DNA of 64,000 nucleotides from Planctomycetota bacterium. GTDB taxonomy: Bacteria; Planctomycetota; JAPUJT01. The stretch lies in contig JAPUJT010000124.1 of the NCBI GenBank assembly GCA_027296055.1, forward strand, positions 2,992-66,991, written 5' to 3'. The notes under the pieces are model-generated. The model was given only the letters and a program-made list of their open reading frames with translations, was not told where the DNA came from and did no database searches. This document shows, piece after piece, positions 1 through 64,000 of this stretch; position 1 is the stretch's first letter; the number at the start of each line of letters is the position of its first letter. The translations under genes and the position numbers were made by a program.

Positions 1-160
1 ATCAGCGGAGCGGGACCTATATCGTCAGCGAGATACCGGATGGCGAGTAGGCAGCCGGAGGAAGCGCTCTATCTGTCGAATCGGTCCTTCACGAAGAAGT
101 AAAGCTCTTCCAGGAACCCACGAGGGCCCCCTCTACGACGCTAACTGATCGAGGGATCGA

Positions 161-901
161 ATGCCCTCCCTTCGACTCCGGTCTAACCTCCGGCGTATCT
201 ATCGCGCCACGTTGATCCTGCACGCCCTCCTCCGGGGTGTCCCGGAGGCGTGGATCTTCATCACCGGTCTGATCATCGCTCTTCTGGGCCGGGGCCTCCA
301 GGCCTGGGCATCCGGACACCTCGACAAGGTCAACGAACGGCGGGGCCCGGACCCGCCCGTCCCCACATCGAGCGGCCCCTTCGCACATGTGCGGAACCCG
401 ATCGCATGGTCATCCTTTCTCTCGGACGTCGGCCTCGGCATCCTGGCCGGCGCGGCCATCCCCGTCGCGGTCTATTCGGCGATCTACTGGTGGGTCGCCT
501 GGCGGCGGATCACCCGATATGAAGAGCCGATGCTTCGAAGGAGGTGCGGGGAGTCCTACGAGAGATACATCGAGATGACCCCCCGCCTCCTGCCCAGGCT
601 CCGGCGTCCTCGAGGATCGGCGAGTGGGTGGTTTTCGTGGCGTCGCTTCTGGGACAACGGCGAGCTTTCTCGCCTCCTGGGAGGCCTCACCTTGATCGGT
701 GTTTTCTACCTGATCGGTCTCTACCAGAGGGAGGGGGGGACCGCCCACCCCTGGTTCTGGCCGGCCCTCGGCCTCTTCGCCACACTGGGCGTGATCGGAC
801 TCGTCCTGCAAGGAGCCGAGTACAGACCCCACCTCGTTCGAACAAGGCTCCTCCGCTGGATCCGGGGGGATCGATCGACCGGCAAGACGGCGGCGCCTTG
901 A
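161..901 (+). CDS. ICMT/phospholipid-methyltransferase-family integral membrane methyltransferase
   Basis: ATG at 161 preceded by GAGGGA. 246 aa with several hydrophobic helices. Motif block GPFAHVRNPIAWSSFL...RRITRYEEPMLRRRCGESYERYIEMTPRLLP is typical of the isoprenylcysteine carboxyl / phospholipid methyltransferase fold. Confidence 0.7.
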   Translation: MPSLRLRSNLRRIYRATLILHALLRGVPEAWIFITGLIIALLGRGLQAWASGHLDKVNERRGPDPPVPTSSGPFAHVRNPIAWSSFLSDVGLGILAGAAIPVAVYSAIYWWVAWRRITRYEEPMLRRRCGESYERYIEMTPRLLPRLRRPRGSASGWFSWRRFWDNGELSRLLGGLTLIGVFYLIGLYQREGGTAHPWFWPALGLFATLGVIGLVLQGAEYRPHLVRTRLLRWIRGDRSTGKTAAP

Positions 902-927
902 TAGCCGACGGTCCGTGGCTCTATACT
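898..927 (+). promoter_or_regulatory. Candidate sigma70-type promoter for the CARDB lipoprotein genes
   Basis: TTGATA (898-903), 18-nt spacer, TATACT (922-927). It lies ~60 nt upstream of the ATG at 991 and overlaps the stop codon of the upstream gene. This supports 991 rather than 544 as the start. Confidence 0.45.
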
Positions 928-990
928 GTCAAGATCCAGCGAGATGGGGGGGAGAGGGATACGCCGATGTGCGGTCGGGAGGAGAGCGAG

Positions 991-2823
991 ATGACTCTGC
1001 GAAATTCGGGGGAGCGGATGGTGATCTGCCTGTCGGTGCTTCTGGCCCTGGCCCTTCTTGCCGGGGCCTGCGGAGGAGGGGGCGGGAGCGGGAAGAAACG
1101 GCAAGGTACGCCGGATCTTCAGGTGATGGCGGCCAGCGAGACGGTGACAGGAGCAACGGTTACCTACTCGGTCACCGTAGAGAACGCCGGAGGAGCCGGC
1201 GCGGCCTCGTTTCAGGTCGACCTCTACTACGATCTCGGCGCCGCCCCAGCGTCCGGAGCGAGCGGGGACGACTCCCGGATCATCGCCTCTCTCCCCGGCG
1301 GCGGCACGCAGACACTGACGTTCACCCGCTCGGCTACTCCTCCAGGGAACTACTCGTCGTGGGTGCAGGTGGACACAATCGATGACATCGCGGAATCGGA
1401 TGAGTCCAACAACATTTCGGGACCCATCCCCGTGACGGTGGTCCCCGGCGTCGGAATCGACCTCGCCGTGTCCTCCTTCGTTGCGACCCAGGTCGGTCCG
1501 GATCTCGTCTACGACGTGGACGTGACCAACTTCGGCACGACTCCGTCAGGGGCGTTCGACGTGGATCTCTACCACGACCGCCAGACGGCCCCTGGCCTGG
1601 CCGATGCGGGAGACGATGTCCAGACGATCTCCAACCTTCCTGGAGGAATGACCCAGACGGCGACGTTTACCTGGTCGAGTCCCCCCACCGGCACGTACTT
1701 CTCCTGGACGCGGCTGGACCGTGCCGACGTCGTGGCGGAGACGGACGAGACCAACAATGTGGAAGGCCCCGTCGCTATCTCCGTCGGGACCAACCTTCCC
1801 GAGCTCGTCATCACGAGATTCTCCTCCGTCGTGTCCGGATCCACGGTGGACTACACCGTCGATGTGACCAACGCCGGTCCGGTGGCCGCGGGCATGTTCT
1901 CGGTGGATCTCTACTATGATCTACCCGGTGCGCCGGCGCCTTCCATACCCGGCGACGTCACCAGTCTCGTCGCGAGCCTGGACGCAGGGGCCAGCCAGAC
2001 GTTGATGTTCACGCGCACGGCAACGCCGGCGGGCACGTACTCATCCTGGGCTCAGGTGGACACGACGGACGCCGTGGCCGAAGTGGACGAGGGGAACAAC
2101 GTGGCGGGGCCCGAGGCGGTCACTGTCATCTCGGTGCTGCCTGACCTCTTGATCACCCGGTTCGTCTCGGTGATCAGCGGGTCGAACGTGACGTATTCCA
2201 TCGACTTGATGAACGTTGGATCCGGTGACGCGGGTCCCTTCGATCTGGATCTCTACTACGATCTGCCGGGAGCGCCGCTCCCGCAGGCGACAGGGGATCA
2301 GACGATGGCGGTGGTCGGGCTCGCCTCGGGCGCGAGCACGATGCTGACCTTCGGCCGGACGGCCACGCCAGCCGGAACGTACTCCTCCTGGGTGCAGGTG
2401 GACGCCGCCGAGGTTGTGGCCGAGGGGGACGAGGGGAATAACATTGCTGGTCCGCAGACGGTGACGGTAGGAGGGCCAGCCGGAGCCGACCTCACTGTTA
2501 CGAACTTCACGTCCACCATTCGGGGGACGATCGTCACCTACGTGATCGAGGTGAGCAACCAGGGCATGACTGACACGGGTGTGGCTGTCGAGCTAGACCT
2601 CTACTGGGACCTCGGCTCTCCGCCGTCTCCCCCCGCCCGGGGGGATCAGAGCGTCACCGTGCCGCCCCTGGCCGCGGGGGCGTCACAGATCGTCCAGATC
2701 ATCCGGACGATGGTCCCTTCCGGAACTTACAATTCTTACGTCCTCGTCGATACTCTGGACGTGCTGGCCGAAGCGGATGAAGGGAACAACACCGCCGGCC
2801 CGGAAGTAGTGACCGTTCCCTAG
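991..2823 (+). CDS. CARDB-repeat lipoprotein (5 tandem ~108-aa modules)
   Basis: In-frame ATG at 991 with GGGAGGAG 9 nt upstream. The track ORF start at 544 overlaps the previous gene. Signal peptide plus Cys (LLALALLAGAC) followed by a GGGGGSGKK linker. Five repeats of DL.V....G..VTY.V.V.N.G...AG.F.VDLYYD....P...GD....V.SL..G.S.TLTF.RTATPAGTYSSW.QVD....V.E.DE.NN..GP, a CARDB-like signature. Confidence 0.8.
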   Translation: MTLRNSGERMVICLSVLLALALLAGACGGGGGSGKKRQGTPDLQVMAASETVTGATVTYSVTVENAGGAGAASFQVDLYYDLGAAPASGASGDDSRIIASLPGGGTQTLTFTRSATPPGNYSSWVQVDTIDDIAESDESNNISGPIPVTVVPGVGIDLAVSSFVATQVGPDLVYDVDVTNFGTTPSGAFDVDLYHDRQTAPGLADAGDDVQTISNLPGGMTQTATFTWSSPPTGTYFSWTRLDRADVVAETDETNNVEGPVAISVGTNLPELVITRFSSVVSGSTVDYTVDVTNAGPVAAGMFSVDLYYDLPGAPAPSIPGDVTSLVASLDAGASQTLMFTRTATPAGTYSSWAQVDTTDAVAEVDEGNNVAGPEAVTVISVLPDLLITRFVSVISGSNVTYSIDLMNVGSGDAGPFDLDLYYDLPGAPLPQATGDQTMAVVGLASGASTMLTFGRTATPAGTYSSWVQVDAAEVVAEGDEGNNIAGPQTVTVGGPAGADLTVTNFTSTIRGTIVTYVIEVSNQGMTDTGVAVELDLYWDLGSPPSPPARGDQSVTVPPLAAGASQIVQIIRTMVPSGTYNSYVLVDTLDVLAEADEGNNTAGPEVVTVP

Positions 2824-2879
2824 CGCGGGGTTTTTCAAGGGATGAATCAACGGCTCTCAGGGCCGAGGAGGAGAGGGGA

Positions 2880-5726
2880 ATGTCTTCGAAGCGTTCGGGG
2901 CTCGAACGGGACGCCTGGCGGATCGCATCTCTGAGCGCTCTGGTTTTCATCCTGGGCTGCGGGGGTGGGGGGGGCTCGAAGAAAAAGGCGGCCGCCGATC
3001 TGGAGGCGACCAATGTCAGTGCCCCGGTGACCATGACGACCGTCACCTACCAGGTGACGGTGAGTAACCTCGGTGGCAAGGCCGCATCATCGTTCCGCGT
3101 CGATCTCTACTACGACCTGGCATCTCCGCCCGCGATGGGAGCGGCGGGGGACGCCTCCCAGACAATCACTTCCCTCGCGGCCGGCGACGTCCAGACGCTC
3201 ACATTCGTGCGAACGGCGACTCCGCCCGGCTCCTATTCCTCCTGGGTCCAGGTCGACACGCTGGACGTCGTCTCCGAGTCCGATGAGACGAACAACGTCC
3301 GGGGCCCCACCAACGTCAACGTCACCCTGCCCAATGTCCCCGACCTGGAAGTGGTGAGCATGAGCGCCTCCGTCACGGGTTCGACGGTGACCTACATGGT
3401 GACGGTGGTGAACTCGGGAAACTTCGCAGCGGGAGCCTTTCAGGTCGACATCTACTACGACCAGGGGACGGCCCCGATGCCGGCGGTTCCCGGTGACGAC
3501 TCCCAGGTCGTCTCATCCCTCGGCGCTGCGGCGCTGACGACGCTGACCTTCGTTCGCTCGGCGACGCCAGCGGCCACGTACAGTTCGTGGGCCCAGGCGG
3601 ACACTCTCGGTGCCGTGATGGAATCGAACGAGAACAACAACACCGCCGGTCCGGTCATTGTCACCGTGACCGCTCCCCCGTCACCCGACCTGGCGGTCTC
3701 TTCCTTTTCGGCCTCGGTGGTCGGATCGGACGTCACTTATGATGTGGAGGTGATCAATCTCGGCACCGGCTCGGCGGGAGCGTTCGACGTCGACCTCTAT
3801 TACGATCGGGCCGCGGCCCCGGGCCCCGGAACCCCCGGCGACGACTCGCAGAGCGTCGCCTCTCTGGCGGGCGGGGCCACGATGATGCTCACGTTCAGCC
3901 TGATCGGCGCTCCGTCGGGGAGCTATCTATCCTGGCTCCAGCTGGATCGCGCCGACGCGGTCGTCGAATCGGACGAGACGAACAATATCGATGGACCTCT
4001 TCCGGTGGCAGTCGGATCGAGCCAGCCGGAGCTCCTGATCACCGCCTTCACGTCGAGTGTGTCCGGGATGACGGTCCAGTACTCCGTCGAGGTGACCAAT
4101 GCAGGCCCCGTGGCGGCGGGGATCTTTTCCGTGGATGTCTACTATGATCTGCTCACTCCCCCGACGGTCGGAATGGCCGGGGATGACTCCAATCTGGTGG
4201 CGAGCCTGGCCTCCGGGGTGTCCACGGTGATCAATTTCTCGAGGACGGGTACTCCGACTGGCACGTACGATTCGTACGCCTTCGCCGACTCGTTCGACGA
4301 CGTGGCCGAATCCGACGAGGGGAACAACGTAGCAGGACCGGAAGTGGTGACGGTGCTGACACTGGCGGATCTCGTGATCATCGGCCTCTCTTCCAGCGTG
4401 TCTGGCTCCGACGTGACGTACACGGTAAGTATTCTGAACCAGGGCGGGACGGCGGCGGGCGCGTTCGACCTGGACATCTACTACGATCAGCCCGGGGCGC
4501 CCCTGCAGGGCGTGGGGGGCGACGAAGCGATGGTCGTGGTGGGGCTCGCGGCAGGCGCGGGTACGACGGTGATTTTCACTCGCGCCGGCGCGCCGGCGGG
4601 TACGTTCACTTCGTGGGCCCAGGTCGACACGCAGGACGCCATAGGCGAATCGAATGAGACGAACAACACGGCGGGTCCCGAAGTGGTCATGGTGGGGATC
4701 GCTGCGGACCTCGTGATACTGAGCTTCGCCGCCAGCGTGGCGGGGACCACAGTGACGTATACGATGGACGTCTTCAACCAGGGGGGGACGGCTGCAGGTC
4801 CCTTCGATGTCGACGTCTACTACGATCTGCCAGGGGCTCCCTCCTCCGGGGCGCCCGGAGACAACTCGACCAGCGTGTCGAGCCTGGCGCCCAGCGCGAG
4901 TGTCCCGCTCGTATTCACGCGGACGGGCACGCCGGTGGGCACCTATGACTCCTGGATTCAAGTCGACACGCTGAACGCGGTCGTCGAGTCGAACGAGGCG
5001 AACAACGTGACCGGGCCGGAGATCGTCGTGATCTCCGGTATGCCGGATCTGATCATCACCGCCTTCGGAGCCAGCGTGTCCGGCTCCGCGGTGACCTACT
5101 CGGTGACCGTGATGAACCAGGGGACCGGTGCCGCCAGCGCGTTCGATGTGGACGTCTACTACGATCTCCCATCGGCGCCGTCGAGCGGAATGTCGGGGGA
5201 CGATGACCGATCGGTCCTCAGCCTGGCTGCAGGAATGAGCGCGAACGTGACGATGACCCGCAGCGCCACACCCGACGGCAGCTACAATTCGTGGGCGCAG
5301 GTCGATGCGTTCAACGCCGTGGGAGAATCGAACGAGAACAACAACGTGGATGGTCCCGTGTCCGTCTCGGTGGGCGTCGGCGGCCCGCCGGATCTGGTCA
5401 TCACGAGCTTCACGGCCCAGGTCGTCGGCTCGGACGTGACCTATGACATTGAAGTGACGAATACGGGCGGCACGGATGTGACTACCGCCTTCACGGTGGA
5501 CCTCTACTATGACCTGACCGTGCCTCCCTGCCCCTTCCAGGGAGGAAACGAGATCGATGTGATCACGACCCTCTCGGCGGGGGCGAGCCAGATCGTGACC
5601 TTCACCCGGATTGGGACGGTCACGGGGACGTACGACTCCTACGCCCAGGTAGACACCTTCCTCGGGGTGGTCGAATCCGACGAGACCAACAACGTTGCCG
5701 GACCCCTCGTCGTGATCGTCCCGTGA
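2880..5726 (+). CDS. CARDB-repeat lipoprotein (8 tandem modules)
   Basis: ATG at 2880 with GGAGGAGAGGGG upstream. Signal peptide and lipobox-like LVFILGC followed by GGGGGSKKK. Eight copies of the module seen in the upstream paralog (VD[LIV]YYD ... ESDE[TG]NN). Confidence 0.85.
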   Translation: MSSKRSGLERDAWRIASLSALVFILGCGGGGGSKKKAAADLEATNVSAPVTMTTVTYQVTVSNLGGKAASSFRVDLYYDLASPPAMGAAGDASQTITSLAAGDVQTLTFVRTATPPGSYSSWVQVDTLDVVSESDETNNVRGPTNVNVTLPNVPDLEVVSMSASVTGSTVTYMVTVVNSGNFAAGAFQVDIYYDQGTAPMPAVPGDDSQVVSSLGAAALTTLTFVRSATPAATYSSWAQADTLGAVMESNENNNTAGPVIVTVTAPPSPDLAVSSFSASVVGSDVTYDVEVINLGTGSAGAFDVDLYYDRAAAPGPGTPGDDSQSVASLAGGATMMLTFSLIGAPSGSYLSWLQLDRADAVVESDETNNIDGPLPVAVGSSQPELLITAFTSSVSGMTVQYSVEVTNAGPVAAGIFSVDVYYDLLTPPTVGMAGDDSNLVASLASGVSTVINFSRTGTPTGTYDSYAFADSFDDVAESDEGNNVAGPEVVTVLTLADLVIIGLSSSVSGSDVTYTVSILNQGGTAAGAFDLDIYYDQPGAPLQGVGGDEAMVVVGLAAGAGTTVIFTRAGAPAGTFTSWAQVDTQDAIGESNETNNTAGPEVVMVGIAADLVILSFAASVAGTTVTYTMDVFNQGGTAAGPFDVDVYYDLPGAPSSGAPGDNSTSVSSLAPSASVPLVFTRTGTPVGTYDSWIQVDTLNAVVESNEANNVTGPEIVVISGMPDLIITAFGASVSGSAVTYSVTVMNQGTGAASAFDVDVYYDLPSAPSSGMSGDDDRSVLSLAAGMSANVTMTRSATPDGSYNSWAQVDAFNAVGESNENNNVDGPVSVSVGVGGPPDLVITSFTAQVVGSDVTYDIEVTNTGGTDVTTAFTVDLYYDLTVPPCPFQGGNEIDVITTLSAGASQIVTFTRIGTVTGTYDSYAQVDTFLGVVESDETNNVAGPLVVIVP

Positions 5727-5758
5727 TCCGTGCTGCCTGTCCGAGCTTGCTGAAAAGA

Positions 5759-5789
5759 AAAGGGCGCCACCAGTGAGGTGGCGCCCTTT
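5759..5789. terminator. Bidirectional intrinsic terminator between convergent genes
   Basis: Perfect 13-bp inverted repeat AAAGGGCGCCACC / GGTGGCGCCCTTT with the 5-nt loop AGTGA. It sits between the stop codons at 5726 (+) and 5814 (-). The stem is followed by a T-run on the minus strand (TTTTCTTTT) and by TTT on the plus strand. Confidence 0.7.
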
Positions 5790-5813
5790 CAGGTAATATT
5801 CTCGAAACAGACG

Positions 5814-7886
5814 CTACGGCTTCTTGAGCTGACCCGGCGCCGAAGAGGTGCCCCGCTTGATCACGCGGATCGTGTCCTGCGCGAACCAGCCAGCCCCATC
5901 GAAGGTCTCGCCACGAACAGTGATGAGGGTCTCGGGACCCTCTTGCAGGATGTTCGCCAGCGGTCCACGCGGAATCTTGATCATCAGGTCGGTCGAGCCG
6001 TTCCCGTTCGCATCCCCTAGAGCAAAGCGAGCAGAGGCGAAGACCGGCTCCTCCGGGTTGGCCCCCTCGAACCGGATCGTGCTCGGATCGAGGTCCGCCG
6101 GCGTCATGTCATCCCCGACCGTCTCGATGTAGACCGTCACCCACCGGCCCCCGCTGTTCAGATTCAACGTATCCGGATCGACGTCAATCGTCACCGCCGC
6201 CTCGGTTTGAAGCTGTCCCACCGCTGCGGCGTTCGAGAACGCATACAGGTTCCAGCTGCTGAGCGCGGTCCCGTCGAGGACGGCAACCGTGCCGCCGGCC
6301 TCCGCGAGGCCCGGGCCGGGACAAAGGAAGTCGGTGTTGCCCTTGTAGCAAACCGGTTCGGTGGAGATGCCCGTGAATGTCAGGAAGGACGCGCCTTCGA
6401 GCTGGCTCGGAGGCAACTCGGAGGCGAAGACCTGCTCGCCATGTCCGTCGCCATCCGGATTCCCAGCGTCCGTGTCGCTACCCCATAGATAGAGGTAGAA
6501 TTCCGTGTCGCAGGTCACTGTGTACGTCCCCAGGCTCCCCGAGGCTCCCGGTGAGATCGACGCGCCGAGGTACTCGCGGCAGTTGCCCGCCTGATCGGTG
6601 CATGAGTCCCCGAAGTCACATGGAAAGAGGGGGTCCGGGGACTTGTTGGCGTCGCATAGCTTGAACGAGTAGAAGGAGAACGGAAAGCCATAGTTGGCCG
6701 GATCACTGCCGGTCTGGAAAGCGGGCGTATTCTGAGAATCGTTCAGGACCGAGATGACGACGCACTGCTCGGTGGCAGGCGTCCCGTCCCACGGGCAGGG
6801 GGGGGCCGTCCCGGCGATGTTGATATTCCCCACCTCGTCCGCGGAGCCGATCGCGCCGACCGGCTCCTCAGCGAATCCGACTTCAAATACTTTGATGTCC
6901 GCCCCCGCGCCGTTGGGGCCGAAGGCGGTCGCGTTTCTCAGGATGGAGACATAGTTCACCGTGATCGTGCCTCCGCAGCCGACCGTGATCCAACCGGGCC
7001 ACTGGAGCTTTCCCGGAGGGGGCGAGGCCCCGTAGACTGGGGCGTAGGCGGTGTCCGCGGAGGCATCCCCGTCGCAGTCCAGGATGCTGACGAAAACCCC
7101 CGCCGTGTCGGTGATGATGGACGACGAGAAAGAGCCTACGATCGCAGCCGTCTGAGGGTTCAGCGGGTCCAGAAGAAAGTCCGGGTTTCCCGCCATGCCG
7201 GCCGTTCGCGGGAGCAGGCCCAGCGTCGTCAGCCCGGCGTCGAGGTGGGTCCCCAGCAGGTTGTCGTAGGGGAGCACGCTGCAATCCGGGTCCAGGAACG
7301 GACTCGGATGGAGCGCAGGGTCCTCGTAAGGCCCGTACTCCTCGTCGGTGACCGCCATTGTGAAGGGGTTCAGCGAGTTGACGCGGACTCCGGGAAAGAA
7401 CCGCGCATGAGACGTCGGGTTCACGTAGGCGGCGCCGTTCCAGGCCGTGACTGCGTGAAACTCGGGGCCCGTGAAGATATCGAACGAAGCGCTGCCCGTG
7501 ACACAGGCCGGGATGATCGTCACCGGGTCGTCGTCGTGATCGTCGAAGAGTTCGACGGCCTTGATCTCCGTCACGCCGTCAGGCAGGACGAAGTAGTAAA
7601 TTCCGACCCCTCCACCGAAATCGGGGAAGTTGCCAAATCCCGCCGGCGGGGCCAGTTCCGCCGGATTTCCGATGATGGGGAATCCGAGGGACGCGAAGGG
7701 AAAGGCGTTATCGCGGACTGCCGTCGGGTCGAAGGCCGCGGTGTTGGTGCCGTATGGGTCCCCCTCGACCTGTCCGGTTACGTCCATGCGATGGAGCTTG
7801 ACGTTTTCCTGGGCCTGAACCGATGCCCCCGCCAACAGGCCAAGGGCGGCGATACACGCCAAGACCCGGCCGAACGAAAACCTCAT
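5814..7886 (-). CDS. Secreted Cys-rich protein of unknown function
   Basis: ATG at 7886 with GGAGGAGGG upstream. Sec signal MRFSFGRVLACIAALGLLAGASVQA-QE. 690 aa with ~20 Cys. C-terminal module DPDTLNLNSGGRWVTVYIE...GDANGNGSTDLMIK...TVRGETFDG..F.AQDTIRVI. No catalytic motif recognised. Confidence 0.75.
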   Translation of the reverse strand: MRFSFGRVLACIAALGLLAGASVQAQENVKLHRMDVTGQVEGDPYGTNTAAFDPTAVRDNAFPFASLGFPIIGNPAELAPPAGFGNFPDFGGGVGIYYFVLPDGVTEIKAVELFDDHDDDPVTIIPACVTGSASFDIFTGPEFHAVTAWNGAAYVNPTSHARFFPGVRVNSLNPFTMAVTDEEYGPYEDPALHPSPFLDPDCSVLPYDNLLGTHLDAGLTTLGLLPRTAGMAGNPDFLLDPLNPQTAAIVGSFSSSIITDTAGVFVSILDCDGDASADTAYAPVYGASPPPGKLQWPGWITVGCGGTITVNYVSILRNATAFGPNGAGADIKVFEVGFAEEPVGAIGSADEVGNINIAGTAPPCPWDGTPATEQCVVISVLNDSQNTPAFQTGSDPANYGFPFSFYSFKLCDANKSPDPLFPCDFGDSCTDQAGNCREYLGASISPGASGSLGTYTVTCDTEFYLYLWGSDTDAGNPDGDGHGEQVFASELPPSQLEGASFLTFTGISTEPVCYKGNTDFLCPGPGLAEAGGTVAVLDGTALSSWNLYAFSNAAAVGQLQTEAAVTIDVDPDTLNLNSGGRWVTVYIETVGDDMTPADLDPSTIRFEGANPEEPVFASARFALGDANGNGSTDLMIKIPRGPLANILQEGPETLITVRGETFDGAGWFAQDTIRVIKRGTSSAPGQLKKP

Positions 7887-8168
7887 ATTCCCTCCTCCTC
7901 TGAAACGGCGACCCCGACATCCGAGCTTGGCGAGGCCGCCTCTCTGGATCCTGGCCCGCGCGATCCGACGCGCGAGGATTCAATTTCCCGACGATGGGAA
8001 CGCGTCAATCGGCTGGTCCGATTGCGCGTGCTTCATACTGTACAAACTGAACTACTTGGGGGATTTGTTCCTGGTCGATCGAGCCCCAAATATAGACGCT
8101 CGGTCGACTAACGTCAAGAAGATACCACGGATTCCCGGGAGGAGCAAGATCAAACCGCTGACGACTCA

Positions 8169-10526
8169 TCACAGCCCGGGAACTCGTAGGACTCGCGAAT
8201 TTCCAGGGTCTGCCAGGAAAAGCCCATCTGGCGTGGCGGCGGCTCCTGCGGGGTCCAGAGTCCCCAGATCGAGGGAGGAGCTGGAAACCCCACCGGAATT
8301 GGGAAACGAATCGTCGAAGTCGAGCTGCCCGAACACCTCATCCGCCGGAATCGACATGCCGCCTGGGGGGGGGACAGCGTCCCAGCGCAGGACACGATGG
8401 TTCAGCGAGTCGGTGATGAACAGCGACTGGCCGTCGTAAGCGACCCCGATGGGGGTGTCGAGGCCCGTGGCTCCGCTCCCGGCCAGCCCCGGCAGGAGGA
8501 AGTCCGGCTGACCCAGCACCGTTACGGCCGGCTCGTTGTCCGTCTGGGGTAGCGGCTCCCAGATCATGACGCGGTGATTGTCCCTGTCGGTCACGATCAG
8601 GGCGGTCCCTGCCGCACAGATGTCCGTGGGACTACTCAGAGACCGGTCATCGCTACCTCCACCGTTCTGGCCTCCGCTCACGAAGTCAGGCTGGCCCAGG
8701 ACGAGGTCGGCCGATTGATTGGTGGAGAACGGCGACGTGAAACGGAGGACGCGGTGATTGTCCCTGTCCGCTACCCAGAGGAAAGAGCCGTCGAGGATGA
8801 TCCCCGCCGGTTCGCTCAGCCGATTCTGGGCCGTCCCCACCTGGTTCGTTGTCAGGAAGGGCTGACCCACCGCAGCGGTGGCGGCCATCGCGTTGCCGAA
8901 CGGCGAGTCGAACACGAGGATCCGATGATTCAACGAGTCCGCCACGAGCAACGAGGCATCGCCGGCGGTGAAGGCGACATCGACCGGCCGGGCCATCCCG
9001 TCCGGATTCGTCGACGGAAGCAGGCTCATGAAGTCCGGCTGACCCAGAACGATGTCCGCAGGCTGGCCGTTACGGCTCGGAAGCGGGTCCCAGATCAGGA
9101 CGCGACGGTTGCCGCTGTCCGCGATGGCCAGCCGGGTAGGGGAGGCGGCGATCCCCGAGGGGAGGTGAAGCACATCGGCGGCCGTCAGCCGGTGGTTGGG
9201 GAAGCCAGAGACGAAATCGGGCTGTCCGAAGACTACGTCGGCCGGGGCGTTGTCGCTTGCAGGAATCGACTGATGGATCTTCACGCGGCGACTTCGCTCG
9301 TCGTAGATCAGGAGGCGATTCCCGTCGGCGAGGATCGACTGGGGTCCCCGGAGCGTGGCGGCAGACCGTCCTCCATTGTCCGGGATGCCGGAAGTGCCAT
9401 CCGGCTGGCCGAGGACGACGTCGGCGCAGGCGTAGTCGGCCGGGACGCTCGTGTTCCAGATCATGATCCGGTGGTTGAGCTCATCGGCGACGTAGAGGTG
9501 ACCCGAGTCCCCCGTGATCCCGAACGGCAGGTTGAACGTCCTCCGGCTCCTTCCGAAGGAGACCATCTCGGGAGAGCATAGCGGGACGCTTCCGTTGTCC
9601 AGGTTGGGGAGGCCTGATGTGAAATCGGGCTGACCCAGGACCCCATCCGCCTGCTGTCCATCGATCCATGTGGGGGGGATGTTCCAGATGAGGACCCGGT
9701 TATTGAATTTATCCGTGACAAAGAGAGTGCTGCCGTTCGAGTAGACCTGGCGCGGGCTCGCCAACGTGTCGTCGCCGGTCCCTCCCCCCTGATTTCGCTG
9801 GACCGAGGAGAAGTCGACCTGGCCCAGGACGTGATCGGCAGGGGGACCCTCCGTCGCGAAAGATAACGGCAGGTTCCAGATCAGGATCCGGTGGCTCCCC
9901 ACGTCACTGACGTAGAGGAAGCGGCTGTCTGCAAAGACATCGAGGGGGTTCTCCAGCGTGTCCGCTGCCGGCAGCCCTCCACGGTGAGGGAGGTCAGTGG
10001 AGAAGTCCGCCTGTCCGATCACGTGATCTGCGGGGACACGATTCGAGGCCGGCGGGCTGTCCCAGACGAGGACGCGGTTGTTCGCCGAGTCGCAGACGTA
10101 AAGCCTCTGGCCATCGCTGAAGCTCCCTCCCGGCCGATTCAGGCTGGCGGCCGATATTCCCCCGGCGTTCGGCTCCCGAAGGTTGAAATCGTCCTGGCCC
10201 AGGACCCGGTCGGCCGCCTCGAAATCCATCGACGGCAGACCATCCAGGATCAGCACCCGGTGGTTCGCCGCGTCGCTCACGTACAACGTGGTCCCGTCGA
10301 AGTGGAGTCCCGAGAGGCCGAGCGGATCGAGACCTCGGGAGTCGACGGCGCTCTCCGCAGAGGTTGTGTGGCCCAGGACGAGATCGGATTGCGGTCCGGG
10401 CGGAGGCGGGGGAGGTGGTGGTTTGGTCCGGCTAGATCCCTCGCAGGACGCGCTGCCCACCGCCGTCAGGACCGCGACCGCCAGGAATGACCGCCAGCCC
10501 GAACGGTTCCAGCTATGGCGTGACAT
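8169..10526 (-). CDS. NHL-repeat beta-propeller lipoprotein
   Basis: ATG at 10526, 11 nt upstream of the giant gene's TAG (14-nt overlap). Signal peptide plus Cys (LTAVGSASC), then a poly-Pro linker KPPPPPPPPGP. About 13 repeats of AD.VLGQ.DF.S...N.GG.....L..P..V..DG..L.V.D..NHRVL.W. Confidence 0.85.
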   Translation of the reverse strand: MSRHSWNRSGWRSFLAVAVLTAVGSASCEGSSRTKPPPPPPPPGPQSDLVLGHTTSAESAVDSRGLDPLGLSGLHFDGTTLYVSDAANHRVLILDGLPSMDFEAADRVLGQDDFNLREPNAGGISAASLNRPGGSFSDGQRLYVCDSANNRVLVWDSPPASNRVPADHVIGQADFSTDLPHRGGLPAADTLENPLDVFADSRFLYVSDVGSHRILIWNLPLSFATEGPPADHVLGQVDFSSVQRNQGGGTGDDTLASPRQVYSNGSTLFVTDKFNNRVLIWNIPPTWIDGQQADGVLGQPDFTSGLPNLDNGSVPLCSPEMVSFGRSRRTFNLPFGITGDSGHLYVADELNHRIMIWNTSVPADYACADVVLGQPDGTSGIPDNGGRSAATLRGPQSILADGNRLLIYDERSRRVKIHQSIPASDNAPADVVFGQPDFVSGFPNHRLTAADVLHLPSGIAASPTRLAIADSGNRRVLIWDPLPSRNGQPADIVLGQPDFMSLLPSTNPDGMARPVDVAFTAGDASLLVADSLNHRILVFDSPFGNAMAATAAVGQPFLTTNQVGTAQNRLSEPAGIILDGSFLWVADRDNHRVLRFTSPFSTNQSADLVLGQPDFVSGGQNGGGSDDRSLSSPTDICAAGTALIVTDRDNHRVMIWEPLPQTDNEPAVTVLGQPDFLLPGLAGSGATGLDTPIGVAYDGQSLFITDSLNHRVLRWDAVPPPGGMSIPADEVFGQLDFDDSFPNSGGVSSSSLDLGTLDPAGAAATPDGLFLADPGNSRVLRVPGL

Positions 10527-13500
10527 CGTATCTCAGGACCCGGTTGTTCCTCTGATCGTTCACCCAGAGGAGATCGGCCGCGCCGGGGACGAGGGAAAGG
10601 CTGCAGTTCTCCGAGAGGATCCCCTTCCCTATGAAGAGGGATACCTCGCTGACCCCGCCGTTGTTGGGCAGGCTATCGTCGAAGCTGGGCTGGCCGATCA
10701 GACGATCCGCCGCCTCTCCCGAGGCTACAGGGAACTGGTCCCAGATCATGATCCGGTTGTTGTCCCCGTCGGTCACCATGACCACGGTCTCGATCCCGGC
10801 CGTGTCCGATTCGACGCCGAGCGGCCGGCTCATCCCGGTGACGCTGGTTGCGGCGACTCCTGGGATCGTCGTGTCGGCCTGGCCGAGGACGAGGGAGACG
10901 GCCGGATCCATGTCGACCAACGGATCCGGCAGCGGATCCCAGATCATGACGCGGTGGTTGTCCCGATCGACCACGAGCAACTGAGTTCCGTTCGAGACGA
11001 CGTCGTTCGGATTGCGAAGACCGCGCGTGCCGTCGTTGTTTCCATGGTCGGGGCTCCCGGAGACGAGGTTGGGCTGACCCACAGCGATGTCCGCCGAGCC
11101 GTTGGTCACGATATTCGCGTCCGAGAATCGGAGCACCCTGTGGTTTCCGCGATCCACCACCCACAAGAATCCACCTCCCGAGGATTGCCACGAGAGGCCT
11201 GCGGGGTCGTCCATCCGGTTCGCAGCGAGCCCCGCGCCCACGCCCACCGAGTCCGGCTGGCCGAGCCAGATCGACTGGTCCATATCCGTGTTGAATGGCC
11301 CGTTGTAGACGGTGACGCGGTTGTTGGCCGAGTCCGCCACGAAGAGCCGGTCGCCTCCTGTGTCGTAGGCCACGTCCGTGGGGTTTCTGTGTCCCTTGGT
11401 CCCCCCCGCGGGCAAGATGCTCGAGAAGTCGGACTGACCCAGGACGAGATCCGCGTTCTTGTTGTTGACGTTTGGGATCGTGCTCCACACGAGGACGCGA
11501 TTGTTCCGGCTGTCGGCCACGAAGAGCTGCGAACCGTCCGAGTCGACGCCGCCCGGTCGCCGGAACGACCGGGGGTCGATCCGGGCGTGGTTCGGGAAGT
11601 TGGAGGTGAAGTTCCTCTGGCCGTAGACGATCTGCGCCGGGTCATTATCGCCTGTCGGGATCGTATCGTGAATTTTCACACGGCTGTTGTCGTGATCGAA
11701 GACGAGGAGCTCGGTTCCTGTGGAGGCCACCCCCAGAGGCAGCCTGAGGCTCGTACTGGAGAGGCCTCCGCTGTTGGCGATCCCTTGCCTTCCATTGATC
11801 TGGCCCAGGACCGCGTCGGCGCACCCATCGTCGAAGGTGATGTCCGTGCTGGGTGGAGGGTTCTGGTTCAAGATAACTACCCGGTGGTTGCCTCCATCCG
11901 CGATATAGGTGTGCCCCGTATCGAGGAAGACGTCCTGCGGAAAGTTCAAGGATCGACGGCTCCGGCCGGCGCTGTTTCCGTCACCGGCGCACGCCGTGGG
12001 GTTAAAGTCGCCGTTCGGGATGGCCGGCGACGTGAACGCCGCCTTACCCAGGAGCCCGTCCGCCGCCTGACCGTCCGCCCAGGCAGGTGGCGTGCCCCCG
12101 GGAATCGTCCACCAGAGGACCCTGTGGTTCGTCGTGTCGGCGACGATGAGCGTCGTCCCATCGGTGAATATCCCGCGCGGGCTGTTCAAGGTGTTGCCGT
12201 TCGTCCCCCCTCCCCGGTTGGCCATCTCGCTAGTGAAGTTCGCCTGGCCGAGGACATGATCGGCCATCTGGCCATCCGTCCACGCGGGAGGAGTTCCGGC
12301 CGGGATGTTCCAGATCATGATCCTGTGATTGTTCGCGTCACTGACGAAGATCTGATCCGCATCCCCGTAGATCCCCAGGGGCGTGTCCAGCGTGTCCTGA
12401 TCGGGACCGCCCCCCATGTCGGGCATGTTGTCCATGAAGTTCAGCTGTCCGAGGACGTGATCGGCAGGGACGTTGTTCGACGTCGGGATCGCGTCCCAGA
12501 TCAGGACCCGGTGATTGTCCGTATCGCACACGTAGAGGCCGGTTCCATCGGAGTAGACCCCCATCGGGTTGTTCAGGCTGCTGGCCGAGGGGCCCTGGAA
12601 GTTCTCCACGTTGACGCTGAAGTCCTTCTGCCCGACGACGACGTCGGCCGTCTGGAAGTCCGACCCCGGCACACTGTCGAAGATCAGGACACGATGATTG
12701 GCCGGATCGCTGACGAAGAGCTGCGACCCCCCGATGTCAGCGTCCCCGCGGGACGTCCCCTTCTCCAGCTCTTCCGGATCGATCCCCCGACCGTCGACCC
12801 CTCCCTGGAGGAAGCTGTCGTGACCCAGGACCAGCTCGGCGGAGATCGAGTTATCCACGGAGAAAGGGTTGGACGCAGCGAGAGCACCTACCGCCCCGTG
12901 CTGGTCGGTGGGCGTGATCTGAATCTCGACGTCTGTACTGATCGTGCTGCTGAGATCCGCGAACGTGTCCCAGATGAAGAGGTGACCCACCTCCTCACCC
13001 AGGGGCCCGGATGTCAGCATGACCTTCCCTTCCGCCGGCGGGGCGGTGGACTCGGTCGCCGTGACGGGAGTGCCCCCCCCGATGCTGTACTCGATGACGA
13101 GATCGACCAGGTGGCTGAAGGAGTCGCGGATCCGGTACGAGACATAGACGTCGCCCGACTGTACGCCGCTGATGTTGAAGATCTGGACGACCGGGGCCTG
13201 GTTGTTGTCCACATCGAACATGTTGGAGGTGTCGGGGATTCCCAGCTTCGTGTCCATCGGCGTGATTGTTATCGTGACGTTGGGGACGAAGTCGCGGCCG
13301 AGATCGGTCACCGACTCCCAGACGAAGACATGCGCCGTGCCTCCGGGAGAAGAGGTGAGCCCGGTGACGCCGTCGCTGCCGGCGCCCTCCGTCGCGGGCA
13401 CGGGACCTCCCCCCACGTCGTACTCCACGACGATGTCCTGCAGGTCGCTCTCCGCGTCGGTCAGGGTGTAGTTCACCGTGATGTCGCCGCTGGAGGGGCT

Positions 13501-16500
13501 CGTGATCATGCTGATCGTAACGCTCGGTGGGCTAGTGTTGTCCACCTCGAAGACGGTCGTCTGGTTGGGCGGCCCGGCACCCAGGGTCGGGTTGGCGTTG
13601 TCGCTCGGCGAGATGCGGACGACCACCGTCGTCTCGAGGATGCCCGCCAGGTCCACGTCCGAATCCCAGACAAAGACGTGGGTCGTCCCGCCGGGAGACG
13701 TCGTGAGCCCCAGGATTCCGTCGCTTCCGGCCCCCCCGGTGGCCGTCGCGAAGACGAAGCCGCCGTCTGTCGAGTACTCGACCCGGAGATTGGTGTTATC
13801 CGACTCGGCGTCCGCCAGGACGTAATCGATGGTGATGAGCCCCGTCTCGGCGCCTGGCCCGAGAGGATCGATCGACGTGACCTCGGGCTCGTCGTTGTTG
13901 TTGACCAGGAAATCCGGTGTCGTGAAGGCGACGCCGGTGTTCTGGCCGTCATCCGGGGTGATTCGGAAAGTGACGGTGTCCGAATCGTTGGCCCCCAGGT
14001 CGAATCTCGAATCCCAGACGAAGAGGTGGCCGATCCCGTCGGGGGAGGATGTCAGTAACGTCAACCCCTCGCTGGGCGGATTGGGGCCTTCCGTGGCGAC
14101 GGAGAAGATCCCCCCGGTCGAGTACTCGACGGTGATGCTGATCGTGTCGCTGTTCCCGTCGATCAGGACGTACTCGATGTCCACGTCGTCAGCCCGCTCG
14201 TCGGCGGAGGCCGGAGATCCGATGAAGACGATCGGGAGGTCGTTGTTGTCCACGTCGAAGGTGACCGTTTGCACGCCGCCCGTATCCGTATCGGACGGGG
14301 TAAGCTCGAAGATCACATCCACCAGGTTCACGATCCCCACGTCTGCGATCGAGTTCCAGGCGAAGCTGTGGGATATGCCTGTCGGGCTCGATGTCAGGTC
14401 CAGCCTTCCTCCGACCTGTATCGTGGCGACCGTGAAAGTCCCTCCCGCGTCGGTCGAGAACCGTGCGGCCACATTGACCAGGTCGCTGGTGCTATCAGTC
14501 AGATTGAAGCCGATCCGGATCAGCCCGCTCCGGGAGGACCCTGCGGGAGGCGCGGTGATCGTCACCGACGGGGCGTCGTTGCCCCGGATGAACTTGTTCG
14601 AGGTGTCCTCCGTGCCGAGTCCATCGTTGTCCGTCGGAGTGATCCGGATGAGGATGTCCACGACAGCCGCCGCGGCGCCGAGATCCGTGGCCGAGTCCCA
14701 GACGAACGTGTGGGCGACTCCTCCGGGTCCTGCGGGGAGGCCCATTTTCCCGTCTCCGCCGACCCCCTCCGTTGCCGTGACAAACATGACCCCGTTGTCC
14801 GTAGACCAATCGACGGCGATGTCGGAGTCGTCCGCGTCCCCGTCGAACAGCCGGTAGTTGATCGTCACGTCATCGGTGAAGGACCGCGGGACAGGAGCGA
14901 TGTCCGCCAGGGGCAGGAGGCTCGGGTTGTTGAGCCTGAAATTCGTCGTCGCAACGGCCAGCCCGACATCGGAATCGGCGGGAGTGATCTCTATCCTCGT
15001 CATGTTGAACGGACCGGCATAGGCAACATCCGTGATGCTGTCCCAGACGAAGAGGTGCGTGATCCCGCCCGTGCTCGTCGTGAGGGCCGTCACCCCCTGG
15101 CTGGGAGGACCTCCCTCCGTCGCAGCGGCCCAGTTCGACCCGCCGTCCGTCGAGTAGCGGACAGTGATGTCGGCCGGGTCGGAGTTCGAGTCGCTGAGCG
15201 AGTAGGAGATCACGATATCGCCGGCCTGCTGCCCGAGGGGGGTGTCGATCGTGGCCACCGGGGCATCGTTGTTGTCGACGTCGAACAGGTTGGAGGTATC
15301 GGCCGTGCCGATCTTCGTATCACTGGGAGTGATCGTGATGGTGACCATCTGGACGAACGCAGGCCCGAGATCGGCGAAGGAATCCCACACGAACGTATGT
15401 GCTATTCCCGCGGGAGAGGCGGTGAGGCCGGTGGTCCCGTCGCTGCCGGGTCCCTCCGTGGCCGGGAGGGGGCCGCTCCCCGTGTCGAACTCGACCAAGA
15501 TGTTCTGCAGTTCGCTCTCCGTGTCGCGGAGGGAGTAGGTGATGGTTATGTTGCCGACTCCGGGGCTCGCGATCGGATCGATCGTGATCCCCGGAGGGAC
15601 GGTGTTGTCCACCGTGAAGAAGTCAGTTTGGGCACGCGTGCCGAGGCCGAGGGTGAGGTTCGGGTTGTCCCTCGGGACGATCCGGAAGAGGACCGCGGTC
15701 TCCTCCAGCAGTCGGCCCACGTCGTCCCCGGATAGCATGCTTGTGTCCCAGACGAAGACGTGCGGGTCCCCGGCCGGACTGGCGCTGAGCCCCGTCACCC
15801 CTTCGCTCGGCGGCCCCGTTTGCTCCGTTGCGCTGAAGAAGTTGGAGCCATCGGTCGAATAGAAGACGTCGATATCGACGGCGTCGCTCTCCGCGTCGAA
15901 GAGGACGTAATTGATCGTGATGTCCAGGTCCTGGGATCCGGATGGCGTGGAGATCGTGGCCGTCGGCTCCACATTGTTGTTCACCAGGAAGTCGGCGGTG
16001 GTAAAGACCACGCCGGGGTTCTTCCCGTCGTCCGGTGTGATGCGCAGTGTCGCCGTGTCGGAATCCAGCGAGGCGAGGTTGGCCGCCGAGTCCCAGAGAA
16101 AAATGTGCTCGACACCGTCGGGCGAGGACGTGAGCCCAGTGATACCCTCGCTCGGCGGGATGGGGTTCTCGGTTGCGGTAAGGTATGTCGCGCCGTCAGT
16201 GGAGTACTCCACCATGATGTCGATCGGGTCGCTGTTCCCATCGATCAGGATGTGGGAGACCTGGACGTCACCAGCCTCGAGGTCGGAGATCGCCGGAGCT
16301 CCTATGAAGGAGATCGGAAGGTCGTTGTTGTCGATGTCGATCACGACGTCGCTGTCCAGGCCCCCCGTCGTGTCGCTCGGAGTCAGTCGGAACGTGACCC
16401 CCGTCAGGTTCACGATGCCGAGATCCGCGATCGAGTTCCAGGCCAGGTCATGCGAAAGGCCAGGGGTCGGAGCCGATGTAATGTCGGCCGTCTCACCCAC

Positions 16501-19500
16501 GGAGATGGAGGCAGGGAGGAAGATGACGCCATCGGTGGAGTATTCCGCCACCAGATCCACCAGATCGCTCGTCGAGTCCACCAGGTCGTAGGTGAACTCG
16601 ATGAGGCCGCTCTGGATCGACAAGGGGGCGGGGTCGGTGATCGTGAGCACCGGGGCGTCGTTTCCTCGGATGAATACGTTCGAGACCTCCGTGTTTCCCG
16701 TCCCGTCCGGGTCCGTGGGGGTGATCCGGATCTCGAGATCCGGCTCCGCCACTAGGCTTGTAAGAAGATCGGCGAATGTGTCCCAGACGAACGTGTGCGG
16801 AGCGCCCGTCGGATCGGAGGAGAGGCCCGTCACGCCGTCGCTTCCCGCGCCCGGCCCCGCGTCGGTGGCCAGCATCCATGGATTCGGAGATCCCCCCTGC
16901 CGCCACTCGACGAGGATGTCGACCGCATCCGAGTCACCGTCGAAGAGCCGGTATGTCATCGTCACGTCATCGACGAAAGATCGAGCGATCGGGTCGAGGG
17001 CGACGCCGGGGATGAACGTCTGGTTGCTCACCGAGAAGACCCCCGAGTCCGAAGGGATGCCCATAGAAGTGTCGAGGGGCGTGATCCGGAAGACGACGCT
17101 CGGGAAGAACCCGAAGCCGACATCGGCGACCGAATCCCAGACGAAGATATGGTTGATTCCGCCGGTCGAGGTGATGTGCGGTCCCAGGCCCTCGCTGGGC
17201 AGCCCGGGCCGTTCCGTGGCCATGAAGAAGTTGAGCCCTCCGTCCGTCGAATAGTCCGCCATGATGGTCGCCATGTCGCTGTGGGTGTCCGTGAGGGCGT
17301 ACGAGACGACGATGTCCCCGCTGGGCGATCCGGGCGGCGTCGTCACGAACGCGGAGGGGGGGTCGTTGTTGTCGACCTCGAAGGCCAACGTCACGTCGGG
17401 AGGGCTCGTCTTGGTGTCCATCGTCGTGATCCGGATCGTGACGCCGGTCGTGCGGGCGGGGCCGAGATCGGTCGAGGCCTCCCAGCGGAAGACATGGGTC
17501 GTCCCACCGGGGGACGACGTCAGGTTGGTCACTCCGTCGCTCACCGGCGCGGTGCAAGTGGTGCACTCCTTGGCGGGGAAGTAGTTCGAGCCATCGGTGG
17601 AGTACTCGACGACGATCGTCTGGAGGGCGCTCTCCACATCGGTGAGCGTGTAGTCGATCACGGGATCTCCCGTCTGCGGCGAGGGGGGATCCACCACGAC
17701 GACGGACGGCACCGTCGTGTTGTCGACGGTGAAGATGTCGGTCTGGGCGAGCGTCCCCAGTCCCAGGGTCGGATTGGTGTTGTCCTGGGGGACGACCCGC
17801 AGGATGACGTCGTTCTCGGCCAGGGAGATGGCAACGCCATCGAGTACCGTGTCCCAGACGAATACGTGGGGGTTTCCGGCGGGGGACGCTGTGAGCCCGG
17901 TTATCCCCTCACTCGGGGGCCCAGGTAACTCGGTGGCGGGGGCGAAAGTCTGACCGCCGTCAGTGGAGAACAGGATGCTGACGTCGACCAGGTCACTCTC
18001 CGTATCGGAGAGTGTGTAGTTGACCGTCACCAGGTCGTCCTGGGGGCTCGTCGGCGTTGAGATCGCCGAGGAGGGCTCCAGGTTGTTGTTCACCAGGAAG
18101 ATCTCCGACGTGAAAGGAGTCCCCACGTTGACCGGATCGGAAGGAGTGATCCGGATCCGTACCTGGTCGGAGTCTTGAGATGTGAAGTTCGTCGCCGAAT
18201 CCCAGACGAAGATGTGAGAGATACCGTCCGGAGAGGAGGTCAGTCCCGTGATCCCCTCGCTGGGAGGCGCCGGGTTCTCCGTGGCCGACAAGAAGATGAT
18301 CCCATCCACGGTGTACTCGACCGTGATGTCAATCGCATCGCTGTCGACATCGATCAGGATGTGGGAGACCTGGATGTCGCCTGATTTGAGGTCATCGACC
18401 GCGGGAGACCCGATGAACGAGATCGGGACGTTGTTGTTGTTGATGTCGATGGTGACGAGAGCAGGCGCCCCCATCTCACCGATGCTGTCTATGGGCGTGA
18501 TCTCGAACTGCACTCCGGTGAGGTTGGCATCCCCGAGGTCGATCACCGAGTTCCAGGCGAAGTCGTGCGACTGCCCGCCGGGAGGGGCGAACAGGCTCGT
18601 CAGGCCTCCGACGGCGATCGTGGCGGGCAAGAAGGTGACGCCCGCGTCGGTGGAATACCTGGGCGTGATGTCCACCGGGTCCGTCGTGGAGTCGGAGAGA
18701 GTGAAGACGAACTCGATGAGGCCGCTCTGCGTCGTCAAAGGGAGTGGGGAAGTGATCGTGGCCATGGGGGCGTCGTTGCCGACGATGAACACGTTGGAGA
18801 CGCCAGAGAAGCCGGTGCCGTCCCCATCGGTCGGCGTGATCCGGATCTCGAGATTGGACTGCGCCCCTGCAAGCAGGTCGGCCGCCGAATCCCAGACGAA
18901 CGTATGTGAGGTCCCCGTCTGGGTCGTCGTGAGACCCGAGATCCCCTCGCTCGCCCCCCCCGTGCGCTCCGTGGCGGGGGTCGGGCTGAAAGTGGCGCCG
19001 CCGTCGATGGAGTACTCGACGAGAATGTCCGAAAGGTCCAGGTCGCCATCGGAGAGGAAGTACGTGATCGTGACGTCGCTGGACAGGGAGCGGGCAATCG
19101 GATCGATGCGTGCGACGGGGAGCAGGTTCTGGTTGTTCACCGGGAAGTCGGCCGTGTCGGCCGGTGCACCGACGCTCGAGTCCATCGGCGTGACGCGGAA
19201 GCGGACGTTTGGCTCGAAGCCGAGCCCGAGATCCGCTATCGCAGAGGAGTTCCAGACGAAGACATGGTTGACGCCGGCCCCACTCGTGATCAGACCCGTC
19301 GTCCCCTCGCTGGGCAGCCCCGGCTGCTCGGTGGCAAGCTGGAAGCTTACCCCCGCGTCGGTCGAGAACTCAGGCGTGATCGACGAGACGTCGTCGTTGT
19401 TGTCCGAAAGGGTGTAGGAGATCACGACGTCGCCCGAGGGAATGCCCGAAGGGGTTTGAATCAGGGCGATCGGAGGGACGTTGTTCTGGACCTCGAAGGC

Positions 19501-22104
19501 GCCCGAGGTGTCGGCCGTCCCCAGCTTGGTGTCGGAGGGCGTGATCTGGATCAGGACGCCCGTGACGAGGGCCGGACCGATGTCGAAGTCTGATTCCCAG
19601 GTGAAGACATGAGCCACGCCTGCGGGGTCCGAAGTGAGCCCGGTCACGCCGTCGCTCGTCCCGCAGGTCGTACATTCCTTGGCGAGGCTCCAGTTCGCCC
19701 CCACGTCCGTGGAGAACTCGACGAGTATGTCGATCGGGGCCATCTCATCGTCGAAGAGCGTGTAGTTGATGTCGATGTTGCTCGACTGGTTTGGCACGGG
19801 GGCTATCGTCACGCTGGGGGGGCTCGTGTTGTCGACGGAGAAGAGGATCGTCTGGGAGACGGAACCCAGGCCGAGGAGGGGGTTGGCATTGTCGCTCGGC
19901 GTGATCCGGAAGATCACGTCATCCTCCTTGAGATCCAGGGCGACGACGTCGATGATCGAATCCCATACGAAGACATGCGGAGTCGGCGGAACTCCTGCGG
20001 AAAGTCCGATCGTGCCCTCACTTCCCTGACCAGGACCCGCGTCGGTGGCCGGGCCGAAGGTCGCCCCTCCGTCGGTGGAGAAATCGGCGACGATCTCCAC
20101 CAGGTCTGTGAGCTCCAGATCCTGCAGGGAATAGTTGATGGCCACGAATCCGAGGTCTTGAGGGCTCGGCGGTGTCCCGACGAAGGCTTCCGGCTCCTGG
20201 TTGTTGTTCACGAAGAACGGGCCGTCCATCGCCCGGGCCGTGCCCGGGCCCGCGGCATCGATCGGGGTCACCAGGAGCTTCACCGACGAGTAGTCCACAC
20301 CCGGAAGATCGACGATCGTGTCCCACACAAAATCGTGGCGCGTTCCCCCCGGGGAGGACGACAGAACGGTCAGGGCCTCGTGAGGAGGGATAGGATTGGC
20401 CGTGGCGGCGGCAAAGGTGGCCCCGTTATCCGTGGAGAATTCCATCGTGGCGTCGAGGTCCAGGCTGGAGTTTTCGAAGAGCAGGTAGGAGACAATGACG
20501 TTCCCTTCCACGACCTGGGCGGGGCTCGGCGAGGCGATGAAGCCCACCGGCCGATCGATGTTGACCACGCGGAAATCGATCGTCTCCGAGAAGCTGCCGC
20601 ACTCCTGAATCCCGATCTCATCGTCGCAGGCCCTCATGCGGATGCGGACCGTGGGGAAGTCAGCGTTGGGGAGGTCCAGGATCGAGTTCCAGGAGAGCTT
20701 CTGCATCAGTGGACTGGGGGGTGCATTCACCGTCACTCCCACCTCGATCGTGGCGGGGAAAAACACCAGGCCACTGTCAGTCGAGTACTCTACATTCAGG
20801 TCGGAGGGATCGTTGGTCGTGTCCGTCAGGGTGAAGGTGATGGTGATGATCCCCTCGTCGTGGAGTCCCGTGATGGGCTCCAGGACGACCGAGGGCGCAT
20901 CGTTGCCGACGACGAAATCGCCTGTCTCGAACCAGGCCCCCATGCCTCCCGCGTCGGATGGCCTCACGCGCACCCGGACGATGGCCGCCACCACCCCGAT
21001 GTCGAGGAGGCTCTGCCAGAATACGGGGTGCGGCACGCCGGTGATGGTGGTGGGGAGGAGGTCGATCACGACGCTGGTCGGAGTGAGGCTCATCGTCGCC
21101 CAGCTCCCACCCATGTCGAGGGAATACTCGAACTCGACGGCGATCAGGTCATTCTGCGAATCGACGAGAAAGAAGTTTATCTGGATCAGATCGTCTTGAC
21201 GCTGGACCGCCTCGATGAAGGCGGAGGGGCTGTCGTTGTTCGTGACCGCGAAGATATTGGTGTCGACCGCCGTCCCGATGTCCGGACCCTGTCCCGTCGG
21301 GTCGTCGCTCGGCGTGAGCTGAAGGACCACCATGTCGAAATTGTTCAGGCCGAGATCGTTCAGGGCATCCCAGGCCAGGGTGTGTGTGATCCCGGCAGGA
21401 TCCGTGGGAAGGTTCGCGACCCCTCCGCCCGTCACCGTCGCCTGAGAGGGGAACGTGAGCCCTCCGTCGAGGCTGTAGAGGACGGCGATGTTCCCCGCGT
21501 CGCTCGTCGAGTCGAGGAGGTCGTAGGTCACGGCGACGAGGTTCGAGGAGTCGGGGACCATGCGGACGTTCTGAAGCATTGGCGCGTCGTTGCCGACGAA
21601 GACGTTCGTCTCGATGACCGGCATCCCGGTCATGCCCTTGGCATCAGTGGGAGTGATCTGGATCCGGACGAGCTGATTGGCCGAGGTCCCTATGTCTGTC
21701 GTCGAGTCCCATACGAAAGTATGGGTGATTCCCGTCGGGTCCGCGGTGAGCATTGCCGTGCCTTCGCTCCCCGCCCCGGGGCCTGCGTCGGTGGCAGGGC
21801 CGAATGGCGTGATGTCATCCGGGGAGAAATCGACGACGATGTCGACGAGATCGCTATTGGCATCCTGGAGCGTATAGGTGATCAGGACGTTTCCGTCCTG
21901 TCGCAGGATCGGGTCCAGGACCAGCAGGGGCGGCACCTCCGGGGAGGGGTCGCCGCCGCTGCTCCCGCCGGAGGAGCTGGCGACGGCAATGGCAACCGCC
22001 GCGATGTACCCGCAGCCGGACCCTGCGAGCAGAAGCACCGTAGCGGCAAGGAGACAGATCTTTTGCGGGCCCATTCGAGAGCCAGGATGTTTCCCGAGGC
22101 GCAT
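10513..22104 (-). CDS. Giant exported repeat protein 1 (~3,863 aa): ~26 Asp-box-containing modules plus a C-terminal NHL propeller region
   Basis: Uninterrupted 11.6-kb ORF. The track start at 22110 is TTG. The first ATG is at 22104, with GGGGA upstream. N-terminus MRLGKHPGSRMGPQKICLLAATVLLLAGSGCGYIAAVAIAVASSSGGSSGG. Tandem ~115-aa modules follow, then ~780 aa of the same NHL repeat type as the downstream 785-aa protein. Confidence 0.9.
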   Translation of the reverse strand: MRLGKHPGSRMGPQKICLLAATVLLLAGSGCGYIAAVAIAVASSSGGSSGGDPSPEVPPLLVLDPILRQDGNVLITYTLQDANSDLVDIVVDFSPDDITPFGPATDAGPGAGSEGTAMLTADPTGITHTFVWDSTTDIGTSANQLVRIQITPTDAKGMTGMPVIETNVFVGNDAPMLQNVRMVPDSSNLVAVTYDLLDSTSDAGNIAVLYSLDGGLTFPSQATVTGGGVANLPTDPAGITHTLAWDALNDLGLNNFDMVVLQLTPSDDPTGQGPDIGTAVDTNIFAVTNNDSPSAFIEAVQRQDDLIQINFFLVDSQNDLIAVEFEYSLDMGGSWATMSLTPTSVVIDLLPTTITGVPHPVFWQSLLDIGVVAAIVRVRVRPSDAGGMGAWFETGDFVVGNDAPSVVLEPITGLHDEGIITITFTLTDTTNDPSDLNVEYSTDSGLVFFPATIEVGVTVNAPPSPLMQKLSWNSILDLPNADFPTVRIRMRACDDEIGIQECGSFSETIDFRVVNIDRPVGFIASPSPAQVVEGNVIVSYLLFENSSLDLDATMEFSTDNGATFAAATANPIPPHEALTVLSSSPGGTRHDFVWDTIVDLPGVDYSSVKLLVTPIDAAGPGTARAMDGPFFVNNNQEPEAFVGTPPSPQDLGFVAINYSLQDLELTDLVEIVADFSTDGGATFGPATDAGPGQGSEGTIGLSAGVPPTPHVFVWDSIIDVVALDLKEDDVIFRITPSDNANPLLGLGSVSQTILFSVDNTSPPSVTIAPVPNQSSNIDINYTLFDDEMAPIDILVEFSTDVGANWSLAKECTTCGTSDGVTGLTSDPAGVAHVFTWESDFDIGPALVTGVLIQITPSDTKLGTADTSGAFEVQNNVPPIALIQTPSGIPSGDVVISYTLSDNNDDVSSITPEFSTDAGVSFQLATEQPGLPSEGTTGLITSGAGVNHVFVWNSSAIADLGLGFEPNVRFRVTPMDSSVGAPADTADFPVNNQNLLPVARIDPIARSLSSDVTITYFLSDGDLDLSDILVEYSIDGGATFSPTPATERTGGASEGISGLTTTQTGTSHTFVWDSAADLLAGAQSNLEIRITPTDGDGTGFSGVSNVFIVGNDAPMATITSPLPLTTQSGLIEFVFTLSDSTTDPVDITPRYSTDAGVTFLPATIAVGGLTSLFAPPGGQSHDFAWNSVIDLGDANLTGVQFEITPIDSIGEMGAPALVTIDINNNNVPISFIGSPAVDDLKSGDIQVSHILIDVDSDAIDITVEYTVDGIIFLSATENPAPPSEGITGLTSSPDGISHIFVWDSATNFTSQDSDQVRIRITPSDPVNVGTPFTSEIFLVNNNLEPSSAISTPTSPQDDLVTVNYTLSDTESDLVDVSILFSTDGGQTFAPATELPGPPSEGITGLTASPAGNPHVFVWDTVLDGVAISLAENDVILRVVPQDNTNPTLGLGTLAQTDIFTVDNTTVPSVVVVDPPSPQTGDPVIDYTLTDVESALQTIVVEYSTDGSNYFPAKECTTCTAPVSDGVTNLTSSPGGTTHVFRWEASTDLGPARTTGVTIRITTMDTKTSPPDVTLAFEVDNNDPPSAFVTTPPGSPSGDIVVSYALTDTHSDMATIMADYSTDGGLNFFMATERPGLPSEGLGPHITSTGGINHIFVWDSVADVGFGFFPSVVFRITPLDTSMGIPSDSGVFSVSNQTFIPGVALDPIARSFVDDVTMTYRLFDGDSDAVDILVEWRQGGSPNPWMLATDAGPGAGSDGVTGLSSDPTGAPHTFVWDTFADLLTSLVAEPDLEIRITPTDPDGTGNTEVSNVFIRGNDAPVLTITDPAPLSIQSGLIEFTYDLVDSTSDLVDLVAEYSTDGVIFLPASISVGETADITSAPTPGLSHDLAWNSIADLGIVNLTGVTFRLTPSDTTGGLDSDVVIDIDNNDLPISFIGAPAISDLEAGDVQVSHILIDGNSDPIDIMVEYSTDGATYLTATENPIPPSEGITGLTSSPDGVEHIFLWDSAANLASLDSDTATLRITPDDGKNPGVVFTTADFLVNNNVEPTATISTPSGSQDLDITINYVLFDAESDAVDIDVFYSTDGSNFFSATEQTGPPSEGVTGLSASPAGDPHVFVWDTSMLSGDDVGRLLEETAVLFRIVPRDNPNLTLGLGTRAQTDFFTVDNTVPPGITIDPIASPGVGNITITYSLRDTESELQNILVEFDTGSGPLPATEGPGSDGTTGLTASPAGIAHTFVWDSFADLGPAFVQMVTITITPSDTKIGTADTSNLFDVDNNDAPVATIDTPLGQQAGDIVISYSLSDSNSDPADITVRYSTDGGSNWAAATEGGPPSQGVTALTTSTGGITHLFVWDSITDVAYAGPFNMTRIEITPADSDVGLAVATTNFRLNNPSLLPLADIAPVPRSFTDDVTINYRLFDGDADDSDIAVDWSTDNGVMFVTATEGVGGDGKMGLPAGPGGVAHTFVWDSATDLGAAAAVVDILIRITPTDNDGLGTEDTSNKFIRGNDAPSVTITAPPAGSSRSGLIRIGFNLTDSTSDLVNVAARFSTDAGGTFTVATIQVGGRLDLTSSPTGISHSFAWNSIADVGIVNLVDVIFELTPSDTDTGGVQTVTFDVDNNDLPIVFIGSPASADERADDVDIEYVLIDGNSDTISITVEYSTGGIFSVATEGPNPPSEGLTLLTSSPDGIGHLFVWDSRFDLGANDSDTVTFRITPDDGQNTGVAFTTPDFLVNNNDEPEVTSIDPLGPGAETGLITIDYVLADAESDNTNLRVEYSTDGGFVFATATGGAGSDGILGLTTSPGGTTHVFVWDSDVDLAGILETTVVVRISPSDNANPTLGAGPPNQTTVFEVDNTSPPSVTISMITSPSSGDITVNYTLTDAESDLQDIVVEYDVGGGPVPATEGAGSDGVTGLTSSPGGTAHVFVWESVTDLGRDFVPNVTITITPMDTKLGIPDTSNMFDVDNNQAPVVQIFNISGVQSGDVYVSYRIRDSFSHLVDLVIEYSIGGGTPVTATESTAPPAEGKVMLTSGPLGEEVGHLFIWDTFADLSSTISTDVEIQITPTDQHGAVGALAASNPFSVDNSISAELVLGHDSFLQGGVDGRGIDPEELEKGTSRGDADIGGSQLFVSDPANHRVLIFDSVPGSDFQTADVVVGQKDFSVNVENFQGPSASSLNNPMGVYSDGTGLYVCDTDNHRVLIWDAIPTSNNVPADHVLGQLNFMDNMPDMGGGPDQDTLDTPLGIYGDADQIFVSDANNHRIMIWNIPAGTPPAWTDGQMADHVLGQANFTSEMANRGGGTNGNTLNSPRGIFTDGTTLIVADTTNHRVLWWTIPGGTPPAWADGQAADGLLGKAAFTSPAIPNGDFNPTACAGDGNSAGRSRRSLNFPQDVFLDTGHTYIADGGNHRVVILNQNPPPSTDITFDDGCADAVLGQINGRQGIANSGGLSSTSLRLPLGVASTGTELLVFDHDNSRVKIHDTIPTGDNDPAQIVYGQRNFTSNFPNHARIDPRSFRRPGGVDSDGSQLFVADSRNNRVLVWSTIPNVNNKNADLVLGQSDFSSILPAGGTKGHRNPTDVAYDTGGDRLFVADSANNRVTVYNGPFNTDMDQSIWLGQPDSVGVGAGLAANRMDDPAGLSWQSSGGGFLWVVDRGNHRVLRFSDANIVTNGSADIAVGQPNLVSGSPDHGNNDGTRGLRNPNDVVSNGTQLLVVDRDNHRVMIWDPLPDPLVDMDPAVSLVLGQADTTIPGVAATSVTGMSRPLGVESDTAGIETVVMVTDGDNNRIMIWDQFPVASGEAADRLIGQPSFDDSLPNNGGVSEVSLFIGKGILSENCSLSLVPGAADLLWVNDQRNNRVLRYDVTP
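12850..21948 (-). repeat. Coding tandem array of ~26 modules (~350 nt each) with a six-module (~2.1 kb) super-repeat
   Basis: Recurrent motif (I/V).Y.L.D..SD..D(I/V).VE(Y/F)STDGG.T(F/W)..AT...SEG.TGLTSSP.G..H.FVWDS..D...(I/V)R(I/V)TP.D...F.V.NND.P. Landmark codons for 'ISFIG/IVFIG' recur at 14222, 16304 and 18412. Confidence 0.85.
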
Positions 22105-22207
22105 CACCAATCCCCTAGAAGCGCCGTTACGGAAGGCACGAAAGGCCCTCTGTGGCGGGCGGCAGCGAAATTATCGAAGAAAGGAAAACCTAGCCCCCAG
22201 GCGAGTC

Positions 22208-22237
22208 ATTGTAGGCCCTCGGACGGGCGTTCGTCAA
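22208..22237 (-). promoter_or_regulatory. Candidate sigma70-type promoter of giant gene 1
   Basis: Minus strand: TTGACG (22237-22232), 18-nt spacer, TACAAT (22213-22208), ~100 nt upstream of the ATG at 22104. A 12-bp direct repeat CGAACGCCCGTC overlaps the -35/spacer and recurs 25 bp upstream. Confidence 0.45.
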
Positions 22238-22309
22238 CGGCGGAGAGACGGGCGTTCGGGTTCGGCGCAGCACAGGGCGGGTCAACGAGTTGGATCGGAG
22301 GCGCGGCCG

Positions 22310-25300
22310 TCAGAATCGCCGGATGCGGTCGTTACCCGAATCCACGAAATAGACGACGCCCGTGGCGTCCACGTCGATACCGTTCGGCGAGACCATGAGC
22401 GCCGAGACGGCCGGTCCGCCGTCCCCGCCGAAGGCCGCCCCGCCGGTCCCCGCGATCGTCGTGATGATGTCCGGTGTCAACGAGACGTCGATGACTCGCA
22501 CCCTGTGATTGTCCAAGTCGGAGACGTAAATGTTGTCAGACGTGTCCACCGCCAGGCCGAAGGGACGGTTGAGCATCGCGGCCAGGGCGTCACCCCCGTC
22601 GCCGGAGTACCCTGCCGTGCCCGTGCCGGCGAACGTGTCGATGTCCAGGAGAAGGTCGACGACCCGGATCACGTGGTTGCTCGAGTCGGCGATGTAGATG
22701 AAGCCGCCGCTGTCCACAACGACGTCAGTGGGGAACGTCATCGTCGCCATGTCCGCCGGGCCACCGTCTCCCGTGTACCCCGAGGTCGCAGGGGTCCCTG
22801 CCCAGGTATCGATGATGCCGCTCGTATCGACGATGCGGACGATATGGTTTTCGGTGTCCGCGATGTAGGCGTTCCCCGAGGCGTCGAAGGTGATCCCGTT
22901 GGGCCGATTGAGCTCTGCGGCGGTGGCCAGCCCGAGGTCTCCACTGAACCCTCCTGCCGTCGTGCAGCCCACGCCAATACCTGCGAATGTCGAGATCGAG
23001 TCGGCCACCAGATCGACCACGCGGATTCGATTGTGCCCCCAATCGGCAACGTAGATGAGGCCGCCGGCCTCATCGAGGAATAGCTGCCTCGGCAGCGTGA
23101 TGGTGAAGTCTGTGGCGGGAGAGCCATCTCCGCTCCAGCTGCATCCCCCGTTTCCCGCCACCGTCGTGATCAGGCCGGTCTGGGCATCCACAAGACGGAT
23201 TCTCCCATCCGTCGTCACGTAGACGTTTCCGGCGGAGTCCACCGCCACGCCGTTGATGTTGCTGTGCACCTGCGAGATCGCGGGGACATCGTTCTGGAAG
23301 AGAGTGCCTCCTGTCCCCGCAACGGTGTTGATGATCAGGCCGGAATCGACCGTCCGGATCCTCCCGTTGGTAGCGATGTGGATATTTCCGAGGGGATCGG
23401 TCGCCACACCCCAGTTGCTGCCGGTGCCGGCCAAGAGGGCGGGCCCGCCGTCGCCCGAGAAGGTGGCGGAGCCGGTGCCGGCGAAGTTGTTTATGATCCC
23501 CCCCGTGTCCACGATCCGGGTCCGGTTGGCGCCCCGGTTGACGATGTAGAGGTTGTCCATCGTGTCGATGGCGAGTCCCCATGGGTTGGCCAGGCCCGCG
23601 GCCGTGGCGAGCCCTCCATCCCCCATGGCGTTGTCCATCCCGTTGCCGGCGTAGGTGTCGATATTCCCGCTTGCACGGTCCACCCAGCGGATGCGGAAGT
23701 TCTTGCTGTCGCTGATGAAGACATCGTCGAGGGAATCGATCGCCAGATACATCGGCTCGTCCAGCTGGGCCGATACGGCCAGCCCGAGGTCCCCCATGAA
23801 CCCCGGCGCCCCTGTGCCCGCGAAGGCCCGGATGAATCCTGTCGAATCCACACGTCGCACGCGGTGGTAAAGCGCTCCCTGCCACTCGGAGATGAATATG
23901 TCTCCGTTCGAGTCGACCGCCACGTCCCGGGGACTACGGAGACGAGCGTCCGTTGCCAGGATGTCGTCGTTCGGGTCCGTGCCTCCGCCCGCGACCGTGG
24001 TGATGATCTCCGTGATGGCGTCCACGCGGCGGATCTTGTTGTTGTTCAGGTCCGCGATGTAGAGGTTTCGATTGGCGTCGACGGCGATGCCCTCCGGCTG
24101 GCGGAGCGATGCGAGGTACGCGGGACCACCGTCGCCCATGTCCCGCTGAGCCCCGTTCCCGGCGATGGTCCGGATCTGTCCCGTGAAGGCATCGACGTGG
24201 CGGACCCGTGCCCTGATAAACTCGGTGAAATATATGTTTCCAAACGAATCGGCCGCCACGTCACGGGCGAAGATGAGGGCGTCCAGGGCGTCGCCTTCGT
24301 CACCGTTGCCCGCGCCCGAGATCGTGGCGATCACCCGGTTGTCGAGTCGGAAGCTTCCGGTGGCCCCGGGGGTGCCGACGCTGCCCGTGGGTTGCTCCGT
24401 CGGCTGCACCAGAAGGACGACGTCGGTGTAGTTGGCCCTGCCCAGATCGAAGAAGGCACTCCATACGAAGATATGGCCTTCCCCGGCGGCGGAGGTCGAT
24501 AGCCCCAGGAGTCCTTCGCTGGGAAGGCCCTCCGCTTCCGTCGCGGCCATGAACGGCCCGGCGGAGCCGTTGGTGGAGTAGCTCACCGTGACGTCGGCCA
24601 GGTCTAGGTTGGAGTCGATCAGGCGATAGCTCAAGGTCACGCGGTCGAACAGGATTCCCGGCGCCACGTTCGCGGAGGCGGTCACCGGCGTGTTGTTCAC
24701 GACGAACGGGCCATAGGATGTCGGTGCCGGATCCTCCTTGGAGTCGGTGGCGATGATCGCGATGTGGACCGTGGCGAAGTAGCCCGACAGATCCACCTCC
24801 GATATCCAGCCTATCTGGTGGACGGTTCCCACTCCGGGGGAGGTCGTGAGGTCTTCCGTGCCGTCGCCTATCGACGCGTCGACCGTAGCATCCGACCATC
24901 CCGAGATCGGCCCCACGCCGGTCGTGGAGTACTTCAGCTGGATGCTAGAAAGATTGCTCTCGAGATCGATGATCCTGTAGTCGATGGTGAGGTTCCTGTG
25001 GACGTCATCCGGGGGAGCCATCTTCCCCGTGGGCGAGGTGACGTTGTCGATGGTGGCCGTGGGGGCCAGTGTGTTGTCCACCACGAAGACACCCGTCCGA
25101 CCCGGAGTTCCAACCCCGAGAATCGCCAGGACGTTGTCCTCCGGCGTCAAGCGTACGTCGACGCTCGTCTCCCGTTTTCCGGGTAGATCCACGTCGGTTT
25201 CCCAGACGAAGTCGTGGGATGTTCCGCCTGGAGAAGTGGACAGCGCCGTCGTCCCATGGCTACCGAAAAGGATGCCCGCATCTTTAGCTAAAATGAAAGA

Positions 25301-28300
25301 CTGACCCGCGTCGGTCGAATACTCGACGACCAGGTCGGTCGGATTGGACTCCGCATCACCGAGGCTGTACGTGATCAGGATATTGCCCGACTGATCGCCC
25401 GGAGGAAACGGGTTGATCGTGACGATCGAGGGCTCCTGGTTGTTGTTGACGAGGAAGTCCGGGGTCGTGAACGGGACCCCGTCGTTCTGTCCGTCGTTCG
25501 GCGTGATCCGGAGTGTGACCATGGACGAGTCGGCGGAGATGAGGTTCGCCGCGGAGTTCCATACGAAGGTGTGCGAGATGCCGGCGGGGGAGGATGTGAG
25601 ACCAGCGATCCCCTCGCTGGGGAGGCCCGTCCTCTCCGTTGCGGTGAAGTAGTCCGTGCCGTTGGTCGAGTAATCGACGGTGATGTCGATGGCATCGCTG
25701 TTGCCATCGATGAGTATGTGCGTGACCTGAACATCCCCCGCCTCGAAGCTCCCCTCGGCCGGTGCCCCGATGAACGATATCGGCAGGTCGTTGTTGGAGA
25801 TGTCGATGACCACCGAGCCTGGGGTGCCGTCCGGGGGAGGGAAGTCCCTAGGGGTGAGGCGGAAGGTGACCCCGGTGAAGTTACCCATCCCGAGGTCGCT
25901 GATCGAGTTCCAGGCCAGGCTGTGAGGAGTCCCCCCCGGAGACGACGTGAGATTGCTGATCTCTCCGACGGTGATCATCGCGGGGCTGAAGGTGATCCCG
26001 TCGGTGGAGTACTCCGCGATGAGGCTCACGAGGTCGCTCGTCGAGTCGAACAGGTTATACGAGACCTCGATCAGTCCGGAGACCATGTCGGCCGCGACGG
26101 GCGAGATTATGGTGAGCGATGGGACATCGTTTCCGCGTATGAAGAGGTTGGAGATGTCGGAGGTCCCCAATCCGTCCGGGTCCATCGGGATGATCTCGAT
26201 CTCGAGATCCGCCTGGGCGCCCGGAGGCAGATCCGTCGACGTGTCCCACACGAACGTGTGCCCGATCCCACCCGCCGAAGTGAGCAGGCCGGTGACGCCA
26301 TCGCCCCCCGCGCCCGCCATTGCCGGCAGGAACGGCCCCACTCCCCCTTGTCGCCAGCCGACGGTGATGTCCGCCGGATCGGCGTCGCCGTCGGACAGCG
26401 TATAAGTGATCGTGACATCCGTCCCGAAGGCACGCGCCACCGTGTCGATCCGGACCACCGGTCGAAGGATGGCGTTGTCCAGGACGAAGGCGGCCGTTAC
26501 GACCGCGAGGCCGGTCGCCGCGTCCGACGCGGTGATCTCGATCAGAGTCTGGTTCGAGGGACCGACATAGCCGATGTTGCCTATGCTGTCCCATACAAAG
26601 ATGTGGGGGATTCCGGAGGGGCTGGTCGTGAGACCGGTCGTTCCCTCGCTGGGCGGGCCCGTCTGCTCCATCGCCACCGCCCAGATCAGGCCGTTATCGG
26701 TCGTCGAGTACCTCACCTGGATGCTGGCCGCGTCCGAGTTCGTGTCCGTCAGGGTGTACGAGATGGTGACGTCTCCCGACTGCAAGCCGCCGGGCGTCAC
26801 GATCGCCGTCACGGGGGCGTCGTTGTTGTTCACGACGAAAGCGTTCGAGGTATCCGACGTCCCGAGCTTCGTATCCCTTGGAGTGATCCGGATCGTCACC
26901 CCCGTCACGAAGGCGGGGCCGAGATCGGTCTGGGATGACCAAAGGAACAGATGTGCTACCCCGGCGGGAGTCGAGGCGAGTCCAGAAATCCCGTCACTCG
27001 GCGAGCCTTCCGTGGCGGAGATGAATCCGCTGCCCGCGTCGTACTCGACGAGAATGTCCAGCGGGTCGCTCTCCGCATCGGTCAGGGTGTATCCGATCAG
27101 GATGTTTCCCGAAGATGGGTCCGGGATCGCGTTGATCGCGACGGAGGGGGCCGTCGTGTTATCCACGGTGAAGAAGTCGGTCTGCGTTCGAGTCCCCTCG
27201 CCAAGGGCGAGGACGGGATTGTCACGCGGCACGATCCGGATGAGCACCGTGTCGTCCGCCGCCGCGACCCCGATCATGTCGCCGGTCGAGCCCGTGTTCC
27301 AGACGAAGACGTGCGCCACTCCGACGGGGGTGGAGGAGAGGCCCGTCACCCCCTCACTCGGAAGCCCGGCACGCTCCGTCGCCGGAAAGAAAGCGACGCC
27401 GTCCGTCGAGTAGAGGACATCGATATCCACGAGGTTCCCCTCGGGATCGAAGAGGACGTAGTTGATCGTCACGTCGCCTACCTGTGAGCCCGAAGGGGTC
27501 GTGATCGTCGCCGATGGTTCCTGGTTGTTATTCACCAGAAAGTTCGCCGTCGTGGTGGGGAGCCCCGGATTCTGGGGATCGGTCGGGGTGATCTGGAACG
27601 TCACCGTGTCCGAGTCGATCGTGTTCAGGTTCGTCCCCGAGGCCCAGACGAATATGTGACTGTCCCCCCCGGGCGACGAGGAGAGCCCCGTCGTACCCTC
27701 GCTGGGGAGGCCTGTTCGCTCCGTCGCGTCGAGGTAAGTGCTCCCATCGGTCGAGTATTTTACCGCCGTCGTGATCGTGTCGGAGTTCCCGTCGATCAAT
27801 ATGTAGGAGACGGTGACATCCCCGCTTCGTAGATCCCCTGCCACCGGTGCGCCGATGAAGGCCACCGGGAGGTTGTTATTCTCGACATCGAAGGTGGCCA
27901 CGTCGGGCAGACCGGTTCGCGGTTCGTCGTCCGTCGGCGTGATCCTGAACTGCACCGCCGTGAAGTTCCCTATGCCCAGGTCCGCCACCGAGTTCCAGGC
28001 GAACGAGTGAGACGTCCCCAGCGGGTCGGATGGCAGGTTGGTCTTTCCCCCCACCTGGATCGTCGCCCCGAACCAGTCCACGCCAGCGTTCGTCGAGTAG
28101 TCGGCCGCCACGTCTATCGGGTCGCTGGTCGAGTCGAATAGACTGAATTCGACCGGGATCAGACTGCCCACGATGCCTCCCGCCGGACTCGTGATCGTGA
28201 CCATCGGGTCGTCGTTCCCCACCACGAAGACATTGGAACTGTCATCGATCCCGGTGCCGTCGATGTCCGACGGCGCGATACGAACCTGGATGCCCCCCTG

Positions 28301-30907
28301 GGCCATCGGCCCGATGTCCAATGACGCCTCCCAGACGAGGTTGTGGATCACTCCTCCGGAGGAGGTCGTCTGGCCTGTGATCATGCTCCCCGACGGCGTC
28401 CCATCATCGGTGCTCTTGATGTTGGTGACCGGCAAGAAAGTGATCCCGTCGGTCGAGAAGGAGACGTCGAGGGTCGCCAGGCTGGCGTTTCCATCGAGCA
28501 GACGGTACTGGACGAAGACATCGAAGCTGTACGACCTCGACATCGGGTCGATCAGGACGATCGGCACGAGGGAGCCGTTGTCGATCGAGAAGACGCCGGA
28601 CTCCGCCTGTCCGCCGAGGACCGAGTCGGAGGGCGTGATGCGGATTCGCGCCGCGCTCGTGCTCGTCAGGCTGATGTCCGCAATCGAATCCCAGACGAAG
28701 ATATGGCCCGACCCCACCGGAGACGATGCAAGACCCGCGATACCGTCGCTCGCTGGCGAGACGCAAGCCGTGCACTCCGAAGCGGGAAGCGGAGCGTAGG
28801 TTGTTCCCGAGTCCGTGGACCACTCCACCAGGATCGAGACCGGGTCCGAATTCGTGTCGAACAGGGTGTACGTGATGATCACATTGCCCGACTGGACGCC
28901 CACCGGCGTCTCCACCACCGCCACGGGGGCGCTGTTGTTGTCCACCTCGAAGACACCCGATACCGCCGGCGCGCCCGTCTTGGTGTCCGACGGGATGATC
29001 CGGAGGACGACGTTCGTCTCGCGGGCCGTCCCCATGTCCGCGAGTGTGTCCCATGCGAACGTGTGAAGATCTCCGCCCACGGACGATGAGAGACCCGCCA
29101 CCCCCTCCCCTTGACCGAGGGCCCGGGTCGCCGGGGAAAAGGGGCCCGCCGGTCCGTTGATCGAGAACGACGGGTCGATGTCGATCGGATTGCTCTCCAG
29201 GTCGGTCAGCGTGTAGTCGACGAGCACGACGCCGGACACGATCGCCGGCACCGCTGCGATCGCCGCGCCCGGCGCCACCGTGTTGTCCACGAGGAAAACG
29301 TCGGTAAACGCGGTTGGCCCTTCCCCGAGCCGCGAGTCCGGGTTGTCGCGTGGCCGGATGCGGACCACGACCGTGGGCGCCAGCACCCCTGCCAGATCCG
29401 TCGTCGCCGTGTCCCAGACGAACGTGTGAGGAATGCCCCCCGGATCTGATGGTAGAGCCGTCGTCCCCTCGCTCGGAAGACCGACGCGCTCTGTCGCTGC
29501 CATCCAGTTTTGACCTCCGTCTAGCGTATACTCCAGGTCGATGTCCACCGGGTCGCTTCCCGTGTCGGTGAGCATGTAGCTGATCGTCACGTCCCCCAGC
29601 GTCTGCGGGCTTGGCGGGGTGCTGACCGCGGCGGAAGGCTCGGAGTTGTTGTCGAGCAACAACCCCATCGTCGGTAGCGAGGTCGTCAGCCCGGACGCAT
29701 CCATCGCCGTGATCCGCATCTGGAGCGGCGGCGCCGCCAGTGTCGGCGGAATGTCGGTGTCCATGAGATCCGTCGCGGAGGCCGAGGCCCAGCGGAAGAC
29801 GTGCGCAATACCCCCCGGGCTCGTCGCCAGCCCCACCGTGCCGCCGCTCGGGGGGTTGATGCATGCCAGACACTCCGTCGCGAGGAACCAGGTCACCCCG
29901 TCATCGATCGAGTATTCCACCAGGATGCTCACCAGGTCGCTGTCCTCATCGATCACCAGATAGTCCAACTGGACGTCTCCTCCGATCACCTGGCCGCTGA
30001 CCGGCGAGCTGATGAAGACGATCGGCGCCGGGTCGTTCTCAACGAAGAAGTCCCCCGTCTCGGCGAAGGGAGGGAGGGCGCACACCTGGATCGCCCCGTC
30101 CGGACTGTCGCAGGGTACGATCCGAACCCTCACGGTCGGCTCGTTCGCCAGACCCTGCGCGTCGCTGTCCCAGGCGAACGTGTGGGGCTCTCCGGCGCGC
30201 GAGGAGGTCAGGTTCGTCGTTTCCCCCACCGGGATCTGCGTCACCGGCTGCCAGGAGCCACCTAGATCGAGCGAATAATCGACCTGGATATCGACGAGGT
30301 CGTCCGTCGAATCGACGAGCGTGTAGTCGATCCGGACCAGGTCGTTTTGTGTCCCTGAAGGCGTCGTGATCGTGGCGGCAGGCGCCTCGTCCCACGCGGG
30401 GAAATTCGTCGTCTCCTCCATGAGACCGATCAGATTCGGGCTGCGGGAATCCTGCGGCGTGATGCGCACCCGGACAAACTCCGCCCCGCCCGGCAGGTCT
30501 GCCGCCGAATCCCAGATGAACATGTAGGGAATCCCTGTGTCGCTGGTGACCAGGTCAATCGTTCCATCGCCGCCTGCCTCCGTGCAGGGGAGCCAGGGAG
30601 CCATTGGATTTCCCGTTCCCGGGTAGGGAACGACGGCGTACTCCACCGTAATGTCGGCCGGTTGCATCTCGGGATCGGACAGTCGGTAGGGGATTTCCAC
30701 CGTCAGCTCCGATCGAACGGGTGCATCGATGCTCACGCTGGGGGCCGCGTTCGACGCTCGGCCACTGCTGCCTCCTCCCGAGGACGCCGCGATGGCTGCG
30801 ATGGCAATGTAACCGCAGCCGGTTCCGAACTGGGAGAGAAGAGTCGCCAGTAGAAAGAGCGTCGAGCGAATCCCCCTGGCGGGCCACCTGATAGAGCCGA
30901 ACCTCAT
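22310..30907 (-). CDS. Giant exported repeat protein 2 (2,865 aa): ~18 Asp-box-containing modules plus classical NHL repeats
   Basis: ATG at 30907 with AGGAG upstream. N-terminus ...LFLLATLLSQFGTGCGYIAIAAIAASSGGGSSG. The modules are colinear in type with giant 1. The C-terminal ~680 aa carry ~13 repeats of GDGGPA..A.L..P.G.AVD..GN.Y(I/V)(A/S)D..NH.IR.VD. Confidence 0.9.
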   Translation of the reverse strand: MRFGSIRWPARGIRSTLFLLATLLSQFGTGCGYIAIAAIAASSGGGSSGRASNAAPSVSIDAPVRSELTVEIPYRLSDPEMQPADITVEYAVVPYPGTGNPMAPWLPCTEAGGDGTIDLVTSDTGIPYMFIWDSAADLPGGAEFVRVRITPQDSRSPNLIGLMEETTNFPAWDEAPAATITTPSGTQNDLVRIDYTLVDSTDDLVDIQVDYSLDLGGSWQPVTQIPVGETTNLTSSRAGEPHTFAWDSDAQGLANEPTVRVRIVPCDSPDGAIQVCALPPFAETGDFFVENDPAPIVFISSPVSGQVIGGDVQLDYLVIDEDSDLVSILVEYSIDDGVTWFLATECLACINPPSGGTVGLATSPGGIAHVFRWASASATDLMDTDIPPTLAAPPLQMRITAMDASGLTTSLPTMGLLLDNNSEPSAAVSTPPSPQTLGDVTISYMLTDTGSDPVDIDLEYTLDGGQNWMAATERVGLPSEGTTALPSDPGGIPHTFVWDTATTDLAGVLAPTVVVRIRPRDNPDSRLGEGPTAFTDVFLVDNTVAPGAAIAAVPAIVSGVVLVDYTLTDLESNPIDIDPSFSINGPAGPFSPATRALGQGEGVAGLSSSVGGDLHTFAWDTLADMGTARETNVVLRIIPSDTKTGAPAVSGVFEVDNNSAPVAVVETPVGVQSGNVIITYTLFDTNSDPVSILVEWSTDSGTTYAPLPASECTACVSPASDGIAGLASSPVGSGHIFVWDSIADISLTSTSAARIRITPSDSVLGGQAESGVFSIDNGSLVPIVLIDPMSRSYSFDVFVQYRLLDGNASLATLDVSFSTDGITFLPVTNIKSTDDGTPSGSMITGQTTSSGGVIHNLVWEASLDIGPMAQGGIQVRIAPSDIDGTGIDDSSNVFVVGNDDPMVTITSPAGGIVGSLIPVEFSLFDSTSDPIDVAADYSTNAGVDWFGATIQVGGKTNLPSDPLGTSHSFAWNSVADLGIGNFTAVQFRITPTDDEPRTGLPDVATFDVENNNLPVAFIGAPVAGDLRSGDVTVSYILIDGNSDTITTAVKYSTDGSTYLDATERTGLPSEGTTGLSSSPGGDSHIFVWASGTNLNTIDSDTVTFQITPTDPQNPGLPTTTANFLVNNNQEPSATITTPSGSQVGDVTINYVLFDPEGNLVDIDVLYSTDGVAFFPATERAGLPSEGVTGLSSTPVGVAHVFVWNTGSTGDMIGVAAADDTVLIRIVPRDNPVLALGEGTRTQTDFFTVDNTTAPSVAINAIPDPSSGNILIGYTLTDAESDPLDILVEYDAGSGFISATEGSPSDGISGLASTPAGVAHLFLWSSQTDLGPAFVTGVTIRITPRDTKLGTSDTSNAFVVNNNDAPVTAIVTPGGLQSGDVTISYTLTDTNSDAASIQVRYSTTDNGLIWAVAMEQTGPPSEGTTGLTTSPSGIPHIFVWDSIGNIGYVGPSNQTLIEITASDAATGLAVVTAAFVLDNAILRPVVRIDTVARAFGTDVTITYTLSDGDADPADITVGWRQGGVGPFLPAMAGAGGDGVTGLLTSAGGIGHTFVWDTSTDLPPGAQADLEIEIIPMDPDGLGTSDISNLFIRGNDVPSLTIISPVAADMVSGLIEVSYNLFDSTSDLVSLIAEYSTDGITFSPAMITVGEISNLTSSPGGTPHSLAWNSISDLGMGNFTGVTFRLTPRDFPPPDGTPGSVVIDISNNDLPISFIGAPAEGSFEAGDVQVTHILIDGNSDAIDITVDYSTNGTDYFTATERTGLPSEGIAGLTSSPAGISHTFVWNSAANLISADSSMVTLRITPNDGQNDGVPFTTPDFLVNNNQEPSIVTINPFPPGDQSGNILITYSLGDAESNPTDLVVEYSTDAGQSFILAKDAGILFGSHGTTALSTSPGGTSHDFVWETDVDLPGKRETSVDVRLTPEDNVLAILGVGTPGRTGVFVVDNTLAPTATIDNVTSPTGKMAPPDDVHRNLTIDYRIIDLESNLSSIQLKYSTTGVGPISGWSDATVDASIGDGTEDLTTSPGVGTVHQIGWISEVDLSGYFATVHIAIIATDSKEDPAPTSYGPFVVNNTPVTASANVAPGILFDRVTLSYRLIDSNLDLADVTVSYSTNGSAGPFMAATEAEGLPSEGLLGLSTSAAGEGHIFVWSAFFDLGRANYTDVVLLVQPTEQPTGSVGTPGATGSFRLDNRVIATISGAGNGDEGDALDALIFARDVAADSFGNIYFTEFIRARVRHVDAFTGQIRTIAGNGAQRDMGDGGPAYLASLRQPEGIAVDANRNLYIADLNNNKIRRVDAITEIITTVAGGGTDPNDDILATDARLRSPRDVAVDSNGDIFISEWQGALYHRVRRVDSTGFIRAFAGTGAPGFMGDLGLAVSAQLDEPMYLAIDSLDDVFISDSKNFRIRWVDRASGNIDTYAGNGMDNAMGDGGLATAAGLANPWGLAIDTMDNLYIVNRGANRTRIVDTGGIINNFAGTGSATFSGDGGPALLAGTGSNWGVATDPLGNIHIATNGRIRTVDSGLIINTVAGTGGTLFQNDVPAISQVHSNINGVAVDSAGNVYVTTDGRIRLVDAQTGLITTVAGNGGCSWSGDGSPATDFTITLPRQLFLDEAGGLIYVADWGHNRIRVVDLVADSISTFAGIGVGCTTAGGFSGDLGLATAAELNRPNGITFDASGNAYIADTENHIVRIVDTSGIIDTWAGTPATSGYTGDGGPADMATMTFPTDVVVDSGGFIYIADSSNHVIRVVDLLLDIDTFAGTGTAGYSGDGGDALAAMLNRPFGLAVDTSDNIYVSDLDNHRVRVIDVSLTPDIITTIAGTGGAAFGGDGGPAVSALMVSPNGIDVDATGVVYFVDSGNDRIRRF
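24345..30754 (-). repeat. Coding tandem array of ~18 modules with the same ~2.1-kb super-repeat
   Basis: Same module consensus as in giant 1. 'VAFIG/ISFIG' landmark codons lie at 27855 and 25770 (2,085 nt apart). Confidence 0.85.
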
Positions 30908-30996
30908 GCGTCTCTCTCCTCGAATGAGTTTGTGTAGCCGGAAGTCGAATGAAAGTACACTCCAGGGAGGAGAGGTCTTCTCCCCCCGCTCTCTCC

Positions 30997-31025
30997 ATTC
31001 TAGATCCCGGGGGCGATGTGGGCAA
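30997..31025 (-). promoter_or_regulatory. Candidate sigma70-type promoter of giant gene 2
   Basis: Minus strand: TTGCCC (31025-31020), 17-nt spacer, TAGAAT (31002-30997), in the 181-nt gap between the TPR gene stop and the ATG at 30907. Confidence 0.35.
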
Positions 31026-31088
31026 TTCCAAATCGGAGACCTGCTTCGATGGCAGGGGAGGATATCGGCAGGGGCCGTGGGACAGAGG

Positions 31089-32000
31089 TTAGTGGCTGCC
31101 GGTCGGTGAGGTGGGCAGCGTAGGGTTCCCGGAGGGCCGGCTGTCGCCGGCGGCCTGAAGGCGGGCGATTTCGGAGCGATCCGCCTCTGCGCGGTGTGTG
31201 GCCCCGATGCCCTCGTTCACGCGCAAAGCTCGTCGCAGATACCCGATCGCGGAGGCGCGATCCCCCGACTTCTCCATCACCCGCGCCAGGCTTCGGAGCG
31301 AGAGGGCGATCCCCTCGCGATCCGCCCGCTGGCGGTTCAGACGGAGGGCCTCTTCGAGCGCGATTCGAGCAGCATCCAGCCGATCCAGCCCCTCCTCGGC
31401 GCGGGCCCGATTGGCCAGGTTGGAGGCGAGATCATCCCATCTCTCGTGGTCTCGGTTGAAGGCCTCGGCCTCGGCGAAGAACCTCCTCGCCTCCTTCGGC
31501 TGACCCTCCCGCATCCTCACGAGGCCCATCTGGTTCAGCGTGATCGCGCGTCCCGCGGGATCACGCAACTCTTTCTGGATTTCCAAGGCTGACTGAAGTC
31601 GCTTCCGGGCGGCTTCGACATTCTCCTCTCGAAGGTCCAGGGCGGCGAGATCGTTGAGACACAGTGCCATGGCGAGGCGATCTCCAGCGATCCTGTAGAT
31701 CTCCATGGCGGCCCTGAATCCCGTTCGAGCCTCATCCAGATTTCCGAGCCGCTCCTGGACGCGGGCAAGATTCGCGATGCTTCCAGCTTCCGAGGGCAAA
31801 TCGTCGTGATCGCGGCTCTCCTCGAGCGCCCTGAGAAAGAACCTGTTGGCCTCCTCGTAATTGCCTGCCCGGTACGTCTTCACTCCCTTCTCGCTCCACT
31901 TGACTCGAGCGGGGGGATCTTCCCGGACGGGCGGCGCGGAGCCACAGGCTGGGCCGAGAATCAGGACGGCTGTCAGGGCAAGGATGGTGAGGCGGCTCAT
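31089..32000 (-). CDS. TPR-repeat lipoprotein
   Basis: Signal peptide plus Cys (LTAVLILGPAC). ~34-aa helical repeats with A..Y/F...A/L patterns and recurring LG/A...L..A/LE blocks across 303 aa. The start lies 3 nt after the MlaD-like stop. Confidence 0.8.
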   Translation of the reverse strand: MSRLTILALTAVLILGPACGSAPPVREDPPARVKWSEKGVKTYRAGNYEEANRFFLRALEESRDHDDLPSEAGSIANLARVQERLGNLDEARTGFRAAMEIYRIAGDRLAMALCLNDLAALDLREENVEAARKRLQSALEIQKELRDPAGRAITLNQMGLVRMREGQPKEARRFFAEAEAFNRDHERWDDLASNLANRARAEEGLDRLDAARIALEEALRLNRQRADREGIALSLRSLARVMEKSGDRASAIGYLRRALRVNEGIGATHRAEADRSEIARLQAAGDSRPSGNPTLPTSPTGSH

Positions 32001-32003
32001 CCG

Positions 32004-32999
32004 TCAATCCTCGTAGGGGTCCATTCTTCGACTCCGGGAGATGGACGTCTCGATCTCTGGGAGCGGATCGAGGTTTCCTCGTATGAGAATGTTCCTCTCC
32101 GTTGCTCGAATGAGGCGACGGGCCTCCGCCGTCGTGTACCGGGTCGCCTCCGCCGTGCGAGGGATCTCCTCGGAGACGAGCTGGAGGGCCAAGGTGGCCT
32201 CATCGAGAGCCTGCCGGAGGTCTTTGACGACGGCGGGGAGGCCTGCCTCCGGTTCGGACAGGTTGGTCAGGATGGTCTGGACGTTCGCCATCGCTACCGA
32301 AACCTCCTCGAAGAGGGTGTTGAGCCGGACGGCATTGGATTCGAGCTTCTCTATCAGACCCTGCATATTGTCCACGTTTACCGTGGCGGTCTCCGCGAGC
32401 TCGCGGAACTGCTCGACGGTCTCGCTCGCCTTCTCGGCGATTCCATTGAGATTTGCGTAGAGCTGGCCCTCGTCCTTGATCAGGGCACCGATGCTTCCCT
32501 CTCCCTCACGAATCCCTCTCGCGATCTCCTCGAGGTGATCGCTAAGGCCGACCATCCTTTCGGCGAGGGTCCCGAACGACTCCGTCGTGCCCGCCTTTAC
32601 TCGGGCCGGGATCCGGGCGCCGGCCCCCAGAGGCTCGGCGCCAGCGCCTGGCAAGAGCGACACTTCGGTTCCACCGAAGAACGATGGAGGGATCACCTCC
32701 GCAACGAGCCCCGCGCTCAGCCGATCCGAGTGCTCGGGAAGAATCTCGAGGGTCACGGTGACGGAGTTGGTCTGGCCGAGTCGGACCGACTGGACGGTCC
32801 CCACCGGTACCCCGCTCATACGGACCACCGCCCCGTCGTCCAGCCCGTGGGCCTCGTCCAGCGTGAAGGTGAGGGTCGGGCGTTGGTGGAACCAATCGTG
32901 GCTCTGGCTGCGGGCGACGAAAGCGATCCCCCAGACGAGGATGGAGATGAGAAGGATCAGCCCGGCCATCTTCTCGGCTCGTGTTGTCGGCGTTGTCAT
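32004..32999 (-). CDS. mlaD: MCE/MlaD-family substrate-binding protein with long C-terminal helical region
   Basis: N-terminal TM helix (MAGLILLISILVWGIAFV). MCE core FTLDEAHGLDDGAVVRMSGVPVGTVQSVRL...VTVTLEI. GSIGALIKDEGQLYANL motif. ~150 aa of predicted coiled-coil/helical tail. Confidence 0.8.
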   Translation of the reverse strand: MTTPTTRAEKMAGLILLISILVWGIAFVARSQSHDWFHQRPTLTFTLDEAHGLDDGAVVRMSGVPVGTVQSVRLGQTNSVTVTLEILPEHSDRLSAGLVAEVIPPSFFGGTEVSLLPGAGAEPLGAGARIPARVKAGTTESFGTLAERMVGLSDHLEEIARGIREGEGSIGALIKDEGQLYANLNGIAEKASETVEQFRELAETATVNVDNMQGLIEKLESNAVRLNTLFEEVSVAMANVQTILTNLSEPEAGLPAVVKDLRQALDEATLALQLVSEEIPRTAEATRYTTAEARRLIRATERNILIRGNLDPLPEIETSISRSRRMDPYED

Positions 33000-33022
33000 C
33001 GAGCGAAGGCCTCTCTCATCGG

Positions 33023-33694
33023 TTAGCCCGCCACGAGGCGTCCCTCTCGAAGCACCCGGACCTGCGCGGACGCCGCCGGCACCCGGTCTCGATCCGTCGT
33101 GCCGATGACGGCCGTCAGTGTCCCCTCGACGGTCGTGCGCACCTGATCCCAGATCTCCGAGGCGCGCGTACGCGACAGACGAGTGAAGAAGTCATCGAAG
33201 ACGATGACCTCCGGACCCATGCTGAGCGCTCTTGCCAGGGATGCCGCGTGGGCCTCCTGCAGCCCCAGCTCCGCGGGTCTCTGATCCGCCATCGAGTCGA
33301 GGTCGAGGGCGCGGAGTATCTTCACGACTCGATCTCCCACCTCGTCCATCGGAATCAGCTCGTGGTACACCAGGGGGAGCGCCACATTGTCGAAAACGCT
33401 CAGGTTCTGCAGGAGGGCAGACTCCTGGAAGACGAAGCCCAGCTTCATTTTCGCTGCACGCCTCCGGGCGTACGGGTCGAGGTGGAGATCCGTGCCAGCG
33501 AACCGGACGGTCCCCCGATCGGGGGGAATGAGTCCCGAGCAGACCTTGAGCAGACTCGTAGCCCCTGCCCCCGCTTCCGCCTCGATGACCACTACTTCGC
33601 CGCGAGCCACTTCGAGGTGCAGATCGGAGAAGAGGCTCCTGCGTCCCCGTTGCAGATGGATCTTCTCGGCAGAAAGGACGGGAAGTTCAGCCAT
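33023..33694 (-). CDS. MlaF-like ABC nucleotide-binding-domain protein with degenerate catalytic motifs (pseudo-ATPase)
   Basis: The ABC NBD fold is recognisable (Q-loop FVFQESALLQNLSVFDNVALPL; LARAL helix). Walker A reads AEAGAGATS (Lys to Ala). The signature reads LGLQE instead of LSGGQ. Walker B reads VIVFDD (catalytic Glu to Asp). The H-loop His is Thr (GTTD). Confidence 0.75.
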   Translation of the reverse strand: MAELPVLSAEKIHLQRGRRSLFSDLHLEVARGEVVVIEAEAGAGATSLLKVCSGLIPPDRGTVRFAGTDLHLDPYARRRAAKMKLGFVFQESALLQNLSVFDNVALPLVYHELIPMDEVGDRVVKILRALDLDSMADQRPAELGLQEAHAASLARALSMGPEVIVFDDFFTRLSRTRASEIWDQVRTTVEGTLTAVIGTTDRDRVPAASAQVRVLREGRLVAG

Positions 33695-33715
33695 CGAGAG
33701 TTCGCTCCCTTCTCC

Positions 33716-34519
33716 TCACCATGCCGCGCCGGAGATGAACAGGGTGCAGACCAGGTTCAAGACGAGGCAAACGAAGATCGAGGAGATCACGGCGCGAGTC
33801 GCCATCTGTGGCACTTCCGTCGGCGACAGTCGGACCGATAGTCCGTAGTGACAGGCGAGGAGGGCGACCGCGGTGCCGAAGAGGATCGATTTGAGCGCCA
33901 GCATCGGCAGGTCCCAGGTTCCCATCAGCTCCAGGAGGGGGACGCGGCCGGCAGATTCGGAGAGGAGGCCCATGCTCCTCGCCATGAACTCGCCCCCGTG
34001 GAAGGAGACGGCAAACACATAGAGGTTCAGCACCAGGAGGGAGGCCACCATTCCGAGGAGCCGGGGGAAGATCACGAAATAGTCCATGTTGATCGCCATG
34101 GCGTCGAGGATCTGGTCCTCCCGGTTGATCTTCATTGTCCCGATCTCGGTCACCATCGCCGTCCCGGACCGGCCGATGATCACGAGGATCGTGATCAGGG
34201 GCATCAGCTCCCTCAGGAACATCTCGGAGGAGGGCCGGATATGAGCGGCGAGGCCGAGGCCTCCGAGGAGTTGAGCGGCGATGAAGAAGACGACGGTTCC
34301 CACGCAGACGGAGGCGAGCGTCAGCAGCGGGATCGCCTGAGCCGCCGTGAAGTAGACCTGTCTCAGGAAGCTCTGCCAGACGAGTTGGCGACCGCGGCCC
34401 TTCTCCAGGAAGAAGGCCTTCAGGGTCGCGTACCCCAGTCCCGCTACTCCGGCCCCACGAGAGATCAAGCGCAATGCCCAGCGGCCGATCCCCCCCAGGG
34501 GGTCACCCAGCAATCCCAA
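33716..34519 (-). CDS. mlaE: MlaE-family ABC transporter permease
   Basis: 267 aa, multi-pass membrane protein. Hallmark IIGRSGTAMVTEIGTMKINREDQILDAMAINMDYFVIFPRLLG. TTG start at 34519 with AGGAG 9 nt upstream. Confidence 0.85.
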   Translation of the reverse strand: MGLLGDPLGGIGRWALRLISRGAGVAGLGYATLKAFFLEKGRGRQLVWQSFLRQVYFTAAQAIPLLTLASVCVGTVVFFIAAQLLGGLGLAAHIRPSSEMFLRELMPLITILVIIGRSGTAMVTEIGTMKINREDQILDAMAINMDYFVIFPRLLGMVASLLVLNLYVFAVSFHGGEFMARSMGLLSESAGRVPLLELMGTWDLPMLALKSILFGTAVALLACHYGLSVRLSPTEVPQMATRAVISSIFVCLVLNLVCTLFISGAAW

Positions 34520-34551
34520 CTCTGTGCTCCTAGTAGTCTTAGGGAAGAGCC

Positions 34552-34580
34552 ATGGTACTCGATTGGGCTTTCGCGGTCAA
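34552..34580 (-). promoter_or_regulatory. Candidate sigma70-type promoter of the mlaE operon
   Basis: Minus strand: TTGACC (34580-34575), 17-nt spacer, TACCAT (34557-34552), ~30 nt upstream of the mlaE start. Confidence 0.4.
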
Positions 34581-34710
34581 CATCGGACCGTCGGAGAAGG
34601 CCGGAGAAAAGGACCTCGTCCTTGTAACCTTCATCTCAGAGGGACAGAATCGAGCGAGCGGCGTATTTCGAGAAGAGCGAGTCGAGGCGACAGGAGAAGA
34701 TGTGACGACG

Positions 34711-35385
34711 ATGGGCGGACAGGGGATCTACACGACTCAGAAGGAGTACTTTCGGGACGCCTACAGGAGCGGCGTTCACGGGTGGCCTACGGAAGGACCG
34801 ACCGGCGCCATCCTGCAGTTCCTGAAGAAAATGCGGAGAGAGGGGATCGAGGGGAGGTTTCTCGACATCGGCTGCGGCGAGGGGAGGCACTTGATTCCCT
34901 TTGCCCGGGCGGGATTTCGCTGCGAGGGGTTCGATCTCGAGCCGCTCGCTCTCGAGAGGGCGGAGGGCTATCTCCGGAAGGCGGGCGTACGTCGCCGCGT
35001 GAACCTCCGGAAGGGAGACGCTCTTCGCCTACCCTATCCGGAGAGTTCCTTCGACGTGATCCTGGACAGCGGTTGCTTCCATCACATCCGGATCTCGGAC
35101 GAGAGACGCTTCGTGAGAGGAATTTTGAAGGTGTTGAAGCCCGGGGGCACTTTCCTGCTCACGGTCTTCGACGTGAACTTTCGCCACACACCGGATGAGC
35201 TGGTTCACAAGCGCAGGCGGTGGCTCGTCCATCGGGGCCATTACGATCGGTTCTTCACTGCGGCGGACATCCGACGGGTCTTCGGGAAGGAGTTCGTCGT
35301 CCGGGAACTCGTGAAGGAGGCGAAGGGCCTCAGCCACTTCTGGCATGTCCGGATGCGGAGTCGAGTCGCAGGAGGGAGCGGCTAA
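34711..35385 (+). CDS. Class I SAM-dependent methyltransferase
   Basis: Motif I FLDIGCGEGRH, LKPGGTFLL and the acidic loop GFDLEP. The track ORF starts at 34552, but that region holds the divergent mlaE promoter candidate. The ATG at 34711 puts motif I ~50 aa from the N-terminus, as is usual. The start remains uncertain. Confidence 0.7.
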   Translation: MGGQGIYTTQKEYFRDAYRSGVHGWPTEGPTGAILQFLKKMRREGIEGRFLDIGCGEGRHLIPFARAGFRCEGFDLEPLALERAEGYLRKAGVRRRVNLRKGDALRLPYPESSFDVILDSGCFHHIRISDERRFVRGILKVLKPGGTFLLTVFDVNFRHTPDELVHKRRRWLVHRGHYDRFFTAADIRRVFGKEFVVRELVKEAKGLSHFWHVRMRSRVAGGSG

Positions 35386-35789
35386 CGGGGGGGCCATTCG
35401 TCCGAATCGGCATCGGAATCGGCAGCGGACTCCGAGTCGGAATCGTCTGACTCTTCCTTCTCATCGAAGCGATCGGACTTCATTCCGTGAGGCTTCTCAC
35501 CCGCTTCGGCCTCGTCTCCGTGCTTGGTGCCCTCGAATCTATGATCGTCGAAGCCTTCAGGCTTCTCCGCGTCCACGCGTTCGCCCTTCTTCGCGGACTT
35601 CCGGAGCTGGCGTGTGAGAATGAATCGCTTTTTGGGCGGCTCGCCGGTCTTGATCTCCTCGTCCGAAGTGAGAGCCGCCGCGGCCGCATCTTCCTGAGCC
35701 TTGAGCTCTGCCTCGCGCCTCTTCTGCTCTTCCTCTTCCTTCTTCTTCTGCTTGAAGGCCTCAAACGGATCGTCGGCGGGATTCCCCAT
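35382..35789 (-). CDS. Small highly charged (K/E/D/S-rich) hypothetical protein
   Basis: ATG at 35789 with GGAGAGGAAG upstream. 135 aa of low complexity (KKKEEEEQKRREAELKAQ...DSDSESAADSDADSDEW). The 3' end overlaps the convergent methyltransferase stop by 4 nt. Confidence 0.5.
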   Translation of the reverse strand: MGNPADDPFEAFKQKKKEEEEQKRREAELKAQEDAAAAALTSDEEIKTGEPPKKRFILTRQLRKSAKKGERVDAEKPEGFDDHRFEGTKHGDEAEAGEKPHGMKSDRFDEKEESDDSDSESAADSDADSDEWPPR

Positions 35790-35851
35790 CTTCCTCTCCT
35801 CTTGCGATTACGGCGTGGATTCTACTAGCACCCCGTCCCCACGTCACCTAA

Positions 35852-35949
35852 TTTCATGACGCGCACCAAACTCCCACCCCGGCCTCGGAGTTTCATGACG
35901 CGCACCAAACTCCCACCCGGGCACGGAGTTTCATGACGCGCACCAAACT
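35852..35949 (+). repeat. Left REP-like triplet (period 38-39 bp)
   Basis: TTTCATGACGCGCACCAAACT starts at 35852, 35891 and 35929. The first two copies extend as ...CTCCCACCC. Each unit is an imperfect palindrome (AGTTT...AAACT). Confidence 0.8.
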
Positions 35950-36000
35950 GGCACTTCCGTGTCGGACCGGTGGTCTATAGTTCTTCTGACTACTCCTTAG

Positions 36001-36702
36001 GTGTGCTCCGCCGAGAGTCCCCCCAAAATGGCCAAGCAACCCCGGTTTGTCGTTCCGGATATGCCCCATCATGTGACCCAGAGGGGCACACGGCGCATGA
36101 AGACTTTTTTCTGCCACGGAGACTACCTTGCGTATCTCTCCTTCCTGGAGAAAAGCGCCGGACGTCAGAAGTTGGAGATCTGGGCCTACTGCCTCATGCC
36201 CAACCATGTTCACCTCATCGTCGTGCCACGAGAGAAGCACTCTCTGTGGCGCGGAATAGGCTGTGCTCACTGGGAGTACGCGAAAATGATCAATGAGCGA
36301 AACGGGTGGACGGGGTCCTTATGGCAGGATCGATTCTCATCATTTCCAATGGACGAGCCGTATCTCCTTGCGGCGACCAGATATGTTCTCAGGAACCCGG
36401 TGGTGGCCGACCTGGTCGAGAACGCCGAGGATTGGCCCTACTCGAGTGCCAGGATTCACTTGGAGGGAAACGGGAGCTCCCTGGTGCGCACGGAGGCCCT
36501 CAACCCCATGATCTCGGACTGGTACAAATTCCTACGCCAGCCCAACACCACTGACCAGTCCGAGGACTTGGAGGCCCACATTCGGAACGGCTTTCCCTTC
36601 GGATCGGAGGATTTCGTCAGTAGGCTGGAAAGAGGTTCAGGCAGGCGTCTCAGGCCTAAAAAGCGAGGTCCAGCACCCGCCGGAATACTACCCCTGTCGT
36701 AA
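36001..36702 (+). CDS. REP-associated tyrosine transposase (RAYT, IS200/IS605 Y1 family)
   Basis: PHHVTQRG N-terminal motif. HUH motif in CLMPNHVHLIVVP. WQDRF. Catalytic-Tyr helix AATRYVLRNPV...W.YSS. GTG at 36001 or ATG at 36028 as the start. Confidence 0.85.
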   Translation: MCSAESPPKMAKQPRFVVPDMPHHVTQRGTRRMKTFFCHGDYLAYLSFLEKSAGRQKLEIWAYCLMPNHVHLIVVPREKHSLWRGIGCAHWEYAKMINERNGWTGSLWQDRFSSFPMDEPYLLAATRYVLRNPVVADLVENAEDWPYSSARIHLEGNGSSLVRTEALNPMISDWYKFLRQPNTTDQSEDLEAHIRNGFPFGSEDFVSRLERGSGRRLRPKKRGPAPAGILPLS

Positions 36703-36737
36703 AGTGGCGTCGATCGGACCTACAGGCACACTGGACG

Positions 36738-36838
36738 AGTTTGGTGCGCGTCATGAAACTTGGAGGCCTGGCTGGGGGTTTGGTGCGCGTCATGAAACTC
36801 GGAGGTCTGGGGGGGAGTTTGGTGCGCGTCATGAAACT
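36738..36838 (+). repeat. Right REP-like triplet (inverted relative to the left triplet)
   Basis: (A)GTTTGGTGCGCGTCATGAAACT at 36738-36760, 36778-36799 and 36816-36838. Confidence 0.8.
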
Positions 36839-36841
36839 CGA

Positions 36842-36871
36842 TTGAAGGGTCGGGGCAGCTTTCCCTATAAT
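36842..36871 (+). promoter_or_regulatory. Candidate sigma70-type promoter of the molybdoenzyme operon
   Basis: TTGAAG (36842-36847), 18-nt spacer, perfect TATAAT (36866-36871), directly after the last REP copy. It overlaps the track's ATG at 36870, which argues for the downstream TTG start. Confidence 0.45.
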
Positions 36872-36899
36872 GTTGGACGTCTCGACATGGAGGTTTCGA

Positions 36900-37391
36900 T
36901 TGGGAAAGCAGATTCTCGGGCTCACTGTCAATGGGCGGTCCTACCGTACGGCCGCTCGGCCCTACGATGTTCTCCTGGACGTCATCCGAGAAAACCTGAA
37001 CCTCACCGGCACCAAGCGGGGTTGCGACATGGGGACCTGCGGGTGCTGCACCGTCATCATCGAAGGAAAGCCGATCCTCTCTTGCCTCACTCTCGCTGCG
37101 CAGGTCGAGGACAAGAAGATCACGACGATCGAGGGGATACGAGAGAACGGCCATCTCCATCCTTTGCAGGAGGCCTTCGCCGACTTCGGAGGCAGCCAGT
37201 GCGGTTTCTGCACGCCGGGGATCATCATGGCGGCCAAGGCGATGCTGGATCGGAACCCCCGCCCCGACGACGCGCAACTGCGAGAAGGGATCTCGGGAAA
37301 CCTATGTCGCTGCACGGGATGGATAAAGATATTCGAGGCGGTCAAGCACGCGGCGACCGAGGTGGCCAAAAGGAATGCGCCGAATGAGTAA
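36900..37391 (+). CDS. [2Fe-2S]-binding small subunit of a xanthine dehydrogenase-family molybdoenzyme (HcrC/CoxS-like)
   Basis: Cys motifs CDMGTCGCCTV, CGFCTPG and CRCTG. TTG at 36900 has GGAGG 6 nt upstream. The alternative ATG at 36870 (track start) has no SD and lies inside the -10 candidate. Confidence 0.85.
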   Translation: MGKQILGLTVNGRSYRTAARPYDVLLDVIRENLNLTGTKRGCDMGTCGCCTVIIEGKPILSCLTLAAQVEDKKITTIEGIRENGHLHPLQEAFADFGGSQCGFCTPGIIMAAKAMLDRNPRPDDAQLREGISGNLCRCTGWIKIFEAVKHAATEVAKRNAPNE

Positions 37392-39717
37392 GAAGCGTCC
37401 TCATAGCATCATCGGCAAGCGAACCCCGCTGATCGACGGGCGCGCGAAATCGGCCGGGGACACTATCTACACGGACGACATCAAGCTCCCCGGCTGCCTC
37501 GTGGGAAAGATACTCCGGAGCCCGCTGCCTCACGCGCTGATCCTCGAGTTGGATCCGTCCAAGGCCATGGCTCTCCCTGGAGTCCACGCGGTGGTCACCG
37601 GACGCGAGTCGAACGTGAAGTTCGGCGTCCTCCCGATCAGCCGGGACGAGACGGCCATGGCGGTGGAGAAGGTGCGCTACATCGGAGACTGCGTGGCCGC
37701 CGTGGCGGCGGACGATGAAGAGATCGCCCTGCAGGCCTTGCAGGAGATCTCGGTGGTCTACGAGGAGCTTCCCGCCAGCCTCCGGATGGAGGACAGCTTG
37801 AAGAAGACGGATCACCCGATCCACGCGGAGAAATCGATCCGCGGGACCAACATCATGAAAGAGGTGGACCAGCACTTCGGCGATGTGCCGATGGCGCTGG
37901 AGAAGGCTCGCTGGAAGCGGACGGGACAATTCGAGTTTGTCGGCGTGACCCACGGTTTCACCGAACCCCATGCCGTGATCGCCTATTACGATCCTGATGG
38001 CCGGCTCACGGTCTGGTCAGCGACACAGGTCCCTTACTACCTGCATCGAGCGCTGGCTGAAGTGATGGAGATGCCGATGCACCGTGTCCGGGTGATCAAG
38101 CCGGCCGTCGGCGGAGCATTCGGTGGCAAGAGCGACCCGTTTCCGCACGAGATGTGCGCTGCCCTCCTCAGTCGGCAGTGCCGGAGGCCGGTGAAGATCC
38201 TCTTCGACCGGGAGGAAGTATTTCTCACCAACCACGGCAGGCACCCGACGAAGCAGAAGGTTTCGATCGGCGTCGACTCCGAGGGGAAGATCCAGGCGAT
38301 GGACGTGGAGGCTTTGATCGATGGGGGAGCCTGGTCTTCGTTCGGGGTGGTGACGACGTATTACAACGGAGTCCTCTCGATCGGCCCGTACGAGATTCCG
38401 AACTTCAAATACAGCGGCAAGCGGGTCTACACGAACAAGGCTCCCTGTGGGGCGATGCGCGCCCACGGGGCGGTGAACACCCGGTTCGCTGTGGAGGTCA
38501 TCCTGGATGAAATTGCCCACGAGATGGGGATGGACCCGTGCGAATTGAGGCTCCGTAACTTCATGCCGCCGAATACGACCACGATCAATGAATTCAGGAT
38601 CACATCCAATGGAGTCCGGGAGTGCCTCGAGAAGGTGATGGAGGCCTCCCGGTGGAAGGAGCGCCACGGGAAGTTGCCGTACGGGGAAGGGATGGGGCTC
38701 GGCTGCGGATTCTATATCAGCGGGAGCGCCCTCCCTATCCACCGGAGCAAGATGCCCCAGTCGACGGTGCACCTGAAGATCGACGTTGACGGCGGCGTGA
38801 CGATACACACCGGAGCTTCGGAGATCGGTCAGGGAAGCGATACGATGGTCGCACAGGTCGTCGCCGAGGTTCTCGGGCTCGGTCTCGGCTGGATGCGCGT
38901 CTACGCCGTCGATTCCGACCTCTCACCTATCGATCTGGGCTCCTATTCGAGCCGGGTGACTTTCATGAACGGCAACGCCGCCCTCCAGGCGGCAGAGAAG
39001 ATCCGGGAGGAACTGGTAGGGGCCGCGTCTCGACTCACCGGAAAGCCCCTCAAAGGTTTCGTCTGCCAGGACGAAAGCGTCGTCTTCGCGCCGGACCCGG
39101 AGGTGTCGGTCCCGTACCTGGATGCTGTCCGGGAGGCGATAGCGGGGAGCGGGGCCTTGATCGCCAAGGGCTCTTATCTCGGTCCGCCACCGATGGGAGG
39201 CAAGTTCAAGGGAGCGGCGGCGGGGTTGTCTCCCGCCTACTCCTTCAATGCCTACATCGCCCACTTGAATGTGGATCCGGATACGGGGATCGTGAAGGTG
39301 ACCAAGGTCTGGGCCGCGCACGACTGCGGCAAGGCCCTGAACCCGATCGCCGTGGAGGGACAGATCGAGGGATCGATCCACATGGGCCTCGGTCAAGTGC
39401 TGCAGGAGTCGATGGATTACCATCGAGGAATCATCCTGAACCCGAACCTGCTCGATTACCGCCCCCTCTCCTCGAAGCAGATGCCGGAGGTGGAGGTATT
39501 CATCGTCGAGAGCGACGACCCGGAGGGCCCGTTCGGGGCGAAGGAGGCGGGAGAGGGGCCTTTGCTGCCGATCCTCCCCGCCGTGGCCAATGCGATTTAC
39601 GACGCCGTGGGGGTGCGGTGCAACAGCCTCCCCATCACTCCGGACAAAGTCCACAGCGCGATCGAGAGGATGTGGAAGCGTGATCCTTCCAAAGTTCGAG
39701 CTCTATCGGCCTCGTAG
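37375..39717 (+). CDS. Molybdopterin-binding large subunit of a xanthine dehydrogenase-family enzyme (HcrA-like)
   Basis: 780 aa. N-terminal IGKRTPLIDGRAKSAGDTIYTDDIKLPG. GGAFGGK. Aldehyde oxidase/XDH a/b-hammerhead and Mo-binding blocks. C-terminal FGAKEAGEGPLLPILPAVANAI. The start overlaps the small-subunit 3' end. Confidence 0.9.
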   Translation: MRRMSKKRPHSIIGKRTPLIDGRAKSAGDTIYTDDIKLPGCLVGKILRSPLPHALILELDPSKAMALPGVHAVVTGRESNVKFGVLPISRDETAMAVEKVRYIGDCVAAVAADDEEIALQALQEISVVYEELPASLRMEDSLKKTDHPIHAEKSIRGTNIMKEVDQHFGDVPMALEKARWKRTGQFEFVGVTHGFTEPHAVIAYYDPDGRLTVWSATQVPYYLHRALAEVMEMPMHRVRVIKPAVGGAFGGKSDPFPHEMCAALLSRQCRRPVKILFDREEVFLTNHGRHPTKQKVSIGVDSEGKIQAMDVEALIDGGAWSSFGVVTTYYNGVLSIGPYEIPNFKYSGKRVYTNKAPCGAMRAHGAVNTRFAVEVILDEIAHEMGMDPCELRLRNFMPPNTTTINEFRITSNGVRECLEKVMEASRWKERHGKLPYGEGMGLGCGFYISGSALPIHRSKMPQSTVHLKIDVDGGVTIHTGASEIGQGSDTMVAQVVAEVLGLGLGWMRVYAVDSDLSPIDLGSYSSRVTFMNGNAALQAAEKIREELVGAASRLTGKPLKGFVCQDESVVFAPDPEVSVPYLDAVREAIAGSGALIAKGSYLGPPPMGGKFKGAAAGLSPAYSFNAYIAHLNVDPDTGIVKVTKVWAAHDCGKALNPIAVEGQIEGSIHMGLGQVLQESMDYHRGIILNPNLLDYRPLSSKQMPEVEVFIVESDDPEGPFGAKEAGEGPLLPILPAVANAIYDAVGVRCNSLPITPDKVHSAIERMWKRDPSKVRALSAS

Positions 39718-40648
39718 CGTCGACGAGGCGCTCGGGATTGCCAGGGGCCTGCCCGGAGATTTCGACTACGTGGCGGGTGGTACCGATCTGCTCCAGAACT
39801 ACAAGAACCGCCTCAACGCCAAACCCCACGTGATCAGCCTCACCGACATCGAAGAGATGAAGACGGTGACCCCTGACCGGATCGGAGGGCTGGTGCGACT
39901 CTCCGACCTCGAGGGGCATCCGCTGATCCGGGAGAGGTATCCGGCTATCGCCCAGGCGGCGAGCCAGGTTGCCAGCCCACTGGTCCGGGAGTCGGCGACG
40001 GTGGGGGGAAACATCCTCGTCGAGACGCGGTGTTTCTACTTCAACCAGACCTTCTTCTGGAGGCAGGCAAAGGGATTCTGTCTCAAGGCCGACGGGGACG
40101 TCTGCCTCGTCGTTCCGCAGAAAGAGATCTGCTACGCTACCTACTCGGGCGACATTGCTCCCGTCCTTCTCGTTCTGGACGCGTCCTTCGTGTTGCGCGG
40201 TCTCGAGGGGGATCGAACGATTCGAGCCCGGGAATTCTTCCAGCCGGACGGAATCCGCAAGCACGTGATGAAGAAGGGAGAGATCATCACCCACATCGAG
40301 ATCCCGGAGGAGTCGGCGGACCTGCGAGCGGCCTATCAGAAGCTTCGCCTGCGGGACTCATTCGACTATCCCGTCCTCGGGGTCGCTGCAGCCGTGCGTC
40401 GTCAGAACGGAACCGTCGACGACATGAGCATCGTCGTCAACGCCGTCTCCTGGACACCGCTGCTCTTCGATGAAGTGACCAAGGGTGCGAGGGGAGAGAG
40501 CCTGACCGACGAGCTGATCGATCAGATCTCGGCCGATATCCAGGACCGTTGCCAGCCCGTGAAGAACACCTACCTATCCCCGCCTTACCGTAAGAAGATG
40601 ATCGGCGTCTACGTGAAGCGTGTCCTACGGGAGATCGCTGGAGGCTGA
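39680..40648 (+). CDS. FAD-binding medium subunit (CoxM/HcrB-like) with a Cys4 insertion
   Basis: GTG at 39680 (VILPKFELYRPRSVDEAL...). FAD motif AGGTDLL, TVGGNI. C-terminal CO-dehydrogenase flavoprotein domain. Insertion C-x15-C-x7-C-x8-C at 40031-40132. Confidence 0.85.
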   Translation: MILPKFELYRPRSVDEALGIARGLPGDFDYVAGGTDLLQNYKNRLNAKPHVISLTDIEEMKTVTPDRIGGLVRLSDLEGHPLIRERYPAIAQAASQVASPLVRESATVGGNILVETRCFYFNQTFFWRQAKGFCLKADGDVCLVVPQKEICYATYSGDIAPVLLVLDASFVLRGLEGDRTIRAREFFQPDGIRKHVMKKGEIITHIEIPEESADLRAAYQKLRLRDSFDYPVLGVAAAVRRQNGTVDDMSIVVNAVSWTPLLFDEVTKGARGESLTDELIDQISADIQDRCQPVKNTYLSPPYRKKMIGVYVKRVLREIAGG

Positions 40649-40659
40649 CGGCCGTCTCT

Positions 40660-41295
40660 CTAGCCTTTGGGGCCGCCGGTGGAGTGGGCCCGCTTCTCTC
40701 GGTCCACGTAGATCCGGAGGCAGCGGTCATAATCCAGAGCCGTGTCGATGTCGAGTATCACGGCCGGGTCCCGCACCTTGACCATCTCGACGTTGGCCTC
40801 CTGCGACCGTATGACCTTGTGCGCCGGCTCTTCCTCGCCCAGGGCGCGAAACGTCGGCCGCAGGACCTTGTCGATCAGGACCGGGTGGCCTCTCCGTCCC
40901 CCGAAGGTCGGGACAAAGATCCGCTTCCACTTCTCGCCGCTCCGGTAGGCCGCGTCCAGGGTCTTGAGGACGTATGGACGTACGAGGGGATAATCGGCGG
41001 GGAAGATGAAGAAGGCCTCCGCCTCCTTGTCCATGTTGGAGAGACCGATCTTCAGCGAAGACGTCTGGCCCCTCTCCGGGTGCATGTTGCGGTACCACTG
41101 CACTCCCTTCAGGTCGACCTCGCGGCGGATCTCCTTTTCATCCGAGCCCAGGACGACGATGATCTCTTCGATACCGGCGCCCTTGCATGCATCGAGGACG
41201 AGGGAGAGGCAGGTTTGGTTGCCGAAGGGGAGCAGGGGCTTGGGTCGCCCCATTCTTTCTGACTGACCGGCGGCGAGCACCAACGCCGAGAGCAA
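40660..41295 (-). CDS. mocA: Molybdenum cofactor cytidylyltransferase-like nucleotidyltransferase (MocA family)
   Basis: ALVLAAGQSERMGRPKPLLPFG N-terminal signature of the MobA/MocA NTP-transferase family. TTG start. Convergent with, and 11 nt from the end of, the molybdoenzyme operon. Confidence 0.75.
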   Translation of the reverse strand: MLSALVLAAGQSERMGRPKPLLPFGNQTCLSLVLDACKGAGIEEIIVVLGSDEKEIRREVDLKGVQWYRNMHPERGQTSSLKIGLSNMDKEAEAFFIFPADYPLVRPYVLKTLDAAYRSGEKWKRIFVPTFGGRRGHPVLIDKVLRPTFRALGEEEPAHKVIRSQEANVEMVKVRDPAVILDIDTALDYDRCLRIYVDREKRAHSTGGPKG

Positions 41296-41488
41296 TCGTC
41301 ACCTCACTGCGAGATTTGCAGTTGGTCGTCTACCCATACCGGTAGACGCTCCTGGCCGCGTCGATGCTACAACGGTCACAGACGAGGTGCAAGCAACTTG
41401 TCCGTGATCTGGAGCTGCGCGTGGCGACTCAAGGTGTTGAGTGGCCAGGATTTCGGGTCGAGGTCCGTGTCGGAAGGGAGAGTGGTGG

Positions 41489-42352
41489 TCAGAGAAAGAG
41501 ATCCTTCTGCCTCGGACGCGGAGGTGGGGAGCTATCCAGCCCCAAGAGCCTCTGCATCAGCAGGGCGTTCTGTGCCGCCTGCGCCCCGTGGCAGTTGTTG
41601 AAGAAGACGTAAACGGCGGTCGTCCGCTGCGCCAGATCCTTCAGCTTGTCGATCCACTCCATCAGCTCCTCTCGCGAGTAGTCGTAATCGTACCTCCCTT
41701 CGCCCGAATACCAGCGCTTCCCATCCCGACTATGCAACCGGACGTAGCCGATGGAAGAGGTGGCGGCGGCGATAGGGGGAATGAGCCCCTCGATTCGAGG
41801 CTCGTCCACGCAGCAGAACGCGATTCCGCTTTCGCGCAGAAACTCGAAAACGCCGTCATCGATCCATGAGGCATGCCGGAATTCAGCGATGAGCGGGAGT
41901 TCCTTCATGGACTCGGCGATCGAGCGCAGGGTGTTCAAGCTCTCGGGAGAGCGGCGAAACGCCTGCGGAAACTGCAGGAGCACTCCTCCGAGTCGCCCCG
42001 CGGCCGAGAGCGGCTCGAGGCACGTCCGGAACGGACCGACGTGCTTATCTACTTCCCCGCCATGGGTGATCCCCTTGTAGGCCTTGACGAAGAAGACGAA
42101 CGATTCGGGGGTCTGCCGCGTCATGCGGGACAGAGTGGCGGGTCGCGGGATTCCGTAGTAGGTGAAGTTGAGCTCTACCGTCCCGAAGCAATCCGCGTAG
42201 ACGGACAGCATCTGCTCCCGGCGCGTCCCCTCCGGGTAGAAGGGACCTACCCAGCCGGGATAGTTGTAGCCGCTCGTTCCGATGTGGATCTTCTCCTGCC
42301 ACCTCCCTCGGGCTGGAGCCTTCGATGAATCTTCCGTCACTTCAGAGCTCAA
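41489..42352 (-). CDS. DUF72 (YecE-like) family protein
   Basis: IHIGTSGYNYPGWVGPFYPEG...YADCFGTVELNFTYYGIP...EFRHASW...YVRLH match DUF72 hallmarks. The start is non-ATG (TTG at 42352 or GTG at 42340) and overlaps the upstream WD40 gene's stop. Confidence 0.8.
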   Translation of the reverse strand: MSSEVTEDSSKAPARGRWQEKIHIGTSGYNYPGWVGPFYPEGTRREQMLSVYADCFGTVELNFTYYGIPRPATLSRMTRQTPESFVFFVKAYKGITHGGEVDKHVGPFRTCLEPLSAAGRLGGVLLQFPQAFRRSPESLNTLRSIAESMKELPLIAEFRHASWIDDGVFEFLRESGIAFCCVDEPRIEGLIPPIAAATSSIGYVRLHSRDGKRWYSGEGRYDYDYSREELMEWIDKLKDLAQRTTAVYVFFNNCHGAQAAQNALLMQRLLGLDSSPPPRPRQKDLFL

Positions 42353-44159
42353 TCCGGTAGACCCTTATCGTAAACCGATCGGAAACCGCCAGGTATCGCC
42401 CGTCGGGTGAGGCGGCCTGGTGGACGATGTGCGTTTGGGCGAGGCTCCCCGCGAGCTCGAGAGATGGGAGGCGCCAGAATTGCATCGTCTCTCCATCGTG
42501 GCTCACGGCCAGATCGTTCCGCAGGAACCTCCACCAGCGGACCTTGGCCTCCAGGGTTCGGATCTCGGAAAAGGTGTGTGCGTTCAAGATGTGTATGCGA
42601 TCGTCTTCCGCCCAGGCGAGGGTATCCCCGTCCGGAGCGAATCCCACGGTCCAGGCTGGACCGGCGACTACCTGCTCGAAGATCGACTTGCCCTCGGTGT
42701 TGACCAGCACCAGGCCCCCACGGCTCTCGAGCATCCCCCAGGCGTTCACGGTGGCGAGGTACCGACCGTCGGGACTCCAGCCGAGATCGCGAATTCGGTT
42801 GTACCCCTTTCCGAACCGAATGTCCCGGCGCTTCCCGGAGAGATGGATCAGGGAGACGCCCGCGAAACTCTTGTAGACGGCGACCCTTTCCCCATCGGGG
42901 GAGAGCGCGATCGGCTCCAGCTTTTCGATGCCGTCGACGCGATCTTTCATCCGTAACCTTTTCCCCTGGCGGGCATCCCAGATCGAAATGCGCCTGGGGC
43001 CGGCCACGACGAACTCGGCTCCCTGCTGGCCCGTGGAGACGACGCCTGTCTCCTTCGCCATCGTCCTGGTCCGGGTGCCCAACTCGACGAAGCGGAGCCT
43101 CCTGCGGTCGGCCGCGGCGATGTAGGCCCCGTTTCTGGAAAAGGCGATACTCTGCACGGGCTTCGCGTGACCCATCAGCCGGCGCAATCGGCCCTCTCTC
43201 CGGATCCGGATCCAGCCATCGTCCCCCCCCGAGGCGAGCGATTTCTCATCCGGGCTGAATGCGAGAGAGAGGACGTTCGCATCGTCATCCTGAAAAAACC
43301 CGATCCTTTTGCCGGAACTGTCCCACAGGAAGACCGCTCCCCGCGTCGCGCCCGCAGCGACGCGCCCCCCGTCCGGGGAGACCGCAATCACCGCCGGACG
43401 CTTCGAGAGATGGATATTGACGGTTCCCCAGGAGACGCGTCCGTCCTCCAGGGCGGTCACGAGGTCGCCGGCGGGGAGGTGATCGATATCCGAGATGCCC
43501 ATCTCCAGATCGAGCCTCTCCACCGTGACGGTCGAGCGGGATTCGAGGTCGTACACGGTCAAGATCCCGCGGCGGTCTCCAAGGGCGAGGCGGTGGGAAT
43601 CGGGCGAGAAGGCAAGGGCCTGGATCCCCTCGGATCGTCTGAGACTCTTCTCGACTTTCCCTGTGGACGCGCTCCGGATAATGACGGCGCCATTCTCGGT
43701 GGCGTAGGCGAGGCGGCTCCCGTTGGGGCTCCACACGGCGTGGCGGCAGCCGGAGATGGTGAATCGCTGGCGAAGGCCGGCATCGGGGACCCCCCAGATG
43801 GCAACGTCTCCCCCCGCGGAGAGAAGACGCTGTCCATCCGGACTGAAGGCGATCTGGCCGATCCCCTCCTTGTGGGCGTCGAAGGCCGCGATCTTCTCTC
43901 CTGTCGTCGAGTCCCAGAAGATGATGTCTCCGGCGGCCCCGCCGCTCGCGAGGAGCTTGCCATCCGGGGAATAGGCGAGGGTGCGAACCGCGCCTCCCTC
44001 CAGGCGGAATTCGAGCATGAGGGAAACGAGGGCCGGTCGGTCGGCTTCGGGAGGATCGGGCTGGATCGCGGGGTCCTCGCCCAGGGCCAGGAGGGGCGCC
44101 GATGGCACGAGCACCAGGGCCCCGATGACCCAGACCGTGAAGATGCAGAATCCTCTCAT
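42342..44159 (-). CDS. Exported WD40/beta-propeller repeat protein
   Basis: ATG at 44159. Signal peptide MRGFCIFTVWVIGALVLVPSAPLLALG. Recurrent (A/V)(F/W)SPDG..LA(S/T) and ...WD blades across 605 aa. Confidence 0.8.
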   Translation of the reverse strand: MRGFCIFTVWVIGALVLVPSAPLLALGEDPAIQPDPPEADRPALVSLMLEFRLEGGAVRTLAYSPDGKLLASGGAAGDIIFWDSTTGEKIAAFDAHKEGIGQIAFSPDGQRLLSAGGDVAIWGVPDAGLRQRFTISGCRHAVWSPNGSRLAYATENGAVIIRSASTGKVEKSLRRSEGIQALAFSPDSHRLALGDRRGILTVYDLESRSTVTVERLDLEMGISDIDHLPAGDLVTALEDGRVSWGTVNIHLSKRPAVIAVSPDGGRVAAGATRGAVFLWDSSGKRIGFFQDDDANVLSLAFSPDEKSLASGGDDGWIRIRREGRLRRLMGHAKPVQSIAFSRNGAYIAAADRRRLRFVELGTRTRTMAKETGVVSTGQQGAEFVVAGPRRISIWDARQGKRLRMKDRVDGIEKLEPIALSPDGERVAVYKSFAGVSLIHLSGKRRDIRFGKGYNRIRDLGWSPDGRYLATVNAWGMLESRGGLVLVNTEGKSIFEQVVAGPAWTVGFAPDGDTLAWAEDDRIHILNAHTFSEIRTLEAKVRWWRFLRNDLAVSHDGETMQFWRLPSLELAGSLAQTHIVHQAASPDGRYLAVSDRFTIRVYRIEL

Positions 44160-44222
44160 AGCCGCCAGCTCCTACCCGGCAAGCGGGAGATGGTAGGAAA
44201 ACTCGAATGACAAAACAACGGG

Positions 44223-46256
44223 CTAGAAATCTCTCCGCGCCTGGAGATTGATGGCGTAGACCCTGACGCTTCGACCATCCGAGAGAGCCAGATGTCTCCC
44301 ATCGCGTGAGAGGGCCTGATCCCGGATGTACGGTTGTGGAAACTCGCGAAGGACGGTCATCGTCGGAGTGTGCCAGAACACCACCGCGCTGCGTTTGTGA
44401 CCGACCGCGACCTTCTCGTTCAGGGCGCGCCACCATCGGGTCAGGAGTGGCCGTTGGCTCTCGAGAGCGAACGTCTTGGCGTCCGTCCGGTAGAGTGTCT
44501 GTCCATCCCCCCAGGTGATCGTCTTGCCGTCGGTGTCGAAGTCGACCGAGGTGACCGTCTTGTCGATCAGCTCCCTGTGGAGCAGCTTCCCGGTGTCGGA
44601 GACGATCACGAGGCCTCCCATCCCGCCATGACGGCCCCACCCACAGGCCATCGCGAGGGTGCTTCCATCGGGACTCCAGGCGAAGTCCATCGCGCTCTCA
44701 TAACCTCGTCCGATTGCCCTTCGGATCCCCTTCCCGAGCTCGATCATCTCGACGGAGTGGTTGGATGCGATCACTCTTTCGCCGTCCGGAGAGAGAGTGA
44801 GCCCGATCACGGACTTCCAACGATTCTCCGACTCCACCGAACGCAGGACCTTGGCCTCTCGGCCGTCCCAGAAGGATATCGACTCAGGACCGAGAAGGAC
44901 GAATTGCGAGCTCTCGTGGCCGGCGGCCAGGATCCCCGAATCCTCGATTCCTCTCTGCCGTCCGCTGCCCAGGTCGGTGAACACAACGCCTCCGTTTTCT
45001 CCGGAGATGGCGAGACAAGATCCATCCGGGGAAAAGGCGAGGCTCTGGACCTTCGACGCATGGCCGTTCGCTCGTCGGACGACGCCGTTCCTATCAGTGA
45101 TGGCGAGCCCGCCGTGGCCCGCGGACGCAATCGCCTTTCCATCCGGCGTGTAGGCTAGCGAGAGGGCCCAGGCGGGATGAGCCTCGAGGATCATCACCTC
45201 ATCCGCTGCCAGGTTCCAGGTGTGGATCTTCCCGTCCTTGCCCGAAATGGCCAGCTCCTTGCCGTCGGGGGATACCGCGAGGGCGGAAAACTTGCCGGAA
45301 AACTGCCGTTGCTTCTCACCGCAACGGACGATGCCATTTCTGAAGACGGCGGCAAGAGTTCCGCCGGGCAGGTAGGCCAAGTCCTCGATCCAGGTCTTCG
45401 GATCGACCATCTCATAGGAGACCTCGGCGCCCGACTCGACGTCATGCACGAAGATCTCCCCATTGCGATTCCCGGCCGCCACAAGCTTGCTGTCCGGGGA
45501 GAAGGCGATGGCGTCGATCGCCGCCGAATTGCGCTTCAGGACGTGCTTCCGATCGAGGGCCTCTCCGCCCCTCACGATCAACGTCGATGCGGCGGCCTGG
45601 TAGGCTATCCAGCGGCCGTCGGGGCTCCAGGCCAGTTTCCGGATTCTGCTTCCGCGGATCCTTCGGATCAAAGAGGCCTTCTTCACGTCCCAGATCACGA
45701 CGTCCCCGGCCGCCGAGGCGAGCCGCCTCCCGGTCGGGTCAAACGCCACGGTCCCTACCCAATGGTCGTGACCATGCATCACGGCCACCGGTTCGAGTGT
45801 GTCGGCGTCCCAGAGAATCACATCTCCCTTGTTCCCTCCCGAGGCCAAAAGCTTCCCGTCGAGACTGACGGCGACCGAATGGGCCGCTCCTCCGCTCACC
45901 CTAACCTCGATCACGAGGCGCAGATCGATCTTGTTCAGGCTCTGGATCTCGATCTGATGAAGGACCTGGCGTATCCGACCGATCACCTCCGGGTCGGTCG
46001 CCCCGGGCAGGGTGCTCTCGAGGGTCGTCCTCGCCTTCTCCCCCAGCCGGATGAGCCGCTGCGTCGCCCCCTCCCGCTGATCGAACTCCTCCGATCCGAG
46101 ACGCTCGATCAGGCGATGGATCTCCTCTTCGTCATCCGGATGGGAGAATGTGGGGGCACCCGCGAGGGCCGTCAAAGGGGTTGGTGGGGTCGGAGGGCTC
46201 GCGGGGGGCGGGCACAGGATAAGGATGGCAAGGGCTGCGGCCGAGGTTGGTTTCAT
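44223..46256 (-). CDS. Exported WD40/beta-propeller repeat protein (paralog of the downstream gene)
   Basis: ATG at 46256 (MKPTSAAALAILILCPP...) with GAGGTG upstream. The track start at 46325 adds an Arg-rich extension. N-terminal helical motif IERLGSEEFDQREGATQRLIRLG, then WD40/SPDG blades. Colinear with the 605-aa paralog. Confidence 0.8.
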   Translation of the reverse strand: MKPTSAAALAILILCPPPASPPTPPTPLTALAGAPTFSHPDDEEEIHRLIERLGSEEFDQREGATQRLIRLGEKARTTLESTLPGATDPEVIGRIRQVLHQIEIQSLNKIDLRLVIEVRVSGGAAHSVAVSLDGKLLASGGNKGDVILWDADTLEPVAVMHGHDHWVGTVAFDPTGRRLASAAGDVVIWDVKKASLIRRIRGSRIRKLAWSPDGRWIAYQAAASTLIVRGGEALDRKHVLKRNSAAIDAIAFSPDSKLVAAGNRNGEIFVHDVESGAEVSYEMVDPKTWIEDLAYLPGGTLAAVFRNGIVRCGEKQRQFSGKFSALAVSPDGKELAISGKDGKIHTWNLAADEVMILEAHPAWALSLAYTPDGKAIASAGHGGLAITDRNGVVRRANGHASKVQSLAFSPDGSCLAISGENGGVVFTDLGSGRQRGIEDSGILAAGHESSQFVLLGPESISFWDGREAKVLRSVESENRWKSVIGLTLSPDGERVIASNHSVEMIELGKGIRRAIGRGYESAMDFAWSPDGSTLAMACGWGRHGGMGGLVIVSDTGKLLHRELIDKTVTSVDFDTDGKTITWGDGQTLYRTDAKTFALESQRPLLTRWWRALNEKVAVGHKRSAVVFWHTPTMTVLREFPQPYIRDQALSRDGRHLALSDGRSVRVYAINLQARRDF

Positions 46257-46334
46257 GACACCTCTACCGTGAGTCTGGTTCCTCCGGGGATGATATCGAC
46301 GTCGGATGGCCCGATCTATCTGCACTCGACTGGA

Positions 46335-49300
46335 TCATCGAATCGTGGGAAGCGGGGCGAGCGCCGCCGCCCCCGCCGTCGAAGGTAGAGGGGCGACTCC
46401 GAGGCGGCTGGCGGTGACCGTGACGGCCCCGTACTGAGACTCGGCGCGTCCCTCCACGAGGTAGGGGCCCAGCACGCCGAGGGCGTCGCCGTACTGCTTG
46501 TAGACCCGGGGGAAGAGGGTTACCTCGAAGACCCCCGTCTCATCCTCCAGCGTCACGAACTCCATCGAGTCTCCCCGGGAGGTTTCGGTCCGGCGGGCTG
46601 CATCGAGAAGTCCCGCCACGCGGACCGTCTGACCGATCCGCTCCGGCAGCTGGCTCGCCAGGATGAGACCGTTCGCCTGTATGATCGGCCGGAAGAGTTG
46701 CATCGGATGGATGCTCACCGACAGGCCGAGGAGCTCCAGCTCGTAGAAGACTCGCTGGGGAAGGGGATGCGCCGGCAGGTCGGGAACTTTCGATGGAGCG
46801 AGATCCACCCGAAGGAGAGGCCCGCTCCCCCGTCCACGCCGCGCCGCGTGGTAGGTCGCCTTCAGCTCCCAGAGGAGCTGGGGGCGTGTCCGCTCCAAGA
46901 AGTCGATCGCTCCGACCAGGATCAGGTCCTCTGCCTCCTTCTCTCCCACGTCCGTCCGGACAAGGAGCTCGCCAAGCGATCCGTAAGGTCCCTCGCGTGC
47001 GCGCTCCCTGAGGATCGATCGGATCGACTTCGTCGAGAGACCCTTCAGTTGGCCGAGCCCCACCCGTATGGTCCCATCCTCCGCGGTGAACTCCTCCGAG
47101 GATCGATTCACGCAGGGCAGGCGGATCTCGACCCCCATCCGTTTCGCCTCCTCGATGTGGACCCTCTTCTCGTACATCCCGGCGTGGTGGTTCATCACGG
47201 CGACGAGGAACTCTGCCGGGTAGTGCGCCTTCAGGTGGGCGCACCAGTAGGCGAGTATCCCGTACCCCGCCGCGTGCGCCTTGCAGAACGAATACGAGTT
47301 GAACTTCCCCATCTGGACCCAGATATCCTCCGCCGCCTTCCGCTCCACCCCGTTCTCTTCGCACCTCTCGAGGAAGAATCGAGAGATCCGGAGGCGGTCC
47401 GCGTCGGTGCGGATCTTGCCGATCGCCTTGCGGAGCTTGTCCCCCTCGTCGAGGGAGAGTCCCCCCAGGGCGACGGCGACCAACATGGCGTCGTCCTCAT
47501 ACAGCATGATCCCGTACGAGTCCTCCAGCACATCCCGGAGCCGCGGGTGGGGGAAGGTGGCCGGCTCCATCCCGCGGGCCCGCCGGACAAACCGATCTTT
47601 CATCCCCGTTCCGGCCGGACCGGGCCGGATCAGCGCCAGGGCCTTCATCACATCCACCATCGAACCCGGCTGGAGCATCTGCAGGAGGTTCCGCATGGCG
47701 GGGGATTCGAGCTGGTTGCAGGCGATCGTCCGGCCACGCTGGATAAGGCTGATCGTCTCCGGGTCCTCGTCCGGGATCGTCTCCGGATCGAGCCGCCACC
47801 CGAGACGAGCTTCCACGAGATCGATCGTCTCCTTCACCGTGGAGAGGGCGCGGTTTCCCAAGAGATCCATCTTCACCAGTCCGATGTCCTCGACGGCGTC
47901 CTTCTCGTACTGGGTGATCACGATCCCCTTCGCCGCCCGCTCCAGGGGGACATAGGTGTCGAGAGGCTTGTCGGTCATCACCACGCCGCCGCAGTGGATC
48001 GAGAGGTGGTTCGGGAAGCCATGTATCCGATCGGCCAGCCGGACGATCGTCCGGAACGGCTCCTCCTGGATCGGAATCCTCCTTCGGGCGTGGCTCGCCT
48101 CGATCAGGCCGGCGATCCTTCCCCCCCCGCGGGGGATCCGGCGGCTGAGACGGTTTACATCGTCGTTGGAAACTCCGTACGCCTTCGCCACCTCCCGAAA
48201 GGCGCTCCGGGGCCGAAAGGTGATGTGCGTGGAGATCATCGCGACGCGGTCTGCCCCGTACGTCTTGTAGATGTGGGCGATCACGTCGTCCCGCGACTTC
48301 CAGCAGAAGTCGAGGTCGATGTCCGGATAGTCGGTGCGGCCGAAGTTCAGGAAGCGCTCGAAGTGGATACGGTACTTGATCGGGTCCACCCCCGTGATCC
48401 CGAGGAGGTAGGCGACGATCGAGCTCGCCCCCGAGCCGCGGCCGACCATCGGGATACGGTTCTCGCGGGCGTACCGGGCGATGTCGGAGACGACGAGGAA
48501 GTACTCGGCGAAGCCGAGCCGGGAGATCAGACCCAGCTCATGAGTCAGCCGCTGCAGCACCTCCGGTCGGATCGGCCGGTAGCGTCGATTCAACCCCTCG
48601 TGGGCCATCTTGTAGAGGAGCGAGTAGGACGTCTCCCCGGCGGGAACGGGGTAGCGGGGGAAGATCGGCCGGCCGAGGGGGATCTCCAGGTTGCAGTCGT
48701 CCGCGATCAGGAGAGTGTTCTCCAGGGCCTCCGGGGCCCTCGCGAAGATCCTCTCCATCCCCTCTGGCGGGAGGAAATAAGCCCCCGGGTGCGCGACGTC
48801 CCGATCCTCGAGCCGCGAGACGAGGGTGTTCTTCCGGATGGCGGAGAGGACTCGTTGAACCTCGTGATCCTCCGGCTCGCACAGGTACGCATCCGCCGTC
48901 GCCGCCAGCGGGAGGCCGAGATCCCTCGCCGCCTCCTGGAGCTTCCGCCACTTCGTCTCCCCCCGGCCAGGGGTGGCCAGCTCCAGCCAGAGCCGATCCT
49001 TGCCCACACGGCCCTTCAGGAAGCTGGCGAGTGCCGGGTCCTCCGTCAGGATGTGAAGCCCATCGTGAAAACGCTCGAGAGACTCCTGCAGGGAGAACCT
49101 GTCGTCGAGGTTGCGCCGGGTGATGATGCGACAGAGGTTGGCGTAGCCTTCCAGGTCTCTCGCCAGGAGCGTGACGACCTCATCCCCGTGGACGATCTCC
49201 GTCCCCACGATCGGCTTCAATCCCTCCGCCCGCGCCTTCTGGTAGAAGCGGATTGCCCCGTAGAGATTGTTTCGGTCGGTGAGAGCGAGCGAGCCGAGCC

Positions 49301-49400
49301 CGAACTCCTTCGCCTTCTCGATCAGGCGATCGATGGATGAAGTCCCTCGCAGGAGGGAGTAGTGACTCCGGAGCCGGAGTGGAACGTAGACCGGGCGCAT
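46335..49400 (-). CDS. dnaE2: Error-prone DNA polymerase III alpha-subunit paralog (DnaE2/ImuC type)
   Basis: PHP domain LRSHYSLLRG...LALTDRNNLYG, the pol III alpha core and a C-terminal OB fold. The protein (1,021 aa) ends right after the OB fold, with no tau-binding tail. It lies 64 nt downstream of lexA on the same strand. Confidence 0.8.
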   Translation of the reverse strand: MRPVYVPLRLRSHYSLLRGTSSIDRLIEKAKEFGLGSLALTDRNNLYGAIRFYQKARAEGLKPIVGTEIVHGDEVVTLLARDLEGYANLCRIITRRNLDDRFSLQESLERFHDGLHILTEDPALASFLKGRVGKDRLWLELATPGRGETKWRKLQEAARDLGLPLAATADAYLCEPEDHEVQRVLSAIRKNTLVSRLEDRDVAHPGAYFLPPEGMERIFARAPEALENTLLIADDCNLEIPLGRPIFPRYPVPAGETSYSLLYKMAHEGLNRRYRPIRPEVLQRLTHELGLISRLGFAEYFLVVSDIARYARENRIPMVGRGSGASSIVAYLLGITGVDPIKYRIHFERFLNFGRTDYPDIDLDFCWKSRDDVIAHIYKTYGADRVAMISTHITFRPRSAFREVAKAYGVSNDDVNRLSRRIPRGGGRIAGLIEASHARRRIPIQEEPFRTIVRLADRIHGFPNHLSIHCGGVVMTDKPLDTYVPLERAAKGIVITQYEKDAVEDIGLVKMDLLGNRALSTVKETIDLVEARLGWRLDPETIPDEDPETISLIQRGRTIACNQLESPAMRNLLQMLQPGSMVDVMKALALIRPGPAGTGMKDRFVRRARGMEPATFPHPRLRDVLEDSYGIMLYEDDAMLVAVALGGLSLDEGDKLRKAIGKIRTDADRLRISRFFLERCEENGVERKAAEDIWVQMGKFNSYSFCKAHAAGYGILAYWCAHLKAHYPAEFLVAVMNHHAGMYEKRVHIEEAKRMGVEIRLPCVNRSSEEFTAEDGTIRVGLGQLKGLSTKSIRSILRERAREGPYGSLGELLVRTDVGEKEAEDLILVGAIDFLERTRPQLLWELKATYHAARRGRGSGPLLRVDLAPSKVPDLPAHPLPQRVFYELELLGLSVSIHPMQLFRPIIQANGLILASQLPERIGQTVRVAGLLDAARRTETSRGDSMEFVTLEDETGVFEVTLFPRVYKQYGDALGVLGPYLVEGRAESQYGAVTVTASRLGVAPLPSTAGAAALAPLPTIR

Positions 49401-49464
49401 TCCCTTTTGTCCTCTGTGAACCCTATCCCATTCCCCGGCGAGCGATGAGCGTGCCGATGACCCA

Positions 49465-50064
49465 TCACATCCGCCGGTAGACCCCGATCACCTTCCCCGC
49501 CAGGCGAACCTCCTCGTCACACTCCCAGGTGCGGATCGGAGAGTAGTCGGGATTCTCCGGTCGAAGCTCCAGCCTCTTGCCCCGGACGAAGCGGGCCGTC
49601 TTCACCGTCGCCTCATCACCGATCAGGAAGACCCCGACCTCTCCATGGCGGATCTCTCTCGCCAGCCGGACGATCGCGTAGTCGCCGTCCCGGATCCCTC
49701 GCCCCGTCATGCTGTCCCCCTGGACCTGGAGGCAGAAGATCCCCTCCTCCGCCTGGCTGCCGGGCAGGCGGAGGTAGGCATCGATGTTCTCGAGCGCCAG
49801 GATCGGACGGCCTGCTGCCACCCGGCCGATCACCGGCACTCCGACCTCCGGCCGGACCTCGGGAGCGAGAGCGATCCCCCGATGCCGCCGACTGCGGGTG
49901 ACGAGCCCCTTCCTCTCGAGCGCCTGGACGTGCTGGAAGACCGAACGCACCGTCACCCTCATCGCCGCCGCCATCTCCTGGTAGGTGGGGGATCGTCCAT
50001 CCCTCCGGTAGGCCGCCTGCAGAAGTCTCAGGACCTTCTGCTGCTTGGTGGTGAGCGGTTTCAT
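49465..50064 (-). CDS. lexA: LexA repressor
   Basis: Winged-HTH SPTYQEMAAAMRVTVRSVFQHVQALERKGLV. Ala-Gly cleavage site (RVAAGRPI). Catalytic Ser (QGDSM) and Lys (ATVKT). GAGGAG SD. Confidence 0.9.
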   Translation of the reverse strand: MKPLTTKQQKVLRLLQAAYRRDGRSPTYQEMAAAMRVTVRSVFQHVQALERKGLVTRSRRHRGIALAPEVRPEVGVPVIGRVAAGRPILALENIDAYLRLPGSQAEEGIFCLQVQGDSMTGRGIRDGDYAIVRLAREIRHGEVGVFLIGDEATVKTARFVRGKRLELRPENPDYSPIRTWECDEEVRLAGKVIGVYRRM

Positions 50065-50084
50065 CCGAATCTCCTCATGTCCGG

Positions 50085-50113
50085 ATCATATCAATATATT
50101 ATTGATAGTTCAA
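50085..50113 (-). promoter_or_regulatory. lexA promoter with embedded palindromic operator candidate
   Basis: Minus strand: TTGAAC (50113-50108), 17-nt spacer, TATGAT (50090-50085). The palindrome TATCAAT-N5-ATTGATA (50089-50107) fills the spacer and touches the -10. The local sequence is AT-rich in a GC-rich genome. Confidence 0.55.
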
Positions 50114-50304
50114 GACAAAAAATAATCCCGGAGAGAAGGTCGATCCGGCGGCCTTGCGCAACCTACTCCGATGCGCCGGCAACGGCATGGACTTCCACAA
50201 CAAGGGGTGCTAGTCTTGAACATAGCCCCCATCACTTCGCTCGCGGTTTTGCACGATCCGGTCCCCGGTAATATCCCACAGGCTCAGAGAAAGGAGTGTC
50301 CCTC

Positions 50305-51537
50305 ATGCGGAAGCTCGTAGCCTTCCTGCTCCCCTTGGTACTCTGTGCGAGCCCGGCGATGGCGGGCTCGGTCTTCATATCCGGTCATGATGCGGAAGAT
50401 CACGGCGCCGAGGCCATCTACGCGGGGCTGTACGACAACATCCTGAGCAATGTGACGAACGGAGGCAGCGGGATCCTCTCGATCGGAGCCAATGGGGGAA
50501 CACCCGCCTCCAACTGGATCATGGACGTGGCTTCTCTGATGACCTTCCCGCAGGCCGTGACCCTGGTCAACGGCTTCGCCATTTCGTCCGTCGACTTCAG
50601 TGGGTTTGCCATCCTTCACATCCCCAGCGACAGGGGCGACGTCATAGGGGGAATCCTCCCCGCGGAAAACGCCCTGCTGACCGCGAGGGCGGCGGACGTG
50701 GAGGCCTTCGTGAATGGGGGCGGCGGTCTCTTCGCCCTCACACAGGGAGAGCTGCCCGACGCCTACGGTTGGCTCACCCCGATCGGGACCATCACGACCA
50801 TGCCGGTGGGAATCCTCGGAGACCTCCCCAGCGGAAACAAATTCGATGACGTGACCGCGACGGCGGAAGGGCTGGCTCTCGGGATCACGGACACCAACCT
50901 GGACGGATGTTGCTGGCACAGCGTCTTCACCGCCTGGCCAACATTCCTGACGGTCCTGGCGACGGCGAACACACCGCACCCGGCAGACGTGGCGTTTCAC
51001 AATCAAACGGCGGCCCTGGGGGGCGAGCAGGTAATCGTCCAGCTCTCCTGCATCGATATCAAACCGGGGAGCGACATCAACTCGATCAACAGGAGAAACC
51101 GCGGGGTCGTCCCCGTGGCGGCCCTCGGCAGCACCACGTTCGATGTGTCCGAGATTGACCCTGCATCCGTGCGCTTCGGCGCCGATTCCGCCTCGCCTGC
51201 GCACAAGGTGGGAATCCACTTCTCGGATGTAAACTCGGATGGAATCACGGACGCCCTCTTCCACTTCATCACACGCGAGACGGGAATCCAGCATGGGGAC
51301 GTCGAGGCGTGCATGACCTGGACGACCTTTGCGGGCGTCGACATGATGTGCTGTGACTCCGTCCGCACGGTGCCCACCCAGGGGCATCCGGGAGGCGGAT
51401 GCAGCGGAGCGATCGGCGGGCCCATGCCGTTCACCGATATCTTCGGGACGTTGCTGCCGTACCTCCTCCTCGGGCTGGTCTTGCTTGGTCTGAGATTTCA
51501 GAGGAGGCCCGTGCCCCGCGTGGCCGGCGCTCGATAG
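50305..51537 (+). CDS. Secreted protein with C-terminal hydrophobic anchor plus Arg-rich tail
   Basis: ATG at 50305 with AAGGAG 8 nt upstream. Signal peptide MRKLVAFLLPLVLCASPAMA-GS. Ig-like module IDIKPGSDINSINRRNRGVVPVAALGSTTFDVSEIDPASVRFG...VNSDGITDALFHF. C-terminus GPMPFTDIFGTLLPYLLLGLVLLGLRFQRRP. Confidence 0.7.
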   Translation: MRKLVAFLLPLVLCASPAMAGSVFISGHDAEDHGAEAIYAGLYDNILSNVTNGGSGILSIGANGGTPASNWIMDVASLMTFPQAVTLVNGFAISSVDFSGFAILHIPSDRGDVIGGILPAENALLTARAADVEAFVNGGGGLFALTQGELPDAYGWLTPIGTITTMPVGILGDLPSGNKFDDVTATAEGLALGITDTNLDGCCWHSVFTAWPTFLTVLATANTPHPADVAFHNQTAALGGEQVIVQLSCIDIKPGSDINSINRRNRGVVPVAALGSTTFDVSEIDPASVRFGADSASPAHKVGIHFSDVNSDGITDALFHFITRETGIQHGDVEACMTWTTFAGVDMMCCDSVRTVPTQGHPGGGCSGAIGGPMPFTDIFGTLLPYLLLGLVLLGLRFQRRPVPRVAGAR

Positions 51538-51578
51538 GGAACGGGATCGCACTCGTTCCGGTATGAACATCTGAATGC

Positions 51579-51615
51579 ATGGCCTCGGGATTCTCCGTCC
51601 CGAGGCCATTTCAAT
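51579..51615 (+). terminator. Intrinsic terminator
   Basis: 12-bp perfect stem ATGGCCTCGGGA / TCCCGAGGCCAT (51579-51590 / 51598-51609) with a 7-nt loop, followed by TTTCAATTT. It lies 42 nt after the stop at 51537. Confidence 0.65.
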
Positions 51616-51719
51616 TTCCAGTCTGGATTGCTGTACAATCTTTCCCCGTCCAGTCTCGATCAGGTGTCTTCAAGGATGGAGGATTCGAGCCCCCGCAGGT
51701 GGCTCAAGGAGGTGTTGGC

Positions 51720-52607
51720 ATGAACGTGAATCCAAGCTTGGCATGCGCGAGGTCCGGAATCGCGGTGGTGGCAATGGTCGGGGCCTTGTTGTTTCTCACT
51801 TCTGGCTTCGAATCGGCCGCGGCGCTCACATCGGAGGAAGGCGTCGAGCTGGTCTATCGACTCCAGGGTGCCTCGGTCTCGCAGGTCGACAAGGCTATTG
51901 ACGTCATCCAGAAGCGGCTCGAGCAGTTCGAACCCGTCAAGAAGGGTCAGGTGATTGTCAGTCTCCTGCGGCCACAGGAAATCTCGGTAAAACTACCGGA
52001 TCTGAAAGGTTCGGATCTGGAGCGGGCCAAGAATCTGATCGAGATGAGGGGGGACCTCCGCTTCATGATCGAATCCGTCAGGCAGGACGCAGCGAAGATC
52101 GCTGCCATCCTCAGACGTAAGGAGAATGGATCCTACAACCCCGACGATGAGAAGTTCGACATCGCCCTCAGGAAGAACGCTGAAGGCAAGCCCCTCCCGA
52201 CGAGCGACGCCGCCTCCTATTCCCTCGTCGTGAGGAAAGACGCCCTTTCCGGCGAGATGATCTCCAAGGTGTACGCCACAACGGATGATTTTGGCAGCTC
52301 CGCGATCGGATTTGATTGGAACGCTGAGGGATCTCGCCTCTGCGGAGAGTTGACGGAAAAGAACAAGGGGCGGAATCTTGCGATTGTCCTCGATGGCGTG
52401 ATTCTGTCCGCGCCGATGATCAAGGAGAGGATTACGGGCCAGGGGATCATCACCGGAAATTTCACGGTGGACGACATCAAAGACCTGATTGTCTTCCTCG
52501 GGCTCGAGAAACTGCCCGTAAAGCCGACCCTCCTGAAGGAGAGTCCACGGAGACCCGACACGAAGGACAAATCGGACGGGGGCGAGAAGCGCGGTACGGA
52601 AAAGTGA
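51720..52607 (+). CDS. SecD-like protein containing only TM1 and the periplasmic P1/head region
   Basis: ATG at 51720 with AAGGAGG 8 nt upstream. One TM helix (IAVVAMVGALLFL). Blocks AIDVIQKRLEQFEPVKKGQVIVSLLRPQEISVKLPDLKGSDLERAKNLIEMRGDLRF and NLAIVLDGVILSAPMIKERITGQGIITGNFTVDDIKDLIVFLG resemble the SecD periplasmic domain. No TM2-6 follows. Confidence 0.6.
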   Translation: MNVNPSLACARSGIAVVAMVGALLFLTSGFESAAALTSEEGVELVYRLQGASVSQVDKAIDVIQKRLEQFEPVKKGQVIVSLLRPQEISVKLPDLKGSDLERAKNLIEMRGDLRFMIESVRQDAAKIAAILRRKENGSYNPDDEKFDIALRKNAEGKPLPTSDAASYSLVVRKDALSGEMISKVYATTDDFGSSAIGFDWNAEGSRLCGELTEKNKGRNLAIVLDGVILSAPMIKERITGQGIITGNFTVDDIKDLIVFLGLEKLPVKPTLLKESPRRPDTKDKSDGGEKRGTEK

Positions 52608-52867
52608 ATGCGTCGCGACTCTTCGAGTCGTGCACTTTGCTCGCGGTGAACCTGTCTGAGAAGCCTCCCTGGATGAGGTCAAACCCTCATCTCATCTCGT
52701 CGTCCTTCTCGCCCGCCGACGCGCCGGAACGAACGCGGGCTGGGCCCGCACGCAGCAAATGGGCCTCTGCAGCGTCTAGGGGGGGACAGCGATGCGTGAA
52801 CAATGTAGAGTGACTTGCGAGAGAAAGAAACGAGACGACGGGGTGCGGGAAGATAGGGAGTGATTTC

Positions 52868-54538
52868 ATGTCGAGCGCGGATCGTAGTGTCAAGCGAGTG
52901 ATCGGAATGGCAGCGGCGCTGGTCCTCTTCGCGTGCAACAGCGGGTCGAGCAGCAAGACCACCGGGACTCTGGCCCCGCCCGGAGGAGTCAGCGCGACGG
53001 CAAGTCCCACCGACATCACGGTGGACTGGACGCAGGTGGCTGGCGCCACGTCCTATAACGTCTACTGGGGGACGGCTCCGGGAGTGACGAAGAGCACCGG
53101 AACCCAGGTCCCGGTCGTCTCTCCTCCGTTCGTTCACACGGGGCTCATCGACGGGACGACGTACTATTACGTCGTGACATCGGTCACAGGGGCGACGGAA
53201 GGCGTCGAGTCTGTCGAGGTGAACGCCTACTTCGGGCCCAACACCGGCGTACTGGATCCCAGTTTCGGCGGCGGTAACGGCTGGGTGAATCATGATAGCG
53301 CGGCAGGCGGCAACTGGGTGGACGAGGCCTACGGCGTGAGCATCGACAGCGCCGGCCGCATCCTCGTCACCGGCTACAGCATGAACGCCGTCGGGCACAT
53401 CACGATGGTGGTCTGGCGACTCAACGATGACGGCAGCCTGGACACGACCTTCAACTCGCAGGGGTGGGTCACCTTCGATGGCGGGGGCGGCAATGCGGCG
53501 CTCGACGAGGGGTACTCGGTTTACGAGGACTCCAGCGGTCGGATTGTGGTTGCCGGGACATACGGCGTGGACGCTATCAATCAGGACATGGCGATCTGGC
53601 GGTACATGGCGGATGGGACGCCCGATGCCTCCTTCGGAACGGCCGGGCTCGTCTCCCATGATGGCGCTGCCGGGGCCCCGGGGGGAGAGGAATTTGCCTG
53701 GGCGATGATCATCGACAGCTCGGATCGCATCGTCTGCGCCGGGTCGAGTGCCCGGGCACGTGGCGATTACGACATGGTCATCTGGCGCTACGATCCGACC
53801 GGCGTCCTGGATTCCACGTTTGCGAGCGGGGGCATCTTCGTCCACGACGGCGCCGCCGGGGGAATCGACTCGGACGAGGCCTTGAACGTGACCGAAGATC
53901 CTTCCGGACGACTGGTCGCTACCGGCTACAGCACCACCGCCCTGGGCGATATCGACATGGTCATCTGGCGCCTGGACTCATCGGGAACGCTCGATACGAC
54001 CTTTGGTGCGGGCACGGGGATCGTCACGCATGACAGCGCGGCGGGCGGGAACGGCGAGGACTACGGGGAGGGAATCGGTGTGGACGCTTCCGGCCGGATC
54101 ATCGTGAGCGGGATCAGCATGAACCTCGACCCGGCCCCGAACTTCGACACGGCACTCTGGGTGTTCGATGACGCGGGCTCGCTGGATACGACGTTCGGCA
54201 CCGGCGGCGTGATCGTGGAGGACAATACGGCCGGTGGAAACTATTGGGACGACGGGCTCGCCATCGCCCTTCACGCATCGGGCAGGATCTTCATGGCCGG
54301 CTTCAGCACCGGGCCTCGATCCGACCGGGACATGGTCGTCTGGGGATACTTCCCGTCGGGCGCACGAGATCTCGGGTTCGCCGGGAGTGGGATCTTCATC
54401 GATGACAATGCCGCCGGAGGGATGGGGGACGATACGGGCCACGCTGCGATCCTGGACTCCCAGAACCGACTCGTCGTGGCCGGGAGCAGCGTATCGCCAT
54501 CCTCGTCCCGCGACATGGTGGTCTGGCGTATCCGATAG
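52868..54538 (+). CDS. Lipoprotein with an FN3-like domain and ~7 delta-60-type repeats
   Basis: Signal peptide and lipobox LVLFAC-NSGSSS. FN3-like segment ITVDWTQVAGATSYNVYWGT...GTTYYYVVTSV. Then ~60-aa repeats LD..FG..G.V.HD.AAGG...D.......D..GRI(V/L)..G......D..DM(V/A)(V/I)WR......G.LD, the delta-60 repeat pattern. Confidence 0.8.
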   Translation: MSSADRSVKRVIGMAAALVLFACNSGSSSKTTGTLAPPGGVSATASPTDITVDWTQVAGATSYNVYWGTAPGVTKSTGTQVPVVSPPFVHTGLIDGTTYYYVVTSVTGATEGVESVEVNAYFGPNTGVLDPSFGGGNGWVNHDSAAGGNWVDEAYGVSIDSAGRILVTGYSMNAVGHITMVVWRLNDDGSLDTTFNSQGWVTFDGGGGNAALDEGYSVYEDSSGRIVVAGTYGVDAINQDMAIWRYMADGTPDASFGTAGLVSHDGAAGAPGGEEFAWAMIIDSSDRIVCAGSSARARGDYDMVIWRYDPTGVLDSTFASGGIFVHDGAAGGIDSDEALNVTEDPSGRLVATGYSTTALGDIDMVIWRLDSSGTLDTTFGAGTGIVTHDSAAGGNGEDYGEGIGVDASGRIIVSGISMNLDPAPNFDTALWVFDDAGSLDTTFGTGGVIVEDNTAGGNYWDDGLAIALHASGRIFMAGFSTGPRSDRDMVVWGYFPSGARDLGFAGSGIFIDDNAAGGMGDDTGHAAILDSQNRLVVAGSSVSPSSSRDMVVWRIR

Positions 54539-54583
54539 ACACGCCGCCGGGTGCAGCCGGAGCGTGTTCCTCTCCATCGGGGA

Positions 54584-55996
54584 CTATCGGAGGAGTCCGA
54601 GCGTCTTCTCCCATTCATCACAGGTGTGTAGCGCGCGTTCTGCCGCGTCTCCCGTGTAGGAGGTGGGGTCGTCGATGACCTTCGCCTGGTGCGGAGGGAT
54701 GCCCTCGAGGATCTTCGCCGCCTCTTCGTCCTTGCCGGCCGCCTGGAGGAGCGTGCTCTCACTCTCTCTCGCATCCTTCAGGAGAGATCTCACCTTGCCG
54801 TACCCATCCGGATGTCCACTGAGGGCCAGGATCACGTAGAGAGGCTCCGCGACGATCTGGTCCCGGCAGGCAGCCAGGTGGCGGCCGAGGGCCTCCTCGT
54901 CGGGCTGGATCTTCTTCATGGCCCCGCCGAGTCTCCGAGCGGCGTAATCGACCGCGGCGAGGATCTCTCCGAGGAATCTCGATGAGGCGGAATTGGTCAG
55001 ATCTCGCTGGTGTTCCGAGATCTGATCCATCAGGACCGTCACGATACGGGGGGCGAACGCCTTCCAGAGGCTCTTGACGTTCTCGAAGGCTACGGGATTG
55101 ACCTTGTGAGGCATCGTCGAGGAGCCGACCCGGGTCGCCCCGTCCACGATCTTCACCTCGCCGATCTCGGATCGAATCAGGTGCCTCATGTCGTCGGCCA
55201 GATTGGCCATTGCCGACATCGCGAGGATTCCCTGGAAGACGAAGTCCGCCATCGCCTCCGGCTCGATCACCTGAGTCGAGACCTGCGTATCGCTCGCCTT
55301 CAGCCCGAGTCGCTCCAGGTGCTTCCGCTCGAAAATGGCCGGATTCATCGGGTCGTGGAGGGCGAGGGCGTTGTGCGCTCCGACGGCGCCGGAGAGCTTC
55401 CCCCGTAGATCTTCACGGGCCCTTTCGAGGGCGACGGTCCTTCCTCCTATCCGGCTCACGTAGAGCGAGAGGGCGTATCCGAAGGTGATCGGCTCCGCGT
55501 ACTGTCCATGGGTGCGGCCAATCTGGCGGACCGAGGCGTACTCCCGCGCCTTGCCGGAGATCACACTGACCAGATCGATGAGATCCGGAATCAGGATCTC
55601 GCTGGCAAAGTCCCGGAAGGCGAGGGTTCGAGAGGTGTCCAGGATGTCATTCGACGTGGCGAAGAGGTGGACGAATCCACGCTCATTCTCCGGCATGCGC
55701 TTCCTCATTGAATTGACCAGGGCCCGCACGTTATGGCCGATCCGTCTCTCCTCCTCGAAGACCTCCTTCGCCGTGATGTCCTCGGCGGCTTTCCTCGCCG
55801 ACTCGGGGACGGAGGCGGAACAGATCCCGAACTCCGCCATCGTTTCCAGCAGGGCCACCTCGACCTTGAGCTGATAACGGATGGACGCCGCCTCCGAGAG
55901 GTAAGGGCTCATCCGCTTCCGCATCGTTTCATCGGGACCGATGTAGCGGCCATCGAGGGGAGAGATGTTCTCGAACGGTTCCATGGGCGGTTCCAT
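54584..55996 (-). CDS. purB: Adenylosuccinate lyase
   Basis: ISPLDGRY N-terminal motif. Fumarate-lyase signature GSSTMPHKVNP. ~470 aa. The start is uncertain: TTG at 56032 in the track, ATG at 55996 or 55984. Confidence 0.88.
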   Translation of the reverse strand: MEPPMEPFENISPLDGRYIGPDETMRKRMSPYLSEAASIRYQLKVEVALLETMAEFGICSASVPESARKAAEDITAKEVFEEERRIGHNVRALVNSMRKRMPENERGFVHLFATSNDILDTSRTLAFRDFASEILIPDLIDLVSVISGKAREYASVRQIGRTHGQYAEPITFGYALSLYVSRIGGRTVALERAREDLRGKLSGAVGAHNALALHDPMNPAIFERKHLERLGLKASDTQVSTQVIEPEAMADFVFQGILAMSAMANLADDMRHLIRSEIGEVKIVDGATRVGSSTMPHKVNPVAFENVKSLWKAFAPRIVTVLMDQISEHQRDLTNSASSRFLGEILAAVDYAARRLGGAMKKIQPDEEALGRHLAACRDQIVAEPLYVILALSGHPDGYGKVRSLLKDARESESTLLQAAGKDEEAAKILEGIPPHQAKVIDDPTSYTGDAAERALHTCDEWEKTLGLLR

Positions 55997-56096
55997 GTGT
56001 GAGCGTGCCGGGGAATGATCGCGTCGAGTCAAGAGACTGAAGGACAGGAGGCGCAGTCTAGCAGAATCTTCGCCCCCATGCCATCACTACGCCATC

Positions 56097-57239
56097 TCAA
56101 CCGGCCCAGTAGAAGTTGATGTGACGGATCGTCAGGTAGACCTGCAGCCCGAGAGCGGTCCCGATGAGCAGTGCGCGCAGGAGCCACCACTTCCTGCTGG
56201 CTACGACGCTTCCCAGCACCAGGAAGACGGGGAAGGCCATCATGAAATATCGGGTGTAGGCCATGAGGGATGTGAGGGCGGGGGCGAGCCCGATCGGGAG
56301 GGCGTAGAAGAAGAGTCGCCGATCCAGTCTCCAGAGGGGATAGAGCGATGCGACGAAGATGAGGAAGAACGCCCTGTCGAGCGACGAGTCCAGGAATCCG
56401 TGAAACGATCCGAAGTCGACCAGGGATCGGAGGAACGGGAAGAGACCGAACAGATAGCCGACGGAGCGCTGGGAGACGAACATCTTCCCCTGGACATCGA
56501 AGCCGGCGAGCGGGTCGCCCAGGCGGGCGTTCATGATCAGAAAATAGATCCCGATGCCGAGACAGGGGGCCAGCAGTCCGAGGGAGCGTACCCACGGGAT
56601 TCGGCCCTCGCTCCTCCACCAACGGATCGTCTCGTAGAAAAGGGGGACGACGGCGAAGATCCCCACACCACGCACGAGCGGCAGCAGAAAGGAAGCGGCC
56701 ACGGCCCACCACCAGCGACCCCGCACGAGAGCCAGCATCATCGCCACGGCGAGGAAGAAGAAGAGGGACTCGGAATAGATGAAGGAAAAGAAGAGGGCGC
56801 CGGGAGCCGCGATGGCGAACATCAGAGCGCCGTCCGCAGCCCGCCCGCTGCCGAGGCGCTCCCTGGCGAGGCGATAGAAGAGGATCATCCCGGCGATCGA
56901 GAAGGCGTTTGCCAGGAAGAGACCGCTCCAGAGGTGGCTGCCCGCGAAGAGGGGCGCCGCGATCCGGATAGCTGCCGGCCAGAGCGGAAACATTCCGTTG
57001 GAGGATTGGCTCGGATTGTAGCCCACCTCGCTCAGGAAGAGGTAGTGCTGGCCGTCCCAGGCGCTGAGGTGTGTCCAGACCGTCGGCGGGGCGCCTCGCG
57101 GCCAGTGGAAGCTCGCCTGGTAGATCTCCAGCGCGAAGAGGTTGGGGAGGATCGCCAGGCTGGCGAAAACGATGAGGAAGAAGATCGCCTTCCAGGCGAG
57201 GAGGAAGAGGATCAGATCTTTCGGACCCCTCGCTCGCAT
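56097..57239 (-). CDS. Polytopic membrane protein, PIG-V-like mannosyltransferase family
   Basis: The ATG at 57239 (MRARGPKDLILFLLAWKAIFFL...) avoids an overlap with the upstream gene. About 9-10 TM helices. W..WDGQHYL.L...GY......FPLWP block as in GPI-mannosyltransferase-2-like bacterial proteins. Confidence 0.6.
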   Translation of the reverse strand: MRARGPKDLILFLLAWKAIFFLIVFASLAILPNLFALEIYQASFHWPRGAPPTVWTHLSAWDGQHYLFLSEVGYNPSQSSNGMFPLWPAAIRIAAPLFAGSHLWSGLFLANAFSIAGMILFYRLARERLGSGRAADGALMFAIAAPGALFFSFIYSESLFFFLAVAMMLALVRGRWWWAVAASFLLPLVRGVGIFAVVPLFYETIRWWRSEGRIPWVRSLGLLAPCLGIGIYFLIMNARLGDPLAGFDVQGKMFVSQRSVGYLFGLFPFLRSLVDFGSFHGFLDSSLDRAFFLIFVASLYPLWRLDRRLFFYALPIGLAPALTSLMAYTRYFMMAFPVFLVLGSVVASRKWWLLRALLIGTALGLQVYLTIRHINFYWAG

Positions 57240-57280
57240 CTCCGGCGTCGCTGCGAGGCCCGGATCGGCTCGCCCCTCCG

Positions 57281-58993
57281 TCACCGTGTCAGGGACCTCC
57301 CCTGGGGCATCGCTCGAGAGGCGGTCGTCGAAAGGGACGGTTTGGGCGAGGCCATCTCCCGGATCGACGAGCCGAGGGCGAAGGCCCGCGCGAGGACGAC
57401 GGAGAGGGAAAAGACGGGGTGGGGCTTCAGGCCGTACGTCCTCGGTGCGCGGTGCGGGTCCACCCGGCGGGACAGCCGGCCCTCCCGTATCTGCTCTTCG
57501 GCGCGCCGGAGACCGGGAACGACCGATTCTCTCGTGTAGGTGATGTAATGATGCCCGGCGGCGGCCAGGGCCAGAGCCCGGCCCATCTGGCGGGGACAGT
57601 GGAAGAGGACCCACCTCAGGAACCGCCAGTACTCCCTCCGGTACGGGGATCGGAGTCCCTGGGCCACCATCGCCCGCAACACCGCCCGGACGTCCTGGGC
57701 CTCCTTGGGCCGCGTGACCTCCGAGGGCGTTCGGTACCAGCGTAGGTATTCACGACAGCGGTCGAAGAACACACTCGGGTCGTAAAGGGTTTCCAGCACT
57801 CGGCGGTACCCCGAAACCATCTGGTCGACCGGGAGCTTCGTCACCACGTTGGTGAGGCCGAATTGATCGCCGCTAACTCCCTCGCGAAGACGTCCCTCCT
57901 TCTCGAGCCGGTGGTAAAGGGGAGTGTGGGGGAGGGCGCTCAACATACCCACCATCGCGTACGGAATCGCAGCCCGGTTCACGAACTCGATCATCTGATC
58001 GAAGATGTCGGGGCCGTCGCTATCGAAGCCGAGGATGAATCCCGCCCAGACGTCCATCCCCTTCTCGAGGAGGCCATGCACCTGTTCCGCCATGTCCCTC
58101 TTGAGGTTCTGGAGCTTCTTCGTCTCGCGCAGCGCCTCGGCGGACGGGGTCTCGATCCCGATGAAGATGGCAGTGAAGCCCGACTGGATCATCAGATCCA
58201 CGAGGCTGGGGTCGTCCGCCACGTTCATCGACGCCTCGGTGTAGAACTCGAGCTTGGCCTTGGTCCGGCGCCTCCAGTCTCCGATCTCCGGGAGGACCTG
58301 GCGCACCGCCTTCTTGTTCCCGATGAAGTTGTCGTCGACGAAGAAGACGTTCCCGACGAATCCCGACGTCTGGATCGCGTCCAGCTCTCGAATCACCTGA
58401 GCGGCCGTCTTCGTCCGCGGCTTCCTCCCGTACATCACGATGATGTCGCAGAACTCGCAGGTAAACGGGCAACCCCGCGAGAACTGCAGCGCCATGTTGT
58501 GGTAGAAATGTGTCTTCAGGAGGTCGAACCGGGGCAGGGGGGCCTGCGACAGGTCAGGCTTTCTCACTTCCTTGTAGATGTGGCGGGCGTATCCGCCCTC
58601 GAGGTCGGCCGCCAGGTCGGGGATGATCTCCTCGGCCTCTCCCACGACGACATGATCCGCTCCATCCAGCTCCTCCGGCAGCGCCGTGGCGTACGGGCCG
58701 CCAACCACCGTGCGCAGACCCAGGCGCCGACAGCGAGCGAGGATCTCGTGGAGCGCCTCCCTCTGGACGAGCATCCCGGTGACCATTGCCACGTCGGCCC
58801 ACCGCAGGTCTTCATCCGTGAGCGCCTCCGCCGTGGTGTCGACCAGCCGACACTCCCAGTGATCGGGAAGTAGAGCCGCCACCGTGATCAGTCCGAGCGG
58901 CGGGATCAGTGTCCGACGGCCGGTGAAGACGAGTGCCTCTTTCGCGCTCCAGTAAGAGTTCGGAAACTCTGGATTGATCAGCAAGGCGCGCAT
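57281..58993 (-). CDS. B12-binding-domain radical SAM protein (with DUF4070-like C-terminal region)
   Basis: ATG at 58993 (MRALLINPEFPNSYWS...). B12-binding N-terminal domain (PPLGLITVAALLP...VAMVTGM...VVGGPY). Radical SAM cluster motif FSRGCPFTCEFCDI. The track start at 59191 is probably too far upstream. Confidence 0.82.
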   Translation of the reverse strand: MRALLINPEFPNSYWSAKEALVFTGRRTLIPPLGLITVAALLPDHWECRLVDTTAEALTDEDLRWADVAMVTGMLVQREALHEILARCRRLGLRTVVGGPYATALPEELDGADHVVVGEAEEIIPDLAADLEGGYARHIYKEVRKPDLSQAPLPRFDLLKTHFYHNMALQFSRGCPFTCEFCDIIVMYGRKPRTKTAAQVIRELDAIQTSGFVGNVFFVDDNFIGNKKAVRQVLPEIGDWRRRTKAKLEFYTEASMNVADDPSLVDLMIQSGFTAIFIGIETPSAEALRETKKLQNLKRDMAEQVHGLLEKGMDVWAGFILGFDSDGPDIFDQMIEFVNRAAIPYAMVGMLSALPHTPLYHRLEKEGRLREGVSGDQFGLTNVVTKLPVDQMVSGYRRVLETLYDPSVFFDRCREYLRWYRTPSEVTRPKEAQDVRAVLRAMVAQGLRSPYRREYWRFLRWVLFHCPRQMGRALALAAAGHHYITYTRESVVPGLRRAEEQIREGRLSRRVDPHRAPRTYGLKPHPVFSLSVVLARAFALGSSIREMASPKPSLSTTASRAMPQGRSLTR

Positions 58994-59217
58994 GAAGCCC
59001 CGGGCGAGATCGGAACGGGTGGATCCGAACTGGGTCCGCGTTCCGGGAAGTTTTTCCTGACTGGTCGGGCAGTATATCATCGGGCCGGATCGGAGTCCAT
59101 CCGCGAGTCCCGATGGGGTCGCTTCCTCCGCTTGACAAGCGTCGCCCCCTGGCGGTAACGTGCCCTCGAATTCCAGTATCCGTGTCGTCATCCGGGAGTC
59201 TTTCCGAAGGAGAAACG

Positions 59218-59595
59218 ATGGAGCCGTTGCAGAGTATGGATGTGGTGTTTTACTTCGTCACCGACTGGGACCGGGCCAAGAAGTTCTACGGGGAGACTCT
59301 CGGTCTTCGAGAAGTCTACTCGACCGACGAGGGGGGATGGGCGGAGTACGACACGAACACTCCGGTCCGGCTGGCGATCCACCGCACGCAACCCGGCCAG
59401 GCCGTCACGAAGGGTGGCGCGACGGCGATCTTCACCGTGGCCAACGCGGACGAGGCCAAGGCGGACCTGGAGAAGCGCGGCGTGAATTTCGACGGCAAGA
59501 TTCGTGAGATCCCGGGGATCATGCGGCTCGGAACATTCCTGGACCCCGATGGGAACAAGATCCAGATCTATCAGAACCTGTCGAAGGGGTCCTGA
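59218..59595 (+). CDS. VOC (glyoxalase/bleomycin-resistance) family protein
   Basis: ATG at 59218 with AAGGAG upstream. 125 aa. FY.ETLGL...W.E.......L.IH..............F.V.....A...L...GV.F.......P......F.DPDGN.I.I pattern. Confidence 0.8.
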   Translation: MEPLQSMDVVFYFVTDWDRAKKFYGETLGLREVYSTDEGGWAEYDTNTPVRLAIHRTQPGQAVTKGGATAIFTVANADEAKADLEKRGVNFDGKIREIPGIMRLGTFLDPDGNKIQIYQNLSKGS

Positions 59596-59632
59596 CTCCA
59601 TCTACGGACGTAGCCCTGACTTGCCCTCCCCG

Positions 59633-60805
59633 ATGGATATGACCCGGGAGATTTCGGACGCCGGCTCGAGTGTTTCACAGGAGCGCTTGATCGACACCGT
59701 CCGGTACCTCGCCTCGGACGAGCTCGAGGGCCGCGCGAGCGGCACGGACGGATCCCGGAAAGCCCGCGCGTACATCGAGGAGGCGTTCCGGGAGGCGGGC
59801 CTCGTTCCGGCCGGGTCCGATGGCTACCTTCAGAAGATCGAGACGGGCGTTGGCACCAACATCATCGGGCGTCTCGATGGAGCCGACCCTCCCCTGGGTG
59901 AGGAGGTGGTGATCGTCAGTGCCCACTACGATCACCTCGGCCGGTCCGGCGACAGGATCTTCCCTGGCGCCGACGACAACGCCTCCGGCGTGGCGGTCAT
60001 GCTCGAAGTGGCGCGCGCCCAGCAGGCGCTTCGCTCCCCGCTCGGCCGCAGCATCCTCTTCATCGCCTTCGATTCCGAGGAGCCGCCGTACTTCATGACG
60101 GGGGCCATGGGATCAAAGTTCTTCGTGAACCATCCGACGGTACCGATCCATCGAATTGCGATGATGATCGGAACCGACCTCCTCGGGACGGACCCCTGGC
60201 CCGGCTGGGAAGGCCAGCTCTTCGTGATGGGCGAGGAGAAGTGCCCTGTCGCCACGTCCGTCCTGGACGCGGTGGCCGGCATCGAAGGCCTCGCCATCCG
60301 GCGCCTCGGGATCCACATGGTCGAGCAGTTTCCGATCTGGGGGAGACATCCCTTCAGCGACTACGCCCCGTTCCGGGACCGGGAGATCCCCTTCCTCTTC
60401 TTCACCTGTGGGCGGCCATCGTTCTACCACAGCCCCCGGGACACCGCCGACAAGCTGAACTACGAGAAGATGTCGCGGATCGCCAGGTTCATCTTCTCGA
60501 CGACGGTCCTCGCATCCCGGACGGCCGAGAGCTTCCGGTTCGAGAGGGACGGGGAGAACCTCTTGAGCGGAGCGGAGGTCATCGGAGAGGGGCTCGAGTT
60601 CGTCCTCGACAGCAGGAGCCCATCGAAGGTCTTCCCCGGCTACACGCGGTTGGCGTGGATGGCTCTGAAGTGGTGGAGGCCAAAGGTGCGAAAGATTCTT
60701 GCGAAGCTGCGCAGCGGCGAGTCGATCGGGCAACGGGAGATCCGGGTCCTGGAGCGAGCCTCCCTTGGTCTGCAGAGCCTCACCGTCAAGTTGTTGAGGC
60801 GGTGA
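59633..60805 (+). CDS. M28-family metallopeptidase
   Basis: ATG at 59633. R.SGT.GS.KA..YI...F...GL, NIIGRL.G, VIVSAHYDHLG and FPGADDNASGVAVMLE (Zn-ligand block of the M28 aminopeptidase family). Confidence 0.85.
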   Translation: MDMTREISDAGSSVSQERLIDTVRYLASDELEGRASGTDGSRKARAYIEEAFREAGLVPAGSDGYLQKIETGVGTNIIGRLDGADPPLGEEVVIVSAHYDHLGRSGDRIFPGADDNASGVAVMLEVARAQQALRSPLGRSILFIAFDSEEPPYFMTGAMGSKFFVNHPTVPIHRIAMMIGTDLLGTDPWPGWEGQLFVMGEEKCPVATSVLDAVAGIEGLAIRRLGIHMVEQFPIWGRHPFSDYAPFRDREIPFLFFTCGRPSFYHSPRDTADKLNYEKMSRIARFIFSTTVLASRTAESFRFERDGENLLSGAEVIGEGLEFVLDSRSPSKVFPGYTRLAWMALKWWRPKVRKILAKLRSGESIGQREIRVLERASLGLQSLTVKLLRR

Positions 60806-60893
60806 TCACGTAACCCATCTCCGGGCATGATCCAGACAGAGGCGTCGATCCACGGGTGCCGCGAAGCGGCGCACCGATGCAACGGATCACGGA

Positions 60894-61766
60894 CTATCGA
60901 TTCCTCCTCGCCTGTTCCACGAGGGCACGGAAGAGGTTCAGATGCATCTCGTCCGTGAGGGATTCTCGTTCGGGATGCCACATGATCCCGATGATCCATT
61001 CGGCGCCGACGATCTCGATCGCTTCGATCTCTTTCCTGTCCTCGTCCGCCCAGGCGACGGCGCGCACGCCGAGGCCTAGCCTGTCGATTGCATGCCCGTG
61101 TGTGCTCATCACGCCCTCGAATTCGGTCTGCTTCAGGATCCCCGCCAACCGCCCGTCCGCCTCGACGTACAGGCTATGTCCCTGGAGAGGTAGGAAGTGC
61201 CGTGCGCGGACCTCCGGCTCCTCTTGCAGGTCCTTCAGCGTTCCCCCGAAGGCCACGTTCAGGATCTCGCAGCCGCGACAGATTCCGAGCACGGGGATCT
61301 TTCGGGCCTTCGCCTGGCGGAGCAACTCGAGATCGAAATCGTCATAGTGGCGGTTGGCGTGATCCGACTTCGACGGATCGCCGCCGTAGAGCCGCGGGTC
61401 GACATCCCCGCCGCCGCCGAGAATCAGTCCGTCGATGCCGTCGAGCATCTTCGCTACCCGGCCTGGATCCACCGGCTCGCCCGCGGCCGTGAAGTCCAGT
61501 TCGACCAGCCGCCCGCCCGCCCGCAGGAGGGCGATGTCGAACGCGCCGTAGGTCAGGCCCGTCTGATTGAGCCAGAGACTGTCCAGCGAGATGCCAATGC
61601 GCGGCGCATCTTCCGGAAGAGATCGGTAGAGCCGGTTGCGATAGGAGCGGAAAGCGACGAAGAGCGCCAGCGCGAGCAGGATGAGGATGCCAGCTGCTAT
61701 GAGGACGCGTTTTGTCCAACGACGTGGACGGCTGAGGCCCGCACCCGGAACAGACGCCTCGCTCAT
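60894..61766 (-). CDS. Class I glutamine amidotransferase-like / gamma-glutamyl hydrolase (peptidase C26, PuuD-like) with N-terminal TM helix
   Basis: GGGGDVDPRLYG. Nucleophile elbow VLGICRGCEILN. IMWHPE His/Glu pair. N-terminal anchor VLIAAGILILLALALFVAF. ATGA start/stop overlap with the upstream ATP-grasp gene. Confidence 0.8.
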   Translation of the reverse strand: MSEASVPGAGLSRPRRWTKRVLIAAGILILLALALFVAFRSYRNRLYRSLPEDAPRIGISLDSLWLNQTGLTYGAFDIALLRAGGRLVELDFTAAGEPVDPGRVAKMLDGIDGLILGGGGDVDPRLYGGDPSKSDHANRHYDDFDLELLRQAKARKIPVLGICRGCEILNVAFGGTLKDLQEEPEVRARHFLPLQGHSLYVEADGRLAGILKQTEFEGVMSTHGHAIDRLGLGVRAVAWADEDRKEIEAIEIVGAEWIIGIMWHPERESLTDEMHLNLFRALVEQARRNR

Positions 61767-63136
61767 TGCGCTTCGTCGGCCTCCGGGCCGCCTTCAGAGG
61801 TGAGCAGCTCCATGTTCACCTTGCCGTGGCGAAAGAAGACAGCGAGCGGATAGAGCATGCCCATCACCGGCAAAGGGTCGTGGGCGGAGAGGACGTCGTA
61901 GGCGTTGTGCTTATGGACCTCGAGCAGTCGCTTCGCCTCCTCGTAGCGGTGTTTGACGTCAATGTAGTCCTTCAAGCCGGAGAAGACCTTGCGAAGACCC
62001 GCGCGCTTGGAGCCTTCCTTCAATTCCGATCTGGCCTCACGCCAGGCCCCTTTCAGCTGATCCATGCGGGTGTCGCTGTCCGAGATCTCCCGGAGTGTGG
62101 CGATCAGGGCGAGGATCGGGGTCTCGGTTCGCACATCCGCCCGCGTCTCATCGGGGGCATCCACCTTCCCGTCCACCGCCAGGCGGAACAGCAGCCACGG
62201 ATAGTCCCAGCCGGACCGGATCGCCTGGATCAGCCCGCCCCAGAACCGCGGATTGATCTCGATCAACTTCGGCTCGCTCTCGCCGTCCCAGCGGAAATCC
62301 AGCTCCGCCACGCCGTGCCAGCCGATGCTCCCGAGCAGGTCTCGGGCGATCTTCTCCATCGCCTCGGCCTCGACCGTTTCGCGAAGCACCCCCGCACCCT
62401 TCTCGGCCGGATACGTGCGCAGGTTGTGGTACGTCATCACTGCTCGCAGCTCGCCGTGGTCGAAGAGAGTCGTCGTGCAGTAGTCCTCGCCCGGCACGCC
62501 CTCCTGCACCAGAGGATAGGCGCCGGGCTTGAGGTTGTAGCGCTGGATGAACGACTTGAACGTCTTGACGATCTCCTTGGCCGAGTCCACCTTCTGGATG
62601 CCGACGCCGGCCGCAGAGGTGCGCAGCTTGACGAATGCAGGCAGAGGGATCTCGCTCACCTTTGCCTCGAGCGCGCCCACATCGGCCGGCAGCCAGGTGC
62701 GCGGGATCGGGACACCCTTCCCCATCGCGTAGGCGGCGAGAGTTCCCTTGTCGTGGACCTGCTCGATCTGCTCGATGTCGGGAACCGGCACGCAGATGTG
62801 CCGCTCGAATCGCTCGCGGTGCCGGGCGATCAGATAGGTCTCCTTGTGAATCGGCATCAGCACGTAAGGCGCGTCCGGGTCCTCGGGTTTGTGCTCGATG
62901 ATTACCTCTTCCAGGCGGTCCAGGAAGGCGTCGGGCTCGGCGCCAGGGCTGGGGTACCTGAAATTGACCGTGCTGTAGCGTGAGAACGAAGCGGGTGTCA
63001 GACGGTATTCATCGCCGGTGATGACCCCGACGCCGCGTTTTCCCAGGCTGCGCGTGGCCGCGAGGGACTGCCACCCGCGGGAGTACGTGATGATCGCCTT
63101 GCCGCCCTCCGGCTCTTTCTTCGACGATTTGCTCAC
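61763..63136 (-). CDS. ATP-grasp superfamily ligase (COG3919-like)
   Basis: 457 aa. N-terminal Rossmann-like (I)ITYSRGWQSLAATRSLGKRGV. Central ATP-grasp blocks (P.AFVKLRTSAAGVGI, LVQEGVPGEDY, HGVAELDFR.....PKLIEINPRFWG). GTG start overlapping the upstream stop (GTGA). Confidence 0.72.
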   Translation of the reverse strand: MSKSSKKEPEGGKAIITYSRGWQSLAATRSLGKRGVGVITGDEYRLTPASFSRYSTVNFRYPSPGAEPDAFLDRLEEVIIEHKPEDPDAPYVLMPIHKETYLIARHRERFERHICVPVPDIEQIEQVHDKGTLAAYAMGKGVPIPRTWLPADVGALEAKVSEIPLPAFVKLRTSAAGVGIQKVDSAKEIVKTFKSFIQRYNLKPGAYPLVQEGVPGEDYCTTTLFDHGELRAVMTYHNLRTYPAEKGAGVLRETVEAEAMEKIARDLLGSIGWHGVAELDFRWDGESEPKLIEINPRFWGGLIQAIRSGWDYPWLLFRLAVDGKVDAPDETRADVRTETPILALIATLREISDSDTRMDQLKGAWREARSELKEGSKRAGLRKVFSGLKDYIDVKHRYEEAKRLLEVHKHNAYDVLSAHDPLPVMGMLYPLAVFFRHGKVNMELLTSEGGPEADEAQ

Positions 63137-63678
63137 GCCATCTCTCCCTCAAACGTGTCTCCCACACCGGATTCGAGCACCCCGCGCCAGTAATCTCCCA
63201 TCTGACCCCGTCGCTCCATCGATGCCACACCCGGCCTCTCGGCAGATTCCTCATCGTCGCGAAGAGAAAGCTTGAGCGAGTGGCCCTCCTCCTGAGAGTC
63301 GAAATAGTGGGGGGCGACGGAGTAGTAATGAGAGAGCATCATCCGGAGCTCCTCGTCAAACTTCCGTGCGATGGCCCGGCGGTCCAGCTCTCGGATGATC
63401 TCATCCTGGCCCTCATCATCCAGGTCCCACAGGCCCGTACTCGTTGCCGGCTCGAGCTGGGCGTACCACTGGAGGAACAGGGCTCGCTTCAGGGCCTCCG
63501 TGCCCGGATCCCCATCCGCTATCATCCCGACATATTGTTCGTAGATCGATCCGTACTCTGTGAAGACGCCCCGCTCGTGGAGGAGCCGGAACTTTTCGGG
63601 GGCGGCCCCCTCGGTGGCGGCGGTCCGGCGCAACACCTCCGTCTCGCCTGCCGCCAGCCTCTCCAGTGTGGGGGACAT
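63133..63678 (-). CDS. Hypothetical protein (181 aa), translationally coupled to the ATP-grasp gene
   Basis: ORF with normal amino-acid composition, and the only sensible frame in this interval. 4-nt overlap with the downstream gene. No motif recognised. Confidence 0.55.
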   Translation of the reverse strand: MSPTLERLAAGETEVLRRTAATEGAAPEKFRLLHERGVFTEYGSIYEQYVGMIADGDPGTEALKRALFLQWYAQLEPATSTGLWDLDDEGQDEIIRELDRRAIARKFDEELRMMLSHYYSVAPHYFDSQEEGHSLKLSLRDDEESAERPGVASMERRGQMGDYWRGVLESGVGDTFEGEMA

Positions 63679-63812
63679 GGTGGGGATCGTAGGGATGCAG
63701 CGTCCGTCGGAGCCCTTCGCAGGGGTAAATCGACGGCTCTGGCTGCGGATGAGCCGGGCACACCCTGGTCACCGGCTTCGGAAGGGTATGCCCTGTGTGC
63801 CTCTCTGGCCCT

Positions 63813-64000
63813 TTATTCGCCGGGGGGGGCGGCGGGCTTTCCCCGATCCCGGAGCGCCAACATCTCCTTACGGATATCCTGGCAGAGGTTCTTGACCTCC
63901 TGCATGGTCTTTCGAACTCGAGACGTGGCTGCCTTGTTGCCGCCCTCGGCCTTCGCCACTTCCTCGCGGGTGCTACCGACGAGCTCGACGAGCCTCTCAT
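63813..64000 (-). CDS. Histone H1-like protein, Hc1 (HctA) family; 5'-truncated by the window edge
   Basis: Minus-strand frame entering from the window edge reads ERLVELVGSTREEVAKAEGGNKAATSRVRKTMQEVKNLCQDIRKEMLALRDRGKPAAPPGE* (stop at 63813-63815). The GNKAA..RVRK....K.....RKE block resembles the chlamydial Hc1 N-terminal domain. It is not in the ORF track because it has no start codon inside the window. Confidence 0.5.
   Translation of the reverse strand, partial: ERLVELVGSTREEVAKAEGGNKAATSRVRKTMQEVKNLCQDIRKEMLALRDRGKPAAPPGE

Follow-up and report, generated by a model that had tools for sequence, protein, structure and literature searches.

Does an MCE-type transporter serve the giant surface proteins encoded beside it, or do the two simply share a neighborhood? 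The question is raised by eight open reading frames, all on the minus strand, that span positions 34519 to 5814 of the window, the 64,000-nucleotide stretch of planctomycetal DNA analysed here. The initial annotation had described an MCE/TPR operon followed by giant repeat proteins and had put forward a functional link between them as inference. For a bacterial chromosome, eight same-strand genes in a row are unremarkable, and the region is in our judgment probably a neighborhood of separate envelope modules and not one system. If the adjacency is a mere neighborhood, as we conclude, the cluster itself is ordinary.

Gene order and transcription units

Open reading frames and domain matches upheld the strand, coordinates and identities of the initial annotation. 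The first four genes encode an MlaE-family permease (267 aa; positions 33716 to 34519), an MlaF-like ABC nucleotide-binding domain (NBD; 223 aa; 33023 to 33694), a long MlaD/MCE protein (331 aa; 32004 to 32999) and a TPR lipoprotein (303 aa; 31089 to 32000). They are separated by gaps of 21, 23 and 3 nt, as expected for the single tight operon that had been proposed. Past the TPR gene lie two giant genes, G1 (2,865 aa; 22310 to 30907) and G2 (3,865 aa from a TTG start or 3,863 aa from ATG; 10513 to 22110), followed by genes for a 785-aa NHL lipoprotein (8169 to 10526) and a 690-aa secreted protein (5814 to 7886). The successive spacings are 181 nt, 199 nt, a 14-nt overlap between the end of G2 and the start of the NHL gene, and 282 nt. 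The overlap and the order of the last two genes agree with the earlier description, as do the N-terminal export signals that we read off the translations of all of the non-transporter products.

Each of the four larger gaps contains a promoter-like site on the minus strand. TTGACC-17-TACCAT (34552 to 34580) lies 33 nt upstream of the mlaE start, TTGCCC-17-TAGAAT (30997 to 31025) 90 nt upstream of G1, TTGACG-18-TACAAT (22208 to 22237) about 100 nt upstream of G2, and TTGACG-17-TATATT (8089 to 8117) about 200 nt upstream of the 690-aa gene. These inter-module sites were the only minus-strand ones in the 18 kb scanned, and a promoter-like site is similarly positioned upstream of mlaE in a related contig, L001. 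We therefore predict at least four transcription units. Judged by these sites, the MCE block and the giants look like separate units, and the earlier proposal of a promoter candidate for each giant holds. Our sequence scan found no terminator-like site in the gap that separates the TPR gene from G1, and transcription of the MCE operon could therefore continue into G1. Because the regions upstream of G1 and G2 gave no convincing alignment, there is no sign of a regulatory element common to both. No tRNA or Rfam features were found in the window.

An MlaEFD-type operon with a degenerate NBD

The permease matched PF02405 over 211 of the 212 profile positions (E = 1.7e-41) and TIGR00056 with an E value of 1.7e-30, under the curated cut-off; it corresponds to the permease of an MlaFED core. 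The MCE protein matched PF02470 (E = 3.6e-16) and TIGR00996 and carried a precomputed match to PF28544 (Helical_needle). An N-terminal transmembrane helix is followed in it by a single MCE domain and by about 180 aa of helical sequence at the C-terminus, and the membrane anchor is again a feature of the MlaFED core. The AlphaFold monomer model placed a helix at residues 7 to 33, a beta domain at 42 to 134 (pLDDT about 80) and helices of low confidence at 142 to 317. Because confidence was low beyond the MCE domain (mean pLDDT 54.7 for the whole model), we used the model solely for secondary-structure layout.

The fourth gene encodes a TPR protein (TPR_12, E = 8e-27) whose translation has a hydrophobic N-terminus and a lipobox-type Cys. 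Orthologs with 61% identity are found directly after mlaD in L001 and in a second related contig, L002, and the N-terminal Cys is conserved in them. As a distant MlaD homolog (26% identity; locus L048) has no TPR gene behind it, the association appears specific to the close MlaD family. In both L001 and L002 the order permease, NBD, MlaD and TPR protein recurs as a compact block at about 50 to 62% identity, and both contigs stop 23 to 73 nt past the TPR gene, a break that would fit a repetitive gene downstream. No ortholog of the window MlaD from NCBI was among the matches of the protein search. Profile searches of genome contigs gave no matches with the TPR alignment, and with the NBD alignment they gave canonical ABC ATPases only, at no more than 33% identity, several of which had a normal Walker A motif when checked by translation. 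Two large TPR proteins from a profile search of metagenome contigs were rejected as unrelated.

The NBD has an ABC fold (PF00005, E = 9e-19), its best named and PDB matches are MlaF (6xbd, E = 1.7e-25), and all of its catalytic motifs are degenerate. In the alignment to MlaF, the Walker A sequence GPSGIGKT is replaced by AEAGAGAT (Lys to Ala), the signature LSGG by LGLQ, the Walker B sequence FDE by FDD (catalytic Glu to Asp) and the switch His by Thr. Thus, the protein does not have the set of motifs expected of a catalytically competent MlaF (GxxGxGK[ST], LSGGQ, Walker B D-E and switch His). It does keep the glutamine of the Q-loop and the aspartate of Walker B. Every one of the degenerate changes is also carried by the L001 NBD (62% identity), and the Walker B and switch changes are common to the NBD fragment of L002. 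The replacement residues themselves are kept in the relative, in the stretches EAEAGxGATS, LGLQEAHAASLARA, VFDDFF and TTDR. Given these motifs, the NBD is likely to be a pseudo-ATPase.

The operon could nevertheless belong to an ordinary ATP-driven Mla-type transporter if the degenerate NBD paired with, or were replaced by, a canonical NBD encoded elsewhere, or if it bound ATP for regulation. The two retained residues and the strong fold-level similarity to MlaF and LolD speak for this possibility, the part of the genome seen is 64 kb only, and heterodimeric ABC exporters such as PatAB are well-known cases of asymmetric NBD pairs in which one site is degenerate. However, this NBD is the sole one in the window and occupies the canonical MlaF position. 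As MlaF forms a homodimer in the established structures of Mla-type complexes (PDB 6xbd and others), the degeneracy would extend to both ATP sites. Moreover, the Walker A lysine, the signature, the catalytic Glu and the switch His are all gone together, whereas K47R alone, at the Walker A lysine that is Ala in the window NBD, abolishes ATPase activity and complementation of E. coli MlaF (PMC5016091). We consider an ATP-driven transporter unlikely. It might also be argued that the block is a decaying relic without current transport function, its NBD being a pseudogene in the making; loss of all the catalytic motifs, as well as an IS200-like transposase gene and a GC dip 1.5 kb upstream, would be in keeping with decay. 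Yet the four reading frames are intact and tightly spaced, and a relative with 50 to 62% identical proteins keeps the four-gene order together with the same replacement residues, which indicates purifying selection and makes decay extremely improbable.

Instead, we favor a self-contained minimal MlaEFD-type MCE system (34519 to 31089), which would consist of the permease, one long-helical MCE protein and a co-translated TPR lipoprotein, the latter being the putative distal partner of the MCE assembly at the outer membrane. None of the residues that ATP hydrolysis requires is left in the NBD, so this system would most likely act without ATP turnover by that subunit, either as a passive conduit for lipids or as a bridge across the envelope, and the degenerate NBD may have been retained as a structural subunit.

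Several features of this operon are found in described systems. An MlaEFD-only system with a long MlaD has been described as a widespread ancestral form, which in Veillonella lies within a larger outer-membrane gene cluster (PMC10665443). The window operon resembles this Veillonella parvula type in having MlaE, MlaF and MlaD without MlaA, MlaB or MlaC, in the long MlaD with a transmembrane helix, an MCE domain and an extended alpha-helical region, and in its location in a wider envelope-gene neighborhood. Unlike the V. parvula type, the window MlaD has no predicted C-terminal beta-barrel, the operon has the conserved TPR lipoprotein as its fourth gene, and the NBD is without catalytic residues. 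The E. coli MlaFEDB-MlaC-MlaA system provides the closest named matches of the permease (PF02405) and the NBD (6xbd) and also has an N-terminally anchored MCE protein, but the four-gene window operon itself contains no MlaB (STAS), MlaC (shuttle) or MlaA, and all of its scores fall under the NCBIfam equivalog cut-offs. Whereas actinobacterial Mce operons have two YrbE permeases and six Mce paralogs, there is one permease and one MCE gene here, and neither has a paralog in the window. Needle- or tunnel-type MCE systems such as PqiABC, the subject of work by Ekiert et al. in 2017, reportedly have an outer-membrane lipoprotein partner (PqiC) and no ABC ATPase. As in PqiABC, the gene for an MCE protein that extends into long helices is followed in the window operon by one for a lipoprotein, and the system may likewise work without an ABC ATPase. 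In contrast to PqiABC and LetAB, the window permease is of the MlaE type rather than the PqiA/LetA type and the MCE protein has one MCE domain rather than three; it matches PqiB only marginally, with E = 7e-5 over some 50 residues, and the TPR lipoprotein is unrelated to PqiC.

A conserved Mla-type operon whose sole NBD is stripped of catalytic motifs would provide a natural test of lipid moving or holding without ATP hydrolysis, and bears on the debate over direction and energy use in MCE-mediated lipid transport. In the TPR lipoprotein, which is conserved, the operon also offers a candidate for a new partner at the outer membrane.

Giant proteins with putative anchors and NHL propellers

Consistent with the paralogy assigned to them earlier, G1 and G2 were 46% identical across 2,288 aligned positions (BLASTP), with 55 to 69% identity between colinear domains. 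In G1, a lipobox Cys and hydrophobic anchor precede 18 Ig-like Asp-box domains in tandem, each about 115 aa long (aa 56 to 2192), and a propeller region of the teneurin NHL type (TEN_NHL, 155 bits) forms the C-terminal part. G2 begins with the same anchor and continues with 26 such domains (aa 61 to 3089), organized in a six-domain super-repeat, and an NHL region of about 775 aa that differs in type from that of G1. The 785-aa protein (NHL, E = 1.3e-33) is 46% identical over its full length to the last 776 aa of G2; by this alignment it is a stalk-less paralog of the G2 head. PF01436 (NHL) scored 140 bits in G1, 92.6 in G2 and 113.7 in the 785-aa protein against a cut-off of 20, as expected of NHL propellers. 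All three translations have hydrophobic N-termini with a lipobox-type Cys, from which we infer lipidation. At the DNA level, repeats in G2 are spaced by about 345 and by 2,085 to 2,115 nt. Their identity does not exceed 78% and their register is regular, on which grounds assembly collapse or chimerism was rejected as the source of the giants.

The consensus of the stalk domains, YSTDGGxTF, fits the Asp-box pattern S-x-D-x-G-x-T-[WF], and the earlier Asp-box label is a fair one, given also weak Pfam matches to Reelin_subrepeat-B (33 to 42 bits) and BNR (27.0 bits, equal to the cut-off), in which no single stretch passes alone. A stalk domain was predicted with confidence to be a beta-sandwich (pLDDT 93.5), and a fold search against the PDB gave generic Ig-like matches only (TM about 0.5). 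Although a word-indexed protein search with the stalk-domain alignment returned a single 94-aa fragment only, an exhaustive HMM search identified about 4,200 representative proteins at E ≤ 1e-3, many of them giants. They come from several lineages, with names that include Planctomycetota and Candidatus Rifleibacterium, and many share an N-terminal module in which a lipobox Cys is followed by 12 to 16 hydrophobic residues. The domain family is large and has no curated model; with one, many very large hypothetical proteins of Planctomycetota-like MAGs could be annotated better.

The closest homologs of the giants, MCZ6690931.1 and MCZ6690936.1, are five accession numbers apart on one 73-kb contig of a Planctomycetota MAG. 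Tandem pairs of giant paralogs are also found at loci L009 and L047, and in-place duplication thus appears typical of the family.

The giants share a tandem Ig-like stalk, a distinct terminal domain and tandem paralogs with giant surface proteins such as those surveyed in bioRxiv 10.1101/2023.11.21.568195, and with type-1-secreted Ig-repeat adhesins as these are generally portrayed. Unlike such adhesins, they have an N-terminal signal, a lipobox Cys and a hydrophobic anchor, and no type 1 secretion genes were seen adjacent to them. Neither RTX repeats nor a C-terminal secretion signal was found in the giants, whose C-termini are NHL propellers, and no MFP or TolC genes were present among the cluster ORFs and the larger flanking ORFs scanned. 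Also in contrast to known giant adhesins, an NHL propeller serves as the head, and the repeat is an uncurated Asp-box beta-sandwich for which neither Pfam nor NCBIfam has a dedicated model. The segment from 30907 to 8169 would accordingly be described as encoding a tandem family of fibre proteins with putative N-terminal lipid or membrane anchors, in which the two giants would each carry a long Ig-like Asp-box stalk and an NHL beta-propeller head, with the stalk-less head paralog behind them. From their architecture, these proteins are most likely adhesin-like or ligand-binding filaments with a predicted surface location.

The last gene (7886 to 5814) would form a module of its own, encoding a Cys-rich orphan protein that is probably secreted. 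Its translation has a Sec-type signal ending in VQA, before QE, and 14 Cys (2.0%). Searches of Pfam, even at E ≤ 10, of NCBIfam and of PDB sequences gave no match to the protein, and in a word-indexed search of a 5.8-billion-sequence database it matched itself alone.

Linkage between the MCE operon and the giant genes

Conserved synteny between the MCE/TPR genes and the giants, which the initial annotation had named as the check on a functional link, was not seen from the giant side. None of four giant-homolog loci (L007, L008, L009 and L047) had an MlaE, MlaD, TPR, 690-aa or CARDB homolog within 10 kb, where the giant homologs with genomic context were distant ones (28 to 43% identity) and the closest (44 to 49%) were not among them. 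One of these loci, L008, is compositionally close to the window (tetranucleotide r = 0.958).

If the region were a functional supercluster, the MCE/TPR machine would serve the giants, for example by carrying their lipidated anchor or specific lipids over the periplasm for mounting in the outer membrane. The genes are adjacent and co-directional with no terminator-like site between the TPR gene and G1, and the unusual N-terminal module of lipobox Cys and hydrophobic residues would need a hydrophobic carrier across the periplasm. In addition, the dead NBD suggests a non-standard transporter role, and the relatives' contigs break directly past the TPR gene. Against this stand the promoter-like sites of G1 and G2 and the lack of an MCE/TPR gene within 10 kb at the four giant loci. 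Furthermore, an NCBI MAG supplied the closest homologs of the giants, yet no MlaD ortholog of NCBI origin turned up in the protein search, and the giants' family has thousands of representatives against just three short contigs on which the MCE/TPR subtype was found. We regard such a supercluster as improbable. In a narrower version, the operon would encode a trans-envelope conduit that works without ATP and that this lineage recruited to bring the giants' lipidated hydrophobic anchors, or a special lipid that they need, to the outer membrane, the dead NBD serving as scaffold. This version seems more doubtful still; if true, it would constitute an MCE-based route for mounting surface lipoproteins. 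The proposed functional link thus gained no support from the separate promoter-like sites, from the block conserved alone in a relative or from the four giant loci. Under the favored reading of separate envelope modules, the arrangement reflects the clustering of envelope genes and an in-place duplication of the giants.

Just outside the eight-gene run, and convergent with it, two plus-strand reading frames of 759 and 948 aa (544 to 5726) encode CARDB-repeat proteins (CARDB, E = 8e-65) with DUF11-type repeat and choice-of-anchor D matches. The two proteins are paralogs of each other, the 948-aa protein has the lipobox LGCGGGGG, and the pair widens the surface-protein neighborhood.

Gene order and transcription units of the cluster

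The initial annotation described an MCE transporter operon and giant surface proteins as one co-directional envelope supercluster. ORF mapping and profile matches indicated that the genes are real and that their annotations are essentially right. All of the cluster genes are on the minus strand: mlaE (33716-34519; PF02405, E 1.7e-41), an ABC nucleotide-binding domain (NBD) gene whose best named matches were MlaF (33023-33694; product MlaF*), mlaD/MCE (32004-32999; PF02470), a TPR protein gene assigned by profile match (31089-32000), the ORFs for the giant paralogs G1 (2,865 aa; 22310-30907) and G2 (3,865 aa; 10513-22110), the gene for the 785-aa lipoprotein NHL785, identified by its NHL profile match (8169-10526), and that for the 690-aa secreted protein C690, which was without a family match (5814-7886). 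From ORF coordinates, successive genes of the MCE/TPR block are separated by 21, 23 and 3 nt, and the spacing past the TPR gene is 181 nt, 199 nt, a 14-nt overlap between G2 and NHL785, and 282 nt. C690 contains a Sec-type signal and 14 Cys residues; it matched only itself in a word-indexed search of a 5.8-billion-sequence database and had no match in Pfam, NCBIfam or PDB sequences.

A methyltransferase gene (34552-35385) diverges from the mlaE end, and two paralogous CARDB/DUF11-repeat genes (544-2823 and 2880-5726, plus strand) converge with the other end. A lipobox is present in the 948-aa CARDB-repeat protein. Because these two genes flank the cluster, the surface-protein neighbourhood reaches past the same-strand run into the CARDB genes. 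GC content of the cluster is even (~0.64), no tRNA or Rfam features were found in the whole window, and the remaining genes are ordinary chromosomal ones (molybdenum hydroxylase, DnaE2-like polymerase and LexA, adenylosuccinate lyase). At 46335-50064 (minus), lexA and the gene for the 1,021-aa DnaE2-like pol III alpha are adjacent, a typical arrangement of SOS mutagenesis genes; two large WD40 propeller proteins are encoded next to them, at 42342-46325. A past rearrangement may have left its trace close upstream of the MCE operon, in the form of an IS200-like Y1 transposase gene (36001-36702, plus) and a GC dip (0.60-0.61 versus ~0.64; 34000-38000).

A consensus scan of ~18 kb identified only four promoter-like sites on the minus strand, one in each larger non-coding gap: before mlaE (34580-34552), G1 (31025-30997), G2 (22237-22208) and the C690 gene (8117-8089). 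As the scanned stretches are coding except for a few percent, this placement is unlikely to reflect chance, and it agrees with the separate promoter candidates proposed earlier for the two giant genes. The interval from the TPR gene to G1 contained no terminator-like site, which leaves read-through from the former into the latter possible. The upstream regions of G1 and G2 gave no convincing alignment. A terminator-like hairpin (22188-22202, minus) lies between the -10 element of the G2 promoter-like site and the G2 start codon. This hairpin may be either a 5′ leader attenuator or fortuitous; 11 terminator-like sites were found in the scanned stretch versus 4.7 expected.

The MCE/TPR block and its degenerate NBD

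MlaF* is the only NBD in the window. When MlaF* was aligned to solved MlaF structures, Walker A read AEAGAGAT instead of GPSGIGKT, the signature LGLQ instead of LSGG, Walker B FDD instead of FDE, and the switch TTD instead of SHD or THD. In all, the Walker A Lys, the catalytic Glu, the switch His and the LSGGQ signature are missing from the protein; the Q-loop glutamine is kept. Sequencing error was considered as a source of these changes and rejected, since they recur in two related contigs. The NBD of L001 (1149-1856), which is 62% identical, carries the identical replacements EAEAGQGATS, LGLQEAHAASLARA, VFDDFF and TTDR, while the NBD fragment of L002 (2-214) carries the Walker B and switch changes (FDDYF and STDR). 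This recurrence indicates that the substitutions are conserved. In E. coli MlaF, the single change K47R abolished both ATPase activity and complementation (PMC5016091). Judged by its motifs, MlaF* most likely does not hydrolyse ATP, which would make it a conserved pseudo-ATPase in an MlaEFD operon that is otherwise intact. A profile scan of one-genome-per-species GTDB contigs found no member of this degenerate family; Walker A was normal in the matches that were translated.

Few entries in the word-indexed database of 5.8 billion sequences are related to the MlaD-like protein: one 87% identical fragment, two proteins at ~50% and two at 26%. In L001 (3.8 kb; MlaD ~50% identical), the genes for MlaE, the NBD, MlaD and a 307-aa protein are ordered as in the window and equally closely spaced. 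On L002, only the end of the NBD gene is present, followed by mlaD and the gene for a 287-aa protein. The proteins downstream of MlaD in both contigs are 61% identical to the TPR lipoprotein and keep its N-terminal Cys. Thus, MlaE-NBD-MlaD-TPR is a conserved four-gene unit, and the MCE and TPR operon of the initial annotation holds. Genes downstream of the more distant mlaD in L048 (26% identical) are unrelated. The AlphaFold model of MlaD contains a TM helix (residues 7-33), an MCE beta domain (42-134, pLDDT ~80) and an all-helical region of low confidence (142-317) that agrees with the precomputed annotation Helical_needle. This model agrees with the long-MlaD, MlaEFD-only type, which has been described as widespread and ancestral (PMC10665443). 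By analogy with the lipoprotein partners of other MCE systems, we infer that the TPR lipoprotein would be a distal partner of this one.

Both assemblies, which are independent, break at the same place just past the TPR stop codon, L001 after 73 nt (3776-3848) and L002 after 23 nt (2074-2096). A repetitive gene downstream could cause such a break, though the break is no proof of one. Genome and metagenome collections were also scanned, without a hit to a longer contig carrying a related block.

The giant proteins and their domain family

An iterative profile search identified tandem domains of ~115 aa, 18 in G1 (aa 56-2192) and 26 in G2 (aa 61-3089). Clustering of these 44 domains revealed that G2 contains ~3.3 copies of a six-domain super-repeat of ~700 aa (2.1 kb), and G2 domains 16-24 are colinear with G1 domains 8-16 at 55-69% identity. 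The DNA repeats are spaced at ~345 nt and ~2,100 nt, in agreement with the domain clustering, and the copies are at most 78% identical, which argues against assembly collapse; the same divergence indicates that the internal duplications are old. In the domain consensus, an Asp-box (YSTDGGxTF) is present and a Trp is invariant. The model built from an alignment of the 44 copies is a confident beta-sandwich (pLDDT 93.5); its PDB matches were all of a generic Ig-like kind (TM ~0.5), and no curated Pfam or NCBIfam model exists for it. The C-terminus of G1 is a teneurin-type NHL region (TEN_NHL, 155 bits); that of G2 is a different NHL region, 46% identical over its full length to NHL785. Both N-termini (30770-30907 in G1 and 21970-22110 in G2, minus) consist of a signal peptide, a lipobox-type Cys, 12-13 hydrophobic residues (CGYIAxAAIA...) and a Gly/Ser linker.

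When the domain profile HMM was run exhaustively against 1.84 billion representatives, 4,200 proteins matched at E<=1e-3, 633 of them at E<=1e-30. Members are often giant (up to 5,918 aa with 38 domain copies), and those with names belong to MAGs of Planctomycetota and Candidatus Rifleibacterium. Of the full-length top matches, roughly one in four (~25-31 of 138), including P0014, P0018, P0035, P0049, P0055, P0058 and P0113, has the lipobox Cys and hydrophobic segment. In this module a signal peptide precedes a lipobox-type SGCG, which is followed by 12-16 residues that are hydrophobic or Gly and then by a linker that is either Gly/Ser or acidic; a cleaved lipoprotein anchor and a hairpin anchor are the candidate readings. 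The closest homologs of the giants, P0018 (49% identical to G1, 44% to G2) and P0058, are MCZ6690931.1 and MCZ6690936.1, which share a 73-kb Planctomycetota MAG contig and are encoded near each other on it. As tandem giant paralogs are also present at loci L009 and L047, the G1-G2-NHL785 series is a typical in-place duplication.

Genomic context of the giant genes

If the MCE transporter and the giants formed one system, as the initial annotation suggested as a possibility, their linkage might recur elsewhere. Genomic context was available for four loci with giant homologs. At L007, hydrogenase and formate-dehydrogenase-type genes surround the gene for P0010. At L008, P0014 is 43% identical to G2, NHL head included, and its gene neighbours are of the RND efflux, radical SAM and PSCyt2/PSD1/DUF1501 kinds. 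L009 encodes P0117 and P0114, with G1-type NHL, and L047, from Planctomycetota, encodes P0012 and P0017. None of the four had an mlaE, mlaD or TPR gene within 10 kb, and tblastn with the MlaE, MlaF*, MlaD, TPR, C690 and CARDB proteins of the window confirmed this absence, also at L008, the locus closest to the window in composition (tetranucleotide r = 0.958, GC 0.66). No NCBI-sourced ortholog of the window MlaD was among the word-indexed database matches, a weak argument that no such MCE block adjoins MCZ6690931.1 and MCZ6690936.1. Conserved synteny was not found at the four loci, and the available evidence favours separate modules side by side rather than an MCE-giant system. Judging by the source names of homologs and by the marker genes of L008, the host is probably a Planctomycetota-like diderm. 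Two parts of the cluster are worth pursuing in their own right: the putative conserved pseudo-ATPase MlaEFD-TPR operon, and a large family of Asp-box Ig-like domains that has a shared N-terminal anchor and is without a curated model.

In L009 (5345-8110) and L047 (4038-9923), which are unrelated loci, the giant genes lie directly downstream of a gene that fuses a Ser/Thr kinase to an FGE-sulfatase domain; no such gene was found among the scanned window ORFs. This may be a recurrent association. L009 also encodes a caspase-like C14 peptidase upstream of its giant genes.

Follow-up and report, generated by a model that had tools for sequence, protein, structure and literature searches.

What is the unit of roughly 115 residues that is repeated along most of a giant protein of a Planctomycetota bacterium, and what might so long an array of it be for? 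The stretch of DNA analyzed here (the window) comprises 64,000 nucleotides of contig JAPUJT010000124.1 (assembly GCA_027296055.1, positions 2,992 to 66,991), and all coordinates below are positions within it. The giant gene lies on the minus strand at 10513..22104 and encodes, from its ATG, 3863 aa arranged as an N-terminal anchor, 26 modules and an NHL head. In the list of open reading frames, the same gene extends over 10513..22110 on the minus strand, with a TTG start at 22110; however, because the database copy of the protein (P0001, retrieved with 2840 bits in a search of proteins with the module profile) is 3863 aa long, translation probably starts at the ATG at 22104.

An iterated, self-built profile located 26 modules at aa 60-3071 of the giant protein, with per-module domain scores of 71.5-112.1 bits (i-Evalues 7e-24 to 1.5e-36) and a spacing of 111-125 aa (mean 116.5). 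With the linkers included, the array spans aa 60-3092 (12835..21933, minus strand), in good agreement with an initial reading of the sequence alone, which had counted about 26 tandem copies at 12850-21948 and whose module pattern, from the opening N-N-D-x-P boundary through the STDGG.T(F/W) core, is reproduced nearly letter for letter by the profile consensus. W74, D96 and N113 are present in all 26 modules, D24 and P1 in 25, and D79 in 24. The array is highly acidic (pI 4.05), its net charge amounting to -339.

The modules are organized in a six-module super-repeat, such that the closest relative of a module is every sixth module along the array (lag-6 identity of 50% vs ~36% in module comparisons). 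Modules 13-18, at 15598..17709 on the minus strand, make up one such unit of ~2.1 kb, and at the DNA level the periodicity is apparent as 65% identity over 4.9 kb at an offset of 2067 nt. The array repeats are old: their copies are only ~65% identical as DNA, and Tandem Repeats Finder reported nothing on the array DNA, so that both a recent expansion and an assembly artefact can be dismissed. The upstream gene, a paralogue at 22310..30907 (minus strand; 2865 aa) with 18 modules at nt 24326-30742 and a teneurin-type NHL head, shares the super-repeat order with the giant protein, and the six module types have stayed distinct over long evolutionary times. In its higher-order periodicity, with every sixth module the closest relative, the array resembles the Ig/FN3 super-repeats of the titin type, although this is an analogy of organization only, given that the module is bacterial and presumably extracellular and belongs to an unrelated domain family.

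The core of the module conforms to the Asp-box hairpin motif S-x-D-x-G-x-T-W, as the sequence-only reading had proposed, and the BNR profile (PF02012) matches the whole protein with 27.0 bits, exactly at its cutoff of 27. There is one Asp-box per module, but the strict form, S.D.G..[WFY], is limited to 15 of the 26 (19 of the 44 that include the paralogue), the others carrying a version that is one residue shorter or degenerate. Across the family, the motif is conserved to 74% at S37, 66% at D39, 76% at G41 and 93% for the aromatic residue at position 44. Asp-boxes commonly mark the blades of sialidase-like beta-propellers, and a reading of the array as one or more such propellers can draw on the BNR match and on sialidases and GH74 proteins being among the closest sequence matches in the PDB. 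Against it, the period is 116 aa rather than 40-70, all matches to propeller proteins are confined to the ~20-residue motif, and both structure prediction and covariation point to another fold, so that we give a propeller of the sialidase, GH74 or Vps10 type practically no credence.

AlphaFold2 models of a single module (module 24, at 13528..13887 on the minus strand; pLDDT 94.1, pTM 0.85) and of two consecutive modules (pLDDT 95.6, pTM 0.83) are all-beta and confidently predicted. Covariation across 1022 pairs of adjacent modules recovers the C-F, F-G and B-E strand pairings together with the Asp-box hairpin, and places the aromatic residue of the Asp-box on strand F (couplings 44-89 and 44-91). 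Model and covariation agree that the module is a seven-stranded Ig-like beta-sandwich, a two-sheet Greek key, in which the Asp-box forms the C-C' hairpin. The top Foldseek matches of the models are all sandwiches of the Ig/FN3 type, among them the Ig-like domain of sulfite dehydrogenase, which has a single Asp-box, although with the single module no match reaches E <= 1e-3. The resemblance to E-set Ig-like domains with an Asp-box is at the level of the fold only (E ~1e-2, TM 0.4).

One Asp-box per ~115 residues had seemed anomalous in the sequence-only reading, but it has a precedent: the C-terminal domain of chitobiase and the dimerisation domain of sulfite oxidase are Ig-like sandwiches documented to hold a single Asp-box (PMC2716378). 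Like the module, these domains combine an Ig-like sandwich with one Asp-box hairpin and an aromatic residue on the outer face of the sheet (PMC2716378), and the best fold matches of the module include SorT and SorA, at 19-23% identity. Unlike the module, however, they occur as single copies in enzymes and have neither the tandem array nor the N-N-D-x-P linker nor the acid cluster at the poles. The corresponding profiles match the module below their cutoffs and in the Asp-box stretch only: CHB_HEX_C (PF03174) reaches 22.4 bits against a cutoff of 23.6 over positions 35-53 of 76, and Mo-co_dimer (PF03404) matches relatives only, over positions 48-68 of 138.

The same holds for the named families in general. 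Neither Pfam and NCBIfam nor the PDB yielded a full-length match to the module, and the local matches to Reelin_subrepeat-B, BNR, CHB_HEX_C and Mo-co_dimer are limited to the Asp-box stretch of ~20 residues. The sequence-only reading, which could not place the whole module in a named family, is borne out by the searches of these three libraries, and we found no description of the module in the literature. Reelin_subrepeat-B (PF21471) deserves particular comment, given that its score summed over many modules (42.5 bits) exceeds the sequence cutoff of 27. No single stretch is significant, though, and the best covers positions 59-79 of 127; the consensus module aligns to positions 53-76 with 16.2 bits. 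Reelin also provides the best sequence match in the PDB (4.8e-4). What the two share is a strand followed by an Asp-box (VEYSxDGGxTW), within ~52-80 of the 127 profile positions; the subrepeats of Reelin are jelly-rolls (PMC2716378), whereas the module is a seven-stranded Ig-like sandwich. Big_7 (PF17957) matches 3 of the 44 modules (best E = 7.6e-4) and the consensus with 11.9-15.3 bits against a cutoff of 24.1.

The family itself is large. An exhaustive HMM search showed that at least 4165 representative proteins or clusters carry the module, mostly giant hypothetical proteins from Planctomycetota MAGs, but also proteins of CPR bacteria, Rifleibacterium and one archaeal MAG. A word-indexed homologue search with the alignment of the 44 modules had returned nothing, which, given the 4165 proteins found by the exhaustive search, reflects limited sensitivity. 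A genome scan with the consensus module yielded one weak Micromonospora locus only, matching residues 2-46. In the relatives, the same array bears different heads, namely, NHL, Kelch, FG-GAP/TIG or beta-helix.

In addition to core positions, the residues conserved in 1332 modules from other proteins are acids and a linker asparagine (D24, 91%; D79, 87%; D96, 88%; N113, 93%), located in the B-C, E-F and F-G loops and in the linker. By analogy, these positions correspond to the Ca2+ ligand sites of cadherin. The acids co-evolve: a module that lacks one of D24, D28 and D96 tends to lack the others as well (odds ratios of 6-15; the accompanying Fisher p-values ignore relatedness among the sequences). 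The strongest coupling across a junction links D112 of module n with E26 of module n+1, followed by D84(n)-D98(n+1) and E11(n)-D98(n+1), all of them pairs of acids; the Asp-box columns are absent from the junction couplings. Among the top 30 off-diagonal inter-module couplings, 16 run from the C-terminal pole of one module to the N-terminal pole of the next, where ~3 are expected (p = 3e-9) and the control in the reverse direction gives 1; the poles were assigned from secondary structure and Ig topology, and inter-module covariation can be inflated because the module types of the super-repeat follow one another in a set order. The array has a head-to-tail polarity. Modules at either end of an array nevertheless retain the acids nearly to the same extent as those inside it, with small drops from 66 to 51% for D28 and from 90 to 83% for D96, so that the acid site may be largely intradomain or independent of the neighboring module.

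The cadherin-like boundary noted in the initial reading therefore stands as an analogy, borne by the loop and linker acids, their covariation and the acid-acid pairs at the junctions, but not as homology. Cadherin repeats and the Cadherin_5 and Big_9 (PF17963) domains share with the module the size, the seven-stranded sandwich, the tandem arrangement, an Asp/Asn-rich linker followed by proline, and conserved acids in the B-C, E-F and F-G loops. A diverged but true member of the cadherin or bacterial cadherin-like superfamily could account for a tandem ~115-aa sandwich with a D-N-N-D-x-P linker, for acidic loops at topologically equivalent sites and for the weak matches to Cadherin_5 and Big_9. 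Yet at E <= 1 the Cadherin profile (PF00028) gives no match to any of the 44 modules, and Cadherin_5 (PF17892) scores 14.7-20.5 bits against a cutoff of 26.5, in a partial alignment with a shifted register, in which strands A-B of the module pair with the C-terminal part of the model. Furthermore, hhalign with four EC domain sequences gives a probability below 1%, and cadherins are absent from the top 50 fold matches. Cadherins are not known to carry an Asp-box. We therefore reject cadherin homology as highly improbable.

The two ends of the giant protein suggest how the array might be deployed. The putative N-terminal signal/anchor (21955..22104, minus strand) consists of a hydrophobic stretch, a lipobox-like GSGC, a further hydrophobic stretch, GYIAAVAIAVA, and a Gly/Ser-rich linker. 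The lipobox-like segment reads LLAGSGC, with glycine at position -3, and is non-canonical with respect to the lipobox [LVI][ASTVI][GAS]C; L[AS]GC, the canonical form, is found in many relatives, and many family members begin with the same arrangement of elements. The C-terminal head of ~775 aa (10516..12834, minus strand) belongs to the NHL family (PF01436, E = 6.5e-27) and contains 12 DxxN[HN]R[VI] motifs ~60-70 aa apart; its 12 blades probably fold into two six-bladed propellers. Immediately downstream, a 785-aa NHL-only protein (8169..10526, minus strand) is 45.5% identical over its full length to this head, and the start of its gene overlaps the stop of the giant gene by 14 nt. We see no genes for secretion or anchoring partners near the giant gene, and the locus of a relative (P0006) has typical planctomycete neighbors and no conserved partner gene. 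Elsewhere in the window, an adenylosuccinate lyase is encoded that has relatives at 73-74% identity; at ~50%, its named relatives belong to several phyla.

This layout is reminiscent of the RTX adhesins, in which Ca2+-rigidified tandem Ig-like extenders of about 45 A per repeat have been described for MpAFP (PMC4083281). In both cases, the repeats are Ig-like, ~100 aa long and arranged in tandem by the tens; they are very acidic, almost devoid of lysine and have acidic residues in the regions between them. Region II of MpAFP/MpIBP projects a distal ligand-binding region (PMC4083281), as the stalk of the giant protein would. The giant protein differs, however, in having a putative lipobox-type N-terminal anchor, an NHL head at its C-terminus, six diverged rather than near-identical repeat types, and Ca2+ binding that we infer. 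There is neither a sequence nor a close fold match between the repeats, and no HemolysinCabind/RTX family or type I secretion domain appears among the Pfam matches of the giant protein.

Taken as a whole, we consider it somewhat more probable than otherwise that the Ig-like Asp-box modules form a lipid-anchored stalk, probably stiffened by Ca2+, that carries an NHL binding head. The module would belong to a large domain family outside all libraries searched; 26 copies, joined head to tail via the short (D/N)-N-(N/D)-x-x-P linker, would make an elongated, highly acidic stalk ~115 nm long, at ~4.5 nm per module. The lipobox-type N-terminus, to judge by its motif, would hold the stalk at the cell envelope, and the 12-blade NHL head presented at the other end would be the binding part. 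By analogy, each junction is probably stiffened by Ca2+, with the linker Asp/Asn of module n and the D24-x-E26-x-D28 loop and D96 of module n+1 as candidate ligands, the same logic as in the junctions of cadherins and of the Ca2+-rigidified Ig-like extenders of RTX adhesins.

Two other uses of the array have to be weighed. The modules themselves might bind, for example, as carbohydrate-binding Ig-like or CBM-type units, which would turn the array from a passive stalk into a multivalent lectin. A porphyran-binding CBM (8wae) is among the single-module fold matches (E = 1.1e-2, TM 0.49-0.54), most proteins with Asp-boxes are glycosidases (PMC2716378), and six long-distinct module types could reflect distinct specificities. 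But the residues conserved across the family are those of the core and the acids at both poles, not of a face or groove; Asp-boxes have been argued to be structural rather than sugar-binding (PMC2716378); and an array that bears many different heads in relatives behaves as a generic spacer would. We regard a lectin array as unlikely. Alternatively, by analogy with cadherins, the stalks could associate laterally or in antiparallel, making homophilic or heterophilic cell-cell or matrix contacts, possibly between the paralogues, with the NHL head being secondary. The cadherin-like junction logic, the adjacent genes for the two giant paralogues and a separate head protein, and the super-repeat order common to both paralogues would fit such a role; yet homology to cadherins is not detectable, and the module has nothing like the strand-swap determinants of the N-terminal domain of cadherin, which makes adhesion by the stalks very unlikely.

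The anchored stalk with a binding head thus remains our preferred interpretation. In its broadest form, it would describe a very widespread family, without a model in the libraries searched, that converged independently on cadherin-type Ca2+ junctions and carries an Asp-box in its Ig-like sandwich. Wherever uncultured microbes bear giant surface proteins of this lipid-anchored kind, it would provide the rigid stalk, on which propeller and beta-helix heads can replace one another, a generalization that we put forward tentatively, as possible rather than probable. The module is a new domain family within a kind already known, and no major concept would change, as bacterial adhesins are already well known to have tandem Ig-like extenders stiffened by Ca2+. 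Should the Ca2+ junction prove real, it would represent a clean convergence on the cadherin solution, and tandem stalks would become a third structural context for the Asp-box. This module makes up the greater part of thousands of very large hypothetical proteins encoded by Planctomycetota and other uncultured lineages, and these proteins are now annotated by their head domains only or through misleading partial matches, such as ‘Reelin subrepeat B’ and ‘BNR’. A family definition that sets out where the module begins and ends, how it folds and which residues are its signature would provide an annotation for most of the length of these giants and would also flag them as envelope-anchored fibrillar proteins.

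The giant protein is encoded by a single ORF on the minus strand (10513..22110) that encloses the entire module array; since the database copy of the protein (P0001) has 3863 aa, the ATG at 22104 is the probable start codon. A profile built from one module and iterated against the giant protein recovered 26 non-overlapping modules (aa 60-3071; 71.5-112.1 bits each), spaced by 111-125 aa (mean 116.5), which, together with their linkers, occupy nt 12835-21933 of the minus strand. The array that the sequence-only reading had placed at 12850-21948 is thus real, and the module pattern described there is essentially reproduced by the consensus of the 26 modules, GxVxIxYxLxDxxSDxxDIxVEYSTDxGxxFxxATExxGxxSxGxTGLxxSPxGxxHxFVWDSxxDLG...VxxRITPxD...FxVxN, in which W74, D96 and N113 are invariant (26/26). 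The proposal of one Asp-box per module holds with a qualification: the strict motif S.D.G..[WFY] is present in 15 of the 26 modules, and it is shortened or degenerate in the rest. At the DNA level, the array copies are just ~65% identical in self-BLAST and Tandem Repeats Finder reported no tandem repeat, so that the array is ancient and an assembly artefact is ruled out.

At most lags, modules share ~36% identity, but the value rises to 50% at a lag of six modules and to 44.5% at a lag of twelve, and the DNA matches itself at an offset of 2067-2112 nt (65% identity). The array is thus built as a super-repeat of six modules (for example, 15598-17709, minus strand). The same six module types, in the same order, make up the 18 modules of a 2865-aa paralogue encoded upstream (22310-30907, minus strand). 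Some modules have a CxxC pair (CTTC, CLAC, CTAC) as an insertion in the loop that follows the Asp-box (19663-19674 and 17554-17565, minus strand; paralogue aa 346-349 and 712-715); these are nearly the only cysteines of the two arrays and could serve in disulfide formation or metal binding.

In a Pfam scan of the whole giant protein, the array received summed short matches only, namely, Reelin_subrepeat-B (positions 59-79 of 127), CHB_HEX_C (positions 35-53 of 76) and BNR, which at 27.0 bits equals its cutoff, and an NCBIfam scan yielded nothing meaningful. When the 44 modules of the giant protein and the paralogue were scanned singly, no Pfam family matched, the best results being Big_7 in 3/44 (7.6e-4) and Reelin_subrepeat-B in 4/44. 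Matches to a consensus emitted from 1358 modules were confined to the Asp-box stretch, with Cadherin_5 scoring 20.5 bits (cutoff 26.5) in an out-of-register alignment. When PDB sequences were searched by profile, the only segments retrieved were the Asp-box parts of reelin, sialidases and GH74. Thus, no full-length match to a named family turned up in Pfam or NCBIfam, and the initial failure to place the module extends to the PDB; nor did we find a description of it in the literature searched. Among the relatives, DUF7077 (PF23274) was observed in P0111 and P0019, passing the sequence cutoff on P0111 (36.3 bits versus 27; positions 48-111 of 122); it matches neither the modules of the window nor the family consensus, and could be a remotely related family with an Asp-box of its own.

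Asp-boxes could be taken to denote a propeller, but structure prediction and covariation both give a sandwich. AlphaFold2 models from alignments of 42 adjacent module pairs (pLDDT 95.6, pTM 0.83) and of 44 single modules (pLDDT 94.1, pTM 0.85) are all-beta, with approximately seven main strands per module, and the pTM obtained for the pair is compatible with a defined orientation between modules. Foldseek against the PDB, the search suggested by the sequence-only reading, returned Ig/FN3-type sandwiches only: tandem Ig/FN3 proteins for the module pair (E down to 1.3e-5, TM 0.3-0.4) and, for the single module, no match at E <= 1e-3, the closest folds being Ig V-type domains, Der p 2, a CBM and the Ig-like dimerisation domain of sulfite dehydrogenase (E ~1e-2, 19-23% identity). 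The latter belongs to the Ig-like domains already known to carry a single Asp-box (PMC2716378), so that an Asp-box in an Ig-like context has a precedent. Independently of these models, mean-field covariation over 1022 adjacent module pairs from 154 proteins recovered antiparallel C-F (34-90, 35-91, 33-93), F-G (89-108, 84-110) and B-E (20-70, 15-73) pairing, as well as the Asp-box hairpin (37-41, 39-43), and placed the Asp-box aromatic residue on strand F (44-89, 44-91), the kind of packing described for Ig-like Asp-box domains (PMC2716378). The propeller reading is accordingly excluded.

In a set of 1332 modules taken from other proteins, conservation is highest in three groups of positions: core and framework residues (P1, Y20, L22, W74 (99%), R91, P94, G101, F109), the Asp-box, and a polar set comprising D24 (91%), D28, D79 (87%), D96 (88%), D112 and N113 (93%). 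From the strand order of the model and Ig topology, D24-x-E26-x-D28 (B-C loop) and D96 (F-G loop) would lie at the N-terminal pole, and D79 (E-F loop) and D112-N113-N114 (linker) at the C-terminal pole, that is, at the same topological positions as the Ca2+ ligands of cadherins. D24, D28 and D96 are strongly coupled and lost together (odds ratios 15.5, 13.9 and 6.0), and the top off-diagonal inter-module coupling, D112(n)-E26(n+1) (z = 7.2), is followed by D84(n)-D98(n+1) and E11(n)-D98(n+1); 16 of the top 30 such couplings join the C-pole of one module to the N-pole of the next (~3 expected, p = 3e-9), against 1 in the reverse-direction control, all these statistics being open to inflation by relatedness among the sequences and by the fact that module types recur in a fixed order. 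In the three leading couplings, two acids form the most frequent residue pair, a pattern that speaks for a bridging cation and against a salt bridge. Joint loss, acid-acid couplings and the pole-to-pole excess support a shared cation site, and the E11/D84-D98 set, which co-varies in ~12% of junctions family-wide, could form a second one in some junction types. The array is also highly acidic (net charge -339, pI 4.05). Ca2+ binding is nonetheless a well-motivated inference rather than a result, because the poles derive from topology, the statistics are inflatable, edge modules retain the acids almost as well as internal ones, and the Asp-box columns are absent from the junction couplings.

The likeness of the acidic boundary to cadherins stands for the topological positions of the polar residues and fails for homology. 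True cadherin homology is not supported, given that no cadherin model matches the modules or the consensus and that hhalign gives a probability of < 1% against approximate sequences of four classical EC domains. The resemblance is better viewed as a functional analogy, to which covariation newly lends indirect support.

The head of the giant protein, its last ~775 aa at the C-terminus, contains 12 NHL motifs, and the whole-protein Pfam scan assigns it to NHL. The head of the paralogue is of the teneurin type (TEN_NHL, NHL, SBBP) and differs from it, being weakly related (23% identity in short segments). The next gene after the giant gene (8169-10526, minus strand) specifies a free-standing NHL protein of 785 aa, which has a lipoprotein-like N-terminus and is 45.5% identical over its full length to the giant protein's head; the start codon of this gene overlaps the stop of the giant gene by 14 nt, suggesting that a stalkless copy of the head is co-translated or co-expressed with the giant protein. 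A 690-aa ORF (5814-7886, minus strand) without a Pfam match at E <= 1e-3 separates this gene from two large CARDB/DUF11 repeat genes on the opposite strand (544-2823 and 2880-5726, plus; 8 and 5 CARDB domains), whose products are further candidate cell-surface proteins. Elsewhere in the window, a DnaE-type DNA polymerase III alpha gene is followed directly, on its own strand, by the genes for two adjacent WD40 propeller proteins of 605 and 700 aa (42342-46325 and 46335-49400, minus strand).

The N-terminus of the giant protein (21955-22104, minus strand) reads LLAGSGC-GYIAAVAIAVA-SSSGGSSGG: a lipobox-like Cys is followed by a second hydrophobic stretch and then by a Gly/Ser linker. Many relatives (e.g., P0006, P0027, P0041, P0048 and P0050) share this layout of signal peptide, lipobox Cys, second short hydrophobic stretch (G/A-Y-I-A-A-x-x-A-x-A) and Gly/Ser-rich linker, and in many cases their lipobox is a canonical L[AS]GC. 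The layout could be a signal for anchoring or sorting that is specific to the family. An exhaustive HMM search over 1.84 billion representative proteins retrieved 4165 proteins at E <= 1e-3, of which 2141 remain at a threshold of 1e-10 and 630 at 1e-30, with up to 38 module copies in single proteins. They come mostly from Planctomycetota MAGs, but also from Candidatus Rifleibacterium, Candidatus Uhrbacteria and one archaeal MAG, and one is flanked by typical planctomycete genes (PSCyt2, PSD1, DUF1501). Their names, where given, read hypothetical protein or point to NHL, Kelch, FG-GAP, beta-helix or FN3 content. The same array precedes differing heads in differing proteins, as would be expected of a generic spacer; less likely rival readings assign the modules themselves a role as lectin-like binders or in cadherin-like homophilic adhesion.

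Most likely, the giant protein is an envelope-anchored, probably lipid-anchored, fibrillar protein in which a rod of 26 Ig-like modules, with junctions probably stiffened by Ca2+, would carry at its tip two six-bladed NHL propellers as a putative binding head. The rod would measure ~115 nm if each module spans ~45 A, a length taken from the Ca2+-rigidified Ig-like extender of MpAFP (PMC4083281). The module is a new domain family within a well-known kind, namely, the Ig-like extender modules that occur in tandem in giant surface proteins of bacteria.
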